Source of the DNA: Hyaloraphidium curvatum SAG 235-1
Lineage: Eukaryota > Fungi > Monoblepharomycota
Direction: 5' to 3'
Assembly (NCBI GenBank): GCA_025558095.1
Contig: JAIVFI010000030.1
Location: 62,001 to 126,000 of the forward strand
Length of the DNA stretch: 64,000 bases
Shown: positions 1 to 64,000 of the stretch, piece by piece
Layout of the letters: every line of letters begins with the position of its first letter
How positions within the stretch are numbered: position 1 is the first letter of the stretch
Notes under the pieces: generated by a model
The model's input: the letters and a program-made list of their open reading frames with translations, nothing else
Told to the model about the DNA's origin: nothing
Databases searched by the model: none
Translations under genes and position numbers: made by a program

Positions 1-191
1 TCCACGACCGCGCGATAGCGTCGTTTCAGGACGTCGCCAGGTACAGGGCGAAGCTGTTCGGGTTCGTGGTGTCGTTCGGGACGGTGAGGACGATGCTGGT
101 GACGGGGCTGACGGTCGCCGTCGCGCTGTGGAGCGTGCTGCGGGCTTTCGGGGTGACGGCGACCCTTGAGAGCTTCTGTCCCGTATCATAG
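1..191 (+). CDS. 3' end (partial) of orphan multi-TM protein, GR-like/7TM-ion-channel-like family, copy 1
   Basis: Frame 3 reads HDRAIASFQDVARYRAKLFGFVVSFGTVRTMLVTGLTVAVALWSVLRAFGVTATLESFCPVS*. This aligns by eye with the C-termini at about 8400-8565, 52730-52920 and 63658-63860. Confidence 0.75.
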   Translation, partial: HDRAIASFQDVARYRAKLFGFVVSFGTVRTMLVTGLTVAVALWSVLRAFGVTATLESFCPVS

Positions 192-404
192 AGGCCAGCG
201 GATGCAGGAAGATCGGTTACTCCCGGAAGTGCTCGGGTTCCGAAGGTGGCGACGTCGTTCCAGTTGTGGCGGCCAAGGAAGTAAGGAACTGGATGGGCTC
301 ATGGGATATTTGGACTAGAAAGCTGGAGTATCTAGTAATTTCCAGGCTTTCTTCCGCCTCTTCCCACTTCTCTCGAAATCGCCGCTGGGCGGCCTCGGCA
401 CCGC

Positions 405-798
405 TCAACTGTCCTCCGCGCACAGGCCCGAGACGCAGACGTCCGAGCCGCAGCAGTCCCCATCCCGGCTGCAGCCCTCGCCCGTGTCGGCACATGCCGG
501 GGCGTACCGCTTGTACAGCGCCCGCCGGTCCCTTGCGGGCGCGACGCAGGCAACCATGCCCGCGGGGGCGCCGGGGTGCGCGTACTCGCAGAACTGGTGG
601 GCGGCGCAATCAGCGCACGAACGGCGGAAGACGGCCGCGGTGGTGGATGGGGGACTGCGCGGAACAGGGGAGTCGTGAGCATCGGGCGGCGAAGGGAAGT
701 CGGCGAACCCACGCCGCGGCGGCCGAGGCGACTGAGGCAACGATTAGGAGGGCGACGATTAGGAGGGCGACGATTTTGACGGCGGTCGTGAACTTCAT
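405..798 (-). CDS. Small secreted Cys-rich precursor: signal peptide, conserved 4-Cys module, KR site, knottin-like peptide
   Basis: Exons 798-713 and 654-405; GT-AG intron 712-655. Protein: MKFTTAVKIVALLIVALLIVASVASAAAAPPSTTAAVFRRSCADCAAHQFCEYAHPGAPAGMVACVAPARDRRALYKRYAPACADTGEGCSRDGDCCGSDVCVSGLCAEDS*. Confidence 0.8.
741..775. repeat. 15-nt tandem duplication inside a signal peptide (IVALL x2)
   Basis: cgattaggagggcga occurs twice in tandem. Confidence 0.8.
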
Positions 799-1760
799 CG
801 TTGCTCACTCCTGTGTTCGTCGGTGCTTGGGGGGACGTCCCCTTTGACCCTTTATGGGGGATGATTTGATGGGGGATGAGGATCCCGAGTCGGGGGATGC
901 GGGCGGCATCCGGCTGTCCTCCCCGCCGTCATCGACCAGCGATGGGTTGGGCGGATCGACCGGAGACCCAGCGATTCGACTTATGAGCTTGCCTCGACGA
1001 CTAGGTGTCATTTTTGTACGACGGAAAACGCTGTCAAGCGATCCAAGGGGACCGAGGTATAGGCATCCCTTGCGGCGTGCGCTCCCTTTGCCACGAACAC
1101 CGATCCAGCCGATAGTTCATCACGGATCTCGTGCTCGGATACTAAAGTCAGGCGGACATTTTTTTGCATCCGTCGACGCTCCTGTTTCGGCGCTACGGCT
1201 GCCTCCGCTGCAGGTCGGCACTACATCGCCCTTCTGTGGTCCTCCACGCACTCGCCCGACTCGCACAGGCCGGATCCGCGGCACTGGGAGCATATCGATT
1301 GAAGGACTGTCTTAAGGAACTAACGGCACATCGAGTCGCGCTGTTGCGGCCGTAAAATGCGAGTTCGAAACGGACCGAAGGACAGTGAAAGGTTGCTGCG
1401 ATGCGCTCCCATAGCACCGCCCCGATTCGGGATCTCGTGCTCGCAGTAGCTCCCTTCGAAGCTCGAACATCTTTCATATCCATCGCGCGCCAGCATCTCC
1501 TCGGCCGAGGGGCAACAGCTGCTGTTTCGACGAACTCCTTCCCAGCGCGACGGCCAGCAGAAAAAGATGGCAAGAAACCCCAGGAAATGCAAAAGAAGAG
1601 ACCAAGCCGCAGTTCATCTCGTTGGAAACTTTTGCCCAGAACGCGATTCGTCCCGTCGTTCCAATCTTCGGTGGCCGGGCGGCTTCACTCCGGCTCGGAC
1701 CCGCTCGACCTCCCGACATTGAGCCCACCAGCACCCCCTCGGCAGCCCCGTCTCCCCACG

Positions 1761-2779
1761 ATGCTCCGCGCCACCTCTCTCTTCCGCGCCGTGCGCCAGG
1801 CCGCGCCCCGCCGCACCATGTCGGGCGCTCCGGTGCGCTTCCGCCCGCGACGCGTCGGAACCAGGAACTGACGCGAATTGCTCCCCCTGGACACCTCGGC
1901 CCCGATGTTGCCCCTCATGATACCGATGTGCTTCCGCCGATGTGGTTGCGACGCGTCGCGCGGGACCATAGCTCTACACGGCCGAGGCCACCGCCGTCGG
2001 AGTGGGCTGCCCTTGCCCCTGGAATCGGAAGCCCGCGTCGCTCACAAACCCCCTCCCCCCCTGCATCGCGCGTCCGATTCTCTCTCATAGGCCAGGTACG
2101 CTTTTGTTCCGACTGCCACCGTGGCCGCCCGGGCGCTGAACCTCCCCGCAGGAACGGCCACGTGAAGTCGAGCGACGGGATCCTGGACTTCGACCTGTCG
2201 GTGCCCAAGGGCATGGGCGGGCCGGGGGGTGCCAAGACTAACCCAGAGCAGCTGTTTGCCGCTGGGTAAGTCCCCCGTGGGGCCGTGGTGTGTCCAATTC
2301 TGACCTTCTGAGCCGTCGACGTGCTCCCCGCGGCCAAACAGCTACTCTGCCTGCTTCGGAGGCGCGCTTGGTGCCGCGCAGGGCATGCTGAAGCTGCCGA
2401 AGTGGGTCTCCTGCCTCCTTTTCGTGGTTTTGGGCACCGATGGACCGGCCGACCCTCACAGGCTGCCCGACAACATGAGCGTCAACGCAAAGGTCTCGAT
2501 CGGCAAGGGCGAGGGCGGCTTCGACCTCGCCGTGGACTTTGTCGTCACCGCTGTGGGCACTTCCGTCTCCAGCTCGCGGTGCGGCTGGATCGACTGATCA
2601 CTACCATTGCAGCCCGGCTACGACAAGGCGGACCTGCAGAAGATCATCGACAAGGCGCACACCGGTGGGCCCTCCATCTTTACCTCACGTTGCTTCGGAT
2701 CTGAACCGCGCTCTCGGCAGTCTGCCCGTACTCCCGGGCGACCAAGGGCAACATGCCCGTGACGACCGTCATCGGCTGA
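1761..2779 (+). CDS. ohr: Organic hydroperoxide resistance protein (Ohr/OsmC family) with probable mitochondrial presequence, multi-exon
   Basis: Spliced motifs LYTAEATAVGARNGH, TNPEQLFAAGYSACF and AHTVCPYSRATKGN, with both catalytic Cys present. N-terminus MLRATSLFRAVRQAAPRR is Arg-rich and lacks acidic residues. Confidence 0.9.
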
Positions 2780-3179
2780 GCATCCTGCTTTCCTCCACTT
2801 CTTTCTTGGCATCTATCGCCCGAATGTTCCGTGGTTGAATGCGCAGCCTTTTCCGCGCGCGGCTGGCATCGCAGGTCCGGGCGGTGTTTGCCTTTGGCGT
2901 GGGTGGCGTCCGGCCGGGCTGTGCGCCAATGCGACGGGCCCTGACGTCCGTCCGTCCAGCTTTCGGCCTCATACGGCACCGAAGAAGGAAGCAAAGTTGT
3001 CGGCTTCAACCTCCGTCCATTCGAGAAAGGAAACCTGGCTTCCATCGCGCGGGAGTTGCGGCGGCGGAACTGTTGTGGGTCCAGCGACTCAGCGGGATGC
3101 CGCAGCTCCGCCCCTTCGGGATCTGGCCGGCCAACACCGCCCGCGGCCCCCCCAGTTCACCCCAGCTCACACCGGACAC

Positions 3180-4816
3180 ATGCTCCTCGCCGCGCTCCTC
3201 GCCGTGCTGCTCCTGGCGAGCGGCGCGCGCGCGACGCCCACGCCCTCCGCCTGCGGGCCGGGCGTCTGCGGGGACGGCATCCTCTGCTGCGACGACTGGT
3301 TCCTCGGTGCGCCCTCCTCCTTCCCTTCCTCTCGCGATTCGGGCTGACTCGCTGGACTTCTGCACGCAGGCGCCAAGTGCTACCTCGCCGAGGTGATGGT
3401 CTGCACGCCCGACCTCGGGCGGGCCGCGGGCGACCTGTCGCTGTGCCCCGTCGGCACCTGGGCATGCGACAGAGCGTGCTATGACCCGTCGAAGTACCGA
3501 TGCGAGGGTGGGAAACTGGAGCTGGGGCCGGCTACGGCTACGGGAACTGGGACGGGGACGACAGAGACGGCGGCGCCCGAGACGACGAGCAGGGTGGTGC
3601 CGACCACCTCGCCGCGCCGCAAGACGACGAGCAAGGGGCCCAAGGCGACGACGACAAAGGCCCGCAAGACGGCCACGACGCGCAAGACGACCACCAAGCG
3701 CCCGACGACCAAGCGCCGGACGACCAAATCCCTCACCGCGGCCCGCAAGTCAACCTCCCGCCCGGTCCCCAAGGCCACGTCCAAGATTCCAGCCCCCCCG
3801 CCGACGACCACCAAATCCGGTCCCGCCCCCACGCAGACCGCCGACCTCCGCATCAAGAACTCGTGCACCTCCACCCTGTGGTTCGAAGCCCGCTGGATGG
3901 GCAAACCCCTACCCGGCCACGCGAGCACCATCACGCGCGCCCTCCCGGGCGAGTACGTTGACTACGTCATCCCCGCCGACGGCCTCGATTCGACGCGGTT
4001 CTGGGGCAAGTTCGGGTGCGACGACCGGGGGAGGAACTGCCTCGTCGGGGACAGTATGGGGTTCTACCCGGGGAACGAGTGCCCGCCCGGGGGGTGCAAC
4101 CCGCCGATCGACAGCCTCTTCGAGGCGACGTGGGGTTGCAAGCCGGGGACGGGGTGCCATGCCGCAAAGCCCACTACGTGGTTTGATACGACCCAGGTCC
4201 GTTTCCGCTGCTGTTGCGTGCGCGATAGCTGACTCTTTGCGCCCTCCAGGTCGACGGCTGGACGATCCCGTACCGCCTCCGCGCCTTCGGCGAGACCGAC
4301 CGCTGCGACTGCAAGGCCGGCGTCTGCGGCTTCTCCGGCGTCGATGCCACCCGCCTGACGCTGGACAAATGCCCCACCGCCGACGACCTCTCGTGGTCGG
4401 GCCGATGGGCGACAACGACCAACGGCTCCAACCTCTCGGCCGTGAACCTGCTCGCCGCCCGGAACGGCGTCGCGGTGGGCTGCATCTCGCCGTGCAAGAT
4501 CTTGACCTTCGCCCCGCCATGGGGCTTTGGCGAGAAGGAATCCGCGGGCGGCGCGGCCACGTACATGTGCTGTCCCACCCCCGATCCCAACCCCGCCACG
4601 TGCCGCCCCGAGACGGGCTGCCTCCTCTCGCCCGAGTGCAACGCGGGGCCGGTCAAGGACACGCAGTACGTGCGGACGGTCAACACGCTGGCGCCGGGGA
4701 TCTACGCCTTCAGCTACGACGACGAGGTCGGGCTGCACGCGTGCCCGGCAGGGACGGTGGTGTACGAGTTTGAGTTCTGCCCTGAGGGATCGGGGGAGTA
4801 CCCGATGCGGGTGTGA
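3180..4816 (+). CDS. Secreted protein: Cys-rich CBM52-like module, Thr/Lys-rich linker, thaumatin-like domain
   Basis: Signal peptide MLLAALLAVLLLASGARA; LCPVGTWACDRACYDPSKYRCEGGKL. Thaumatin motifs IKNSC..TLW, RFWGKFGC, FDTTQVDGWTIP, GCISPC, YAFSYDD. Introns near 3307-3369 and 4197-4249. Confidence 0.8.
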
Positions 4817-5530
4817 GGGCGTCGACGGCACCGCGGTGTTGCCCTTGGCGAGCACTCTCCTCACGTTGGCGGGCACGGCCGGCCGGGGGGCGGCACGGAG
4901 CAGCGGGCCCAAAGGCGACGCGCGGAAGAAGGCGGCGGCCTCTGCGAAGCCGCCGTCGAGCGACGCGGCCGCCAGGGACTCAGCAAGATCCGCCATGGCC
5001 GATTAAATTACGTCAGAGGCTCGGCGGCCGCGCTGCCGGTTCACGGTACGGTAGACGCGACGTTGTTGACTTGATGTCGAACCTGCCTAGGTCATCCACC
5101 CCGGCGCGGTGCTCCTCATCTAGCTCCATCCCGCCGATCAACCACGCGGATCCAGCTCGCAAAGTTCTTCGGAAAGCCGAGGAGAGGTTGCTTGTCGGGG
5201 GCGGACACCGCGCATCCGGATGTACTATGTAATCTTTGCTCCTCAACCGCGCTGAGCTTCTGGGCCTCAGCAGGCTCGCGGGAGGTTTCTTCCCCGGTCC
5301 CAACCCCGCGGGCACTCCTTTGATGCCGCCAAAGTGGACGGAAGGGGCATCCGGGACGGATCGATGATCTCGCGGAGCGAGTGAGGGACGCCGGGCCCTG
5401 CAGGGCCAGACGCGCGCAAGCCGCCCGGTCCAAAGTCCCGATTATATCGTACCCAAAGTAGCGTGGTCCTCATACAAAGTTGCTCCTCCTGCAATACCCG
5501 TCTACCCATCCATCCTTTTGTAGCCGGCGC

Positions 5531-6473
5531 CTAGTACATGGCGGCGGCGGCGGCAGCGGCGGCGGCACCGAGCACGGGCATCAGCGTGGCGCGGACCATG
5601 CTGCCAGCGCCGGGGCGGCTGGTGGTCGCGGTGGCGGTGACAGCGGCGAAGGGGATGGTGGGGGAGCCGTTGACGACGGCGGCGCACTTGGCGGTCAGGG
5701 CGACTGCGGGGGGGAGTTGTCAGCGCGGGGTAAAGGGCGGGGAAGGGCGAGACTTACAGACGGAGGGGCCGAGCGAAAGGGTGCCGCAGTTGCCGGCGGT
5801 GACGTTGAAGGTGCCGACGCCGGTGAAGGGGATCTGCATCGACAGGAAAACGCGTCACTTGAGGCGGCCAGCAGGCGACGGGGAGAAACCCACGGTGCAG
5901 GCGTCGTTACCGAAGAAGGCCATGGTGCCCGAAGCGGCGCCAGGGGCGCAGGCAGGGCGGCCGAAGGCGGGGATGCCGATGAAGCCGAGGGGCACGCACT
6001 GGTTGGCGATCACGGCGGCGGCGGTGAGGTAGGTGCCGGTGCAGGTGGCGCCGGACCACTGGGTGACGACAAAGTACTCGCCCTGCGGATGGGAGCGGGG
6101 CGTCAGCGCTGGGCCGGGCGCGGAAATGGGGCGCGGAAACCGACCGAGCCCTGGAGGGTGAAGGACGGGGGGGCGTTGGCGTTGCAGGTCTGGGTCACGT
6201 CGTAGTTGACTGTGGCGTTACTGGGAATGCAGGCGACGTTGCCCTGGCAGGTGGTCGGCAGGTTCGCCTGGACTGCTCGGCAGGAGAGGGAAAGGGGGGA
6301 CATGATCAGTGAGGAGCGGGTGGGGGCCCGGGCGTCAACGCACAGAGCTGCGGCGCGGTGGCGTTGACTTTGCAGCCCGAGCCGGGGATGAAGCCGTCGA
6401 TGATGGTCGCGGCGCGCGCGGGGGCGGCGGCCAGCGCGAGGGCGGCGAGGATGACGGCGGCGGCGGCGCGCAT
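5531..6473 (-). CDS. Secreted, probably GPI-anchored Cys-containing surface protein, multi-exon
   Basis: Signal peptide MRAAAAVILAALALAAAPARA; Thr-rich stretch and hydrophobic tail ...GAGSMVRATLMPVLGAAAAAAAAMY*; four short introns. Confidence 0.7.
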
Positions 6474-7213
6474 TTCGGCGGGGCGGCGGCGGGGCGGCGG
6501 GCGCTGAGACGGCGATCCGAAAGGCGCGGCGGGGTTGTGGCCGACGGCGGAGAGGCGCGGGTCGAGTGACTCGGCGGGGGAGCAGAAAAGGTGGGGGGGT
6601 GCGCGGGCCGGGCCACCCAGCCGGCAGGGGACTAAGCCCCGATTCCCGGCCCCCGCGCAATCAAGCCGGCCGACGGGCGGCGCGATCGCCGGATCGGGCG
6701 CGGTAACAGGATCGGCATCGCAGGACATTGCGCAAAGGCCCCTCGGGACGCATCCGGCAGGGCGGAAAGCACGAGTGACCCGCCCAGGCGCCGAATGATC
6801 CTTGCCCTTGCGTCGACGCCACCACCGGGGACTCGTACCGGCCAAAGGAAGCGCGGATGGGGTTGCAGTAAGCTTAAATAAACCGATCGGCGATTCAGAT
6901 ATGGGCCATCCGCGCGATTCGTCGCTCGGCGGGCCTGCGCGATGTGTCTCCCATCTTTGTCACCCAATCAAATCGAATCCCCCGCATGTGCTTTCCAATG
7001 TTCCAATAGATGGCGCACTTACAAATGACGCTCTACGCCGTTTCGTCGGACAAATAAACCGCGCGCAGGGTGCCTGCCTCGACAACGGCTCCGGGATCAG
7101 GCCCTGATCACTGGGAACCGTCAGCGAGTTAGGTGGCCTCTGCCTCGGAAACCGCCCCTCGTCCTTCGGCATTAGTAAACGCGTTGAAACGCGTTTTTGG
7201 CGTTGCCGATCGT

Positions 7214-8565
7214 ATGGGAGCCTGCTGTGCGGCCGCCGCTTGAGGCCCGCGTCCGCCGGCGGAACCGTTCTCCAAATGGACCGGGGACGCCTTCCTCGCC
7301 TCCCTCCGCCTCGCCTCGCCGGGGCTGGCCGCGTGGACAAGGGCGCAGATCGCCGTGGCGCCGTGGGTTGCCGGCCACGTGCGGCTGCGCTACACGGCCT
7401 TCTGGGTCCTGGGGTTGGCGCTGCTGCCGATCCAGTGGATCGCCAACAACGGCAGGTTCGGCACGGCGCAGCTGGCCGCGGGCACGGCGAGCTCGGCGGT
7501 GCTGGGGCTGGGCGGCATTGCCGCGGCGCTCTCGTCCAGGGGCTACGGTTCGCGGTACGAGGCGCCGGCGGGGTTCGGGCAGCACACGCTGGCCGTCGTC
7601 GCGCGGTGGGCGCAGCTGGTCCTCGGAGATCCGGCGGACAAGGGGCGGTCTTCGAAGCTGCTCGTGCACGACCCCAAGGACGGGCTCTGTCCCTGCCCGC
7701 TGCCGACGTGCGCGCGGGGCACGGTGGCGCTGGCCGGCCCCATCCGCTTCGCCGAATCCGCCCTTCGCTTGTCCAGTGCGTGGCTGTGGACGATCTTCTA
7801 CTCCTTGTGGATGCCGGCGGTGACATTCGCCGCGTTCACGTGGCGCACGCCGTGGGCCGCCACCCTTTGCGCGGTCTACATCGCTCTGAACCTCGAATTT
7901 CACTGTGCCAACGTCATCGTAATCCAGCCTCTGAGCTACGTTTCCCTGGAGCTCACCCTCAGGCTCCACAACCGGGCCATGTCGCTGGCCCTGGACTACC
8001 TCGTCCGGCGCTGCGGCCTGCCCGCGACCGAGGACCCGGCGCCGCCGTCGGGACCGCCGCCGGACGACGAGACGTACATCCTCCTCTACGAATCCATGAC
8101 CGCCGTATGGCAGCATCGCATCCGCTCGGCGGCGTTCAGCACCCGCCTCCTCGCCGTCGGCATCGTCGCCCTCGCGTTGACCGCCGTCGCCGGGATCGCG
8201 GCGGGCAACTGCCTCCCCGCCGCCTTCTTCTTCCTCCTGGCCTGCTACCTCCTCGTGCTCGCCTCGGACCTGGCCAACTTCTCAGAGAGCACCTCGCACG
8301 TCGCCGCCGTCCGCGCGCTGCTCCTCCGCGCGCGCACCCGCCTCCGCAGGCTGGCCCTCTCCCCGTCTCTCCCGCCCGCGCGGCTCGCCCTGGCGGAGAC
8401 TTGGACGCCTCGCCGGGGTGTTTGGCCAGGTACATGGGGTTCGCGGTGGACAGGGCGGTGGCGCGGAACGTGGCGTCGACGCTGTTTGCGATGGCGGTCG
8501 GGCTCTGGAGCGTTTTGAGGGGGAGCGGAGTCAGCGTGGGCCTGGAGATGGCCTGCGGGGGCTGA
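7214..8565 (+). pseudogene. Orphan multi-TM (GR-like/7TMIC-like) family, copy 2, disrupted
   Basis: Motifs NNGRFG, HDPKDGLCPC, AAGNCLP, DLAN and several hydrophobic segments. In-frame TGA at 7241 follows ATG 7214. A frameshift near 8395 moves the family C-terminus (ARYMGFAVDRAVARNVASTLFAMAVGLWSVLRGSGVSVGLEMACGG*) into another frame. Confidence 0.65.
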
Positions 8566-9954
8566 AGTGTCGGCGTTGCTGCCAAAAGATGGTTCTGCGG
8601 TCTTCCAGGTGTTGTGGTGGGGGCTTGTCGCGAAACACCGCATCTCCCGCCGGCTGCGGAGACCACCGCCCGGGCAAGAAAATGGCATGTCCGTCAGTGT
8701 AGCTGATTCACGGCTGCATGATGATCTGCAGTACTGTATTTTTTGTTCTGAGCGGGCCGGCGGAGCGAACTGGACGCTGGCCTGGCTGAGCAAGTTGAGA
8801 TCCGCGAGCCAGCAACACCGCCGCCCTTCCCCGCTGCCGCTGCAAGCCCGCGCCATGGCCGCCATCGCTGTTGCACGTGCGTCGCGGTGGCGTGAATTGC
8901 AGCCGCCGCTAACGGGCCCGCAGCGCGCTCCGGCGTCAGCATCGTCCTCCCGCGCATTGCGGAGGGAGCCGGCCTGCTCCCTCAAGCGGCGGCCCCCGCG
9001 CATGTTCCCAGCGGCGCCCTGAACGAAGGGTTCCATGCGCCCGCCGAAGCGCAGGAAGCCGCGAGGGTCATCTTCCCGGGAGCAGCGCCCGCCGTTTATC
9101 ATGTGCAGGCGACCGCTGATGTCGCTACAAACGTCGAGGTTGCTAGTGAAGGCGCCGGAAACGCGCTCGTCGACGTTCCCGCCGCGGCTCCCCGCGCTCC
9201 CCGGGCGGGCAGGAGGGTGAACCTCGGGGCCGGGCTCCGAGACCTCGCGGTAAGCCAGGGCCGGACAACGGAGAGGTCGAGCAGCTGAGTGCCCGCCCTC
9301 CCTACACCAGTACGAAGCCGTCATCACCGTGGCAGCGGAATCCAGCTGCAATGTTCTCACAAGGGCGCCGGCGACGGTCCTCGCTGCACCCGTCAGCGCC
9401 GGCTTCGGGGCGGTCGTAATGCACAGCTACGCCAGCCAGCTCAAGGATCTCACTGGCAACGATGTAGGGCTGCTTGCGACGCCGTCTTGCTTCTGAACGC
9501 TGATCGCGTCGCCCGGGCTTCCAGATCATGCGCTGGACCTGCACCGGGGCGGCGATCTTCGGATTCGCAGCCTTGGGGAGCACGGTGGTCTATTACATCT
9601 TTGAGAGGCCCACGTACCCTGGAAACCCGCCCCGGGGTAGGGCGGCGGGCATCGCCCTGCAGTGAAGTTGCACCCGAGTCGCCCAAGAGCAAGTTGCAGA
9701 GCGGACATGCCGCTAGCGAGCTAGCTGGTCATTGCAACAGCCCTGTCGGCTCTCTGCCATTTATTTGACAATAGTGGAGCGTTGCGAAGGAGGAATTCGA
9801 AGTGCTCCAGTCCATCATTGTTCGTCGTGGTGAGCAGGGACAGATAAAGCTTCGCAAGTAACACTCAAATGCACATTTCAATCGATCTCCTAACTCGGTC
9901 CACATCCAAATAGCGCCGTCCCGCCCTAAAGCCCCATTGCTCGGCAGCTCCAGA

Positions 9955-11365
9955 TCACAGCTTGGCCTTCTGGTCGCCGAGCTGTCCCTCGGCCGGCGAA
10001 TCCACGGCGATCCCGCTGCCCTTCTTGGTCCCCGCCGACTCGTCCCACGGCCTCGTGACGCGGCCCAGGGCAAACTCGGGCGCGAGCGTGTCCTGGAAAT
10101 GGGGTTCGGGATTGGGTTACGGGGGGGGGGGGGGGGGAACGGAGGGACAGGGGACCCACCGATCCGTAGGGCATGTCCTCGAACTTCTCCGGCTTCACCG
10201 GCGGCGTGTGCTGGCTCGTTGCCGGCGAGTAATAGCCCATGGAGTGATCCATCATACTCAGGAAACGGTTAGCGCCATCGCATGGGGAGTGCCGCGGGGG
10301 TCACCTACGCGTACCCGACCAACTCCTGCACCTCGGGGTCAAGGGTGCGCGCCACCTCGGGAGGGACGGAGAGGTAGTGGTTCTCCTCGGAGCGGAGCCA
10401 GCCGAGGGAGAAGGAGACGTGCATGCCAACGCGCCTGCGGGGACGAAACGGTTTTGCGTGAGTCCGCGCGCGGATGGCCAGGGGAACAAGGGTGCCCACC
10501 AGTCGTCCTTGGTGACGTTCGCGCCACCGCCGTGGATAGTCGAGCCGAGATATAGCCTGCATCCGCAAGGAGTAATTCAAGGGCTGCGGGCCAGGCAGGA
10601 CAAAGGATGCAGGGCTACCCACACGCACGAGCCCTTGGGCATCACCGCCTGCCGCACGTCCCGCCCCTCGGCATCGGGCATGTACGAATTCAGCGGCCTC
10701 GCGTGCGTGCCGGGAACCACCTGTGTGGCTCCGTTCTTGTCCGTAAAGTCGGAAAGCGCCCACCTGCCCGGGAGGGAGCGACAAACGGGTTTCGGTCAAG
10801 CAGCGCTCGAGCATCGGGGAGTCCCCGCAGCCGCGACACACATTGTGGCCACCATGGGCTCGAGTTCCTCAGGAAGATGCTTGCCCCAGGCGACGCGGTC
10901 GCGGTGGAGGGGCTGGGCGGGGGAGCCGGGGCCGATCTTGATGATCTGGGCCACGTGCAGCTGCGTCGCGCGACTGCATTGAGCGGGTGCTTCACCCTGG
11001 GGCAACAGACCGCCCACCTGGTACCGCTTCGCATGCTCCAGCAGGTGCTCGTCGGCCGCCGCACGCAGGAACCGGTTCTTGAGCACCGCCTCGTTGAAGG
11101 TAGGCGACCTCGCCGGCAGTGCCCCGCAACGGACCGTGTTCTTGCCCGAAAAGTCGTCCACGCCGGACGTGGTCCCGCCAATCCAGGGCGCCATCTCCGC
11201 CACGATCCGGTCTGCTTGCGCCGGAGAAATTGCGTACTCGACAATCACGGCGCCGTCCTCGCGAAGAATACGAAGGGCGTCCTCGGGCTTGCAGGTGCGC
11301 CCGTCGACGCGGCGGACGTCGGGGAAGGAGTGTTCCATGGTCGCGGTGGCAAGGGCGGTCGCCAT
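9955..11365 (-). CDS. Phytanoyl-CoA dioxygenase (PhyH) family Fe(II)/2OG enzyme with PTS1, multi-exon
   Basis: Motifs DGAVIV, AQPLHRD (HxD), WALSDFTDKNGATQVVPGTH, TIHGGGAN, LGWLRSEEN; C-terminus QKAKL*. Confidence 0.85.
10121..10137. repeat. G17 homopolymer (intronic poly-C on the sense strand of the PhyH gene)
   Basis: 17 consecutive G. Confidence 0.9.
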
Positions 11366-12087
11366 TTCGACGGGTTGAAGGGTGGCGGGCCTCTCGGCAC
11401 AGAAAGAGCAGTCAGGGTGGGTCAAACAAGGGGTAGCCTGGTCGCCTGAGGGAAGACGGCGATGGAACTGCCTCTGAGTGGCGGTTGTGTGCGGCTGCGG
11501 CGATGCGCTCGGAGCGGAGCTGGCCGGTCGCCATTGGCGCCCGATCGCACAGCCTGATCGGGAGACATCGACACATTTCCCATGGGCTGCCTCTTTCGCA
11601 GACCTCATTTGTGTGTCGGATACGCTACAAAGGAACAGGAAGATGTCGCGCCCTGCATCGCAGTCGAGCTAGCGCCCGCCCTCGGCGTCAATCTCACTCC
11701 GATCGAACCCCGGTTGCGACACACTCCCCAAGTAGGCCCAAACGAAGGCTGCCGAGTGGATCGATGCCATGGGATGCAGGACATGCCGACGAGAGCCTTT
11801 CTCGTGGCTTCCATGCTTCGAATCAGGGCGGGCCTGCTTCTGCCGCAGATCCGCCCCGGGGGGACGTCAATCAGACCTCGGTCTACAGGGAGTAGCCGCA
11901 GGGGGGGAGGCAGTAAGTACAATTTATTCACCAGAAGCTTGATATTGGCCCGGTCGTGAAGCAGAACGATGCTGGGGCAGGTGGTCAATTAGTTAGCACG
12001 ACGCTTCGACCGGGCCGCGCGTCCCCGTTTGCCACTCCCCCTCGTGCCCACTCAGTACACCCCTACGGACCTTCAGGCGCCCGCGAT

Positions 12088-13264
12088 ATGTCTCCCGCCA
12101 TCGCTGGTCGCCCCGACCTGCTCTCGCTCCCGCCGGAGCTCCTCGCCGACGTCGCGCGGCGCGTCGCCGCCGGCCCGGGACTCGCGCAGCTGCTCGAGTT
12201 CGGCCTCGCCCACCGCGTGCTGCTCGCCACCGCGGTCCCCGCGCTCTGCCGGGAAATCAACGTCGTGAAGAAGGATGTGCGGCTACTGCGGTCGTTGGCG
12301 CGGGCCTATGCCACGCCGGGGCTGTTTGAGAGCGTGCGGTCGCTTCGGGTCGTGGCGGTCGGCCAGAGCGAGGCCGAGAAGAGGGAGGCAGGACAATGTG
12401 TCGCTCGGCTCATGAGGAAGTGCTCCGGGCTCGTGGATCTTACTTTCGGGGTCAGGGCGGCGTTCGACTGGGCCCTGCTGCGCGAATCGAAGCTCACCTC
12501 CTTGGATATCTCGGTGGACGATTCGAAAATCCTCCGGGGCCTGTCGGGCAAATCTCGCCTTCCACCAACGCTCAAGAAGCTCGAAGTCTCGTGCTTCTTT
12601 GAGCCAAACCCTCCATTCTCCCTCAATCCCCTCTGGGAACTCGTCGAGCGACACGCGGAGCAGCTTGACGAGTTGTGGGTCGCGTTGGAATGCCGCCAAT
12701 CTTCCCGCCTGATTTGATTTCCCGCGTCGCAGGATCTTCGAACCCTTTCAGCCCGGGACATTCGACCTCGCCCCCTTCCCCCGCCTCGTCTCCAAGCTCT
12801 CTGTCCTGCGCACCTACTCGGACAATCAGTCCCTGCTCTCGGACCTCGCCCACCTTCCCCAGTTTCGGCCGCACACGCTGAAGCTCTGCGACGTTGATCA
12901 CGCCACGTGGGACGCGCTGGCCCGCATGCCCTCGCTCAGGCATCTCTGCATCCTCGACGACGGGACGCACTACTTTGCCTGGGGCCTGCCACCGAACTTG
13001 AAGTCCCTGGAGTTCATCCGCGCGCGGCCCGGGCTTTCGGAAGTCGACTTCGACGCGGCGCGCCTGGCGGCCAGGGGGCTGGACATGTGCTTCGTCGTCA
13101 CGGAGGACGATGAGGGGAACAGGCAGGGCGACAGGCTGTTCTTGTCCTTGGAGTGGGACATGCTGTGGGAGGACATGGACAACGTGGCTGCGGAGCTGTG
13201 GCCCAAGCGGTACATCGGAATCAGCTCTCGGCGGGGGGACTTGATCGGCAACCAAGTCGGTTGA
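12088..13264 (+). CDS. F-box-like/LRR-like protein, tandem paralog A
   Basis: N-terminal LLSLPPELLADVARRV; Leu-rich repeats; one intron at about 12675-12733; clear similarity to 13452-14659. Confidence 0.75.
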
Positions 13265-13451
13265 CGACCGGCCTGGCATTGCACAGCAGGCATAATGCGG
13301 TCGCCGAGAAACTTGAACAGAGATTGATCATCCAGTAGGCTTCTGATGCGTCTCGTCTCGTCTGCCGTGACCAAAGGCGTGGATCCGGCCGACGATTAGC
13401 ACGATCCGGCTCCGCCTCGGCCCTCGCCACATCTCAACACGTCCTCCAAAC

Positions 13452-14659
13452 ATGGACCCGCTAAACGCGCCGCTCCTCCTCTCGCTCCCGCCTGAGCTGC
13501 TCACCATGATCGTCCGACGCGTTGCCGTGCCGGGCTCGGCGCAACTGCTCGAACTCGGGCTCGCGTGCCGCGCCCTGTTGCCCGCGGTGGTCCCGCACTT
13601 CTGCCGCGAAGTTTTCCTCGGACAGTGCCCCGTGGGGCCCCTCCGGGCGCTTGCCCGGGCGCACGCCACGCCCCTGCTGTTCGAGAGCGTGCGCTCCCTG
13701 AAGTTCAGCATGCTCGAGGGCGCCGGCGTGGAACAGAAGGAGGCGGCAGTTTGCGCGGCGCGGATCCTGCGAAAGTGCCGGCAGCTGCGGGATTTGTTCT
13801 ACGGGATCAAGGCTCCCCTCGAGTGGGGCCTCGTGCGGGAGTCGTGCTTGGTCAGCCTAGAGCTGAACGTCGTGGACAAGAGCATGGTCCGCGGCATCTC
13901 GGCAAAGACGCGGCTGCCGCCGACGCTGCGGGTCATCATCATAACGACGAGCCTGGGTCGCCGGTCTTACTCCCTCGGAGCGGTCTGGGATCTGATCGAC
14001 CGGCACGCGGACCAGCTCGACGAGTGGTGGGGCGCGCTGCGGTCCGTCGCGCCACAAGGACACTCACCCGAAGGCGCTTCAGGTGGCTGCTTCCTTTCGA
14101 CGACGGCGACTTTTCCCTCTCCGCCTACCCCCGCGCGATCCGCAAGCTCGGGGTCGTCTACACCTTCTCCATCAACCAGCGCCTCCTCGCCCACCTCGTC
14201 TCCCTCCCCGACTTCCGCCCCCGCGAGCTCCGGCTGTGCGACCCCGACCGCGCCACGTGGGACGCCCTCGTGCGCCTCGATTCCCTGCGGGAGCTGTGGC
14301 TGGTGGACGACTCGACGCGGTGCCTCGGCTGGGGCCTGCCCCCCGGGGTCAAGAAGCTGGTCCTGGAGCGGGCCTGGCCCGGCATCCCCCTGAGCGAGCA
14401 CGAGGCAGCAAGGAGCGCGGTGCGGGGCGTCGACGTGGTTTTCGTCATCACCGTCGGGTCCGCGGGCGTCCCCGCGTACCGGGCGGAGGGGTGGCGGATG
14501 CTTTCGACGTACGAGTGGCGCACGTTGTGGCAGCGGATGGACAACGTCAGGGCGGTGATGCGGATGAAGCAGTTTATCGGCTGGAGCTCCAGGCCGCAGT
14601 GGATCCTGGACCGCGAGGAGTACTTCCCGGGCGGGCCGCTGGACATTGTCGACGGGTGA
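13452..14659 (+). CDS. F-box-like/LRR-like protein, tandem paralog B
   Basis: LLSLPPELLTMIVRRV. Shared blocks with paralog A: LFESVRSL, RLPPTL, ATWDAL, WGLPP, MDNV. One intron at the same position. Confidence 0.75.
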
Positions 14660-14972
14660 TTGAGTGCGTATCCTGCGGGCGTCGGAGGCCGAAGCGCCTC
14701 GATGCTGACGTGTGGGAAAGCCCGCGCATGATGTACAGCAATCCATATGATCCATCATCACCGTTGGGAAGACGCCTAAGGTCGTACTTGCCCGAAATTC
14801 GATTAGCACGACGCTCCAGCCTGTGCAAGCCGGCGCCGCACCGGGCGAGAGAACTTGCGGCGAGGCTTTCCGTCCGCAATCACGCGTGTGCGACCAGCAG
14901 GAACATCACCATAGCTCACTGCATTAGACAACGCAAATACGTAGATACGATACAACACGAAGCAGTCCCGCT

Positions 14973-16927
14973 TCACGAAGACTCGTCCGCCGTTCCCCTC
15001 GCCGTCCTCTCCGCATACCTGAACCCCGTCCCCGCCAGCGCGTCCACCCCGGCCCCCTCGAACCACGCCCTCCCCCTCCTCAGCGCCTTCTCCGCAGTCC
15101 ACCGGCGGTGCGGGTTCCACGCCACCGTGCGCTCCAGCAGGCGCAGCAGGAACGCGTCCCGCGCGAGGTCGTACCGGTCGCCCGGCGGGGTGGAGGGGGT
15201 GCCGGGGTGGGCGGAGCGGCGGAAGGCGGCGATGTCGTCGAGGGAGTGGCGGGGGCTGGAAAGGGGGCGGTGAGGAGGGAGATCGGGCGGGGTGGGGGGA
15301 CGCACGTGAAGATGAGGTGCTCGACGTCCTCGAAGAAGGCCGTGTCGACGTACTCGGGCCAGTCCTCGACGGTGGGGCGGCCTAGGACCCCGCAGACGCG
15401 TCGCACGTGGTCCTTCTCGAACCTGTGGGTCGATGATCGAGATTGCGTCAACTCCGATCTGTGGGCAAGACGCCCCGCCACCGGACTCACCTGTAGCCCC
15501 ACGGATCCCTCCTCACCCGCACCCTCCTCACCTTCATCAAATCGATCTCCCCGTCCCCGGTCCCGAACGTGTCCTCCCCGGCGCCCGACACCGGGCTCCA
15601 CTCGTCCTCGCAGCACGCGTCGCACCAGCAGTCGTCGGGCGCGTCGGGGCCGAAGCACTCGCTGCCGCAGTCGCACACGGGGGACTTGACGGGGCGGCCG
15701 GGGAACAGCGGGCGGAGGAGGAGGAGCTCGGCGAGGAGGGTGCCGAAGGACCAGAGGTCCATGGCCGAGCCGTAGTCCTGGGCGGAAGGGGAAGGGAGGG
15801 TCAGCGGGAGCAAGACACGGCGTTAGCAGGGCAGCCGACCTTGAGGCCGAGGAAGTGCTCGGGGCAGCGGTACCAGAGCGACTGCACGAGGCCGTCTTTG
15901 TGGAGCGCGCGGACCTGGGAGCGGAAAGACCGTGAAGCGGCTAACGATCAACCGCTCGAGCCCAGGAACCCCACAGGATCCTGGAAGAACCGCGCCAGCC
16001 CAAAGTCGGCGACCTTGACCCTGCCCTGCGCCGACACGAGCACGTTGGCCGGCTTGATGTCGCGGTGGATGATCCAGTTGTCGTGGAGGTACTTGAGCGC
16101 CTGCAGCACCTGGAAAGCGATGGAGCGGACCGAGGTCATGGGGAGGAGAGTGTGGAAGCGGTCCTTGTGCAGCTCGATGAGGTACTGGGCATGACGGGTG
16201 AGGGAGGTGAGAATTAGCGTGGCAAGCACCCACGGCCAGGTCAAAGTCGAGGTGCTCGAAGATGAGGACGGTCTGGTGGGTGTCGGGCATGCTCTTGGCG
16301 GCGAGGAGGTTGACGATGTTGGGGTGCGAGCACTGGCGGAGGAGCTGATAGGGCAGAGGAGGCGATCAGTCACTGGTGCGAAGTCGGGTTGGAAGACGGG
16401 TTCTACCCCACCGCGATCTCGCGCAGCGTCCACTGCGGCAGGCCGACGGGCGCCTTGATGTTCTTGAAGGTCCTAGAGCGCTTGATCACCACCCGCAGCT
16501 CGCCGGGGACCATGTGCTTGCGCATGACCTCGGCGGGGATCAGGCCGCGCTCCACCACGCCGTAGGTGCCCGAGCCGAGCACGCCGTCGACGAGGATCTT
16601 TTCCAGCGGCACGCGGCGCACGGCGTCCCTGAGGCGCAGTCCGCGCTCGGTTTCGCGCGCGAGGGCGGCGCGGTCGATCGGCGGCGCGGGGCGCGCAAAG
16701 TACGGAGAGGTCGTGGACGCGCGCGGAGCGGCGGCGGCCACCGGAGCCGCGTGGCGCGCGTCGGCACGGGCGCGTTTCGCGGGCGGCGTGCGGCGCGCGG
16801 GGATGTACGCGGCGTCGTCGTCGGAGAGCGCGTCCGCGTCGGGCACCTCGGCGTCGCCCGCGGCGGGCGGCTCGGGCGACGGCGCGCCGCGCTTAAGGGC
16901 GCCGGGAGGGGCCGCGCGGGAGGACAT
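14973..16927 (-). CDS. Cyclin-dependent kinase, divergent CDK8/Srb10-like, multi-exon
   Basis: Motifs [66 protein letters not shown]; Cys/Asp-rich insert. Confidence 0.85.
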
Positions 16928-17153
16928 GGCGAGGGGCGAAGGGAGGAGGTGGTGTTGTTGAGTGATGACCTGGCGGTCTTCGCATGCATCAGCCCGCCCG
17001 CCGATCACCATCACCACTTCGCACGCAAAACATTCTCGGCCTAGATTTCAACGAATGAGCATGGTACAGTATCGGCAAGGTATCCTACGGTATCGCATTC
17101 CGGCCAGCGTCCATCCCCTGCCTCGGACACGTCCTTCCCTGCGGGGGCCCCCC

Positions 17154-18565
17154 TCACGGCAAGCTCGACCAGTCGATCGGCGTCTTGCCCTTCTGCACCA
17201 GGTACGCGTTGGCCTGCTTGAAGTGGTTGTTGCCCAGGAACCCGCGGTGCGCGGACAGCGGCGACGGGTGCGGCGACTGCAGCACGAGGTGCTTTTTCTG
17301 CTCACACCAGGGACCATTAGACATCGTCGGCGAGCCCTCCCGGCGGTCAACCCACCTTGTCGATGCGCGCGCCCTTCTTGCCCGCGAACGCGCCCCACAG
17401 CAGGAACACGACGCCCGCCATGCGCGCGTTGACGTGGTCGATGATGGCGTCTGTGAACCGCTCCCACCCGATGGCCTGGTGGCTGTTGGCCTGGCCCGCG
17501 CGCACACTCAGGGCAGCGTTGAGCAGCAGCACCCCTGGGGTACCGTGTGAGTCCGACGTAGGTGAAGCCGCCAGCGCCTCGGACGAGACCTACCCTGCAC
17601 CGCCCACCCCTCCAAACACCCGTGATTCGGCTTGACGAACTTGGCCTCCCCCTCCCCCGTCCCGTCGTACTCCTTCGCCAGCTCCTGGAACATGTTCGCC
17701 AGGCTCGGCGGGACCTGCACCCCCTTGCGCACCGAAAAGGCGAGGCCGTGCGCCTGGCCCGGGCCGTGGTACGGATCTGCCGAGGAATCAGCGCCGAAAC
17801 AAGACCTGTGGGATCCAAGGAACCCACCTTGGCCGAGGATGACCACCTTGACCCTGTCCAGCGGGCACTGCGTGAACGAATAGCGCGACTCGTCCGGGGG
17901 GAAGATCCGCTGCCCGGCCTTGTTCTCCTTGGCCAGGTACGCCTTGATCTGCACCGCACACCCGTCAGCCAACATGCCCGCCTTCCGGCCCGGGGGCTCC
18001 GAACCTCCTTGAAGTACGGCTTCCCCATCTCCTTCTCGAACGCGCGGAACCAGTCCGGCGCCATGCACGTGCGCTCCAGGTGCAGGTCGTCCTCCGCGGC
18101 CGGGTCGGGCGGGGTGCCGGGCCGGTCGGCAGGGATGGGTGCCGGGGCGGGGGAGGGCGCAGAGGGGCGGGCGGAGAAGTAGGACGCGATGCTGTTCTGC
18201 CGCTTGGCAGGGGGGCCAGCCGGAGCGGGCTTGGCCTGGAACGCGGGCGGCACGCGGAGAGACGCGTGACAGAGAGGAAATCGGAGGCCGTAAGCAGATA
18301 GCGAGGCGTGTGAAAGGTCCATCATGAGCTTCCAGTCCGCCGCACCGACGGACCGCCAGCTCACCTCCCCGTTGCCGGCCGAATCCCCCCTCACCGCTCC
18401 TCCATTCATTTCCCCCGTCGCATCTCCGCGGAAGCCGCCCCCGTTCCCCGCCTCGGGCTCCGGATCCGCGGCCCGCAGCCGTTTCGCCGGGCGCTCCCCC
18501 TCGGCCCCGCGCGGGGGAGGCGACGACAGCGGGCCCGGGTCGTCGGACGCGAGGCCGATCATCAT
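17154..18565 (-). CDS. UNG1: Uracil-DNA glycosylase, family 1, multi-exon
   Basis: Motifs [57 protein letters not shown]; PIP-box-like QNSIASYF in the N-terminal part. Confidence 0.95.
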
Positions 18566-19234
18566 GGAATTGCGGAGGCGGCTTTTCTGACGGAGGAAAG
18601 GTGGAAGGAGGGAGCAAGGAGGGATGCGAAGACGAATCGGAAGCCGGGGCGCAGGTCCCGGCGCCGGAGGGGGCCGCCTGGAGCGTCGTGCTAATCGAAT
18701 CTCGGGCGGATCCCAGCGCCGTCGGGCCGTCCAGGGCCACTCTGAATCAGCAAAAAGCTTTGTTAACAGTTCTTGATTGAAGTACCGCGAATCTTTGCCC
18801 CCTCGTTTGTCGTAAGGGGTCTCGGTCCAATCTCCCAAGCCAAGCGTCGTGCTAATCGTCCAGCATCACACGGCTCCGAATATGAGCACGCTTTGCAGCC
18901 CTGAACAAGCAGCCATCTCGATGCTGGTGTCGTTTCTAACCATTTCCGGTGGATCTGCTCTCTGCCGGAGGCAAGAAGCTGGAACGAACGCAACGTGCCC
19001 CTGCCTCCCGGAAGATCAGGCGTGTTCTGACCGGAGGTTAGCGCGATGATCTGATTGCTCGATTGCCTTTTGCTTGCTGTCTATGAATTTCCAAAGGCAT
19101 ACAGGGATCAGGAGGGCACATGTCGGTTTCCCGAAGCGGCCGAAAAGCCCCGCCGCGCGGATGCCGCACCGTCAGTGTTCCGCTCGGAAGCGAGGGTTTC
19201 TGAGGCAGCGAATGGTTGCGTTGCCTTCCCGACG

Positions 19235-19990
19235 ATGCTTGCCCTCTCCGCCATGGACCGCGCCGCCTCCTTCATCCCGCCCACGCCCGGCGCCGACACC
19301 CCGAGCTCCGAGGCCCGGTCGGTGCTCGTCTTCGACCCCGCCAAGGTCTCGTCGGTCCCGCCCGCGCACACCGCCCCGCACTCCAAGCTCAAGGTGCTCT
19401 TCATGCACGGCAAGGCCGGCTCGCCGGAGGACCACACGGCGTCGTACCTGCTCTCGCGATTCGACGCGCTCGTGCCCAGGATGCCGACTTCCGATCTGGA
19501 CCTTTCCTGCCGTTACCAAGAAAATGCTTTGAAGGAGTTTCAGCCGGACGTGGTGGTTGCCGAGAGTTTGGGAGCCTGGGTGTGCTGGAAGCTGATGGAA
19601 CGGGGGCTGTGGACCGGGGGAACGGTCTGGCTCGCGCCAGCGGTCGACAAGATCGAGCGCGACATCTACAAGCAGCGGGAACTGGGCGAGGCGAAGAAAG
19701 CCGTCATTCCGGAGGGGGTCAAGGGGCCCGTTGTCGTCGTCCACGGCTCGCGGGATGACGTCGTTCCGCTGGAAGACTCGAGGCACATCGTGGCGATCAG
19801 CGCGAGGCCGGGGAGGGATATCAAGCTCGTCGAGGTGGACGACGATCACTCCATGCGCATGGTGGTGGACTCGGACCAGCTCACCGAGTGGATCGAGTGG
19901 GTCAGCAAGGTGTCCGCCGGGCGGGACGGCGGAGGGCACGGCCGGACCTGGGAGGAGGAGCGGCAGCGGCGCTCTGCTCAGGAGGAGTGA
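19235..19990 (+). CDS. Small alpha/beta hydrolase (YqiA/UPF0227-like)
   Basis: FMHGKAGS, nucleophile elbow AESLGA, VHGSRDDVVP, DDDHS; intronless. Confidence 0.8.
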   Translation: MLALSAMDRAASFIPPTPGADTPSSEARSVLVFDPAKVSSVPPAHTAPHSKLKVLFMHGKAGSPEDHTASYLLSRFDALVPRMPTSDLDLSCRYQENALKEFQPDVVVAESLGAWVCWKLMERGLWTGGTVWLAPAVDKIERDIYKQRELGEAKKAVIPEGVKGPVVVVHGSRDDVVPLEDSRHIVAISARPGRDIKLVEVDDDHSMRMVVDSDQLTEWIEWVSKVSAGRDGGGHGRTWEEERQRRSAQEE

Positions 19991-20159
19991 GAGATCTTCC
20001 ATGGTTGATGTACATTGTCTTCGTTATCTCGGCTCCAGCTCAAACTCGAGTCCGTCTTTTGTTGGGATGGCTTCTTGCGTCCACCGATGACGGTGCGGAG
20101 TGCGCGACCTTCCACAACACACGCCAACTCGGCTACAAGGCTCCACCTGACGTGCTGCT

Positions 20160-20900
20160 ATGTTGTCTTCGGATTCAGAGCCCCGCATCCTCGTCATTGC
20201 AGCGGCCGAGTCGGACGCCGTCCGCTCCGCCGTCGCCTCCCGCTTCCCCTCGGCTTCCTTGCCTTCACTCCCCTCCGACCTCAACAGCGCCTCTTCCCAA
20301 GTCCTTGACCTGCTCCCGAAGGTGGACCCCGACGTCATCGTCGCGACCCGCTCCTCTGGAGCCGAGATCTGCACGCTCGCGGTGCGGAGGCTCGGCGAGT
20401 GGAAGCGGCTCGGGTTCTTGTGGGTCGGACTCGAGGCCAAGGAAGCTTCGCGAAGCATGGGCGTCGAATTCGAGGGCAACGAGCCTACCGTGGATCGGCA
20501 TGCGCGGGAGCGGGTCATCGGACCGACCATCGTCCTGACGACGAGCAAGAGGGGCGTGACTCCGGTTCCGACGCCAACCCCGCAGCCCGGAGAAGGAGGC
20601 ACGACCCAGGTCTCGTTTGCGGGGGTCAAGTCGGACTCGAAGCTGCTGCCCACCATGCACCCGACGGTGGAGATTCCCGGCGGCGACGAGCCGGCCGAGG
20701 CAGAGACGTCGATCGACGTCGAGAACCTCGAGGTCGAGCCCTCTTCCCCCACGATGCATGCTCCCAACCTCGTCAAGATCATGGAAATCGAGGACGCTTC
20801 GACCGTCAAGGAGGTGGAGGAGAAGGCCATTGAATCGGGAGAGCTGATGGGATGGATCGAATGGCTGGCGAAGGAGGTCCATAGGCAGCGCGGGAGCTAA
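20160..20900 (+). CDS. Divergent paralog of the upstream hydrolase, probably non-catalytic
   Basis: PDVIVATRSSGAEIC and ELMGWIEWLAK match PDVVVAESLGAWVC and QLTEWIEWVSK; catalytic Asp/His motifs absent; acidic insert. Confidence 0.6.
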   Translation: MLSSDSEPRILVIAAAESDAVRSAVASRFPSASLPSLPSDLNSASSQVLDLLPKVDPDVIVATRSSGAEICTLAVRRLGEWKRLGFLWVGLEAKEASRSMGVEFEGNEPTVDRHARERVIGPTIVLTTSKRGVTPVPTPTPQPGEGGTTQVSFAGVKSDSKLLPTMHPTVEIPGGDEPAEAETSIDVENLEVEPSSPTMHAPNLVKIMEIEDASTVKEVEEKAIESGELMGWIEWLAKEVHRQRGS

Positions 20901-21195
20901 ACGTGCAGCTGGACAGGGACTCACAACACCGACTCGCTCATTGCTTTGTGGCTTGGCCTTGCGGCGGAGCAACCTTCTTTGGAATCGTGATCGTCTCGGG
21001 GCGTTTCGCGCTGCGATCTTGGGGGAAGCACATGTCGTCGAGAGAAAATCGGATCGAAAGAATAGACGCGTCTTGATGATGAATCCATCCTTTCCGCAGC
21101 TTCCGCAAGCTGGTTGAGATTCTCGGCGAGCTCGATCTTCGGGGGGCCGAGCCTGCCGCACTCGCCGACCCGGTCCCAACACAAAGAGCGGCAAC

Positions 21196-22784
21196 ATGGC
21201 CTCGAACAAGTCGCAGCAGCTTCCTTACCCTATCATAGATGTACGTGCTAAGCACATCTCACCTGTTGCCGGCTCTCAAACCGCCCAATCGCGTTCCGTT
21301 GCCGCGGGAAACGCGTCTCTTCCGGAATGTCTCCCTCCCGCTCACGATGCCATCGGTCTTTGCGGCCCGCCCTCAAAAGTGCCACCACCATCTTTGGGAC
21401 CTCTCGGACCCCCACCGGAGCGAAAGTGGCCACTTCGACGGGAGCCGGGACTACGTCGCCAAGCATCTCCAACGCGACGTGGACACGGCGCGCGTGAAGC
21501 TCGCCGGGACCGTGTACCTTCAGTGCGGCTGGAAGGTGATCATCTTCTATGCCACGGTCTTGTTCCTGCCTCAACTGGGGTCTCCTCTGTTTGGTTCAGG
21601 GCGACCTCTGGGGCGAGACCGAATGGTGCCAGAAGGTCGCGAACGAGACCAACAACACCATCTGCACCGCCATCGTCGGAGAATGTGACCTGCTTCAACC
21701 TTACGATGTGCGCTCGGTCGCGGGGCACGACGGACCTGAGCTGACGGTCGCGCTGCAGGTCGTCGAGCGCGAGCTGAAGGAGCACATGCGGTTCCCCAAC
21801 TTCCGCGGCATCCGCTTCCTCATCGCCAACGATCCTCAGGGGCGGCCGCACACCCAGAGGTACCTGGACCCCAAGAAGCAGCCCAACGCGTACGAGGACC
21901 CGGTGCTGCAGAAGAACCTCGAGCTGTTCGGCAAGCTTGGCCTGAGCTACGACCTCTGGTGGGTGGATTCCTTATACTGCGGCTGGTGGTGCTGACGACT
22001 CTTCTTCATCAGGTGCTACTCTCACCAGTTGAAGTGAGTTCCATGGCGCCCCGCGCTTCCAGAAGAGCTCATCGTTGCCGTTTCCCAGGGGAGCCACGGC
22101 CCTGGTCCGCATGCACCCCAACGTCAACTTCGTGATGGACCACATGGGCACGCCCATCGAGATCGGCAAGAACAGGGAGACCGAGTACGCAAAGTGGCTC
22201 GCCGACTTCACCGAGCTGTCCAAGTGCCCGAACGTCTGCGCCAAGGTGTGTTCCTCGTTCCGCTGCATAGTCACAGACTTATTGTGCTCCAGGTTTCGGG
22301 TCTCATGGCTGTCCTCGGATTGGAGTGCGGCAGGAAACAGAGTGCCGAGTGGATTGCCAAGAGCGTCTTCGGAGACATGGTTCGCGACACCGTCCGTTTG
22401 TTCGGCCCCGAGCGCTGCATGTTCGGGTGAGTCGTCGTTCCTTTGCAGAAGGAGTCCCTCCTGATTGAACTGTTTGCTTCGCAGATCGAACTTCCCGGTG
22501 GCAAGTTTTCGGAGAGACGGATTGCGGCCCCGCTGGTGCTGATTCTCGCTCGAATCCACCGCAGGACAAGGCAGAAGCTTTCCTCGAGACGCTCATCGAG
22601 GCTTACCTGATCATTTTCCGAGGCATGGGCCTGTCCGAGGCGGACATTGAACAGGCAGGTTGCCGGACAAGTGTTCAGCGTGCATGGTGATGACGTACGC
22701 TGCCTTCCTCCACAGATCTTCCGGAAGACCGCTAGCCGCTTCTACCGCATCGGAGAGTATGCTCCGAAGGGAGGGAAGCTGTAG
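21196..22784 (+). CDS. Amidohydrolase-2 family protein (L-fuconolactonase-like), intron-rich
   Basis: Motifs IID.HHHLWD, GETEW, FRGIR, LSYDLWCYSHQL, DHMGTP, NVCAKVSGL, FGPERCMFGSNFPVD, FYRI; about 9 introns; ends GKL*. Confidence 0.85.
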
Positions 22785-22856
22785 CCTCGCAGACCAAATC
22801 AAATGATCTAAGGATGCGATGGAAGGCGCAATCCGTCTCCCACTCACTCCACCGCA

Positions 22857-23909
22857 ATGTCCGCCGAACCGCGCGTTTCCCAGATCGCCTCGCACCTCTC
22901 CAGCGGCCCGGCAGCCGCTTCTGATGGCCTGCCAACGCTGGAGCTGTCGCCGACGGGCGTGGCGACGATCACGCTCCGCGACTCGCGCCGGCGCAACCCG
23001 CTCGGCTTCGCGGTCCTCGAGAAGCTGGAGAAGCTCCTGCTCTCCCTGAACCCCTCCTGGAAGTACTCGCACGACTGGGTCGGGCTCGACGGGCTGCCCG
23101 ACGTGCCGACGGGGCGGGACCTGGACCGCGAGGGCGACTTTGGCGAGCGGCTCGGCAGGCTCGGCGTCAATCCCGCCGTCGGGGTCGTGGTCATCCGTGC
23201 CGAGGGCCCCATCTTCTCGTCGGGACACGACCTGAAGGAGTTTGTGAGGCCGGACCCGGAGTTCCAGGCGAAGCTGTTCGCGCAATGCCAGCGGACCATG
23301 CTGCTCGTCCGCCGGCTTCCCCAGCCGGTGATTGCCGTGCTGGACAAGGACCAGAGGGTCACCGCGGCGGGTTTGCAGCTCGTTTCCATGTGCGGTAAGT
23401 TGGCGGAGGTCTCTCGTGCTCCTCAAACTGCTCACTTCTCGCAGACATGATCCTCGCGCATAGTTCCTCCTTCTTTCAATACTCGGGCGTCAACATCCGG
23501 ATGTGGTGCACGACTCCCCAGGTAATGGGCTGCCATTCCCGCCCCTTCCGCCAACTAATCTTCGCCTTGGCAGATTCCCAACGCCCATCCGTCGCGCTCC
23601 GTCGCGGCCTCGTACACGCTGAAGCTCCTCCTCACCGGCGAATGGTCCCCTGCGCGGGAGGCCAAGGAAGCAGGCCTGGTCTCCGAGGTCTTCGAGGACC
23701 CCGCCCGGGTGACGGAGATCGTCGAGGCGCTGGCTTCGCGGAACCGCGAGGCCGTCGTGCTTGGCAAGTGGTCCTTCTGGAAGGTCAACGGCGGTGCGGG
23801 CAAGGAGTTCGAGGCGCAGTTTTCGGAGATCACCAAGCTGGTGCTCAACATGCAGAAGATGAACTCCGTCAAGGCGGGCTCGCAGGCGTTCTTGGACAAA
23901 AAGAAGTGA
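22857..23909 (+). CDS. Enoyl-CoA hydratase/isomerase (ECHDC3-like) with PTS2-like motif
   Basis: Motifs RRNPL, FSSGHDLKE, LPQPVIA, TAAGLQLV, CTTP, AREAKEAGLVS, AFLDKK; N-terminal RVSQIASHL. Confidence 0.85.
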
Positions 23910-23969
23910 AGAGCGGCAAGCGTCAATGCGCAGTCCCAGTATTGTGGTAGTCGTCAATACAGTTTGCCC

Positions 23970-25225
23970 CTATTGGAAGTTGCTTCCGCGAATGTAGGCG
24001 TCGTAGTCGCCGCCTTGGCGCCGCTTCCGTCCGCCAAGGCTGCGCGGGATGGCACCCGACGAGCGCCTGGCAAACTCCTCGAACCGCGCCCTCCGCTCCC
24101 GCCGCTTCTCCATGTCGACCCTCCTCTCCGCCGCCTCCTCCGCCGCGTCCTCTTTGGCAGCCTGCCTGATGGCTTCCTCGATCCCGCCCTCGGTTCCCCA
24201 GAGTCCCTCGAGGTCGTAGTACTTCCTGGCTTCGGGGAGCATGAAGTGCACCGTCGTGGGTCCGAGCTCCAGGACTAGCCAGTCTGCGCCCGCGCCGGCC
24301 GGCGCACGGACGAGCTTGTTGGTCACGGGGTCCCGCAGCCGGTCGCGCGCGCCGTGGAGGGTCGGGAGGGAGGGCAAGCAGTACTTGAACTGACGACGAA
24401 CGGGTCAACAACGAACTCTGGAGCCGGAACGCAGATCCGGCTCACCGTGCTACGGATCCGCGCCGCCATCCGGTAAAGCTGTCGACCCGAGAGACCCTCG
24501 CAGATCACGACAGTATCGACCGTCTCCATCTTGCCGCGCACGTCCAACACGACGACGTTCTTTGCGCTCTCCCGCTCCAGGAGCTCCAGAAGCTGTTCGT
24601 CCGAGTAGGACTCCGCGCGGACGATCGGGGCCCGCCCGGTCGGCGCGCCGTGCTCATCTTCCTCCTCGTCGAGGTCCTCCATCTCCACGTCCTCGCGCAG
24701 GCGAACACCAGCAGCCCGCCGTTCGGCCACGGACAGGTTCCGCATCCACCGGGGCACGAAATCGCCCTTGGTCTCGTCGTGAGGGAACGGCTGGGCCTCC
24801 TCGTCGCCGGCCACCGCGCGCGGCGCCGAAGCGATCGCCTCTGCTTCCAATTCGTCCGCGATCTTCCCGAGCTGCCTCTCCAGCTCCGGCTCGTCGAGGC
24901 GCTCCGCCGCCGTCTCCGCCGGCCGTCCCCTTTTGGCCGCCAGGTACCAGTCCGCGTCCGGGTCCTCCCTGTTGCTCTCCAGCCGCTCTATCTGGCCCTC
25001 GTGCCCTTCCTCTGCTCCTTCCTCATAGCCGCGCCGGTCGAGGGAGTCGACCTGCTCCTTGGCGAGCTTCCGAAAGTCCGTCGGCTCCGCGGCCGGCCGC
25101 ACGGTGACCCGGCGCTGCCGCGCGCCGACCGCCGGCGTCGAGGACAGCGCCCGCGCACATGCCGGTGAGGGCGGAGGCAGAGAGAGCGACGAAGCGCGCT
25201 GGACGAGCGCAAAGGCTCGGCGCAT
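23970..25225 (-). CDS. Mitochondrial ribosome silencing factor RsfS/Iojap/MALSU1-like
   Basis: AKNVVVLDVRGKMETVDTVVICEGLSGRQL and DWLVLELGPTTVHFMLPEARKYYDLEGLW; presequence-like N-terminus; one intron at about 24390-24446. Confidence 0.85.
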
Positions 25226-25430
25226 TGTGGATAGCGAGGTGCAAACAATCGCAAATAGTGGCGCTCTGGGCGGCCAGGCGGGGTTTGGAAGATTCAATCA
25301 TCAGGAGCCCTTCAGCAGGCTAAAACACATCTAGATTCCGAGCAGTGTCCCATTCACCCTTCCATCGTCATAGCCGGTTCGTCCCGCCGCTCAGGGAGGA
25401 TCAGCCCTGAGAACCAGCGACACCAGAGGC

Positions 25431-25817
25431 TCACTGGTCTAATAGCTTCTTGATGTCCTCCAGCCCCTCTACAACAAGGATGTACTTCCTCTCGCTCCCT
25501 TCCCCAGGCCCAGCGCTGTACTCGACCTGCTGCCTCCCATCGGGCCCCAGCACCGTCCTCGACGTCGGCGGATTCACCACTGTCCTCACCCGAACGACCC
25601 CGGAAACGACGACGCGCTGCCCGCGCTCGAAATCGTCGGGCCACGATCCGAGTCCCTCGATCCAGAGCTGCCCCGAGTCGTCCGAGGGGGGTAGCAGCAC
25701 CGGTCCCAACTTCGCCTCGAACGCGCGACCCTGAAAGGACAGGCGCGTCCCGACGCACGAATCCAGATCCCGGGGCCAAGCATCAGCTTCAGTTTTGCTG
25801 CTAGGTTGGCCCTCCAT
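25431..25817 (-). CDS. Hypothetical 128-aa beta-rich (OB-fold-like) protein, intronless
   Basis: Clean ATG-to-stop ORF with globular composition: GRAFEAKLGPVL, LWIEGLGSWPDD, GQRVVVSGVV, KYILVV. Confidence 0.6.
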   Translation of the reverse strand: MEGQPSSKTEADAWPRDLDSCVGTRLSFQGRAFEAKLGPVLLPPSDDSGQLWIEGLGSWPDDFERGQRVVVSGVVRVRTVVNPPTSRTVLGPDGRQQVEYSAGPGEGSERKYILVVEGLEDIKKLLDQ

Positions 25818-25918
25818 CGCTTCGGTCCTGTTCCGTGAGAGTGGTGCGGATTCAAACGCCGCGCGCGACGCGTGTTCTCGTCAAAGCTCCGCATCGCCGG
25901 ACCGCCGCACGCGTTCCA

Positions 25919-26983
25919 ATGGCCGAAGAATCATCGGAATCGCCGACCATGCCCCTGGATGTTCTGATCACGGGGGGTTCCGGGTACCTCGGCCAGTTCC
26001 TGCTCTCCAGGCTCGCGGGGCCGGATCCGCCGGAAGGACGTGTCGTCGGACGCGTCGCGTACACGTACACCGGGAACCAGCTACCTGACGATGCTCTTGC
26101 GCGACTTGCTGGACCGATTTCGGGCTTCCCGGTCGACTTTACCCAGCCCGACGGGGGCCGCAGCGCCTTGAAACGCGCGCTGTCGACGGCGTTCCCGGCG
26201 GGCACGGCGCGCGAGCGGAACCGGCTGGCCGTCGTCAACTGCGCCGCGATTTCCACGCCGGCCGTTTGCGAATCCGACTACGGGCGCGCCGCGGCGACGA
26301 ACGTGCCGGCGGGGTTGCTGGACGCGTTGCGTGACTTTGCTGAAGGCGTTGAAGGCAACTTTCCGTTCGTGGTGCAGCTCTCCACGGACCAGGTCTTTGC
26401 TGGAGATCGTTCCTGGTGGAAGGAGACGGACCCCGTGGAGCCGGTCAACGCCTACGGACGGATCAAAGTGGAAGCCGAAAAGCTGCTGCGCGAAAAGTGG
26501 CCCAGGGGAAGGCACGTCTCCCTGCGGTCATCGATCATCTACGGCCCTCAATCGCCCCTGGTCCCCGTTCCCCGGCCGCTGTTCCTGCAGTTCTGCGACA
26601 AGGTGCTGGGCGAGGGGAAGCCGACGACTTTCTTCGAGGACGAGTTCCGGTGCCCCGTGTTTGTCGGCGACGTGGTCGACATCGTCCTCAGCCTGCTCCA
26701 TATGGTCGCGGCCTCGGCCGACGGGTCGGTGCCGCTTCCACTGCCGGCGTACAACATGGGCGGCCCGGAACGGCTGTCGAGGGTCGACATGGCCGGCATC
26801 GTTGCGGAAGCACGCAGGTACTCCAAGGAGGCGATCCTCGCGGTGCCTTCCGCCTCGGTGCAGCGGGCGGTGCGAAGCCCCGCGGACATCTCCATGGACA
26901 CTTCCGCGCTGAAGCGCGACATTGGCGTGGCTCCCCGCAGGATGATGGACGTGATGCCGGAGGTGTTTCTTGATCGATCATAG
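25919..26983 (+). CDS. RmlD/MAT2B-like extended SDR (dTDP-4-dehydrorhamnose reductase family)
   Basis: LITGGSGYLG, VVNCAA, LSTDQVF, PVNAYGRIK (YxxxK), DEFRCP, SPADISMD; intronless. Confidence 0.85.
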   Translation: MAEESSESPTMPLDVLITGGSGYLGQFLLSRLAGPDPPEGRVVGRVAYTYTGNQLPDDALARLAGPISGFPVDFTQPDGGRSALKRALSTAFPAGTARERNRLAVVNCAAISTPAVCESDYGRAAATNVPAGLLDALRDFAEGVEGNFPFVVQLSTDQVFAGDRSWWKETDPVEPVNAYGRIKVEAEKLLREKWPRGRHVSLRSSIIYGPQSPLVPVPRPLFLQFCDKVLGEGKPTTFFEDEFRCPVFVGDVVDIVLSLLHMVAASADGSVPLPLPAYNMGGPERLSRVDMAGIVAEARRYSKEAILAVPSASVQRAVRSPADISMDTSALKRDIGVAPRRMMDVMPEVFLDRS

Positions 26984-27168
26984 AGTCTCGGTCCCCGCGG
27001 GATCAGACACTACAGCTCCAAGATGCCCGTTGCTGAGCTCGTCCAAGCATCAGACGCTGGAGCGCTCGAGACTGGGAAGGCAAACCTCGACCCCTCTTCT
27101 CCCCTCGATCCCCCGTGGTCGTCACCGCTCCACCGCACAGCCACAGGGGATCAAAACAGTGGAGAAAG

Positions 27169-30100
27169 ATGGCCGGCGCACCTCCGACGCCGACGGCGCC
27201 CGGGGCCGGCGGCCCGCTTTTCCGTGATTTCGGCAGCTCGCTGAACTACGCGTACCGCGACGAGCTCGCCGACTCGGACGACATCGGCGTGCCGTTCCAT
27301 TCCGCCGCGACCGGAGGTTCTTCCCACACCCACAGCCGGCGGCCATCGTGGGACCCGTCCGCCGACGCCGGCGTCCGCAACGAAAGCCAGAAATGGGCTC
27401 GCGTGGAGCTCGAGATGGCCCCGCGGCGGCGGCGGGCCAGCGTGGCGCCCTCGCGGTCGCGCGACGCGTCGCAGGAGGCGCCGTCGCTGCGGGCCTCGCC
27501 TCGGCCCTCTCCGCGGCCTTCCGGCGAGGGCGATCTCGGCGATGGGGGCAGCTCGCGGATCGTGTCGGACACGGCCGGCCTCACCGAGGCCGACAAGGAC
27601 GAGGATGTTCCCCCCGACGATGCCGCGGACGTCAAACGTGTGCGGTTCGACATCCGGGACGTGCCGAAGAAGGTTTTTGGATACCTGTATCTGCCCACGC
27701 TCGCGTTCCCCATCTCCCGCCCCGGCCCGGGCGCGGGGAAGGAGCTGCTGCGGAGCCTCCCCGCGGTGGCCATCGTGGTCCTCGTGAACATGCTCGAGGC
27801 CGTGACCTTTGGCGCGATCCTGTTCCCGAAATCGCTGCCCAACTCGGAGGTCCTCGTGTCGGTCGGCGTGTTCCTCTACATCCTCTCGTGGGTCTGCCCG
27901 TACACCGTCGCCTCTTCGTCTCAACCCCGTTCCTGCCAAAGCCAAGTGACCTCCCAGACCGCCTATCTCCTCTTCTCCGGCCTCGCTGGCGGCATCGGTA
28001 CCCAGATCGTCGAGATCATCCCGTCCCTCTGGACCGTCGCCGCCGGCCTCGCGGCCTTTTCCGACGGCGCGCTGCAGGGTCCGGCGCTCGTCAGCACGGT
28101 GCTGTTTGCTTACCTGCTGGGCAGTTTGATGACAGGGGCGGGGTTCATGCTGCTGGGGATCTTCAGGGCGGGTTTCCTAGTGACCTTCTTCCCCAGGCGT
28201 AGGCAACCCTTTGGGCAGCGCCGGATGGACTAGTTCTGACCGTGCCTCGGGCGGGTAGACGTTCTCATCGGAGTCATCGGCGGTATCGGCGTCTTCCTCT
28301 TCAAGACGGCGCTGGAGGTCCTGGCCAGGATCGAGAAGCTCACCTTCGGCACCGTGCCGGAGCTGTTCCAACCGGCCAAGCTCGTGGTGTGGAGCATGGG
28401 TCTGATGTGGGTTGATTTTGCTTCATTTCCGTCCATTCTGTCGACGGGCTGCTCATGTTGCTTCGCCGCAGCACCGCCGTCGTGCTGATGCTCATGCAGA
28501 CCAAGATCCGATGGGACGGCCTGATGGCGGTCTACTACCTCGCCGTGTAGGTGCCCCTTCGCCCCTCCAGGCCTGTTCGACTGACGTCCTCCAAGTATCG
28601 CCCTCTTCTACGTCGTCGTCTTCGCCACCGGCACCTCCTTCGACACCCTCCGCGCGGAGGGCTGGCTGTACGACCTTCCGCCGTCGCAGGGGATCAAGAA
28701 CCCCTTCCCGGAGTACTACTCGCTCATCAACTTTTCTGCCATCAACTTTGACGCCATCGCCTCGGTCGTGCCGGGCCTGTTTGCCCTGACCTTTTTCGCC
28801 ATCCTCCAAGGTGGGCCCCGCGCGCTTTGGGATTGAGTCCTCGGCCAACCCTGGTCCCCAGTGCCCATCAATATCCCGTCCATCGGCGTGACCCTCCGCA
28901 AGGACGTCGACATGAACCAGGAGCTCGTCGCCCACGGCGTCTCGAACCTCATCGCCGGCCTCACCGCCACCGTGCCCTCGTACCTGACCTACACGACCAG
29001 CGTGATATTCTACCGCAGCGGCGGAGGGGGGACGAGGATGTCGACGGCCATTTTGGCCGCGTGCGAGTTTGCGCTGCTGTTTCTGGCGACCGAGGCGGCG
29101 CTGTACGCACCGACCATCATCGTGGGGAGCATCAACTTCCAGATGGTTGCTTGCCTCGTCCGGCTTGATGTGGTGCTTTGCTGACGCGGATTCATGCCGC
29201 ACAGGGTATTATCCTCGTCAAGGAAGCTCTGTTCGACACCTGGTCGAGCGTCAACCGCTACGAGTACCTCACCATCATCGTCCTGATGGCGGTTATGGTG
29301 TTCTTCGATTTCACAATCGGAGTGGCGGTCGGCATCGGCCTCGCCTGCCTCTCCTTCGTCGTCTGGCACGGCCGCAAGGGCGCCGTGCGCGCCGTCCACG
29401 GCGGCGAGGACGTCCGCAGCACCGTCGTCCGCCTCGAGATGCAGCGCCGCGCGCTGGAGAAGGAGGCCTGGCGGATCGGCGTGGTGCGGCTCGAGGGCTC
29501 GCTTTTCTTTGGGAACATGAGCGGGTTCGAGGCGGTGGTGAGGGACGTGGTGTCGGGGCAGTGGAGGCTGCAGTTTCTGCTGTGCGATTTCAGCCACGTC
29601 GCGGGGGTGGACTACTCCTTCACCTCGATGCTGCTCAAGGCCAAGCGGAACCTCGGGTGGGCCACCTCGTTCTCGTTTGCCCGCGTAGCCGCTGACCGAT
29701 GCCGCGCAGCAACGCCAACGTCCGCCTCATCACCATCATGCGCTCGGAAAAGGGCGCAAAGCAGTTCGAGCGCCTCGGGGTCGTCGATGCCGAGGACGGC
29801 CCGCTTTCGAGCAAGAACTTCACCACGCTCGACAGCGCGCTCGAGTGGTGCGAGAACGAGATCCTGCGGGCGCGGTACGAGGCCGCCGAGGCTCGCAGGT
29901 CGGCATCCGACGGGTTGCGGGCTTCGGTATCCGGCGACGGGAAGCACCAGGTCGCCGTGACGGTGGAGCCCGAGTCGCCCGTCGTCGAACGGGCGCCGAC
30001 GCCCATCCCCGACCTGCCGCAGCCGGCGGGTCTGCTGTTGGAAGCGCTCCGGCAGGTGGAGCCCGACTTTTCCGAGGAGGCCGCGCTGGCGGTTGCCTCG

Positions 30101-30472
30101 CGGTTCGAGAAGGTGGAGCTCGTCGACGGCGAGGTGCTCTATTCCCGCGGCGAGGAGAGCGGCAAGTGCTGGCTCATCGAGAGCGGCAGCCTGTCCTCGA
30201 CGGTCGACCTGGACAATGAGCGCGGGCCGCTCGTGGTTGCCACCTTCCTCCCCGGATCGGTCGTCGGCGAGCTCGAGTTCTTTGCCCAGGCCCGACGAAC
30301 GACCACCGTGGAGGCCCTGGAGCGGACGGTCCTCTGGGCGCTGCCCTGGGCCAAGTTCGAGGAGCTGCTGTGGCACGAAACGCTGCCGGGCAGCGGCTTC
30401 ATGCGGATCGCGCTCTCGACCAGCGTGACAAGGGCAGACGGATACGTCTACCAGCTGAACGTGTTGACATGA
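27169..30472 (+). CDS. SulP/SLC26 transporter with STAS and cNMP-binding domains (Vsb1-like), multi-exon
   Basis: TM core with PINIP and DMNQELVAHGVSNLIAG; STAS RLEGSLFFGN...DFSHVAGVDYS; LDSALEWCENEIL; cNMP PGSVVGELEFF..RRTTTV. The start could be upstream at 27023. Confidence 0.9.
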
Positions 30473-30619
30473 TTTTATGCAACGTATCGCCTTGCGCAGG
30501 CCAGATTGCGGTGTGGCCCGGCCGGGCGGTGTCGGGGGTGCTGTGCCGCATGGCCCTTGGCCCTTCCGCTACTGTCGATCGTCAGCCAGTCTGCCGCAAC
30601 AACCCGCAAAGCACAATAG

Positions 30620-32830
30620 ATGGGCAGCGGTGCGGCCCTGGCGCGGACGTGCGCGTTTGCGATCGTGCTCCTGGTGCTTATCGCCGGGCATGCGGCGGCC
30701 GCGGAGCGCGCGGGGCGGCGCGCCGACGCGCTGGCCGGACGCGCCGCGGAGGGTCCGCTCGGCGGGGCAAAGCCCCACGATCTGCTTCCGCGGACCCATG
30801 ATGAGCATTTTGGTGAGCGCGAGACAGATCTTTCGATTCCAGTTGCTGGCACGATCTGCGGCGGGCTGCCGGCGCGATGGGCTGGCAGTGACGGCGATGC
30901 CGCGCGGCTTGCCACACCGGCCAATGCCAAGCCGGCCACCAACGAGCGGGCCGAATATGCATGCGGACACCGTACTCAATCCATTCTCTTCCCAGCGCCC
31001 ATGCGGCCGCAGCCGGAGCGCCGCCGCCTCCTCCCGCGGCAGGCGGGCGCGGTCTTTGTCGCCGGCCTAGCCTTCCTCGACTCCAACCGCAACCGCAAGT
31101 TCGACACCAAGAAGGATTCGGTGCTCAAGTCCACCGCGTTGCTCATCGGCAGGGAGACGCCCAAGTTCGTCCAGCTGGGCACGGCCACGACGGGGAGGGA
31201 CGGGCGGTTCAAGTTCACGTTCAAGAAAAGCCCCGGGGCCGTCCAGCTGGTCCTGCGCCGGAAGTCCGTTCCCAACGAGAACGTGGTCCGCTTCAAGCTG
31301 GTCATCCCGAAGGGCAAGACCACGTTCAGCGTCAACGCGCCCGTGCAGCCCCCGGTGCCCAAAACGACGACGAAGCGCGGCGGGAAGGCGGTTCCGACGA
31401 CGATAAGGAAGCTGGTGAGCGGACCGGGTGCTAGCTTCCCAAGCTTCCCTCGCTCATAGGTCCTTCTCTCCCTCAGACCACAGCCGCACCCGTGCCGCCT
31501 CCTCCTCCGCCTCTCCCTCAGACCACAGCCGCACCCGCGGCGCCGCCGCCGCCTCCGCCGCCTCCGCCGCCTTCGCCGCCTCCGCCGCCTCCGCCGCCTC
31601 CTCCTCCTCCGGTCAGTGCTGCATTTTCCCCCCGAATGCGAGCACCACGTCACTCACGTCTATGGCGTCGCCCGCTTCTTTTCCTCCGCACTTTCTCAGC
31701 CGACACCTCCGCCCCCTCCGCCTCCGCCAAAGGTCCTCCCGTTCGGCGTGAGCTGTGCCTATTGTCGGAACCGTCACTGTTTGCTGACCCCTCCCTTCCA
31801 GCACCCCCTTCTGAGCGGCACGACGCGCACCTACTGCGCCTCTGGTCTTCCCAGCCTCACCTCCTCCGCCGCGCCCCTCTCCAACCCCACCTTCCTCGAC
31901 TACACCATCGACGTCCTCGCGTTCGGCAACCCTTCGCGCATCAGCGCCGTCCTGGACGTTGCGAGCAGCATCTCCGACGCACGCTCGTTGCTCGTGTCGG
32001 TGCAGCGTGTGTACGACAACAGCACCGTGGCCCTGTACAACGGCACGAGCGTCAACTGCGGCGGGGTGAGGGCCAACATGTCCTTCTGGGACAATTCGTC
32101 GCTGCCCCTGGCGCCCAACCTGTGCGGCGACGGGACGTACAGGTCCGCGGGTTCGAATTCGACGGTGGGGTTCAAGAACTCCTTCAAGAACGACTTCTAC
32201 GGGGACTTGAAGTTATCCATCGAGATCGGGCCCGGGTCGGGGTCCTTTTCGATCACCGTACACAGCTTCTGCCTCGTGGTCGACTACGAGACCCTGGTGA
32301 GCTCTCTTGTTCCGCGGCGAGGGGAGATCGGACACTGATGTCCGCGGCAGACGATCCCGGCCAATGCGGACCCGGCCACCGTATGCTACCCCGGCACCGC
32401 GGCCCTTCAGGACGCCACGAGTCCGACCAACTACGGCCTGACCCGCATCAGCGTCCAGGGCCCCAACGTCCGGGTGGACAGCCTCAGCGTGGTGCTCAAC
32501 GTGACCCACGGCCGCCTGTCGGACCTGGACATCCGTCTTGGCCCCACGCAAGTACCCAACCTGTACGTGGCGCTGATGCAGAACCCGGGAGCCCCGGTCG
32601 ATTGCGCGGCCGGTGCCGGAGGGGCCGGGTGGTGGATCAAGGACAACGGGGACACCGAACTCCAGAAGCCCTGCGACGGCTCCTCAAGCAAGTACCCCAG
32701 GGAGGCGCTGGCAAACCTGTACGGGGCGCCGGCATTGGGAAACTGGACGCTGACGGTGTACGACCTGGTCGCGGGCACGGCGGGGCAGATCGTGCGGTGG
32801 TGCCTCTACTTCAACGGCGCCACGCCCTGA
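30620..32830 (+). CDS. Secreted modular protein: SdrD-B/prealbumin-like domain, Pro-rich linker, two proprotein-convertase P-like domains
   Basis: Signal peptide; GLAFLDSNRNRKFD...ATTGRDGRFKF; poly-Pro; VVLNVTHGRLSDLDIRL...GNWTLTVYDLVAGTAGQIVRWCLYF; several introns. Confidence 0.7.
31465..31612 (+). repeat. Low-complexity repeats encoding poly-Pro: duplicated ctctccctcagaccacagccgcacccg plus (CCG/CCT)n
   Basis: Direct inspection. Confidence 0.8.
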
Positions 32831-32982
32831 TGGATACCATGGAACTCTTATGCATTGGATGTTTGTGCTTGGAATTGAGTAGATGTGCATCGTTTGCCTT
32901 CTAGTCACGGGCAACTCCGACGAGTCCAGTTCGCTCGCGAAGCCTCTCAAACAACGCACTTCGGCGGCTCCCGGCCATCGCG

Positions 32983-35494
32983 ATGGAGCCACGTACGGCG
33001 CCGCTGATGAGGGTCGACCTCACCCTGAGCTCAGACGAGGAGGAGGAGCGCCCGCCGCCGAAGCCGAAGGGGGGGACCGCGGCCCCGGCCAACACGAAGG
33101 TGTCGGAACCGCCGGTGGTCATCGACGAGTCGGACGACTCGGGCAGCAGCCTCGACTGGAGCGACTCGGACGAGTACTACGCGAGGCCGGCGAAGAAGAG
33201 GCCCCGGAAGGCATCCCCGGCCGCACCCGTGGCGCTCGTCCCCCTCGGACCCCGGCCCGCTCCCAGCAGCCTGCTGTACGCAAAGCGTGGGTGTGGATTT
33301 TCTCGATGTCCGAGGGGTCTCTTGACTGTTCTTTCGGCCCCCAGCGGCGTACCAAGATGGCAGCCGAGTCCCCCGGCCCAAGCCCAAGCCGGCGCCCCTC
33401 GCCACCCCTCCGCGGCCAGCCCCACGGGCATACAGCCCCTTCGACGAGGACCCCTTCGACGAGGACTACTCCTTCTCCCCGCCACCCCGCTCGCCGCCGG
33501 CCGACCCGTTCCTCACGGAGCGCGTGGAGCGCCTTCCCAACAGCAACTTCCACTACTCGACGCAGCCCGGCCGTCCGCTGGACCCGGAGCACGCGCGGCA
33601 GGCAGCCGAGATCTACGGGATGTTTTACCGGGGCGCGACGGAGGGCGAGGCGGGGTACAAGATCGCGGCCATCGAGTTCCTGACCGTCTGGGGCGTGCTG
33701 GGCAAGTTCGACGCGTGCAGGACCAAGTTCCAGAAGGAGGGCAGGGGGACGGAGATGATCACGGTCTTTCACGGGACGAAGCCCCAGAACGTGGCTGCCA
33801 TCGGGAGGGAAGGATTCAAGGTGGGCAGCGCAGGTTCGAGGTGCTCTTTGCACCATTGACTTTGGTGTTTGCCCACAGATTGGCGGCGTGGACGGTATTC
33901 CGGCTCTGAACGGACAGGCATACGGCATCGGAGTGAGAAACTGTTATCCTCGTTTGGCTAAAAACTGTCGTTGATCTCCGTCTCGTCGCAGATCTATGCT
34001 TCGACCAAGCCTGAAGCTCCCATCGGATGTCAGTCCTTGCGCTCTGCCCTTCATCGTCCCTCCTGACCCCCTCCGTGTAAAGACGCCTTCGGCAGCAACG
34101 CCATCATCGCTGCCGACGCCCTCCCCGGCCGGACCGCAACCTACGGGCACAAACATGGCAAGCACGGCCGGACGGTGGCGCACAGGATGGGGCCGACGTC
34201 GCACGAGGACTCGCTGCATATCCCGTCGAGCGACTGGTGGGTCTTCAAGGCCCCGGACCAGCTCTGCCCCCGTTACGGTTGGTGTTGAAACGTATCGATC
34301 GCCGGGTCTTTGGAGACTCATCTGCACTCCTTCGACAGTCGTCTACTTCGAGCCCACGGGCCGCGCTGTCCCTGGAATGGCGGTCGTCCCCCCGGCTCTC
34401 GCCGGCGGCACAGGGTCTAGCGCGTACCTCGCCAACCTGCTGGCCCAGGCCAAGCAGAAGGTCGCGACCCTGGGGGTTCCCGTTCCCGGCTTGGCGGCAG
34501 CTCCCTACGGCAACCTCCCCTATCTCGCGGCCGGACCTTCGTACGCTGCTCTTCCCTACGCGCCGCCGCTCCCGCGCCCGAGGAAGGGGAAGCACCGCGT
34601 GCCCTACCTGCCGGCCCAGCTACCTCCCGCCGCGTACCAAGCCCCACCCCCGCCCACGCTCCCTGGCGCTTTCCCCTCCAGCCCTCCCCCCCGCCCCCGC
34701 AGCCCCACCCCGCCCGCCGCCGCCGTCCCCGCCGACGTCGAAGCCGCGCTCTCGGCCTCGCTGGACGACATCCAGCAGCCCTCGCACGCGACGCCGCAGG
34801 CGACCAGGGCGATCCAGAGGCAGCTGATGCGGATCGTGGCGTCGCAAATGTCGGCGAGGAAGGAGGGGGAGGGAGGGGTGGTGCTGGACGTGGAGGGGAT
34901 GCAGAACCTGTACCTGTGGCGCGTGAGGTGGGTTCGCGGGCGAGGCGTGGTCGGTCCAAGGGGCTCACCTGGTTGACATCGTGAACCCAAAGGTTCACCA
35001 ACTTCGACCCTAACACCAGCCTCGCCCGTGACCTTGCCTCGATCGGCCGGAAGCACGTGGACGTGGAGCTGCGGTTCGGCCCCGAGTACCCCGAGCGCCC
35101 GCCCTTCATCCGCGTGGTGGCGCCGCGGTTCGTGCCGTTGGTCAACGGAGGAGGCGGGCACGTCACAGCGGGGGGCTCGGTGTGCTACAAGAAGCTGACG
35201 GTGGGAGGGGACGGGAAGGAGAACTGGTGGGTGTTTCGGCGAACCGGTTGAGCCACATCTCAGCCCGTAGCCATGAAAATCCACAGGTCACCCAACACGG
35301 ACCTCGAGACCCTGCTCCTCGGCATCCGCGAGGGCCTCCTCTCCGGCGAACCCCCGGCCCGCGTGGACGTGCGCAACCCGACCGGCACGTACGCTCTCAA
35401 CGAGGCCGTGGCGGCGTACGACAGGACGATCATGATGCACGCGCATCAGGGGTGGGGCAGGGACGGGAGGATGGCGTCGTGGGTGTACAAGTGA
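32983..35494 (+). CDS. PARP-like ADP-ribosyltransferase domain fused to a UBE2Q-like ubiquitin-conjugating domain, multi-exon
   Basis: ART part: VFHGT..NV..I...GF, NGQAYGIGIYAS, WWVFKAPDQLCPRY. E2 part: NLYLWRV, RFGPEYPERPPFIRVVAPRF, GGGHVTAGGSVC (active Cys), YALNEAVAAY. Confidence 0.8.
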
Positions 35495-35618
35495 GGCGCG
35501 GCGAGGCGCTGAGGGCATGACTTTGCGGACCTGCGTTGCGAGGACTTAGACGGCGGATGATTCTGCTTCGGATTCAATGGATTACTTTCAGCTGCAACCG
35601 TGCTTCTTGAGACCATGC

Positions 35619-38183
35619 TCAAACCAAGAAAGTGAAGGTGCCGGCCGCGATCGCAGTTCCTATGCCCAGTCCCATCCCCTTCCGTCCCAGCGCCGCAGCC
35701 GACGGTCTTGCCGTCTCTACGGATCCGGCCGTTGCAGTTAGCACCGGGCACGGTGTCTGCTCGGCTCCCCCGAGCAAGGCCTTGGCTGCCTGGCACCAGC
35801 TTCCGGCCGCGGCTTCCTCCTCCGCGGTGCACGTCTTCCCCACTTCGCGGGACGCATCCGGCGCTGGTTCCCCGGCCGCAAGCACCCCGCATCCCGACGA
35901 ACCGACGAACCAGGAGCAGCGCAGTGAGTCCGGCCCCAGGCACTGCGCGCGGCCGCCCGCGGAGGGGCGGACAAGCACTGCGTTGCCGCGGTCTTTGCAG
36001 CTGCGAACGCAGGTCCACTCATCCATTGGCCGCTGCGTTGTGCGGGGAGTGGAGAGGGTGGCGGCTGTCGATCCGGTGGTCGAGGTTGCAGGCGATGCGG
36101 TGGTTGTCGCAGTGGATGGGGTCGACGTCGCCTTGGGAACGAGGCGGAGCGCCTCGGCCGCGAGCCTACACCAACTCCCTTCGTCCGGCTTGCAGACATA
36201 GCCAATCCGTTGGCTATCGAGGGTGGGGTAAGGCTCGTCCCTCGCGAGGGAGAGGCACATGTCGTCGGCAAACCAGCTGCAGCGTGCCTCGTCCGGTCCC
36301 ACGCACCCAGGCACGGTGATGTTCGTCCCACCCGGCCGCGTCGCGGTCTGCGGTTTCACCAATACGTAATGCCCCTTGTCGCCGGGGCTCATCACGCAGG
36401 CCAAAGAAGGAGACGCCGTCGTGGCGCAGCCCGAGGGCTGCGGTCCCAACACGGCGCCGAGCATGCGCGCGCACCAGGGGTCCCAAGGGTTCCCGTTGTC
36501 CCCGATGCCAGGGCGGCAGAAGTACGAGCCCCCAACTTTGTAGGAGCTGACTACTGCGACCGTGCATGATGGATCCGAGTAGATGACGGGGGATCCCGTC
36601 GAGGAAGGGTACCCGCTGTCGGCCTTGACGATCCCCTGGATGCTGTAGTCGATGGTCTTCACCTGCTGTATGGCGGCGAAGCCGAACAGGCGCCGGCCCC
36701 GGATCCATTCGCCCGAGCCGGGACAGCCTTCGACGCAGGTCCACGGGCCCCTGTCCCCGTCCCCAGCGAGCGCTTCGATCACGCCCCAGGGGCTGTCGGT
36801 GGTGTTGAACGGTAGCACGATCGAACCCGCCTGTGGAGGCGCCGTGGCGGCGGCATTGGCGGCGCACGGGCCCGTCCAGAAGAAGACGACATTCCCCTTG
36901 TACAGCCCGTCCAGCTTGATCAGGGCGGCCAGTGAGCTGTTGGCGAGACGGCGAGCCACGACCCAGCTAGAGCCCGGGTTCTCCTTCCCCTGGGACAGGA
37001 CGGCTGTCCACGGCCCTGCGCCCGACGCATCCACCGCGGAATCGGGAGAGGCAACGTAGGTGCAGTTGAAGCCGAGAAAGGAGGGCGCCTGCCAGAAATG
37101 CTCCGGCTGCAGCCGCTCGAGCAGCTCGCGACCGCGGGTGCAGACATGGGCCGGGTCCCCGCGGTCGGCGGCCGGGACGTCTGCACACGAGTGGTGTGGC
37201 AGGGTGAAGAGGCCGGGCGAGGAGCGGACGCTCCTGCCGTCCAGGTGCTTGCAGCACACCGGGGCCAGACGCCGGCACTTGGTGTCGCCCCACGCCTCCG
37301 CCAGGCAGGCCACGTTGCCTTTGCCGTCGAACCGGACCAGCGTGTCCCCGCCTTCCGCGGCGTCCGAGTTGCCGTTAAGACAAGCCCAGTACGTGGCGTT
37401 GGGGTCGAGGCCGTTTCCCGGTCCCGGGTCGTCCGCCCGGTTTGCGAGGATGGCGGCGACGTCGGCGGGACATCCCATTGCAACAGCGCACCAACGGTCC
37501 AGAGCGTCGACGCTCTTGCCGGTGGGCTGCCGGACGGTGAGGTTCGCAGAGGCGATGGTCGGGTCTTGGTACGGAGTGTACCGCCACGTCCTGTTGATGG
37601 GGCTCAGCGCATCGCCGTAGTCCGCCTTGAGCTCATCCCAGGGGCACCCAAAGTCCTCGCCGCACATCGTTAAGGACCAGTAGCCGCTTCGCGTTTCTGG
37701 GGACTCGACGGCGAGCCAGTCGACCCTCGCCAGCTCGCACCGTCCCGCCCGCTCTTCGATCAGCAGTGTGGTCTCGAACCGCGACGACGACGGCGGAACC
37801 CCGTTGTCGAGACCGCAGGCGTAGCGGTAGAACATCGAACCATCGGCACTGCCGCACGGCACGGGGCAGATGGAGTAGCTCCCTCCGCAGGGCAGCCCGC
37901 AACAGCAGTTCGAGAACCCACTCTCGCGGCACCCCGTTTGGCCGCTCGCGGGGTCGGTGACGTTGGCGTAGTGCCATGTGGGAGGGCCGGAGTAGCTGGT
38001 CGGTGAGACGGCGGGGAGGAGCGAGGCGAGGAGTGCCAGGGCGGCGAGGGTGGGGACGGTGGGGAGTGCACGCCGGCACACTGCCGGGGTGCGCGCGGCA
38101 GTGGAGGGGGCCAGCGCCGCGGTCCGACGGGCGGCGCGGGCGCGGCGAGGCGGGGAGAACATGAAAAGCATTCTTCTGCTCAT
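35619..38183 (-). CDS. 854-aa intronless Cys/Trp-rich cell-surface protein with internal repeats, probably GPI- or TM-anchored
   Basis: Hydrophobic N-terminal signal-like segment; repeats W[TA]CV...LV[RK]...C.GPD..RCSWF...C..LA..EP.P...C...SWC; Thr-rich stalk; hydrophobic C-terminus. Confidence 0.8.
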   Translation of the reverse strand: MSRRMLFMFSPPRRARAARRTAALAPSTAARTPAVCRRALPTVPTLAALALLASLLPAVSPTSYSGPPTWHYANVTDPASGQTGCRESGFSNCCCGLPCGGSYSICPVPCGSADGSMFYRYACGLDNGVPPSSSRFETTLLIEERAGRCELARVDWLAVESPETRSGYWSLTMCGEDFGCPWDELKADYGDALSPINRTWRYTPYQDPTIASANLTVRQPTGKSVDALDRWCAVAMGCPADVAAILANRADDPGPGNGLDPNATYWACLNGNSDAAEGGDTLVRFDGKGNVACLAEAWGDTKCRRLAPVCCKHLDGRSVRSSPGLFTLPHHSCADVPAADRGDPAHVCTRGRELLERLQPEHFWQAPSFLGFNCTYVASPDSAVDASGAGPWTAVLSQGKENPGSSWVVARRLANSSLAALIKLDGLYKGNVVFFWTGPCAANAAATAPPQAGSIVLPFNTTDSPWGVIEALAGDGDRGPWTCVEGCPGSGEWIRGRRLFGFAAIQQVKTIDYSIQGIVKADSGYPSSTGSPVIYSDPSCTVAVVSSYKVGGSYFCRPGIGDNGNPWDPWCARMLGAVLGPQPSGCATTASPSLACVMSPGDKGHYVLVKPQTATRPGGTNITVPGCVGPDEARCSWFADDMCLSLARDEPYPTLDSQRIGYVCKPDEGSWCRLAAEALRLVPKATSTPSTATTTASPATSTTGSTAATLSTPRTTQRPMDEWTCVRSCKDRGNAVLVRPSAGGRAQCLGPDSLRCSWFVGSSGCGVLAAGEPAPDASREVGKTCTAEEEAAAGSWCQAAKALLGGAEQTPCPVLTATAGSVETARPSAAALGRKGMGLGIGTAIAAGTFTFLV

Positions 38184-38681
38184 GTGGTGGGTATCGTGGT
38201 GGGTAGTCTTGGGTTGAACTGGAGTCGGGGTCGGATGACTCCGAGCGAGTGTGGCGCGGGCATGACGTCAGTCATCATTCCCATCCTTGGCAATCGCTCC
38301 CAGTCCTTGCAATGCGGACCACTGGTGAATCGGCGCGTCACCCGGGGAAGATGGCACCGACGATCGCCATGCCGAGGCCGCCCATCCACGTCGCCCTCCC
38401 TCCCAAAACGGATACAAGTGACCCCTCGCTTCAACTTCTCCATCCTCTCGCACAAGACCTTGACCTCCGCCCGCAACGCGCTCACGGCCACCCTGACGCC
38501 GTGTTCTGCCGCACAGATCCCCGCTGCCGTGCCAATTGCTGTCCTCGGCGTCCCGGTGGGCGCCTTGCTTCTCGAAGTGGGCGATCCGCGACCGGGGGTT
38601 CGCCTGCGCGGGTTGGATCGTCGTCAGCACTGGCTGCGGCATAGGTGATGGCGTCGGTCGGGGGAGCCAGTCACCTCCGCG

Positions 38682-39520
38682 CTAATGCTTCACCCGATTG
38701 GGGTCAAATTCGGCGGCGGCTTTCAAGTAATCTGCCTGCAGCTTCTCCCTCTCCTCCTTGCGCCCGCCGGCCGGCGGTGCCTGCCCCTGGGGCGCAGCCT
38801 GCTCCGGTGCCGCGTGCTTCTGCGCCACGAGCTGCCTTTCCGCGTCGAGCCGCGCCCCCGCTTTCAGCTGGTCCGCGAACGACCGGTCCCACCGCTCGAC
38901 GGCCTCGGCGTTTGCCGCGTCCATGTCGTACTGGCGGATGGCGCGCGCCTCGGCCCGCTTCCGGCGGTCCTCGTTCCATGAGTCCGCTGTATGAGCGAAA
39001 CAGGGTCGCGCCGGCCCTGACCATCTCCCCCCCGGCGCCCTAAAGTTCGTCGTCGAGCCCGGCCACCATCCCCTCGCACCACCGCTCCACCGCGTGCCAC
39101 ACGAACCACACCGCCCTGCACGCCCCCACAAGGGGCAGCAGCGCCGCCGCGAACCCCATCCGCCGGGCAAACAGCGCCCACCCCCTCGCCCGGTCCCACA
39201 GCGGCTCGCCCCGCGGCTTCCTGCCCACGGGGTACGGCGACGGCGGCGAACAGCGCGAGGCCGACAAAGTCGCGGATGAGGAGCAGCTTGCCTGCGAGCA
39301 CGAACAGCGCGGCGCCGGCGGGGGCGGCGGCGGCGTGCGTGTTTGCGGCCAGCCCGGCCAGGGGCGCCGGGGAGGGGGAGAGGAGCGAGGCGGCGAGGGA
39401 GAGCAGGAGCGCGGCGGGGTAGCCCGCCAGCAGCACCGCCAGGACGACGGCGCCGGCGGCCACGTCGGCGTTGTACGGGTTCAGCACGATCAGCGCGGTG
39501 CGTATGTCGACGGTCCATGG
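38682..39520 (-). pseudogene. Fragmented membrane / coiled-coil coding remnants
   Basis: Hydrophobic coding-like segments split between frames near 39240 with no clear in-frame start. A separate charged helical exon-like piece lies at 38682-38990. Confidence 0.3.
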
Positions 39521-39641
39521 AAAAGTACAGGGGTTGGGTAACGGTTGTGTGTCAGTGCGAAAACGTCACCCCGTCATCACCGGTCCGCGCGTCCCAAACG
39601 TGTCACCGGATCCAGCTCCTGATCCCCAGCCGCGCGCGGCC

Positions 39642-42600
39642 ATGTCGCGGTCGACTGCAGACCCCGCACGAGAACCCGCGCGGGAGCGCGGGTGCGCGCC
39701 GGTGCCCGCGGGCGATCGCGCGGCGGCGGCTGCCGAGGACCGCGGCGTCGGCGGCGGCGCGCAGGCCCCCAGGCCAGCCCGCAAGCGGCGCATGCTCATT
39801 CGGCCCGGCGATGACGGCGATTGTGGCCACGGGCACGCGGTGGGCGACGCCGCGACCGGGATCGGCGCGATCCGCGACCCCGCGCCTGGCGACGACGGAG
39901 ACGCCCTTGGCGCCCGCAAGACCCTGACCCCGAAGCCTCCATCGCTCAAAATTCGTCTTCGCAAGACGGCCGCCGGCGGCTTCGAACACGTCCCACGCCA
40001 GGACACCGGCGCGCGACCTGCGCCGCTTCGCACTCCCGCCCCCGCCTCCGCGGCCGCCACCGACCCCGCCACCCCCTCCCCTCTGCCGCGCAGGCGTTGG
40101 ACGGCGCAAACCGACGACGCGTACGTCGACGAGGACGACTCCCCGCCGGCGCGGAAGCGGCCTAGGGCGGTGCTGGCCACGCGCGCCCCCGCGGCCCGGA
40201 AGCCTCGCGGCGGCGAGCAACAGCCCCGCGCCACACAACGCAAGAAGCCCAGGAGGAGCCGGCCCTTCTCCTGGTATCTGGTGTTCGGTCGGAAGCCTGC
40301 CGGATCCGGTGACGGGGCATCGAGCGGGGTCGGCGGGGATGCTGCGGTGGGTGCCCGTTCGGAGCACCCGCACGCCCGCCATCGCCGATGTATCGTGCAA
40401 CAGGCTCCGGAAGACGCGGCGGAAGGCGACGATGGCGGGATTGCGGCCGAAGGTGCGTGTTGGCAGGCGATAACCCGCGTCTGATCGCGCCCATTTATCT
40501 GATCGATCACACCAATCAGGCACCGACCTCGACCGCGACGCGCTCGTCCTCCAGGACATTTTCCACTCGGGCTTCGTCTACAATGCCATCCGTCACGGAC
40601 TCCAGAGCGGCCGGGGCCCCGAGGTCGCCCGGCTCTTCGAGGAGCAGGAACGCCGGCCAACGGCCTTCACCCCCGAGCGCTTCGAGCACGTCCAGCGCGC
40701 CAAGGACGCCGTGGACCGGAAGCTCGCCGAGCGCGGCGCGTCGCTCACCTTCTCTTTCGGAAACAACCGAGGGGACATTTCGCAGCTCGCGAACTCGGAC
40801 GGGGGCAAGCTCGCGGTGCTCATGGACTACCCGGTCGGCGACGACGACCAGTTCGCCGCGAAACCCGGCGGGGTCAAGTACCCGCGGATCGTGGGCGGCC
40901 TGCCCTATTCCCCGTGCTTCACCGGCTCGAAATACCAACACATCCCCATCGCCCTGGGATTCGACGCCTTTTGCTGGGACGCCAAGCCGATCCCCGGGGA
41001 CCCGAAGGACAGGAGCGCTCCATTCGATGCCACGGATGCGAACGACGTCGAGCTCTTTGCCCTCGTCCTCAAACTCTCCCTCGTGGTCGGGGCGACGAAG
41101 GCCGTCGCGCTGTCGGCCATCGTTGCCCACGGTGCGGTGGACATCCTGCGCAGCCGCCTTGGAAGCCAGTACGAGGGCGCCGTGCCCATCTCGGGCCTGG
41201 GCATCACCGTGCTGGGCCACGTCTTCACGAGGCTGAGCGTCGATGGCCGTGGCGACAACTGCGCCTTCCTCGTCTTCGAGAACCGCCATTTGCAGCTGTC
41301 CATGATGCCGGGCAACTCGATTGCACTCGCGCTGTCTCTCCTCTCGGTAATGAACATGCGCTGCCTGGTGATGCCGCTCGAGGCCATCAAGCGGATCCTG
41401 TCGATCGGCGGGTTCTCCAGCGCCCAAATCGACGAGCTTCACACGCTGGAGCTGGAGCGGGCATCGCCCGCGAGCACCGCGGCGCTGGAGCTCAGGCGCA
41501 AGGAGGTCTCTGGACTGACAAAGGTGCAGGAGATCATGTTCCTCTGGTGCTCCTCGGGCGGAAATGCCGTGGCCGAGGCCGTGTCCACTGTCAACGGCAT
41601 GATCCCCGAGCTCCAGCGCCGCAAGCTGTTCGAGGACGCGTACGAGGAGATCAGCGAGAAGCCGACGGGGCAGGCGCGCGGGGATGAGGCGCTGCTGCAG
41701 TTGGAGCGGCAGCTGCAGGGGCAGCCACACGCGTTCCAGAAGATTGCGGCGCTTAGGATGCTCGGGATGGGGCCGTCCCTCTTCGCGAGCCTGTCGACGT
41801 TCGAGGGCGGCGAGCAGGCCGCGCAGCTCGAGCGGGACGCGGTGGGGATCGTCGGGCCGGAGAACGCGGGCGCGCTGCTGGAGCCGGTGAAGGACGTGCT
41901 CCGGAACCACCGTGGGAGAGGCAAGCTCGCGCTGCGCAAGGAGAAGATCGCGGACCTGGTGGAGGAGTACCTTGGCCCGGACATGAGGGACGAGATGGCG
42001 GGCCTGGAGGGGGGCCTGGCACTCAACGCGGCGCACGGCATGAACGCCTCTCTCGCCGGACAGGCGATTGGGGGCGTGAAGCAAGAGGCACTCCGTTTGC
42101 TTGGACGTGTTAGGCTCCAGCAGCTCCGCGCGGACCCGACGCTCATGTCGGCCATCAACGACGAGACCAAGTCGACCGATGCCAGGAAGCGAATCGTCTC
42201 GGACTTCATCCTCAAGCTCTTTGGTCCGGAGATCGCACAGGATCTCAAGGGGAAGGAGGGCGGCGTGATCAATCTTTTGGCTACAATGACCACCCCTGCA
42301 GGCAAATCCGACGAGGTGCGCCGCGGCTTGTACGTCTTTTTCTCTCGGACACCGACTGACGCACCCCACAGGATTCCCCGCCTCGGGTGATCTGCGTTAG
42401 CGGCAACAAGCCGTGGGCGTGCTCCGTGTGCGGGCAAAAGGTATGTGATCTTGTCCCCTCGGACCGCGCCGCCGCTAAAGGGCTGCCAGTACAAGTCCAG
42501 GGGGAGCTGTTTTAAACACATCAACGAAAAGCACAAGGGAGTGTTTTACAAGTGCGGGGTGTGTGGCATTGAGGTGAGCTACTGCTTTGTCTCGGTTCCG

Positions 42601-42685
42601 CGCCTTCTCATTTGTCCTACCGCAGATTGGCCAAAAGGCAGACCTCGAGAAACATCAAAGGAGGAGCTGCAAACCTAGGATGTGA
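39642..42685 (+). CDS. Large hypothetical protein with two C-terminal C2H2/C2HC zinc fingers, multi-exon
   Basis: An intron at about 40453-40519 joins the disordered N-terminus to the 40711-42390 ORF. Downstream exons give KPWACSVCGQKYKSRGSCFKHINEKH and YKCGVCGIEIGQKADLEKHQRRSCKPRM*. Confidence 0.7.
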
Positions 42686-42986
42686 GACAGCGATCGGATA
42701 GAAGTCCTTTGGTCGTATCCGGCCCGGCCATGGTGGGGCGTGCCAGTGTAGAAAAGTCCTGCCCGCCGTAGTCGTGGATGCCGGCGGCGCCGATGGAGGG
42801 ACGGCCGTCGTGGATTGAGGGAACAAGCCTCTCAATCAGGAGCTCGGCCCAAGTAATCTTCTCTCGCAGCACGAAGAGGAACAGGGCAAAGGACGCGTCC
42901 GCCGCAGCCGCAGAATCAACGCTCTCCAAACAACCCGTTGAAGCCATCAGAATCAAAGATGTAAGGCAAGCTCGAAATCGTCGTGA

Positions 42987-43472
42987 CTAAGATCTAAACT
43001 CCGGTATCACCAGACTCTGCAATTTGTGATGCGAGAGAGTCGAAAGCGCCTCGAGGGAGGCTTTGGCGCTGTCCGCGTCCGCCCGCTCCCTCCGCGCCGC
43101 GCCGTCCGCCGCCGCCTGCCGCATCGCCGCGTCGACTTTCGCGTTCTCCGCATGTGCCCGCGCGCGGATCCGGGCCCCGACGTCGTCGCCCGTTTTTGCG
43201 GGATCGTGCGCGGGGGTGGCCGGCATCGCCGGCACCGCCGGGCGGGCAAAGTCCTCGGCCGCGTGCGGAGGCGCGGGCTCCCCGCCAGCCGACGCCTGCG
43301 CCATGGCTTTGAGGCCGGCGAGCTCCCTATCCAGGTCGTCGATCGTCGCCGGCTGCGTCAGGTCCGGGGATTCGTTATGTTGGGAGGCATCAGCTGCCGC
43401 GTGGCGCACCGGGGTTTTCGAGCTTCCAATCCCGCCGCCCGGCAAGATTCCAACCTCCGGGCACAATGACAT
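42987..43472 (-). CDS. Hypothetical Ala-rich coiled-coil protein
   Basis: Coding-like IDDLDRELAGLKAM...ENAKVDAAMRQAAAD; plausible short intron near the start; 3' end uncertain. Confidence 0.35.
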   Translation of the reverse strand: MSLCPEVGILPGGGIGSSKTPVRHAAADASQHNESPDLTQPATIDDLDRELAGLKAMAQASAGGEPAPPHAAEDFARPAVPAMPATPAHDPAKTGDDVGARIRARAHAENAKVDAAMRQAAADGAARRERADADSAKASLEALSTLSHHKLQSLVIPEFRS

Positions 43473-43940
43473 GCCTAGATGCTCGGCGCGTGGTTTCTGG
43501 AGCAAGCAGTTCCAACGGGTCGCCGCCGCAGCGTCTCATCCGCCCGTATGAGCGCCGCGGCCAGCCGTGGAGTCAACCGAGAGATGTCTTCACAAGCTTC
43601 CTCGCCAGATCCCCCCGTGCCAACCCTGCGCGCCGCTGGAAACAGCCCTCAGTAGAGGCCTTTGACGACGAGTAAATAAAGTCATCCAAAGTGCGTGTAC
43701 ATTGAAACCTGGATTCGAGACGACGACGCGATGGATCAAGTTGGCAAGCTGCTCCCGTCCCTGTACCAGCAGAGGGTGAACCCCGGACCGGCCGTTTGGG
43801 AAAACCCTGATTGATCGATTGGGCCAGCTGGCGAATGGAGCTAGAGAACGGACGCGACGGCATGGCCAAGATTGGTGGGCCTGAGTGCGTGTCTCCCGTT
43901 CCGTCCAGCCACCACTCGCTTGCCTGCCCGCCGCCCCACA

Positions 43941-44372
43941 ATGCCCGCCTCGCCCGACACGCCGACCATCGCACGCCTCGCCGACTCTGCCGCGGTGTCC
44001 TTCGGCCCGCTCTCGCACTACCAGCCGCTGATCCGCGGCGACGGCGGCCCTGTCTTTACCGGCGTGCAGACGTGCGCGCCCGGCTACCGCACCCCCATGC
44101 ACCGCCACCCGTACGTCGAGTGCCTCTTCGTGATTGAGGGCACGCTGCACGCGTGGATGGAGGGCCGCGAGGACGAGTTTTTGGTGCTCTGCGCGGGGGA
44201 CATGATCTCGCTGCCGGCGGGCCGGGCGCACGCTTTCGGCAACCGCGGGCCGGGCACGCTGAGGATCCTGGGCATACACAACAGCCCGGAGCGAATCGTG
44301 GACGTGGTGGAGCAGGCCCCGGAGGGCGGCGCGGCGGGACCCGCCGTCTGGCCGGGCGCCCAGAAGCTCTAA
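43941..44372 (+). CDS. Cupin_2 domain protein, intronless, bacterial-like
   Basis: TPMHRHPYVECLFVIEG and GDMISLPAGRAHAFGN; ends QKL*. Confidence 0.85.
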   Translation: MPASPDTPTIARLADSAAVSFGPLSHYQPLIRGDGGPVFTGVQTCAPGYRTPMHRHPYVECLFVIEGTLHAWMEGREDEFLVLCAGDMISLPAGRAHAFGNRGPGTLRILGIHNSPERIVDVVEQAPEGGAAGPAVWPGAQKL

Positions 44373-44742
44373 ACGGCGACCGCGGGGGATGAATGCCGAT
44401 GCCGATCGCCTTTCAGCACTCATTTGGCTGGAAATTCCGCGTTTCGACGGATGTTGACCTGAAGTGTGGGCGAAGAAGCTTTCGGCGTGGTTTCTTTGCA
44501 GGCCACCGCTTGTCCGGTCGCCTCAATGCCGCACTGATCATCCCGCTGTTGCACAATGCAGCACTCGAAGCCGCCCTGTTGGACCGATATGGAACGGGGG
44601 TACGATGTCTCGCACGCGCAAATCTCATGTCTTGTGCACAATCCGCTCTCCACGACCTGGCCGCAAAGAAAAAGCCCTAGGCGTCCGCCGTTCTTGCATC
44701 GCCCGTTCCATTGAACCGCTCAACCAAGCATTGCAGAAAGGT

Positions 44743-45798
44743 TCACCGCACCTCTGCCTTGATCCCGTCGGCCCTCGCCGTGCCGAACCCGCCCGGATGC
44801 TGCAGCGGCACCGCGTCAGGCCTCAGCCAGTCCCTGTTGGCCGTCTCGCCTTCGGGCTTCGGGGGCTGCTGCGCCGCGGGGTGCGGGTAGCCGTAAGGCC
44901 CCGCCGGGGGTTGGTACGGGAAGCCCGCGGCAGGAGGGGGGTACGGCGAGCCGGCGGGGGGAGCGTAGGGCGAGCCCATGGGGGCGTACAGGCCTCCCGG
45001 CTGCGCGTATGGCGAGCCGGTTTGGGGTGGGGGAGGGTAGGGCGCCCCTGCCGCCATGTACGGCGACGCAGCGGGCGGGGTGTAGTACGGCTGCTGCGGC
45101 GGCGGGGGGTACGGAGTCCCCGGGGGCGGATACGGCGAGGCGTACATGTTTGCCGGGGGAGGGAACGGGGAGGGCGGGTAGCCCGCTTGCGGGGGGTAGG
45201 GCGCTTGTTGGGGGTAGGGGTACGGGTAGGGATAGGGCGCCCAAGCGGGGCCGGGGGGCGGTTGCTGGGGGAAGTACGGCGGGTAGGGATTGGAGGGGGC
45301 GGGAGCCGGGGAGTAGGATGCAATCGGTGGCGGCGGGGCGGTTGTGGCAGGGGGGGCCGCTTGGGGAGGGGCGGCCGGTGTCTCCTGCGGCCCGGGGTCG
45401 GCCTTGAGGTGCGGCAGGGCAAAGCCTTGCAACGTCAGGTCCGCAGATGTGCCTGCTGCAAATTCCTGGCGTGCGGCCTCTGCCAACGTGCGGTGCCTCG
45501 CGAGCCGCGGCATCGACCCCGGCCCCCGATGTGGAGGAGGCGAACCTTGCCCCCGCTCCACCGCCTGCCCCTCCGCACCGGGCGCCGGCCGGGGAGCAGG
45601 CCACGAATTTCTTGCTTCCTCCGCCGCCGCCGCCTCGGCCGCAGCCCTCTCCCTTTTCTTCCTTCGACATCTTCTAGCAGCTTCCCGATTTCTCTCCCTT
45701 CTCCGCTCCAAACGCGCGGCCCGCTGCTCCTCCGTCAGGCGCTCTTCGACGCGGGGTCTTCCCCGCCGACGGGGCGCCTCGCTGCCGTCGCTGTCCAT
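44743..45798 (-). CDS. bZIP-type basic-region protein with AT-hook and Pro/Tyr-rich tail
   Basis: RRRGRPR; RRRERNREAARRCRRKK; YP-rich low-complexity region; exon structure uncertain. Confidence 0.7.
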   Translation of the reverse strand: MDSDGSEAPRRRGRPRVEERLTEEQRAARLERRRERNREAARRCRRKKRERAAAEAAAAEEARNSWPAPRPAPGAEGQAVERGQGSPPPHRGPGSMPRLARHRTLAEAARQEFAAGTSADLTLQGFALPHLKADPGPQETPAAPPQAAPPATTAPPPPIASYSPAPAPSNPYPPYFPQQPPPGPAWAPYPYPYPYPQQAPYPPQAGYPPSPFPPPANMYASPYPPPGTPYPPPPQQPYYTPPAASPYMAAGAPYPPPPQTGSPYAQPGGLYAPMGSPYAPPAGSPYPPPAAGFPYQPPAGPYGYPHPAAQQPPKPEGETANRDWLRPDAVPLQHPGGFGTARADGIKAEVR

Positions 45799-46570
45799 CG
45801 GGGGCAGAGGTCGCGAGGGATGACTGGTCCGGGACGTCGGTGGCTCGGCGTGTGACCCGTCACCGAGAAAGTTGGGGCCCTGATCTGCGGCGGCCGCACC
45901 CCCCGACAACGGATCGGGGCTTCCGAACACCCTCTTGGGACGCCGACGGGCTCCATCTGCCGTTCTGCCTTGATTCCGCTGCGGCTGGCTTGGGACCAGG
46001 CACCTGAAGAGGTGCTGACGCGCATCACTACCGCCCTCCCTGCGTCAGCGAGTCACCACCGGCCATGAGTCCGATGAAAACAAAAGCATCCGCCTCAACT
46101 CCATTCGGGATTTCGTTTGCCTTGCTCGGCAATATTCGTCCGGAGCATATTCGCTGAGCCGGTTCGCCGGGAACCGGGCAGGACCTCTCCGACGCCACCC
46201 TTGCCCCCGCGCCGCGGACAGCACCCATCCCCCTCTCCATGTCTGTGCGGCTTCTCCGTCTACCTACTGCCGTATACCGTGCTTCTCCGGCCTCCTCGAG
46301 CCCCCGTGCGGGACGTGGCCGCCGTCCCTTGCGATCCCACCGGCGGCCACCCGACGCCGTCGAGCATCTCCCTCCATCCATCCAACGCGAACTTCCGCCT
46401 GTGCGTCCGGGCCGTTTTCCTCTCCCGCACCCGCCTTGATGCCCGAAAGCCCGGCCGGCCAGCTGCGGCCGCACCCGTTCTCCCGCTGCCCTTCCGCCCT
46501 TGCAACCCCCGTCCCACACCCCTCTGCAGTTCCTCCCCGTACCACTACCTCTACCCTCCGCTCCGCGACG

Positions 46571-47173
46571 ATGCCGCCGCGGACCTCGCTCCACTCCCGC
46601 CCGCACGTCCGCGCGCCGACCGCCGCCTACCTCCGCACCTGGCTCCGCGCGAACCACGCGACTTCCTCCGGGGCATGGATAGTCTATCCGCTGAAGGGCA
46701 CGGCGGAGGACGCGCCCGCGTGGTCGGACATCGTCGACGAGCTGCTGTCCTTCGGGTGGATCGACTCGACGGCCGGCAAAGCGGAGGGGGGATGGAAGAA
46801 GCTCTGGGCGTGTCCCCGGCGCGCCGGCTCTCCCTGGAGCAAAATCAACCGCGCCAAAATCGCGAAGCTCGAAGAGGACGGCAAGATGGAGGAGCCCGGG
46901 CTGGAGGCGGTGCGCCGCGCTCGGGAGGACGGGAGCTGGGACCGCCTTGCCTCGGCGTGGGACGGGACCGTGCCGGGCGAGCTGGAGAGGGCGTTCGCGC
47001 GGTATCCGGGGAGCAGGGAACAATTCGAAGGGTTCCCGCCAGGGGCAAAGAGGATTCTGCTGGAGAGGATAGCCGAAGCAAAGAGGGACGAGACGAAGGA
47101 GCGGAGGGCGGACGCGATCGCCGAGGCGGCGGCGAGGGGGGAGCGGTGGGGCTTTGGGGGCGGGAAGGGGTGA
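46571..47173 (+). CDS. YdeI/OmdA (bacteriocin-protection) family protein, intronless
   Basis: LRTWLRANH, LLSFGWIDS, PRRAGSPWSKINR, GLEAVRRAREDGSW, AKRDETKERR. Confidence 0.85.
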   Translation: MPPRTSLHSRPHVRAPTAAYLRTWLRANHATSSGAWIVYPLKGTAEDAPAWSDIVDELLSFGWIDSTAGKAEGGWKKLWACPRRAGSPWSKINRAKIAKLEEDGKMEEPGLEAVRRAREDGSWDRLASAWDGTVPGELERAFARYPGSREQFEGFPPGAKRILLERIAEAKRDETKERRADAIAEAAARGERWGFGGGKG

Positions 47174-47569
47174 TGCGCGGATGCGGAAGGAGCTGGAGAC
47201 GTTGGTGGAGCTCTTGCTTTTGCTCGGTTGCGGACGATGTTTCAGTTGGTTCGAGAGTTGGTCGTTGGATGTCGCCGAACGCGGCAGAACCGGGCCCGCC
47301 GGCGCCCGCCCCCACGCCCATCCGTTCCCTGCCTTTCCTTCCGTCCAAAGTGGAGTTCTTTTCGGCTTCCGGCCCGTCCTTGGGTCCTGTGACGCATCCG
47401 ATTGATCGAGGATTGCGCGATCCCGCCACCCGCTCGCCGCTGCGGCAAACTCTACCACCAATCCGGGCGTCTCCCGGCGGTGCCACCTTTCCCCTCTCCC
47501 GCCCGCGGTCGGTGCCACCCGTCTTTCTTCTCCCACCGCGTTCGCCGCCGGCCGCCGCCGCACGCCGCC

Positions 47570-48955
47570 ATGGGCTCCGCCTCGGAAACCCCGGACTTCA
47601 CCTCCATCCCCGTCCTCGACTACTCCCTCCTCCCCGCCGACCGCGCCGCCTTCCTATCGCAACTCAGGCACGCCCTGACCAACGTCGGATTTATGCAGCT
47701 CCGGAACACGCCCGTCCCGTGGTCGCTCGTGCAGAAGCTCGTCGGCTACGCGGGGCCCCTGTTCGCCCTCCCCGACGCCGAGAAGGAGAAGCTCGAGATG
47801 AGCACCAACCCGCACTTCCTCGGGTACAACCGGCTCGGGTACGAGATCACCAAGGGGCTGATGGACAGGAGGGAGCAGTGGGACCTCGCGCCGGACGTGG
47901 CGTGCCGCTGGAAGGGGGAGGCGGATCCGATCCACAGGAGGACGCACGGGCCGGCCCCGGGAGTTTGGCCGGTGGAGACGGAGAAGAACGGGCTGGTTGG
48001 GTTCAAGGAGACGACGCTGGACGTGGGTTCCTTCGGACGCGCGGGATGGGTTCGCGGAGCTCAACCCTTGTTCCCTGGCTTGGGACCCACAGTACATCAG
48101 GAGGATCACCGATTTCTCCTTCGAGTTCCTGCGGCTCATTGAGGAGGCCGTCGGCATCGTCCCCGGCTCTCTGGAGAAGTACTTTGCCGACGACCAGGTG
48201 CGGGAGGGCGGGAGCATCAAGATCGTCCGGTACGCCCCATATCCCCCTCCATTTTCGCCTTTTCCTCATCATCGTGCCATGGCAGGTACCCCGCGGCCGC
48301 CGAGGGCGAGACCACGCAGGGTGTCGGCCCGCACAAGGACCCGTGGATCACCTTCCTCGTCCAGGGCGACGACCTCCCCGGGCTGCAGGTCCAGAACCAC
48401 GCCGGGGACTGGGTCGACTGCCCGCCCATGGAGGGCTGCTTCGTCACGAATTTCGGCACGCTGCTGGAGACCGCCACGCACGGGAGGATCATCGCGACCA
48501 CGCACCGCGTAGAGTCGCCGCCCGCCTCGGCCGGGCGCGCGAGGATCTCGATGCCTTTCTTCCAGCGGATCGCGTTGGACGCCGTCGTCGCGCCGCTCCC
48601 CGCGTCGTGCTTCGTCGACTCGGGCGCGGCGGCCGCGCAGGACGACGCGCCGAAGGCCATTTCGGACGCGGCGAAGGAGCAGTACCCCATCAGCGGGGAC
48701 TCGCCGATCTGGGGGTCCATGTACCTTTGGTGGGTAGCTCTGCCGGTCCAGCTGGGAGGAAGGCGGACGGCTGATTGGTCGTTTGCGTTCAGGAACCGGC
48801 TCCGCAGCCACCCCGACGTCGGGTACCGGTGGTACCCGGACCTCATGCCCAAAGTGATGGAGGGCTTCGTGTCGGGGCACCCCTTCGAGGTCGAACGGCG
48901 GAGGAAGGCGGCCGAGGCCGAGGCGGCGGCGCAGGTCGGCGTCGGCGCGGCCTAA
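47570..48955 (+). CDS. 2-oxoglutarate/Fe(II) oxygenase (DIOX_N + 2OG-FeII_Oxy, IPNS-like), multi-exon
   Basis: IPVLDYS, VGFMQLRN, PHFLGY, REQWD, GVGPHKD, GLQVQN, ATTHRV, RISMPFF. Confidence 0.9.
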
Positions 48956-49016
48956 TCCCTCGGGGACGGAGGACGGGTCGGCCAAAAAGTGTCGCGGCAG
49001 CGTGGTTGCCAATACA

Positions 49017-49695
49017 TTAGCCCTTGTTCACGTTCTGCACGACCCATTCCAGCCCTTCCTTCAGGCCCTCCCCCGTGAGCCCGCACGAGGGCAGGATCGT
49101 CCACGGCCGGTCCTTGATGGCCGTCAGCGAAAGCGCGGTGGATATCTGGAACGCGAGCGTGAGCGGGCGGGGAAGGCGGGCGCGGCGGCACGTGCCTCGG
49201 CGGCCATCATCGCCCCTTTGACGTCCTGCTTGTTGGCGAAAACGAGGAGCGCCGACTTTTTCAGCAGCTGTCCGGGGACGGGCGCGGAGCATCAGCGCTG
49301 CCGTCCGAACGGGACGCCCGGCGGGAAGCATGAGCTCGGATGCCGCCGCGTACCTCGTGGGACATTATCCGCGCCAGCTCCTCCCTCACTATCGGCATCC
49401 TATCCCGGTCCGTCGAGTCCACGACCAGGATGACCGACCTCGCCCCGGAATAGTACGCCGACCACGACGCCCTCAGGCTCGCCTGCCCTCCCAAATCCCA
49501 CATGATGATCTTCAGGTTCCGATACGAAAGTTCCTCGACGTTGGCGCCGAGCGTCGGGGTGGTCGCGACCGTCGCGCCCATGGAGAGGCGGTACAGGATC
49601 GTCGACTTGCCCGAGTTGTCCAGGCCGAGGATGAGGATCTTCACCTCCTCGGCGGCCCATATCAGGGCGAAGAGTTTGGAAAAGAGGATGCCCAT
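49017..49695 (-). CDS. ARL5: ADP-ribosylation factor-like GTPase, ARL5-like
   Basis: MG start, GLDNSGKST, PTLGANVEE, WDLGGQASLRASW..YY, VVDSTDRDR, FANKQDVK, LTAIKD, GLTGEGL; two introns. Confidence 0.8.
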
Positions 49696-50297
49696 GGCGT
49701 CCGGGTGGGCCGCGGGAACGGCGCGCGCGAGGAGCGTTGTTTGGGTTCGGCCCTCTCTCCGAGCGGGCAGCGACCTCGATGGGCCACCAAGCTCAACAAA
49801 AAGGCGATTCCTTAGCGCTCCAAAACGTCAACGCGGGCCCTTTGCCTGCTCTCCGTGGTCCGGGAACGGTTTCGGCGGGGCTACACAAGCGGCCGCGTTC
49901 CACGGGTCCTGCTCCACCTCCGCCGCTCTGGCGGGCAAGACTCGGTCGGTTCTGTGCTCTCAGGCTTCTAAAGGTTTCATTCGGCCCCCCTGAGGGTCGG
50001 AGAGAGGTTTCCGGTGTGAGCAAGTGTGGTGTTGCGTGGGAGGGTCCGCGGAAGGCAGCGTCACCTCATCTTCGTCGGGCGTATATCCATCGACCGATCT
50101 ATTTCATTGGGGCATGCAACAACACGATCAACCTCTCCAGATCGTCGGCCGGCCCGATTTCACGAAGAGGCCCTCAATCGTCGTCGCCTGCTTGGGGACG
50201 AAGCGCCTGACGAACTCGCAACGAAGTATAGCCCAGCGCGTCCGGGTTGGTGCCCGATCCAGGCGACCGTTTTGGCTTGCTTTTCAGCATCCTTCCA

Positions 50298-51311
50298 TCA
50301 CAGCTTCAGGTCGGCCGAGTCCCCGATGCGGTAGAATCGCAGCGCATTGGTGCGCAGGATCTTCTTCCGATCCTCCTTGCCCACACCCATCCGCCTCAGC
50401 ACGATCATGTTGGCCCTCACGATCTCGCCGAGCCGCGCCTGCCCGCCGTCGACGGGGAAGTTGGACGCCCACATGCACCTGTCGACCCCGAACGCCCCGA
50501 CCGCGTGGGCGATCATCCCGCCGAACACGCCGTCGGCGATCTCCCAGCGCGTGACGGAGGCCGCGCCGCCGGGGCGGAGGTGGTAGTCGAGCCCCAGCGA
50601 GGCCATGAGCCCGCTGAGCTTCGCATGCACGTTCTTGTTCGCGGCAAGGAGGTCGATGGCATCGGCCCAGGCGCGGAATTTGGAGCCGTCGGGGTCCTTG
50701 GCGATGTCCAGCGGCCCGCCGAAGTGATCGAGCACCATCGGAATCCCGGGGAACCTAGCTGCGAACTTGGCCGCCTCGGAGATCTGGTGCCCGTAGCACC
50801 ACAGCTCGAACGAGGCGCCGTGCTTCTCCAGGACGGGCATGGCACGCAGCAGCCGCTCGTTGAGGAACGGGTTGGCGTCCCTGTGCCCCGACGAGTGCGC
50901 GCCGGACGGATCGTTGGTGACGGTGTAGCGCAGGCCCCGAAAAGCAGGGCTGGCGGCCTTGTGCGCGGCCAGGCACGCGTCCACGTCCTCGGCCGAGCGC
51001 ATCAGATTGACGTGGCCGACGATGGCGCGGCACACGCGGCCGGCGGTGGGCACCGTCGCGTTTTCCGCCACCCATTTCGTCTCGTTGGCCTGGCCGACCG
51101 GTCCGCCCTCGAGCCAGCCGCACTCGAGGTAGACGGAGCACTCGAGGAGCAGGCCGGCGTCTTCGTAGTCCTTGAGGTAGTGGCTCACGACGTAGTCGCG
51201 CTCGCCACCGGGCACGGCAAGCTTCGGCCGGCGGGCGTCGTCGACGAGCCAGAGATGGTGGTGCGCGTCGACGATGCGGCCGCCGTCATCGAGCGCGTCG
51301 AGGGCTTCCAT
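50298..51311 (-). CDS. Amidohydrolase-2 family protein, intronless paralog of 21196-22784
   Basis: IVDAHHHLW, ETKWV, FRGLR, FELWCYGHQI, DHFGGP, NVHAKLSGL, DRCMWASNFPVD, FYRIG; ends LKL*. Confidence 0.9.
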   Translation of the reverse strand: MEALDALDDGGRIVDAHHHLWLVDDARRPKLAVPGGERDYVVSHYLKDYEDAGLLLECSVYLECGWLEGGPVGQANETKWVAENATVPTAGRVCRAIVGHVNLMRSAEDVDACLAAHKAASPAFRGLRYTVTNDPSGAHSSGHRDANPFLNERLLRAMPVLEKHGASFELWCYGHQISEAAKFAARFPGIPMVLDHFGGPLDIAKDPDGSKFRAWADAIDLLAANKNVHAKLSGLMASLGLDYHLRPGGAASVTRWEIADGVFGGMIAHAVGAFGVDRCMWASNFPVDGGQARLGEIVRANMIVLRRMGVGKEDRKKILRTNALRFYRIGDSADLKL

Positions 51312-51435
51312 TTCACTTGGAAAGATTGGCGTGGGATTGCAAGTGTCGAACGAAGAAGTGGGAGACACTGCGACCAACGCGCGCCGCCCGGCGCGCGCGC
51401 GTCGGAGGAATATGCGATCGACACATACAACGGCA

Positions 51436-52920
51436 ATGTCCACCGAGGTCCACGAGAAACCCGAGCCGTCACCCCGTCCGCGGCTTTTCGCGCCGCGTGA
51501 TTGGCGCCTGCTGTTCCCCAGCGGGCGTGCGGGCAACGGCTTGGCGTCGTCGTCCCTGCTGCCTCTGGACGAGGTCGGCGACGGCGACGAAGGCGATGCC
51601 GCCGCAGGATCAGATACGGCCACGCCTCCGACAATGGACCAACTCGCCGCGGCTCTCAAGCCCGCGCCGCCTCTATCGACGCTCGTGTGTCTTGACATTC
51701 TTCGTGCCTCGGCATCAAACGGCTTCGTGTACGCCAGCATGATGATCGTCTTTTCCGGCCTCAAGCTCGCGCTGGCCGCCTCTTCGGTGTTCGCTTTCAA
51801 TGACGGGCGCTTTGGCATGCCGCAAATGATTGCCGGAATCGTCGCCTACGCCTCCAACCAACCTACATCATCATTTCGCACCTGCTCGGGAGGGGCTGGT
51901 TCGGTGACGTAACGTCGACGACGACCGCAGGTCACGCCTTGCTTCCCTTGTTGAGCTACTTGGACGAGACCTGGCCCGGGAACCGCCCGACTTCGGGCAT
52001 TGAGAACGAGATCGCAGCGCAGCACATCCTCGAACACGACCCGGCAGACTCGTTGTGCCCGTGCTTCTCGTGCGCCGGTCGACTAGTGCAGCGCGCCGGA
52101 GCTGCGGCGCTTTTGACTAGTCTCTTTTGGTGCCTGGAAGAAGTTGTATGGCACCCGTTGGCTACGAACTGGCCCGCACTGGTGACTTTTGCCGACCGTA
52201 CCTGGCCTTCCGCATGGGCTTTGCTCAATATGGCCGTCATCTTGAGCGGGCTTGCTTAATCAATTTTCGTTTGCATCGAATCCATCGGGTGGCGGCAAAA
52301 TCCGTTCGTACTCTACATTCAGAGCAGGATATACCGGCGGGCCGCCAAGCTCGCGCTCGCGGACTTCTACATCCGCGCCCGCGCCGCCGCACGGGACGGA
52401 CAGCCGATCCCACCGGCAGCATCGGAACCCTACTTTGTCCTGCACCATCGCTTCGCGGAAGTCTGGCGCGGCCGCATGGTCGCGTCCGCCGCCATCCGCG
52501 GGGCCGTGGTCGCGCTGCTCCCCGCGGTCATCGTCGGCCTCATCATAACCTCGCCGCGGGCTCCTGCGTCACCTTACCGGGCCTTTTTCTGTTGCTTCTC
52601 AACTTTGCCGTCATTTCCCAGGATCTCGTGCACGCCGCCATCTCCAACGCGCAGATAGACTCGGTGCTGGACCTGTACGCGGAACTGCGCGAGCGCCTGC
52701 GGTCATTGCCGCCCAGCGAGGGCGTGCGCGCGCATGCAGACCTGCTTTCCTCCTTCCTTGAGGCGTCGCGGCTCCGCGCGACGGTGTTCGGGCTCCCCGC
52801 ATCGTTCTCCCTCCTGCGCGCTGCGGCTGCGTCTCTTCTGACCGTGGCCTTCGCGCTCTACGACCTGTCCGCGGATCCGGGGTGTTTCTCACGTTGCAAG
52901 TTGTCTGCCCCTCTCGTTGA
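51436..52920 (+). pseudogene. Orphan multi-TM (GR-like/7TMIC-like) family, copy 3, multiply frameshifted
   Basis: Family motifs are scattered over different frames: NDGRFG, HDPADSLCPC, AAGSCV, DLVHAAISNAQI, HADLLSSFL...ATVFGL, RGSGVFLTLQVVCPSR*. Confidence 0.7.
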
Positions 52921-53360
52921 GGAGAGCAAGGCCGAGAGGGCCCGATTACCCTATTTTGCATGCCATGGTTGGGACGGTGCAGGGGAACGCCTTCTCCACC
53001 GTCTCCGGACAGGATGCCGTCTGATCTATTTCTTCGTCGCTTCGAACATGAAGGGGGTGGCGAAAGTTCATGCGGTTGGCGGAGGGGTTGGGGGTTTAGC
53101 CGACCGTTGCCCGTTCGCTCCACCCACGGCCCCGCTTATCGTACCGAAACTAGCGCCGAATGCATGGTGCGCAACGCACAACGCATCGAACATGATTTCT
53201 GTTGGACGCCGCATTAGTCATTCGACGGCGCGTCCCCCGCACCTGGTGGGAGTAGGAGGGTCCGCGGACTAACCCCGGCTCAACTAAAACGGAGCCGGGT
53301 CATCCCAGCCTCGAGAACCATTCCATCGAGGACCCGCCCGCCACCGGACATTCTCGCGCC

Positions 53361-54440
53361 ATGCCCGGCTCCGCTGTGGCCTGCCCGCCACGCGCCCCGC
53401 CGAACACGCCCGCCGACGACGACGCGGCGATCTTTGCGCACGGCCGCGCGCGCCTCCGGAGCTACCGCGCGGTGGGCCGCGAGCTCGGCCGCGGCGCCGA
53501 GGCGCACGTGCGCGTCGTGCTGCAGCCGGCGACGGGCGCCCACCTGGCGCTCAAGGTGCTGCCGAAGCGCGGGGCGCGTGCGGGACACGCGTTTGCGCTC
53601 GAGGCTCGCAGGCATTGGGACCGCACGGCGGCGGCGTGCGCGAGCTGCGATCGGCTGCCGCAGTTCGTCGAAGGCTTCGAGACGCTCGCGGCGTTCTATG
53701 CCGTGATGGAAATCCTGCCCGACTCGCTCGGCGCCGTGCTCGAACGCCGCGGTGGTTTGCCAGACAGGGAGGCCGCCGGCGCCGCCGCTGCATTATTGGA
53801 TGGGCTGGCGCACCTGCACAGCCACGGCATCATCCACCGCGACGTCAAACCGGCAAACATCCTGCTGCGCGCTCACGGCCGCGTCGACTCGCTGTGTCTC
53901 GCCGACCTGGCGTCGGCCTTCTGCTCGTCGCACAAGGGCGCCGCTCCCATCGTCCCCGCCGGGGCCCCCGTCGCCGGCACTCCAATGTACCTCCCACCCG
54001 AGGCCGTCCGCGGCCGCGCAGTCGGAACCCCTGCAGACGTCTGGGCCGCCGGATGTGTGCTGCACGAGATGATCTTCGGCCGCACGCCGTTCGAGGACGC
54101 AGGCTCCTGGGGCGCCCTGTTCGCCCTCATCGCCCGCGCAAAGATTGACATCCCCGACCACCCCGCGGCCTCCCTGATGCGAAGGCTGCTGGACCCGGAT
54201 CCATCCGCACGCATCGTCGCCGGCGAGGCGCTGCAGGACCCCTGGGTTGCGTCAGAGAGGCAGCCCACCCCGCGGCTGGCGGTCATCGGACTGAGGGACG
54301 CGCTGCGTTGGAGCGCGCTTGTGCAGCCGTGCACCGTGGCGGGGTTCCGCGGGTCGGGGGCGCAGGTGGTGTTCGAGTCGGGGCAGCTGAGGGTGGTGGG
54401 GATGGAGTCGTCGCCGAACGAGCTGCTCCCGATATACTAG
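53361..54440 (+). CDS. Ser/Thr protein kinase (CAMK-like), intronless
   Basis: LGRGAEAHV, LALK, HRDVKPANILL, DLA in place of DFG, GTPMYLPPE, DVWAAG, DPDPSARI. Confidence 0.85.
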   Translation: MPGSAVACPPRAPPNTPADDDAAIFAHGRARLRSYRAVGRELGRGAEAHVRVVLQPATGAHLALKVLPKRGARAGHAFALEARRHWDRTAAACASCDRLPQFVEGFETLAAFYAVMEILPDSLGAVLERRGGLPDREAAGAAAALLDGLAHLHSHGIIHRDVKPANILLRAHGRVDSLCLADLASAFCSSHKGAAPIVPAGAPVAGTPMYLPPEAVRGRAVGTPADVWAAGCVLHEMIFGRTPFEDAGSWGALFALIARAKIDIPDHPAASLMRRLLDPDPSARIVAGEALQDPWVASERQPTPRLAVIGLRDALRWSALVQPCTVAGFRGSGAQVVFESGQLRVVGMESSPNELLPIY

Positions 54441-54555
54441 ACGGGTGCAAGCCCCGGATACGGTTGTCTTGTGGTCTGTCAATTTTGGAGGGGCAAAGGC
54501 CTAGGAGCCACTAAGCGTGTTGACCGGCACTGACCGACGCCGAAAGACGAAGACA

Positions 54556-55164
54556 TCAATCAAGGCAAATCTCGCCGACGTTCGTCGGGCACGAGTTTCC
54601 GCCCTTGACGTAGTAAGCGCTAGTGCCGTCTTCGATTGCCGATCCCGAAATGCTTGTGATAGCATAGCAGTTCCCCGCGGTCATGAACGCCGCCAAGCAG
54701 TCGCCGGCCGCGTTGCAGAGGGCCTTGCAGGCCGCGACATCCGTCAGGCCCGCCTGCAGCAGGGGGGACGTGTCGCTGCACCCGAAGAGACTGCCGCAGC
54801 TGGTGTAGCCGTCGCCGTAGCGGCGATAGAGGTTTCGACTGCCGGAGTAGCTGACGCAGGCGACCTTGCCGTCGGGAGCGCCGGGGTAGCCGAACTCGCT
54901 GCGAAGTCCCCCGTCAGGGGCCGATCCCGCGCGGCGCGGGTGAATCTTCCCACCAAAACGAGCTTTCGCCGCACTCCCCACACGCGCGCTTGAAGATGAC
55001 GTGGCTCGCGGTGCCGACGGGGCTGCGGGGCAGGCGGGGGGGTGGCGAGCGGGCAGGCGGGGTCAGCCTTGGCGCCGGCGTCGGGCCGCGGAGGCATACC
55101 CCGCGAGCGCCTGGGCGGAGAGGGCGCAGAGCAGGACGGCTACCGCGAGGGCGCGGGTGACCAT
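54556..55164 (-). CDS. Small secreted Cys-rich precursor: signal peptide, conserved 4-Cys module, RR site, PAN/apple-like domain
   Basis: Exons 55164-55100, 55022-54954 and 54898-54556; GT-AG introns with CTGAC branch points. Protein: MVTRALAVAVLLCALSAQALAGPVGTASHVIFKRACGECGESSFCEFGYPGAPDGKVACVSYSGSRNLYRRYGDGYTSC...ACKALCNAAGDCLAAFMTAGNCY...ICLD*. Confidence 0.8.
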
Positions 55165-55489
55165 CACGGGAAGCAGCTGCAGTCGGCGGGAAGGCGAATG
55201 GGCGGGTGGGGATCTCTTTCGGTCGGTTGACGGCGGGAAGTCGGTAGGGACCCGCGACTATCGGAGTTGCTGCGCGCCGCCGTCTCCACCCGAGGCGCCG
55301 TCACTACCGCCACAAATGATACAGGGAAGTGACTTGCCCCCTCCGCGGGTTCTAGACGTCGCGGCAGGGCCGCACGCGGGAACGGCGGTCCAATTCGAAC
55401 GGGGCCCTGATTGGAGCGGCCCAGCCATGCGGCAGGTTCGGGTCGCGAGGTCCGCGTCCGCATATCTCACGGGCCCAACGCCGCCCGAT

Positions 55490-57252
55490 CTATTCCTTCG
55501 GAACGTCGAACATCGCGTTCGCCCTCGCCAGATCGTCCGCCGACCCGATGTCCATGAACAGTCCCTCGATCGGCGTCGCCTCGAGTGCGAGCCTGGCGCT
55601 CAACCACGCGACAAAGAAGCCCGGCGCGTCGGGGTTGGCACCGGACGCCAAGAAACCGGCCACCAGCTCCGGCAGCTCCCGCGGGAACAGGTACACGGCG
55701 ATCGCGCTCAAGTCCGACCGCGGGTCCGCGGGCTTCTCGCGGAAGCTCGCCACGCGGTGGCCGTCCGACAGGTCCAGCACCACCTCGCTGTACTTTCCGG
55801 GGGGTACCGGCGCGGGGACCCGCCGCACGATGAGCTGCCCGCGGCCGGTGCGCCCGAACCGGTCCGCCAGCCGGGCGAGGTCAAAGTCGAAAAGGTTGTC
55901 GCACGCCATGACAAGGTAGCCGTCGAGGTCCTCACGGGGTTCGGCCGACCGCAGCCCGAGCTCGAGGTCCTTCACGGCGCCCAGCCGGGTTTCGTTGGTC
56001 ATTGTCCCGTCGTTCACGAGGTGCAGCGGGAACGACGGCGACACCGTGACCTTCCACGCGGCAAAGTCCTCGTGGAACCGGCCGTTGGCGACCACGACGG
56101 CGTCTGCGCAGCCCAGGGGTTCCACCTTCTCCAGCATCCGTGTCATCATCGGCACACCGCCGACCTCGAGGAGCGGCTTGGCTTTGTTCCGGGTGATGGG
56201 GTAGAGGCGGGTTCCGAAGCCGGCGGCGAGGAAGATGCAGCTGGTTTGGGCCAACGGAGCGAACGGACGTCAGATTCTAGGCCCCCGCTACCGACCGCGC
56301 GGGCGACTCACCGAAGTTTCGGCTTCGGGCACGCGACGGTGGGGAGAAGCACTTCGCAGCCCCGGCTCCTGCAGACCTCCGCGATAAGAGCCTGGTGCTC
56401 CCCGTCCCGGCAGGCAAACAGCACCGCGCCGCCCGAACCCGGCAGCTTGGCCCCGGCGCCCAGCCCGCGGCCCAGATCGATCAGCTGCAGGTCGGCGTCG
56501 GAAATCACAAAGATCTCCCGGCGCAGGTCAAAGTTCCTGTCCACGCACGCGCGGAAACCTTCCGCGTCCCCGCGCAGGAGGGCCTCCTTGGCGGCGACGG
56601 CGTTGGACGCCATCTCGTCCATCACCCTGCGGATCTGGGCGTCGCCCTTTTGGAACCGCTCGAAGATGGGCGCGTGCACGTCGCCCGAGCTCTGCCCCGG
56701 CTGCCCGTGCCACGCGATCACGATCGGCGGCAGCAGCGCCGGGTCCAGGTGCTGCACCTTGCCGGGCGCAAACGCGTCCCCGCCGAAATCCATGGCCAGC
56801 AGCCCCTCGTGTGCCTGCACGAGGCGGTCGAGCGGGCCCGCGCGGATCCCGAGGATTTCGCACTCGGTCCTCCACGCCATCTCGGCGATCCTGCCCCGCG
56901 ACATGGGAAGATCGTACCACGCCGACCAGGCCCGGAGGGCGGCGACGAGGAGGGCGCTGCTCCCCGCGAGGCCCGACTGGAAGGGGACGTTGCTCGACGA
57001 CGATATCCGGAACGGCCGGGCACCCGTGTCGACGCCGCGATCGCGGGCGTGCTGCGAGAAGAGCTGCCAGGCCGCGACAAAGAGGTCCGTTTCGAGGGGG
57101 CCGGCCGATTCCGCCCGTTCGAGGGTGACTTCGGCAAAAAGCTCCTTCACGGCGAATCCCAGGCCTTTGCCGCCGTAGAGGTCGGACGGGTTGCCGATGA
57201 GCCCGACACGCGCGTGTGCCCGTGCCGTTACGCGCTCCGGCGCGCCGGCCAT
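55490..57252 (-). CDS. Bifunctional GHMP sugar kinase (glucuronokinase-like) and sugar-1-phosphate nucleotidyltransferase
   Basis: Kinase: ARVGLIGNPSDLYGG, VPFQSGLAGSSA, GPLDRLVQ, AKLPGSGGAV. An intron (GTGAGT...CAG, about 56311-56241) joins KLR to CIFLAAGFGTRLYP..KAKPLL; ACDNLF; DIGS. Confidence 0.85.
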
Positions 57253-57653
57253 GGTTTTGCGATTCGAAGAGAACAGATGACGGCGGTTGGGAGCGCGTCG
57301 GGCACGCGTCAGGCACGCTCCCGTCCAGGTACCCGTCTGTCCCCTTCAATCCCGGCGCCTTTCCAGTCTTCGACAAGAATCGAGATGCCGACGTGGCGTA
57401 TCAACCCGTCCCCGCGTGTCCGGAACCCGGCCAGGTTGGGCCGCGCCTCCGACTTCGAAGCCGGCAAGAGAAGACGCGAAAGCGCAATCCGCGGTACAGC
57501 ACGCTGCTGATAGGCGAGAAAGGGCCGATCTGCGATGGTGGATCGCGACGAGGCGGCCGCCGCCGGCGTTGGCGCGTGCGGACCTTGGGCTGGCAGGGCG
57601 CGCGCGTGCGCGACCGCCAAACAACGTCCCGAATCCGCGGCCGCACGCCGGCC

Positions 57654-60072
57654 ATGTCGCCGTCTGCGGGTGCAGCACCGCACTTTCTGGCAATGGCGCG
57701 CGCCGGGACCGTGCGGCTCCGTGGCGGAGACCGCCGGGAAGTGGGAGGCATCTGCGTCAGGCGCCCGCGCGGACCCGACGCCCGGAAGCGAGGGCGCTGG
57801 CCGCTGCTGCTCGCCTTGGCTTCCGCCTCTGCGGCCCTGCTCTGCGTCTCGGACATTCTTCACCAGGCTCCTGTCCGCGCGGAGGCCGCGGTGGTGGACC
57901 CGCGCGAGAACGGCGGCCGTCATCCCGGCGGCCGCTGGCGGCGACGCGTGCCGCTCAACCCCCCTCCGCTGCGGCCATACCGGACTGCCGAGGACTCAAT
58001 CGCCCTGCCGATCCTGGAGGGCGAATCCTTGGCCGAGGGGACGTCGACCACGCCCCCCGTTCTCTTCGGCGCTGTCACCTCGAGCGCGGACTCGTCCACC
58101 GCAGTACAGCAGGTGCCGCTCGCCCCGACGGACCCGATTCCGCCGGCACTGCAGACCACTGCCCCTGCCTTGTTCCAGCCGGTGGCGCAGCCGACAATCG
58201 TCGCCGGCCCTGCCCCGTCAACCGGTGTTGCTCCCTTGGCCGCGACCCTCTCCCTGGACCCGCCGGGACCCTCCTTGCTGCCGACGCCCGGTCGTCCCGA
58301 AGCGCCCACGGACCCCTTCCCGGTCTTCCCAACGACCACCGCCGCTCGCTCCACCTCGACCGCCGCCCCGCCCCCGAGCACCACCTTCACCGCCACGGTC
58401 TCGATGGTGAACCAGGTCGTCCCCGGCCTCCCGTTCCAGGGCGTCGGCGTGCAGATGCAGAACTTCGAGTACTACAAGGTCGACCCCGACCGGATCGCCG
58501 AGGGCAACAGGCGGCTTTCCCTGACGCGGTTCCCCATCTCTCGGGTGATGCTCCGCGCGTGGTGGTACACGACGGGCTACGACACTCAGGGGAAGCCGGT
58601 GTTTGACTTTGAGAACGGGGGCGGGCCCGGCCGCATGGCCGACCTGTGGAGGTGAGCACGACAGAGGACTGCACGGTCCTCCGGGGGCTCACGAGCGGTT
58701 CGACGCGGTTCAGAGTCCTGTCGTTCCTCAAGAACCAGAGCGTCGACGTCGTCATCGGAGAGTGGGACGATCCCACGAGCCCGTACGACCGGCCGGCTCT
58801 CTGTGGGTACCCCTCCTTAATGCCAGCTGTCAACCATGCTGACGCTCCCCCGCAGACGGCAAGGAACCCAACCCCGACCCGCTGCAAAAGTACGGCATCA
58901 ACAACACGGACCCGCGGTGGCACTTCCTCATCGGCGAATTCCTCACATACGCGCGGGAGGTCAAGGGGCTGACCAACCTCAAGTGGTACAACCTCATCAA
59001 CGAGCCCAACGCGTGGTACTCCAACAACCCCACCTACGACACATGGAGCCGCTCCGTGAGCCTGCTGCTCGCCGAGCTCGCGCGGAGGGGCCTCGACGGC
59101 AACATCACCGTCATCGGGCCCGACGTGACGGGGGCGACGGACTGGGTCGTGGGGATGCTGGACGATCCGAGGCTCAGGGGCAAGATCGGTGCCGTCGACG
59201 TGCACCGCTACGTCGACGACGTCGTGGACATCGAAAAGGGCTGGCTCGGCTCGGGATACTTTGCCGAGCTGCGCCGGACGGTCGACTCGAAGACAAACGG
59301 CACCAGGCTGCCAATCATCGTGACGGAGGCCGGGCTCGCCTACGGCAAAGTCAACGACACCCAGACCCTGCGCTACGATTTCCGGTACGGCCTCTGGATG
59401 TCGGACTACGTGGTCCAGGCGGCCGCGAACGGCGCCAGCGGGGTCATCGTGTGGAACGCGGACGACGCGTTCCTGGTCGGGGGGGCCTACGGGGGCCTGA
59501 ACCTCAAGGGGTGGGGGTTCTGGAACTCACTCGCCAACGTGTCTGGCTACCCCGAGTTCGATTTCCAGCCGCGGCCGTGGTTCTACTCCTTCTCCCTGCT
59601 CGCGAGGTTCATGCCGCGCGGGTCGCAGCCTCTCGTGGTGTCGGTCGGACCGTGGACTGATGCCGTGAGGTGCACGGCGACTCGGTCGGCGTACGCACCC
59701 GGCAACGGGGAGCCGTTCTCGGACTTTGGCGCCAGCCGGCGCGGCTGGTCGTGGCACCTCACCGTGGCCTGCGTCAGCCAATACGACGCGCCCGTGGCCG
59801 TCACGCTGGTGCTGCAGAACGCGACGATGGCCTCGGGACCGGACTTTGTCTCGACGTGGAGCAACGCCACGGAGCCGGCCCTCTTTGCCCCCGTGGTCGT
59901 GCTCAGGCAGTACAACTACTTTGCTTCGGACATGATCCCGCGGGCGGACGGGTTCCCGGCCGCCAAGGGGACCATGGAGATCGTGGTCGGCGCCGACGGG
60001 GGGAGGATGCTGGGGACGGTGAACATGCCCGGGAAGGGGCTCGTTGTCCTGACCACCCTCGGATCCTCTTGA
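57654..60072 (+). CDS. Membrane-anchored or secreted clan GH-A glycoside hydrolase (GH30/GH5/GH39-like), multi-exon
   Basis: N-terminal hydrophobic segment and Pro/Thr stalk; WYNLINEPN (acid/base), IGPD, DVHRY, PIIVTEAG (nucleophile), WGFWN, RPWFY; C-terminal beta domain. Confidence 0.75.
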
Positions 60073-60142
60073 TCGTCTGGCACTATTGATACCCATCATC
60101 TGTATCCCCCATCACCTCTTCCAATCTATGGCTTCTTGTGTG

Positions 60143-60948
60143 TCAGTTCCTTTTCGCCACCAGCCGCAGCAGGTCCAGCCTCAACCCCGGCGTCCGCTGC
60201 AGGTATTGCACGTAGCCCGACTCGGGCAGCAGCACCGTGCCCCTGAGCTTGCCCGCCGCGGCCCCGTACCTCTCCAGCCTGAGCTCCCGCGTGTAGGGGG
60301 AGACGAGGTGCCATTCATCGAGCGCGGGGGAGCGGGCGATCATGGCCTCGACGGACTCGGGGATGACGGTGTTGGAGAGGTCCACCGAGACCGAGCGGAC
60401 CTGGCGGGGGCTGATCAGGAAGACAGGCCGCTGGGGCGGTGGGTGTAGCTCACCTCCGGAGGCAGGACTGTCTGGGTGTTGGCAAGAAGCTCTCCGAGCT
60501 CGGCGAGCCGGAGCTCGACAGCGGCGGGCGCCGGCGACATGGAGTTGAACGCCTTCCAGACAGGAACCGTCACCTCCATGCAGCACGTGGTCAGCACGAG
60601 CTTCTCCAAAAGTGGCGAACAGTGTTGCAGCAGTCGACCGATGGCCACGGCGTCCCAGTCCCGGGCAGGTGCGAGGTGGAGCTCGCGCAGGTTGCGCAGG
60701 CCGCGACCGCGGGCGTAGTTCTCGACGAAGCCGAGGAACCCGGCGGCATCGGTGCCCTTTTCCGCGGAAAGCTCCATCTTCGGGACGCCGACGGCGAGGA
60801 TCGAGAGGGCGACGGCGTGGCATTCCCGGTCGGCCATCGCGAGGTTCAGCAACGAGCGGTGCTTGTTCTCCGCGGCCAGGACGCGCATGACGGCGTAGAT
60901 GAGCTCCAGCAGCAGCCTGGGAGAAGAAACGCTCCGTTTGCTGTCCAT
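60143..60948 (-). CDS. F-box-like/LRR-like protein
   Basis: RLLLELIYAVMRVL...SLLNLAMADRECH; LRELHL; LEKLVL; LDEWHL; one intron at about 60400-60453. Confidence 0.6.
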
Positions 60949-61435
60949 TACCCCCTTTTGCGGCGGGATTCGGCGGGGATCTTGGGTCGGCGAGGGAGCG
61001 GAACCCGTTGGGGCGAATTCAGGCATCGCGGTCGCACGTCCAGGCAGCGCCGAGAAACTCACTAGACGGCGGCGGTAGAGTCTTTTCAAACTCGTAGAAG
61101 AGTGGACGGGCGGTTTTTGGAGCCGTGCGGGCGGGAGGAGCGGCCTGCGGAGCGACGCGGGTGCAGTGGGTCCAAGGATGCCTCGCTACGTGTGCGAGGG
61201 GGCCCCTTCCCACCCGAGTTCTCGTCTGAATCGAAAAGCCTTTGTCGTGAGCTCGCACAAGCAAGCAAAACACGTGCGAAGATACCACTTGGTCATCCTT
61301 CCTTCATGCCTTTGAATTCTCCACGACACAAGCCCCGCAGCATCGTACACGGAAGGCATCTAGTTGCCAAAACCGGCTAGTAGACCAGTTTGCCTCTCAA
61401 AACCGGATCTCCCTTCCTGCAAGGACCCCCGAGGC

Positions 61436-63354
61436 TCACTTTCCCAGCGCCTCCCTCTCCAACCCGCGCCTCGCCCGCCTCCTCTGGCCGCCCCGCCCTC
61501 CACGCGCGCCACGTGCCGGAGGATCGTCGTCCCGCAGCGGATCGTCGTCCCCGTCGTCCCGCAGGGGGTCGTCCCGCAGGGGATCATCGCCCCCGTCGTC
61601 CCGCTGGGGATCATCGCCCCGCAGGAGATCGTTGCCCTCGCTCGCCTGCGCGTACGGCCTATCCCTGCCTCCCCTCGCCACGGGAAGGAGCGCGGCGTAC
61701 GGGAGGGAGTACGGATCGCATAGCCCGCCCCGGGCCAGGGTCCTCCTGTCCTCCATCAGGTTCTCGTACGCCCTCGCAGCCCCGTCCGAGGCCGTTTCCA
61801 GGACCGCCTGCACCCTTGCTTGCGGTACGGGGCGCGCATTCATCTGCGGCTCGAGCGGCTCCAGGGGGTTTGGCGGGCGGCCCGTGCGGGTGTCGAAAAC
61901 GAGGGGGGAGCCGAGCTCCTGCGCCTGCTTGGCGCCGGCGGCCATGAGCCTGTTGGGGTCCAGAGACGCGAGCCAGGGGTGGCATGACCGCTTCCCAGCC
62001 CTTCTTGCCGTCCCCGGAGTAGGAGCCCAGCCGGCGCGCGGGATCGACCTCGAGCAGGGCGAGCACGAAGGACCTGGCGTCCGGGGAGAGCCGCGCGATC
62101 TTGGCGCGGTCGATGTACTGCTCGGGCCTCAGGGTCTGCTTGCGCGCGTAGGCGTTGATGAAGACCATCGAGAACGGAATCATATCGTTCAGGCTGTCCA
62201 GGAACGGGCCGTTGTTCCCGCCCTCCGGGCGTTGGACATTGCCTGTGAGTATGTTGTACGTGAGCACCCCCAGTGACCACCAGTCGGATTCGAGTCCGTC
62301 TGAAAAGGCGGTGAGAGGGAAGAATCAGCTGCTCCGGCCCGGCTTCCGCGCGCTGGCGACTCACAGGGGGGTGCTTGAACGCCCACGGGGAAGACAATGA
62401 CCTCGGGGGCCCGAACACGGTAGTCGCATGCGCCCGCCTCGGACAGGTCCAGCAACATGTTGGAGGCTTCGACGGCGCAGCCAAAGTCGGCGACCATGGG
62501 CCGGCGCTTGGCGTCGAGCAAGATGTTGCCGGCCTTGAAGTTGCGGTGGATCTGATTTACGGGACAGGTGAGCCGTGGCCCTTCAGACCGCGAACTGTGT
62601 AACCCACGATGCCCTTGGAATGCAGAAACCCGAGGGCGATGGCGAGCTGCCCGATCATGATCCTGGCCTTGTCCTCGGGTATCCCACCCGGGCGGGAGAA
62701 GAATTTCCCCTTGCCCGCGACCTCGCTGTCGAGATCCGACACGGCCTTTGACATGGCGATGGAGAAGGAAACCACCAGCTTGCTTTCCACGACGCTCCGG
62801 CCCATTCAGTGGCCCCAGTATTTGACGATGTACGGCCCGCCGCTCACCCTCTGCATCTGCAAGCGGGAGCGGATCAGCGGCGGTCCGGATGGGGGCGTGC
62901 GGACGGGGAAACCCACCAACTGCGGTTCCGTGCGCGACGACCTCCGGACCGCGGTCGGGCGCGGGTCTGGGCCGCAGGGCAGCTCCTGAAAGTATACCTG
63001 CTCCTTGATCGCAAACATCCGCACCGGGCTGTTCTCGACGGTGTCGATCGCCGCCGGCTTGGCGGCCTTGAGCGAGGCCAGGAGCACGCGGCCGAACGCG
63101 CCGGAGCCGAGCTCGTGGCCGACGTCGAAGTAGGCCAGCGGGCCCACGGCCCTGTTGCTGTTGCGCACCACGCGGTTCGGCAGCACGATCTCGGCGGACA
63201 CCGCCGCCGGCTGGCCGCGTGCGGCGGTGCAGGCGGGGCCGCCGCGGCCGCCGCCCGCGCGAGAGCCGCCGCGGCCACGCTCGGCCGCATCGGCCGGCAG
63301 CGCGCTGATCAGCGCGAGCGCGAGGAGCGCCGCGAGCACCCGGCGGGCCGCCAT
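61436..63354 (-). pseudogene. Signal-peptide-bearing AGC-like kinase, disrupted
   Basis: MAARRVLAALLALALISALPADA; LGSGAFGRV, FAIK, HRN, DFG, APE, SDWWSLGV. In-frame TGA at 62806-62808 and a frameshift near 61985 before HPWL. Confidence 0.7.
61520..61632. repeat. Imperfect tandem repeat encoding DDPLRD/DDG units
   Basis: Repeated gtcgtcccgcagggg-like units; translation DDPQRDDGGDDPLRDDPLRDDGDDDPLRDDDP. Confidence 0.75.
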
Positions 63355-63468
63355 CGCCGGTATCCGCGCCTGCGGGTGATTCTGCGAAGCGAGGTGGGTC
63401 CTGCGGCCATCGGCCCGCCTAGGCATCTCCGCCCATCATCCAAAACCACCGTCACGCCGATCCAGGAG

Positions 63469-63530
63469 CTTCTACTGTTCACATCCAGGTCAATCTCTGC
63501 TTCTACTGTTCAAATCCAGGTCAATCTCTG
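63469..63530. repeat. 31-bp tandem direct repeat (2 copies, 1 mismatch)
   Basis: cttctactgttca[c/a]atccaggtcaatctctg x2. Confidence 0.9.
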
Positions 63531-63657
63531 GAAGTTGTACCCTGCCATCTACCCCCTGCGCGAGGCGCAAGAGGCCCTCGTTCGCCACGGGGTCGCCAGT
63601 GGCGGCTGCCTTCGAGCAGTATCGAGAAGTGATTCGATCGGCACATCATCAGCACAT

Positions 63658-64000
63658 CTATCCGAGCTTCTGGATCCCGCACATCGATTCCATGGTCACT
63701 GTCACGCCGAGCCCGCGCACGATGCCCCACAGCGCCCCGAGCGCCGTGAGCGCCGTGACGGCCAGCGTGCGGACCAAGCCCCACGTGACGGTGAGCCCCA
63801 ACCACCTGGCGAGAGGCGCCTCGGCTGCGAGGCATCCCAGCAGGGCAGCGTGGTCCCTGATTGCGGCGGCAGCGGCCGGCGGCATCCCGGGCCGTTGGAC
63901 AAGGAGGCGGAGAAGCGCGCTCCGCCCGGAATCGAAGACGTCGGCGACGGCTGCAACGCGGGCGTTGGCAGCGGCGATGTCGAAAAGGTACGAAAAGGAA
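63658..64000 (-). CDS. 3' part (partial) of orphan multi-TM (GR-like/7TMIC-like) family, copy 4
   Basis: SFSYLFDIAAANARVAAVADVF...DHAALLGCLAAEAPLARWLGLTVTWGLVRTLAVTALTALGALWGIVRGLGVTVTMESMCGIQKLG*. Confidence 0.75.
   Translation of the reverse strand, partial: SFSYLFDIAAANARVAAVADVFDSGRSALLRLLVQRPGMPPAAAAAIRDHAALLGCLAAEAPLARWLGLTVTWGLVRTLAVTALTALGALWGIVRGLGVTVTMESMCGIQKLG

Follow-up and report, generated by a model that had tools for sequence, protein, structure and literature searches.

[quoted passage not shown] GRs end in a split seventh helix, consisting of S7a, a beta-hairpin and S7b, and S7a forms an anchor domain with the cytoplasmic parts of S4-S6 (PMC12635824). Outside animals and plants, insect-type receptor channels have been described in the searchable papers as one to a few genes per species, with a single gene in each Spizellomyces species and six genes each in two protists, while the plant DUF3537 families comprise 4-12 members per plant (PMC7746228). 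A 2023 structural screen detected none in the fungi surveyable there (PMC9998090). The searchable literature contains no paper that we could find linking Hyaloraphidium to insect-type receptors and reports only single fungal genes of this kind.

We analyzed a stretch of 64,000 nt from the fungus Hyaloraphidium curvatum (henceforth termed the window) with a 500-position profile hidden Markov model (HMM) of the family, built from 28 intact paralogs located elsewhere in the genome. Four stretches matched the profile far beyond chance, and no fifth place did (Table 1). The sequence-only reading of the window had claimed four related copies, which is confirmed by E-values ranging from 1e-100 (copy 2) to 8e-25 (the copy 1 tail), with copy 3 matched in pieces (E 2e-21 to 2e-3). 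The motifs it had listed likewise recur where it had placed them in a scan of all six frames: N[ND]GRFG at 7445 and 51799, HDPxDxLCPC at 7667 and 52035, AAG[NS]C at 8198 and 52553, and the terminal R[GA]xGV-x5-6-C at 141, 8518 and 52870 and, on the minus strand, at 63717-63703. Its four locations and the family membership of each copy stand; the strand of the last copy had to be corrected, the first and last copies turned out to be parts of second exons with the bulk of both genes outside the window, and the two copies in between do not have unbroken reading frames. Pairwise identity from copy to copy is 30-35% across all four. They are likely to be very diverged, old paralogs of one lineage-specific family, two of them apparently intact and two broken.

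Table 1. Positions of the four family copies in the window and their matches to the family HMM.
Feature	Position	Strand	HMM match and remarks
Copy 1, 3' part of exon 2 (TM7a, beta-hairpin, TM7b, C-tail)	1..191	+	439-499, E 8e-25
Copy 2, main frame (TM1 to TM6)	7244..8398	+	53-425
Copy 2, TM7 piece in a different frame	8401..8565	+	452-499; stop 8563-8565
Copy 3, pseudogene	51436..52920	+	five pieces in three frames
Copy 4, most of exon 2 (TM6 to C-terminus)	63658..64000	-	390-499, E 1.8e-30

Copies 1 and 4 appear to be intact genes, each with one conserved phase-0 intron of 60-67 nt. The whole of copy 1 occupies C30:60655-62191, with its stop codon at 189-191 of the window and with exon 1 (360 aa) and a 67-nt GT..AG intron located 199-1346 bases upstream of the window start. 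Its product corresponds to the gene call P0154 (537 aa), which we used for all copy 1 protein analyses and which is spliced exactly between TALYA and AVGRC. In copy 4, exon 2 extends from the stop codon at 63658-63660 to 64059, and exon 1 lies past the window end; the predicted splice removes a 60-nt GT..AG intron at 64060-64119 and is not used in the NCBI model P0160, which ends within the intron. When its exons are searched separately, the pieces of this gene (L014) meet at profile positions 366-368. The same interruption recurs in the subfamily of copies 1 and 4, where 11 members break at profile positions 363-372 and resume at 359-366 (mostly 365-366). In the nine members printed whole, the intron starts with GT(R)NGT, contains a branch site of the CTGAC/CTCAC/TTGAC type and closes with YAG directly before GC[CG]GTCGG; L059 has the branch site and 3' end with a 5' site that is not clear, and L060 was displayed only as far as the acceptor. 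Since these 11 paralogs break at one profile position, nearly all with GT..AG borders and a CTGAC-type branch site, we no longer regard the shifts of frame in these two copies of the window as random pseudogene lesions, and the splice of P0154 at that exact site further backs an intron in copy 1.

Copy 2 lacks a start codon and the N-terminal ca. 50 profile positions, and an in-frame TGA is located at 7241-7243. The EWLALFP-type N-terminal motif of the family is absent from every frame of 5400-7400, and an upstream exon that might supply the N-terminus was sought and not found; RNA contig depth is zero over 6971-7364. Profile positions 426-451 are missing between the two pieces of copy 2 in a space too small for an intron, so its frame is broken. 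An RNA-derived contig aligns to 7697-8828 without any difference or joint and thus carries the break over, which excludes both an assembly error and removal of the break by splicing. This contig may be a transcript of copy 2 itself or the 5' end of a gene beginning near 8815. Copy 2 is a frame-broken, start-less copy covered by RNA contigs, and the expression evidence for the family consists only of such contigs over this broken copy. Copy 3 is a dead pseudogene, with at least three frameshifts (51855-52014, ca. 52547 and ca. 52865) and an in-frame TAA at 52257-52259; codon-level inspection revealed no GT..AG intron fitting any of its breaks. Introns at the breaks of copies 2 and 3 were therefore rejected, as space and splice signals are lacking and the RNA contig runs unchanged through the copy 2 break.

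Family-averaged hydropathy reveals seven hydrophobic segments connected by long inner loops (62, 67 and 74 residues) and short outer loops (7, 5 and 3 residues), the asymmetry expected of the 7TMIC superfamily, which holds the insect odorant and gustatory receptors. Lysine plus arginine amount to 31.1 on the side of the N-terminus and long loops versus 1.2 on the short-loop side. From hydropathy and the positive-inside rule, we predict a cytoplasmic N-terminus, three long cytoplasmic loops and an extracellular C-terminus, in line with the earlier expectation of seven transmembrane helices and an internal N-terminus. A GPCR-like topology with an external N-terminus is rejected by this charge distribution and by TM-scores of 0.07-0.10 to GPCRs. 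Intact members comprise 481-538 aa, of which ca. 100 aa form an N-terminal cytoplasmic extension and ca. 400 aa the core, in keeping with the ca. 350-500 residues of 7TMICs. TM7b is the best conserved helix (column entropy 1.71 bits versus 2.7-3.1 bits for TM1-6), and TM2-5 are the most variable. The TM7b consensus, RTxxVTxxTVxVGLWxxLRGxGV, has no Y or QF at the spacing of the animal Gr TM7 signature TYhhhhhQF. The first cytoplasmic loop contains an invariant H-x3-D-x2-C-x-C-x2-4-C cluster, whose H and three C do not vary across 109 sequences; further invariant cysteines are located in the TM5-6 outer turn and at the C-terminus.

At the sequence level, a link to any known family is absent. The Pfam families 7tm_6, 7tm_7, Trehalose_recp and DUF3537 matched neither the window pieces nor the 28 members at E<=10, and the Pfam rows obtained are at chance level (best E 0.043, one member each). 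Across the whole genome, the PF08395 and PF12056 profiles gave zero matches at E<=1, and a search of PDB sequences with the family profile returned one row (E 0.49) and no OR/GR-type chain. [quoted passage not shown]

We obtained structure predictions for the paralog L003 (pLDDT 87.8, pTM 0.87) and for P0154 (pLDDT 86.1, pTM 0.85), which are ca. 25% identical to each other. The top 7 rows of one Foldseek search and the top 12 of the other consist entirely of GR/OR chains (probability up to 0.98, E 0.035-0.47), and for both models, alignments that cover the full chain and preserve the helix order were obtained with OR/GR/Orco chains alone. Most other rows align ca. 75-235 residues of helical bundle, at most 268, and TM-scores to GPCR and transporter rows are 0.07-0.15. 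In the ESM Atlas, a cnidarian cluster (TM 0.71 by target, 357 aligned) and an arthropod cluster rank best, and the nearest named clusters by language-model features include DUF3537 (0.92) and 7tm_7 (0.86-0.88). DSSP assigns a helix, an EE--EE hairpin and a second helix to the C-terminal region of both models (457-480 and 491-514 in L003; 468-483 and 500-523 in P0154), as well as an extra strand after TM5 and a strand in the C-tail. The TM4-6 helices extend 25-50 residues past their membrane segments, and both predicted models exhibit a split TM7 and an anchor-like domain. These predictions make it quite probable that the family adopts the 7TMIC fold; they support the earlier 7TMIC-like interpretation. 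A seven-helix family that merely converged on the OR/GR helix arrangement and serves another role, e.g., as partner-signalling receptor, transporter or scaffold, appears unlikely to us, given that whole-chain alignment is confined to OR/GR/Orco for two such distant paralogs, that the 7a/hairpin/7b split and anchor-like extensions are specific features, that the language-model features, as an independent line of evidence, favour DUF3537 and 7tm_7, and that GPCRs and transporters score so low.

The suggestion of a very large repertoire, made from four copies alone, holds genome-wide as far as copy number is concerned. A profile search of a public protein library yielded 463 representatives at 50% identity with E<=1e-3 (294 at E<=1e-30), and a sample of 17 representatives included 16 hypothetical proteins of H. 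curvatum. Two genome searches returned 535 and 468 first-look candidates in the 31.9 Mb assembly, with 107-114 candidates scored per search and all matches listed passing the cutoff; the copies are several hundred rather than few. Direct comparison of loci identified contig C48 as an exact repeat of C30, by which family counts are inflated; a DNA self-search of window positions 1-20000 had not listed this second copy. A word-indexed protein search with a 109-member profile returned 8 proteins, all from Hyaloraphidium, and is uninformative on other taxa; among metagenomes, 328 stretches were matched by an alignment of 6 closer members, none of them confirmed as relatives, while the alignment of 28 members offers no stretch of sufficient conservation for such a scan. 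Members are mostly intron-free. We think it likely that the family comprises several hundred unnamed seven-helix membrane proteins of ca. 490-530 residues specific to the H. curvatum lineage. A rival reading treats the copies in the window, and possibly a large part of the family, as relics in decay, either pseudogenes or sequences carried along with duplicated segments, whose count would overstate any working repertoire. It would accommodate the broken copies 2 and 3, the internal stops or frame breaks in several genome matches, the truncation of some NCBI models and the repeated contig, but is very improbable, as the reading frame of most fetched members is uninterrupted over 480-540 codons and paralogs of 30-35% identity keep the invariant H, C, C, C, C...C, N, G and R and the conserved intron with intact splice signals, which requires long purifying selection.

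Compared with insect ORs, GRs and Orco, this large family of predicted 7TMIC fold lacks detectable sequence similarity and TYhhhhhQF, adds the ca. 100 N-terminal residues with the conserved EWLALFP-type motif, and has the invariant cytoplasmic His/Cys cluster and outer-side Cys pair; it occurs in a fungus that has neither neurons nor flagella, and the channel function of the family is putative. With SpunGRL1 and SpalGRL1 of Spizellomyces (Benton et al. 2020, PMC7746228), compared here by description, it shares an early-diverging fungal host, a seven-helix GRL-like topology and a poorly conserved TM7 motif. Those are single genes per species found by sequence, whereas the Hyaloraphidium family, with its several hundred members, was found by fold only, and in a monoblepharid-lineage fungus. 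Plant DUF3537 (PF12056) and other unicellular GRLs belong to the same proposed superfamily; despite the DUF3537 language-model score, PF12056 matches nothing in this genome at E<=1.

Judging from the predicted fold, the family may have channel and chemosensory functions. Its proteins would assemble as putative tetramers with TM7b helices lining a cation pore, which might open when small ligands bind within the helix bundle, in its variable outer half, and the expansion would then constitute a chemosensory repertoire. The TM5-6 outer-turn and C-terminal cysteines could form an extracellular disulfide, and the His/Cys cluster may hold a structural metal ion, probably zinc. We tentatively propose, as a possibility somewhat short of an even chance, that the 7TMIC repertoire of H. 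curvatum is larger than any other known outside animals: several hundred putative ligand-gated channels, expanded independently of insect ORs and GRs and equipped with a zinc-holding loop and an outer disulfide, that serve as a unicellular chemical-sensing array. If true, a fungal expansion as large as the odorant receptor set of ants would mean that this fold has been recruited for massive diversification at least twice, and hundreds of natural, mostly intron-free and sequence-diverse channels would become available for structure-function work. It would also pose the question of which signals a planktonic, non-motile fungus perceives through such receptors.

The four places at which the sequence-only reading had seen copies of a seven-helix membrane protein family were recovered by a six-frame motif scan together with all of its motifs at their positions, although the fourth copy proved to lie on the minus strand. 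The stretch, C30:62001-126000 of a 31.9 Mb assembly in 55 contigs, has a G+C content of 66%, and the identical or close NCBI entries for its encoded proteins are all H. curvatum 'hypothetical protein' records (locus tags DFJ74DRAFT). From paralogs fetched from the genome, 28 with a single unbroken frame of 481-538 codons were chosen and aligned (alignment A1) to build a 500-position HMM. Over the window's complete set of six-frame pieces, this profile matched only at the four reported places (main pieces E 1e-100 to 8e-25), the same that tblastn with nine paralogs returned. Pairwise identity among the copies is 30-35% (computed on the pieces of each copy joined by an X at the breaks), so they are old paralogs rather than recent tandem duplicates. 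Copy 1 was analysed as its stored gene call, P0154, and the exons of copy 4 were analysed separately.

Coordinates of the family copies and neighbouring features (window positions unless a contig or locus is named)
Feature	Position	Strand	Observation
Copy 1	1-191	+	gene extends upstream of window start (L013, preceding DNA)
Copy 2	7214-8565	+	no start codon; about the first 50 profile positions absent
Copy 3	51436-52920	+	frame changes between 51855 and 52014, at ~52547 and at ~52865; in-frame TAA at 52257
Copy 4	63658-64000	-	gene extends past window end (L014, following DNA)
NCBI model of copy 4 (P0160, DFJ74DRAFT_685793, 433 aa)	63661-64119 and L014	-	extends into the 60-nt intron as far as the intronic TGA
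RNA-derived contig over copy 2	7697-8828		zero differences, zero joints
RNA contig depth 0	6971-7364
Ser/Pro-rich single-pass protein	L013:381-2045		just before window start, directly upstream of copy 1; protein-kinase motif GEGSFGVVY...VAVK
Well-covered gene	5436-6411	-	three CT..AC introns of 54-71 nt
Stretch with DNA copies	5642-6411		92% at C30:58165-58941; 85% at C30:49590-50435
Transcribed gene	8815-9792	+	47-78-nt introns (RNA-derived contigs)
Transcribed gene	10091-10839	-	47-78-nt introns (RNA-derived contigs)
Amidohydro_2 (PF04909) domain gene	~50325-51272	-	E 3.4e-27; abuts copy 3, directly upstream
Repeat of C30 part	C48:14740-27447		base for base; covers window 1-8565 and beyond

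In neighbouring genes, the RNA-derived contigs of one public run lack stretches of 47-78 bases bounded by GT..AG or CT..AC, which identifies a eukaryote with very short introns. In copy 1, the HMM alignment ends at position 370 and resumes at 366 in a different frame 43 bases on; copy 4 breaks at this point of the profile too, and its two parts are separated by an in-frame TGA. We searched the genome with the first part of copy 1 and ran the HMM on its nearest relatives. In each of the 11 subfamily members, the alignment is interrupted at HMM 363-372 and picked up again at 359-366, usually at 365-366. The inserts seen in full (nine of 11) have a 5' GTGAGT, GTGAGC, GTACGT, GTGGGT or similar site and a CTGAC, CTCAC or TTGAC branch-like site, followed by a YAG end directly before GC[CG]GTCGG. 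The insert at locus L059 has the branch site and 3' end, its 5' site being unclear, and that at L060 was seen only up to the acceptor. Judged from these signals, the subfamily break is a conserved phase-0 intron (copy 1, 67 nt; copy 4, 60 nt). P0154 (a public-collection gene call of 537 aa) is spliced exactly there, and copy 4 is presumably spliced likewise. Under this two-exon model, the conserved second exon of copy 4 (TM6-TM7, the part in the window) is left unannotated by the NCBI model.

The remaining copies are broken in other ways. An intron fits at none of the breaks in copy 3, which, on its sequence, is a pseudogene. For copy 2, a search upstream in all frames found no N-terminal motif, and near 8400 the frame shifts with loss of profile positions 426-451, leaving too little space for an intron. 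Since the RNA-derived contig runs unchanged and unjoined across this break, the break is real and not spliced out. The 3' two thirds of copy 2 are thus represented in RNA. The downstream plus-strand gene begins within ~250 bases of the copy 2 stop, and the contig might therefore be part of the 5' end of that gene.

At the sequence level, the family is an orphan by all searches made: Pfam gave no match even at E<=10, the family profile found no relevant chain among PDB sequences, and the 7tm_7 and DUF3537 profiles found no match in the H. curvatum genome. Structure models were obtained with AlphaFold2 fed with family alignments, for the intact paralog L003 (45% identical to copy 2; pLDDT 87.8, pTM 0.87) and for P0154 (pLDDT 86.1, pTM 0.85). 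The top Foldseek ranks held only gustatory and odorant receptor (GR/OR) chains, with probability up to 0.98, weak E-values (0.035-0.47) and TM-scores of 0.23-0.46. The best shape matches in the ESM Atlas were a cnidarian cluster, with TM 0.71 by target, and one from arthropods; by language-model features, clusters of DUF3537 and 7tm_7 were among the closest that bear a name. We regard these model-based links as leads, not proof. In contrast to insect GRs, the Hyaloraphidium family lacks the motif TYhhhhhQF. Published fungal 7TMICs in the searchable literature are single genes from two Spizellomyces species (PMC7746228), 'Fungi' in a 2023 preprint survey comprises Chytridiomycota and Blastocladiomycota, and no paper in the searchable literature ties Hyaloraphidium to these receptors.

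Family-averaged hydropathy gives seven membrane segments. Mean K+R is 31.1 on the N-terminal 120 residues plus three long loops versus 1.2 on the three short loops plus C-tail, which argues for an inside N-terminus and an outside C-terminus, the orientation of ORs and GRs and opposite to that of GPCRs. Both models predict TM7a, a beta-hairpin and TM7b, with long cytoplasmic extensions of TM4-6; these predicted features match the S7a/hairpin/S7b arrangement and anchor domain of GRs (PMC12635824). TM7b is the most conserved helix (column entropy 1.71 bits versus 2.7-3.1 for TM1-6) and TM2-5 vary most; DNA-level matches across the genome were obtained from the TM7 exon only. Among the motifs, N.GRFG falls in the TM1-2 outer turn, AAG.C in the TM5-6 outer turn, GF.V in the hairpin, and R.G.GV...C at the outer end of TM7b and the C-tail. 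The TM5-6 and C-terminal Cys are near-invariant and each lies beside a predicted short strand, from which a disulfide between them may reasonably be inferred. H-x3-D-x2-C-x-C-x2-4-C, wholly invariant in 109 members, is located in the first cytoplasmic loop; the metal binding proposed earlier is plausible here as a structural zinc site, which would be inside and not ligand-facing.

The very large family expected from four copies was borne out. Genome searches gave 468-535 first-look candidates, of which each search scored only ~110, with two partly overlapping match lists; all listed matches were significant. A search with the profile against 1.84 billion representatives clustered at 50% identity returned 463 proteins at E<=1e-3; tightening the cutoff to E<=1e-10 leaves 412, and to E<=1e-30, 294. 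H. curvatum entries accounted for 16 of 17 representatives looked up, the other being an environmental cluster. The metagenome contig of that cluster (L069, JGI 3300043314, 2895 bases, 54% G+C) codes for a fragment of 323 aa that shares 53% identity with a member of the Hyaloraphidium family and adjoins an SNF2-related gene, so that at least one other organism has the family. Because contig C48 repeats part of C30 at a constant offset of 44451 (fetched loci L001 and L002 are the same, as are L055 and L056), copies 1 and 2 were counted twice in genome searches; either the assembly is redundant here or the duplication is very recent. Given the bias from this repeat, fragmentary annotated models and broken loci, 'several hundred' members is a safe figure and an exact number is not.

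The DNA immediately before the window start carries receptor-like kinase genes and further members of the family. The DNA copies of stretch 5642-6411 adjoin other family members, which points to joint duplication of neighbouring units. Other long window ORFs tested against Pfam gave no match.

Hyaloraphidium curvatum thus carries a huge, selected, sequence-orphan family with 7TMIC fold and topology. Its members would be putative tetrameric cation channels with TM7b as the pore, and may be gated by ligands held in the variable outer half of the helix bundle.

Follow-up and report, generated by a model that had tools for sequence, protein, structure and literature searches.

Why do two genes that lie 54 kb apart and end in dissimilar domains begin with much the same stretch of protein? 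We addressed this question in a 64,000-nucleotide stretch of the Hyaloraphidium curvatum genome (the window), in which both genes occupy the minus strand. Gene A matches, exon by exon, the public model of a 111-residue protein (P0018, KAI9010048.1), and gene B matches that of a 158-residue protein (P0010, KAI9010078.1); each product is annotated as "hypothetical protein". BLASTP aligns residues 13–91 of gene A with residues 6–86 of gene B at 43% identity (E 8e-18), and this alignment spans only the signal peptide to approximately 14 residues beyond the motif LY[KR]RY. The likeness is far beyond chance, because six-frame searches find the same block 139 to 167 times in the organism's own genome. 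The initial annotation had interpreted the pair as members of a lineage-specific module family carrying varied cargo, and our analysis supports this interpretation. Translation of the exons reproduces exactly the common block it quoted, and its splice forms, including the shared signal peptide with a phase-2 intron directly behind it, agree with the public gene models, which are the sole source of expression and splicing evidence here. One point needs correcting: gene B contains a second phase-2 intron, which splits the module at F-C|E (Table 1). Its remark that the open reading frame track hides the family holds only in part, since both genes have correct models in the public annotation.

Table 1. 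Feature coordinates of genes A and B, given as positions in the window
Feature	Position	Strand	Description
Gene A exon 1	798..713	-	start codon, signal peptide MKFTTAVKIVALLIVALLIVASVASAAA and 2 bases of the next codon; identical to the P0018 N-terminus
Gene A intron	712..655	-	58 nt, GTGGGT...GCGCAG, phase 2, junction after residue 28
Gene A exon 2	654..405	-	holds module, linker, junction and cargo
Gene A four-cysteine module, linker and junction	504..635	-	AVFRRSC...ALYKRY; profile E 4.6e-20
Gene A junction L-Y-K-R (P4-P1)	507..518	-	residues 75-78 of 111
Gene A predicted convertase cut	between 507 and 506	-	P1' Tyr = 506..504; predicted from family statistics and the PMC8528282 consensus
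Gene A cargo	408..506	-	33-residue knottin-like peptide; stop codon 407..405
Gene B exon 1	55164..55100	-	start codon, signal peptide MVTRALAVAVLLCALSAQALA and 2 bases
Gene B intron 1	55099..55023	-	77 nt, GTATGC...CCGCAG, phase 2
Gene B exon 2	55022..54954	-	module first half PVGTASHVIFKRACGECGESSF and TG of the Cys3 codon; phase-2 introns on both sides
Gene B intron 2	54953..54899	-	55 nt, GTGGGA...TTCGCAG, phase 2, inside the Cys3 codon
Gene B exon 3	54898..54556	-	rest of module, linker, junction and cargo; profile E 1.1e-10
Gene B module second half, linker and junction	54898..54817	-	C|EFGYPGAPDGKVACVSYSGSRNLYRRY
Gene B L-Y-R-R	54831..54820	-	residues 68-71 of 158; P1' Tyr = 54819..54817
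Gene B cargo	54559..54819	-	PAN/apple-like (predicted), 87 residues; stop codon 54558..54556

The four cysteines of the module follow the spacing C-x2-C-x5-C-x13-C, which is fixed in 70–71 of 78 proteins, and the pattern FCE[FY]xxPGxPxGxVAC is found in both genes. AlphaFold2 renders the module as three strands at a pLDDT of 88–95; on this prediction, about 33 residues form a compact domain built from a three-stranded beta-sheet and two disulfides. Module identity stands at 50–60% across paralogues with unalignable cargos, and within the class of proteins bearing a PAN cargo, mean pairwise identity is 60% for the module, 19% for the linker, 92% for LYRRY, and 22% for the cargo. The initial annotation knew of no named domain for the module, and we likewise found nothing fitting in Pfam, the PDB, or the ESM Atlas: a Pfam search of 90 family members returned no family matching the module and none common to all, a PDB sequence search gave no match, and the Atlas search gave no usable one. 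A fold search was without a convincing match, the faint likeness to beta-defensin-type folds (Z 2.1–3.1, TM 0.53) lying within noise. We rejected Dickkopf_N as an assignment; it scored 22 bits, below the cut-off of 25, in gene A only, and the match straddles the module and the knottin.

A 48-position profile of the module yields 167 matches in the 32-Mb H. curvatum genome, which holds about 140–170 copies of the family, biased in their location toward contig or chromosome ends. Against 1.84 billion proteins, the same profile recovers 89 cluster representatives (E <= 1e-3, 50% clustering), far more than the two copies first noted. We could trace the origin of 64 of 90 family proteins, and all 64, without exception, come from H. 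curvatum; a pattern scan of metagenomes for the module found nothing. As far as the databases reach, then, the family appears limited to this species. Most copies share further features: a crude test for a signal peptide (a Met, then a hydrophobic stretch, immediately before the module) is passed by 80 of the 90 proteins, and the intron inside the Cys3 codon is typical of the family, recurring at the same position in other gene models. Approximately 130 of the 167 genomic matches begin at profile position 19, and gene A is one of roughly 17 minority copies with no intron inside the module.

What follows the module varies widely. The initial annotation described the two C-terminal parts as unrelated, and this holds for the pair, a knottin framework in gene A versus a PAN/apple fold in gene B, as well as family-wide, where the downstream parts form at least 37 groups without BLAST links between them. 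Cargo sizes range from 30 to more than 380 residues, and the types include PAN/apple, EGF, NHL propeller, M8 protease, STIG1-like, and Ig-like domains; EGF, NHL, Peptidase_M8, and ALK_LTK_GRD exceed Pfam thresholds, and STIG1 is matched by E-value only (best 1.3e-9). Cargo cysteines are even in number in 66 of 78 proteins. The cargos are independent units. The gene A cargo has the cysteine arrangement C-x6-C-x5-CC-x4-C-x5-C, that is, the C-C-CC-C-C framework of knottins, and its matches to known knottins are weak (Toxin_23 at 18.5 bits with a cut-off of 22.2; conotoxin GXIA at E 0.006). Searching the genome for further copies of this cargo revealed none, save an exact duplicate on C48. The gene B cargo is predicted to fold as a PAN/apple domain. 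AlphaFold2 models residues 75–150 at a pLDDT of about 90 as a helix packed on a disulfide-held beta-sheet, the fold expected of a PAN domain, and PAN/apple domains account for nearly all of the leading Foldseek matches, with probabilities up to 1.00 and rmsd of 1.8–3.4 Å over about 80 residues, at E-values of only 0.03–1. Pfam PAN profiles do not match gene B exon 3, and among its relatives PAN_4 or PAN_1 appears in only two to three members, at sub-threshold E-values of 3e-4 to 6e-4.

Between module and cargo lies a linker of 7–14 residues, variable in sequence, which ends in the junction LY[RK]RY. Conservation across the junction is 96% for L, 89% for Y, 87% for R, 89% for R, and 94% for the final Y, and flanking positions reach at most 38%. 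Gene B has LYRRY, the form present in 62 of 90 proteins, and gene A has LYKRY, present in 8. AlphaFold2 assigns linker and junction a pLDDT of only 49–61, with the cargo modeled as a separate, confident domain. The junction does not coincide with an intron. Cargos may have been actively exchanged at this junction, as the initial annotation proposed; the module tree is too weak for counting such swaps.

The fungal Kex2 consensus, L-x-[KR]-R, specifies Leu or another aliphatic residue at P4, Lys or Arg at P2, and Arg at P1 (PMC8528282), and LY[RK]R fits it. Kexin specificity leaves the near-invariant Tyr residues at P3 and P1' unexplained. No [KR]R site occurs in 62 of 81 cargos; dibasic pairs are no rarer in the cargos than in shuffled sequences (34 observed against 18 expected). 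H. curvatum encodes a protein, P0091, that carries both S8 and P domains and matches the yeast Kex2 structure 2id4 at 473 bits (E 1.3e-140); by this similarity, it is a close Kex2 orthologue. In all, the genome contains three S8 plus P-domain convertase loci, as against the single Kex2 of many fungi (PMC8528282). We modeled P0091 (residues 20–505) in complex with P0010 (residues 22–158) and obtained a score of 0.84 (runs at 0.46, 0.84, and 0.86), with a best score of 0.00 among three controls; the calibration mark for this score, which was reached in 51 of 78 solved complexes against 2 of 108 mismatched pairs, does not cover peptide or disordered substrates. At least 52% of contacts agree between runs, and partner pLDDT is at least 51. 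In the model, R71 (P1) contacts Thr289 and Ser290 of the GTS motif, the latter being the catalytic serine, R70 (P2) contacts Asp76 and His115, and L68 (P4) contacts residues 146–147 and 174–176; the other dibasic pair of gene B, K33-R34, is not picked. Because inhibitor-bound structures of Kex2 and furin exist, this pose may simply echo those known structures.

We propose that the module is a folded, shared pro-domain, which a kexin-type convertase removes by cutting behind Arg-Arg (probability roughly 0.6). Each gene encodes, in order, a signal peptide, the module, a linker ending in L-Y-[RK]-R-Y, and one of many unrelated domains. After removal of the signal peptide, the protein would fold in the ER, and a kexin-type proprotein convertase of the late Golgi would cut at that point, leaving a mature cargo with an N-terminal Tyr and setting the module free as a peptide of about 45 residues. 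Conserved at 50–60% and folded, unlike the known Kex2-processed pro-domains (K2PP) of fungal effectors, the module presumably has a job beyond being cut off; we favor a role as a handle that the cargos share, used in folding, ER exit, or sorting, or in presenting the site to the convertase, and it is possible that the released peptide has a function of its own. The same degree of conservation, higher than the usual constraint on a disposable pro-piece, could instead mean that the module stays attached as a permanent N-terminal domain, anchoring proteins in the wall or matrix, binding a common ligand, or joining them to one another, with LYRRY as a binding or structural motif. Consistent with this, kexin does not require the Tyr at P3 (89%) or P1' (94%), and many cargos are of adhesion type (PAN, EGF, NHL, Ig-like). 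LYRRY, however, forms an island in a low-confidence linker of variable length, an exposed L-x-R-R would be expected to be cut in a Golgi that contains kexin, and the complex model seats LYRR in the active site in substrate register. We consider permanent attachment unlikely.

Two further readings assign the module itself the central role. It might be the product, a 45-residue disulfide-bonded signaling or defense peptide made from about 150 genes, with the C-terminal parts as passengers. The module is more conserved than any cargo, a few gene models stop directly behind it (P0050, 73 aa; P0052, 83 aa; P0076, 72 aa), and the beta-defensin-type likeness, faint as it is, points the same way. Yet these short models may be truncated annotations, the structural matches do not rise above noise, and the cargos are well-folded, recognizable domains, one of them an enzyme; we give this explanation little credence. 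Alternatively, the module could serve as an address tag for a dedicated sorting receptor, which would direct proteins to one compartment or wall layer, with the cut at LYRR|Y made on arrival. One conserved, folded handle on some 150 different cargos would suit such a tag, as would the motif Tyr residues that kexin leaves unaccounted for and the additional convertase loci, but the sequence data do not separate it from a plain pro-domain and the receptor is hypothetical. To our knowledge, H. curvatum has no special secretory organelle, and a receptor-read tag seems very unlikely. Parallels exist in the pro-parts of cnidarian nematocyst proteins and the pro-peptides of apicomplexan secretory-organelle proteins, and by analogy the module and LYRRY might together constitute a lineage-specific address-and-release system, in which a dedicated receptor, or an exosite on one of the three convertases, would recognize the module, guide about 150 cargos along one secretory route, and allow cutting on arrival; we regard this formulation as an outside chance. 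Were it true, it would be a fungal counterpart of the cnidarian and apicomplexan pro-part sorting signals and a natural, portable tag for secretion and processing.

A cleaved pro-domain has precedents, each of which differs from the H. curvatum arrangement. K2PP effectors (SnTox3, ToxA, SIX1/4/6; PMC8528282) likewise combine a signal peptide, a pro-piece, L-x-x-R or [KR]R, and a mature domain; a Golgi kexin is the proposed protease, and the site has Leu at P4, Lys or Arg at P2, and Arg at P1. Behind the signal peptide and still within their N-terminal halves, the products of genes A and B both carry a Kex2 motif (KR, RR, or LxxR). K2PP pro-domains, though, are short, typically without secondary structure, and, as far as described, not a domain that different proteins have in common (PMC8528282). 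The H. curvatum leader is a single folded four-cysteine domain, about 50–60% identical across about 150 proteins with unrelated cargos, and rather than a disorder-rich pro-domain we find low confidence only in the linker and junction. K2PP effectors are, in addition, known from plant-pathogenic fungi, whereas H. curvatum is free-living and early-diverging and its site is a predicted one. Conotoxin and spider-toxin precursors share with it a conserved leader, a variable payload, and release at basic residues, and their superfamilies are classified by signal sequence (PMC3559828). Their mature peptides are short and still homologous, whereas the H. curvatum payloads belong to different domain families and its leader includes a folded disulfide domain. 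The conserved [KR]R sites and presumed Kex2 cutting of Ustilago Rep1 and Rhizophagus SP7-like proteins (PMC8528282, PMC5293756) release many peptides from tandem repeats; in H. curvatum, one site per protein separates two different domains. The oomycete RxLR and CRN families and the fungal Y/F/WxC families (PMC5293756) resemble the present one in being large, lineage-specific, expanded, and secreted, with C-termini that diverge and an element conserved directly behind the signal peptide. In those families the element is either a short linear motif or the LFLAK domain and is linked to host delivery; the H. curvatum module is a disulfide-bonded domain with a dibasic site behind it. We know of no host for H. 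curvatum.

The family is so far known only in H. curvatum, and the role of the module is a proposal. Within that scope, it would make a clear case among fungi: a free-living, early-diverging species carries one conserved folded leader on about 150 different proteins predicted to be secreted. Should the leader prove to be a pro-domain that is cut off, the Kex2 pro-domain concept would no longer be limited to short disordered pieces but would also cover a structured domain common to many proteins; the module, LYRR|Y, and the kexin P0091 would form a defined system for studying how a convertase chooses its substrates, and the leader might serve as a portable secretion or processing tag. The bias toward chromosome ends, together with the many cargo types, makes the family a useful case of the assembly of new secreted proteins.

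Genes A and B, encoding P0018 and P0010, both lie on the minus strand, as read from the DNA and by exon-wise translation. Their public records, recovered by searching 1.84 billion proteins with the module profile, are KAI9010048.1 / KAI8999873.1 (gene A, 111 aa) and KAI9010078.1 (gene B, 158 aa), each named "hypothetical protein [Hyaloraphidium curvatum]," and our exon-by-exon reading of the two genes agrees with these models, which are also our source for their splice forms and presumed expression. Searches were run per exon or with the public protein records, which stood in for joined spliced sequences; neighboring exons were paired in one check, purely to place splice junctions against the public records. 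The module blocks that the initial annotation had quoted for the two genes are present in the exon translations exactly as claimed. By BLASTP (E value 8e-18, 43% identity), the alignable part of the two proteins starts in the signal peptide and stops approximately 14 residues past LY[KR]RY, the junction between module and cargo, with no similarity beyond that point, in agreement with the claim that they are unrelated past the junction.

Coordinates of gene A and gene B exons and introns (window positions) and of genomic loci combining an S8 subtilase with a proprotein-convertase P-domain
Feature	Position	Strand	Remarks
Gene A exon 1	798..713	(-)	signal peptide
Gene A intron	712..655	(-)	58 nt, phase 2, GTGGGT...CAG
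Gene A exon 2	654..405	(-)	PPSTTAAVFRRSCADCAAHQFCEYAHPGAPAGMVACVAPARDRRALYKRY, then 33-residue six-cysteine peptide
Gene B exon 1	55164..55100	(-)	
Gene B intron 1	55099..55023	(-)	77 nt, phase 2
Gene B exon 2	55022..54954	(-)	
Gene B intron 2	54953..54899	(-)	55 nt, phase 2, within third-cysteine codon
Gene B exon 3	54898..54556	(-)	
Subtilase/P-domain locus L061	C21:~105.4-107.4 kb		
Subtilase/P-domain locus L062	C33:~285-287 kb		
Subtilase/P-domain locus L063	C17:~595.4-596.8 kb		

Genes A and B are the only family members in the window. Across the organism's own 32-Mb genome, exon 2 of gene A gave 139 six-frame matches, and a 48-position module profile built from 15 intron-free modules gave at least 167 (150 of 278 candidates scored). 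In approximately 130 of the latter, the match opens at precisely profile position 19, the Glu that follows the third cysteine, indicating that the phase-2 intron in the Cys3 codon of gene B is the family rule; among the matches listed, about 17 copies, gene A included, form the minority without it. Mapping of public models showed that two phase-2 introns recur across loci, one a few residues past the signal peptide and the other in the Cys3 codon. In a library drawn from ~15 billion proteins, the profile recovered 89 representatives (50% identity clusters, E ≤ 1e-3). We were able to trace 64 of 90 family proteins by NCBI names or exact own-locus matches, and all 64, weakest hits included, are from H. 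curvatum. As far as can be seen in the databases, the family appears to be restricted to this species, and the proposal of a lineage-specific family extending beyond the two initial copies is borne out. The ESM Atlas yielded no usable match to the module, and metagenome contigs yielded none to a degenerate DNA pattern that catches the closest variants only; the module alignment is without a conserved stretch of 7–10 columns. A homology search with the module region of a 230-aa member, using a word index too coarse for this family, recovered that member and its neighboring paralogue only. A literature search found no paper describing this four-cysteine leader family.

The module corresponds to no named domain, as the initial annotation had supposed: a Pfam match covers it in none of the 90 proteins, and its profile has no PDB relative. 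We rejected a Dickkopf_N assignment for gene A: its 22 bits fall short of the cut-off of 25, and the match extends over module and knottin alike, apparently reflecting their cysteine content. The spacing C-x2-C-x5-C-x13-C is constant in 70–71 of the 78 proteins matching the full pattern, and the linker that follows measures 7–14 residues. At the junction, conservation in these 78 proteins is 96% for L, 89% for Y, 87% Arg at the R/K position, 89% for R, and 94% for the final Y, falling to at most 38% in the residues flanking the pentapeptide. Within the PAN-like cargo class, mean pairwise identity is 30% in the signal peptide, 60% in the module, 19% in the linker, 92% in LYRRY, and 22% in the cargo. 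By a crude test, a Met followed by a hydrophobic stretch lies directly upstream of the module in 80 of 90 proteins. AlphaFold2, run with family alignments, predicts the module as a confident three-stranded mini-domain (pLDDT 88–95) and the cargo as a separate confident domain, with low confidence for the intervening linker and junction (49–61). Fold kinship to β-defensin-type peptides was considered and set aside, the matches being at noise level (Foldseek E > 4; VIA Z ≤ 3.1; Atlas TM ~0.5, to β-defensin-like peptides and others), and we claim no relationship. The cargo has an even number of cysteines in 66 of 78 proteins, in keeping with the module forming its two disulfides within itself. 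Many members also bear a second basic pair before Cys1 (F-R-R-S-C or F-K-R-x-C, with Arg -2 conserved at 87%), at module position -3 to -1 in the first β-strand (window ~624-616 in gene A and 54994-54986 in gene B).

The junction has the form of the extended Kex2 consensus L-x-[KR]-R, in which P4 is Leu or another aliphatic residue, P3 is free, P2 is Lys or Arg, and P1 is Arg (PMC8528282). A kexin would cut after Arg-Arg at this site, separating module from cargo. Many fungi have a single Kex2 homolog (PMC8528282); the H. curvatum genome contains 11 P-domain matches in all, and three loci pair this domain with an S8 subtilase. The product of one of these loci, the kexin candidate P0091, matches the yeast Kex2 structure 2id4 with 473 bits (E 1.3e-140), exceeding its score against furin. 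Complex prediction with P0091 (residues 20–505) and the gene B protein minus its signal peptide gave a score of 0.84 (runs 0.46, 0.84, and 0.86; best of three controls, 0.00), on a scale whose calibration mark is reached by 51/78 solved complexes and 2/108 mismatched pairs but excludes flexible substrates, and from a model that could remember solved kexin- or furin-inhibitor complexes. Contact agreement across runs was at least 52% and partner pLDDT at least 51. In the best run, with the P0091 catalytic residues assigned from alignment, gene B R71 (P1) contacts Thr289/Ser290 of the GTS motif, R70 (P2) contacts Asp76 and His115, and L68 (P4) contacts residues 146–147 and 174–176, while the protein's other dibasic pair, K33-R34 in the first strand, is left undocked. 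This docking model supports the proposed cleavage after Arg-Arg. For 62 of 81 proteins, no [KR]R other than the junction occurs past the module; cargos as a whole show no depletion of dibasic pairs relative to shuffles (34 observed, 18 expected), an excess traced in part to a few doubtful gene models.

Among known systems, the closest kind is that of the Kex2-processed pro-domain (K2PP) proteins, which have the site and layout in common with this family. Their pro-domains are disordered and unshared, typically without secondary structure (PMC8528282), whereas the H. curvatum module is a folded domain with strong conservation. Conotoxin superfamilies and RxLR/CRN effectors follow the same logic of conserved leader and variable payload, but with different parts. 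We favor the module as a cleaved, folded pro-domain, a reading to which the docked junction lends support, and nevertheless keep three others, because several features sit badly with a plain pro-peptide. The near-invariant Tyr residues at P3 and P1' go beyond what kexin specificity explains, the module is folded and conserved, and in the complex model its FCEF strand (gene B residues 44–48) also contacts the protease. The module could accordingly be a permanent N-terminal domain, a bioactive peptide that is itself released, or an address tag recognized by a receptor.

A check of cargo diversity proposed at the outset gave 37 BLAST-unlinked groups among the downstream parts of the 90 proteins. 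The largest group, to which gene B belongs, has 15 PAN-like proteins, and the next has 12 that carry a cysteine-rich domain without a name. Pfam cut-offs are exceeded by, among others, an NHL/teneurin propeller, a leishmanolysin-type M8 protease, and an ALK/LTK glycine-rich domain; by E value, further matches are to EGF (best 7.9e-12), STIG1-like (1.3e-9), and HYDIN-type Ig (3e-4) domains. Foldseek matches to the modeled gene B cargo are led almost entirely by PAN modules (probability up to 1.00, E values 0.03–1), and this cargo is PAN/apple by predicted fold, as first described. For gene A, the knottin-like label holds as to the cysteine framework, with matches that are weak and all to knottins; its sole other genomic copy is an exact duplicate. 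Apparent VIT1, thioredoxin, and short-chain dehydrogenase cargos were discounted as most likely neighboring genes merged by annotation. Of models P0036, P0053, P0049, P0081, P0082, and P0086, some seem fused to an upstream neighbor (VIT1 transporter, thioredoxin, or a 780-residue coiled protein), and others read through the Cys3-codon intron, hiding the first half of the module. In P0036 and P0053 at least, a further signal peptide immediately precedes the module.

The initial annotation further envisaged exchange of cargos at LY[KR]RY. One route to such exchange, intron-mediated exon shuffling, is excluded for genes A and B, as neither has an intron there. Cargo class changes 26 times on the module tree (shuffles 32–35; minimum 9), suggesting weak grouping by cargo class, on a 45-residue tree with too little power to distinguish common swapping from a lack of resolution. 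Proteins with related cargos share 53% identity in the module, and those with unrelated cargos 50%.

The family crowds toward contig ends. Of the 145 copies on contigs ≥400 kb, the outermost 50 kb hold 59 (41%; 14% expected by chance) and the outermost 150 kb hold 115 (42% expected), with only seven in the central 40% of the contig; the copies are mutually non-independent, so that binomial P values exaggerate this bias, plain though the trend is. Another copy occurs within 10 kb for 54 of 150 copies, and tandem clusters include one of six copies within the initial 18 kb of contig C28 and one of five copies within the initial 33 kb of C16. Window 408-653 of gene A has its 100% identical second copy at G000:C48:17957-18202 (L002), on a contig of 30.6 kb, and C44/C47 and C17/C47 likewise share duplicated copies of the family; these small contigs could represent alternative haplotypes or segmental duplications of recent date. 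Outside the window, tandem TTAGG repeats, GGTTAGGTTAGG..., terminate the right ends of C2 (L077) and C30 (L078), and the telomere unit is therefore apparently the five-base TTAGG rather than TTAGGG.
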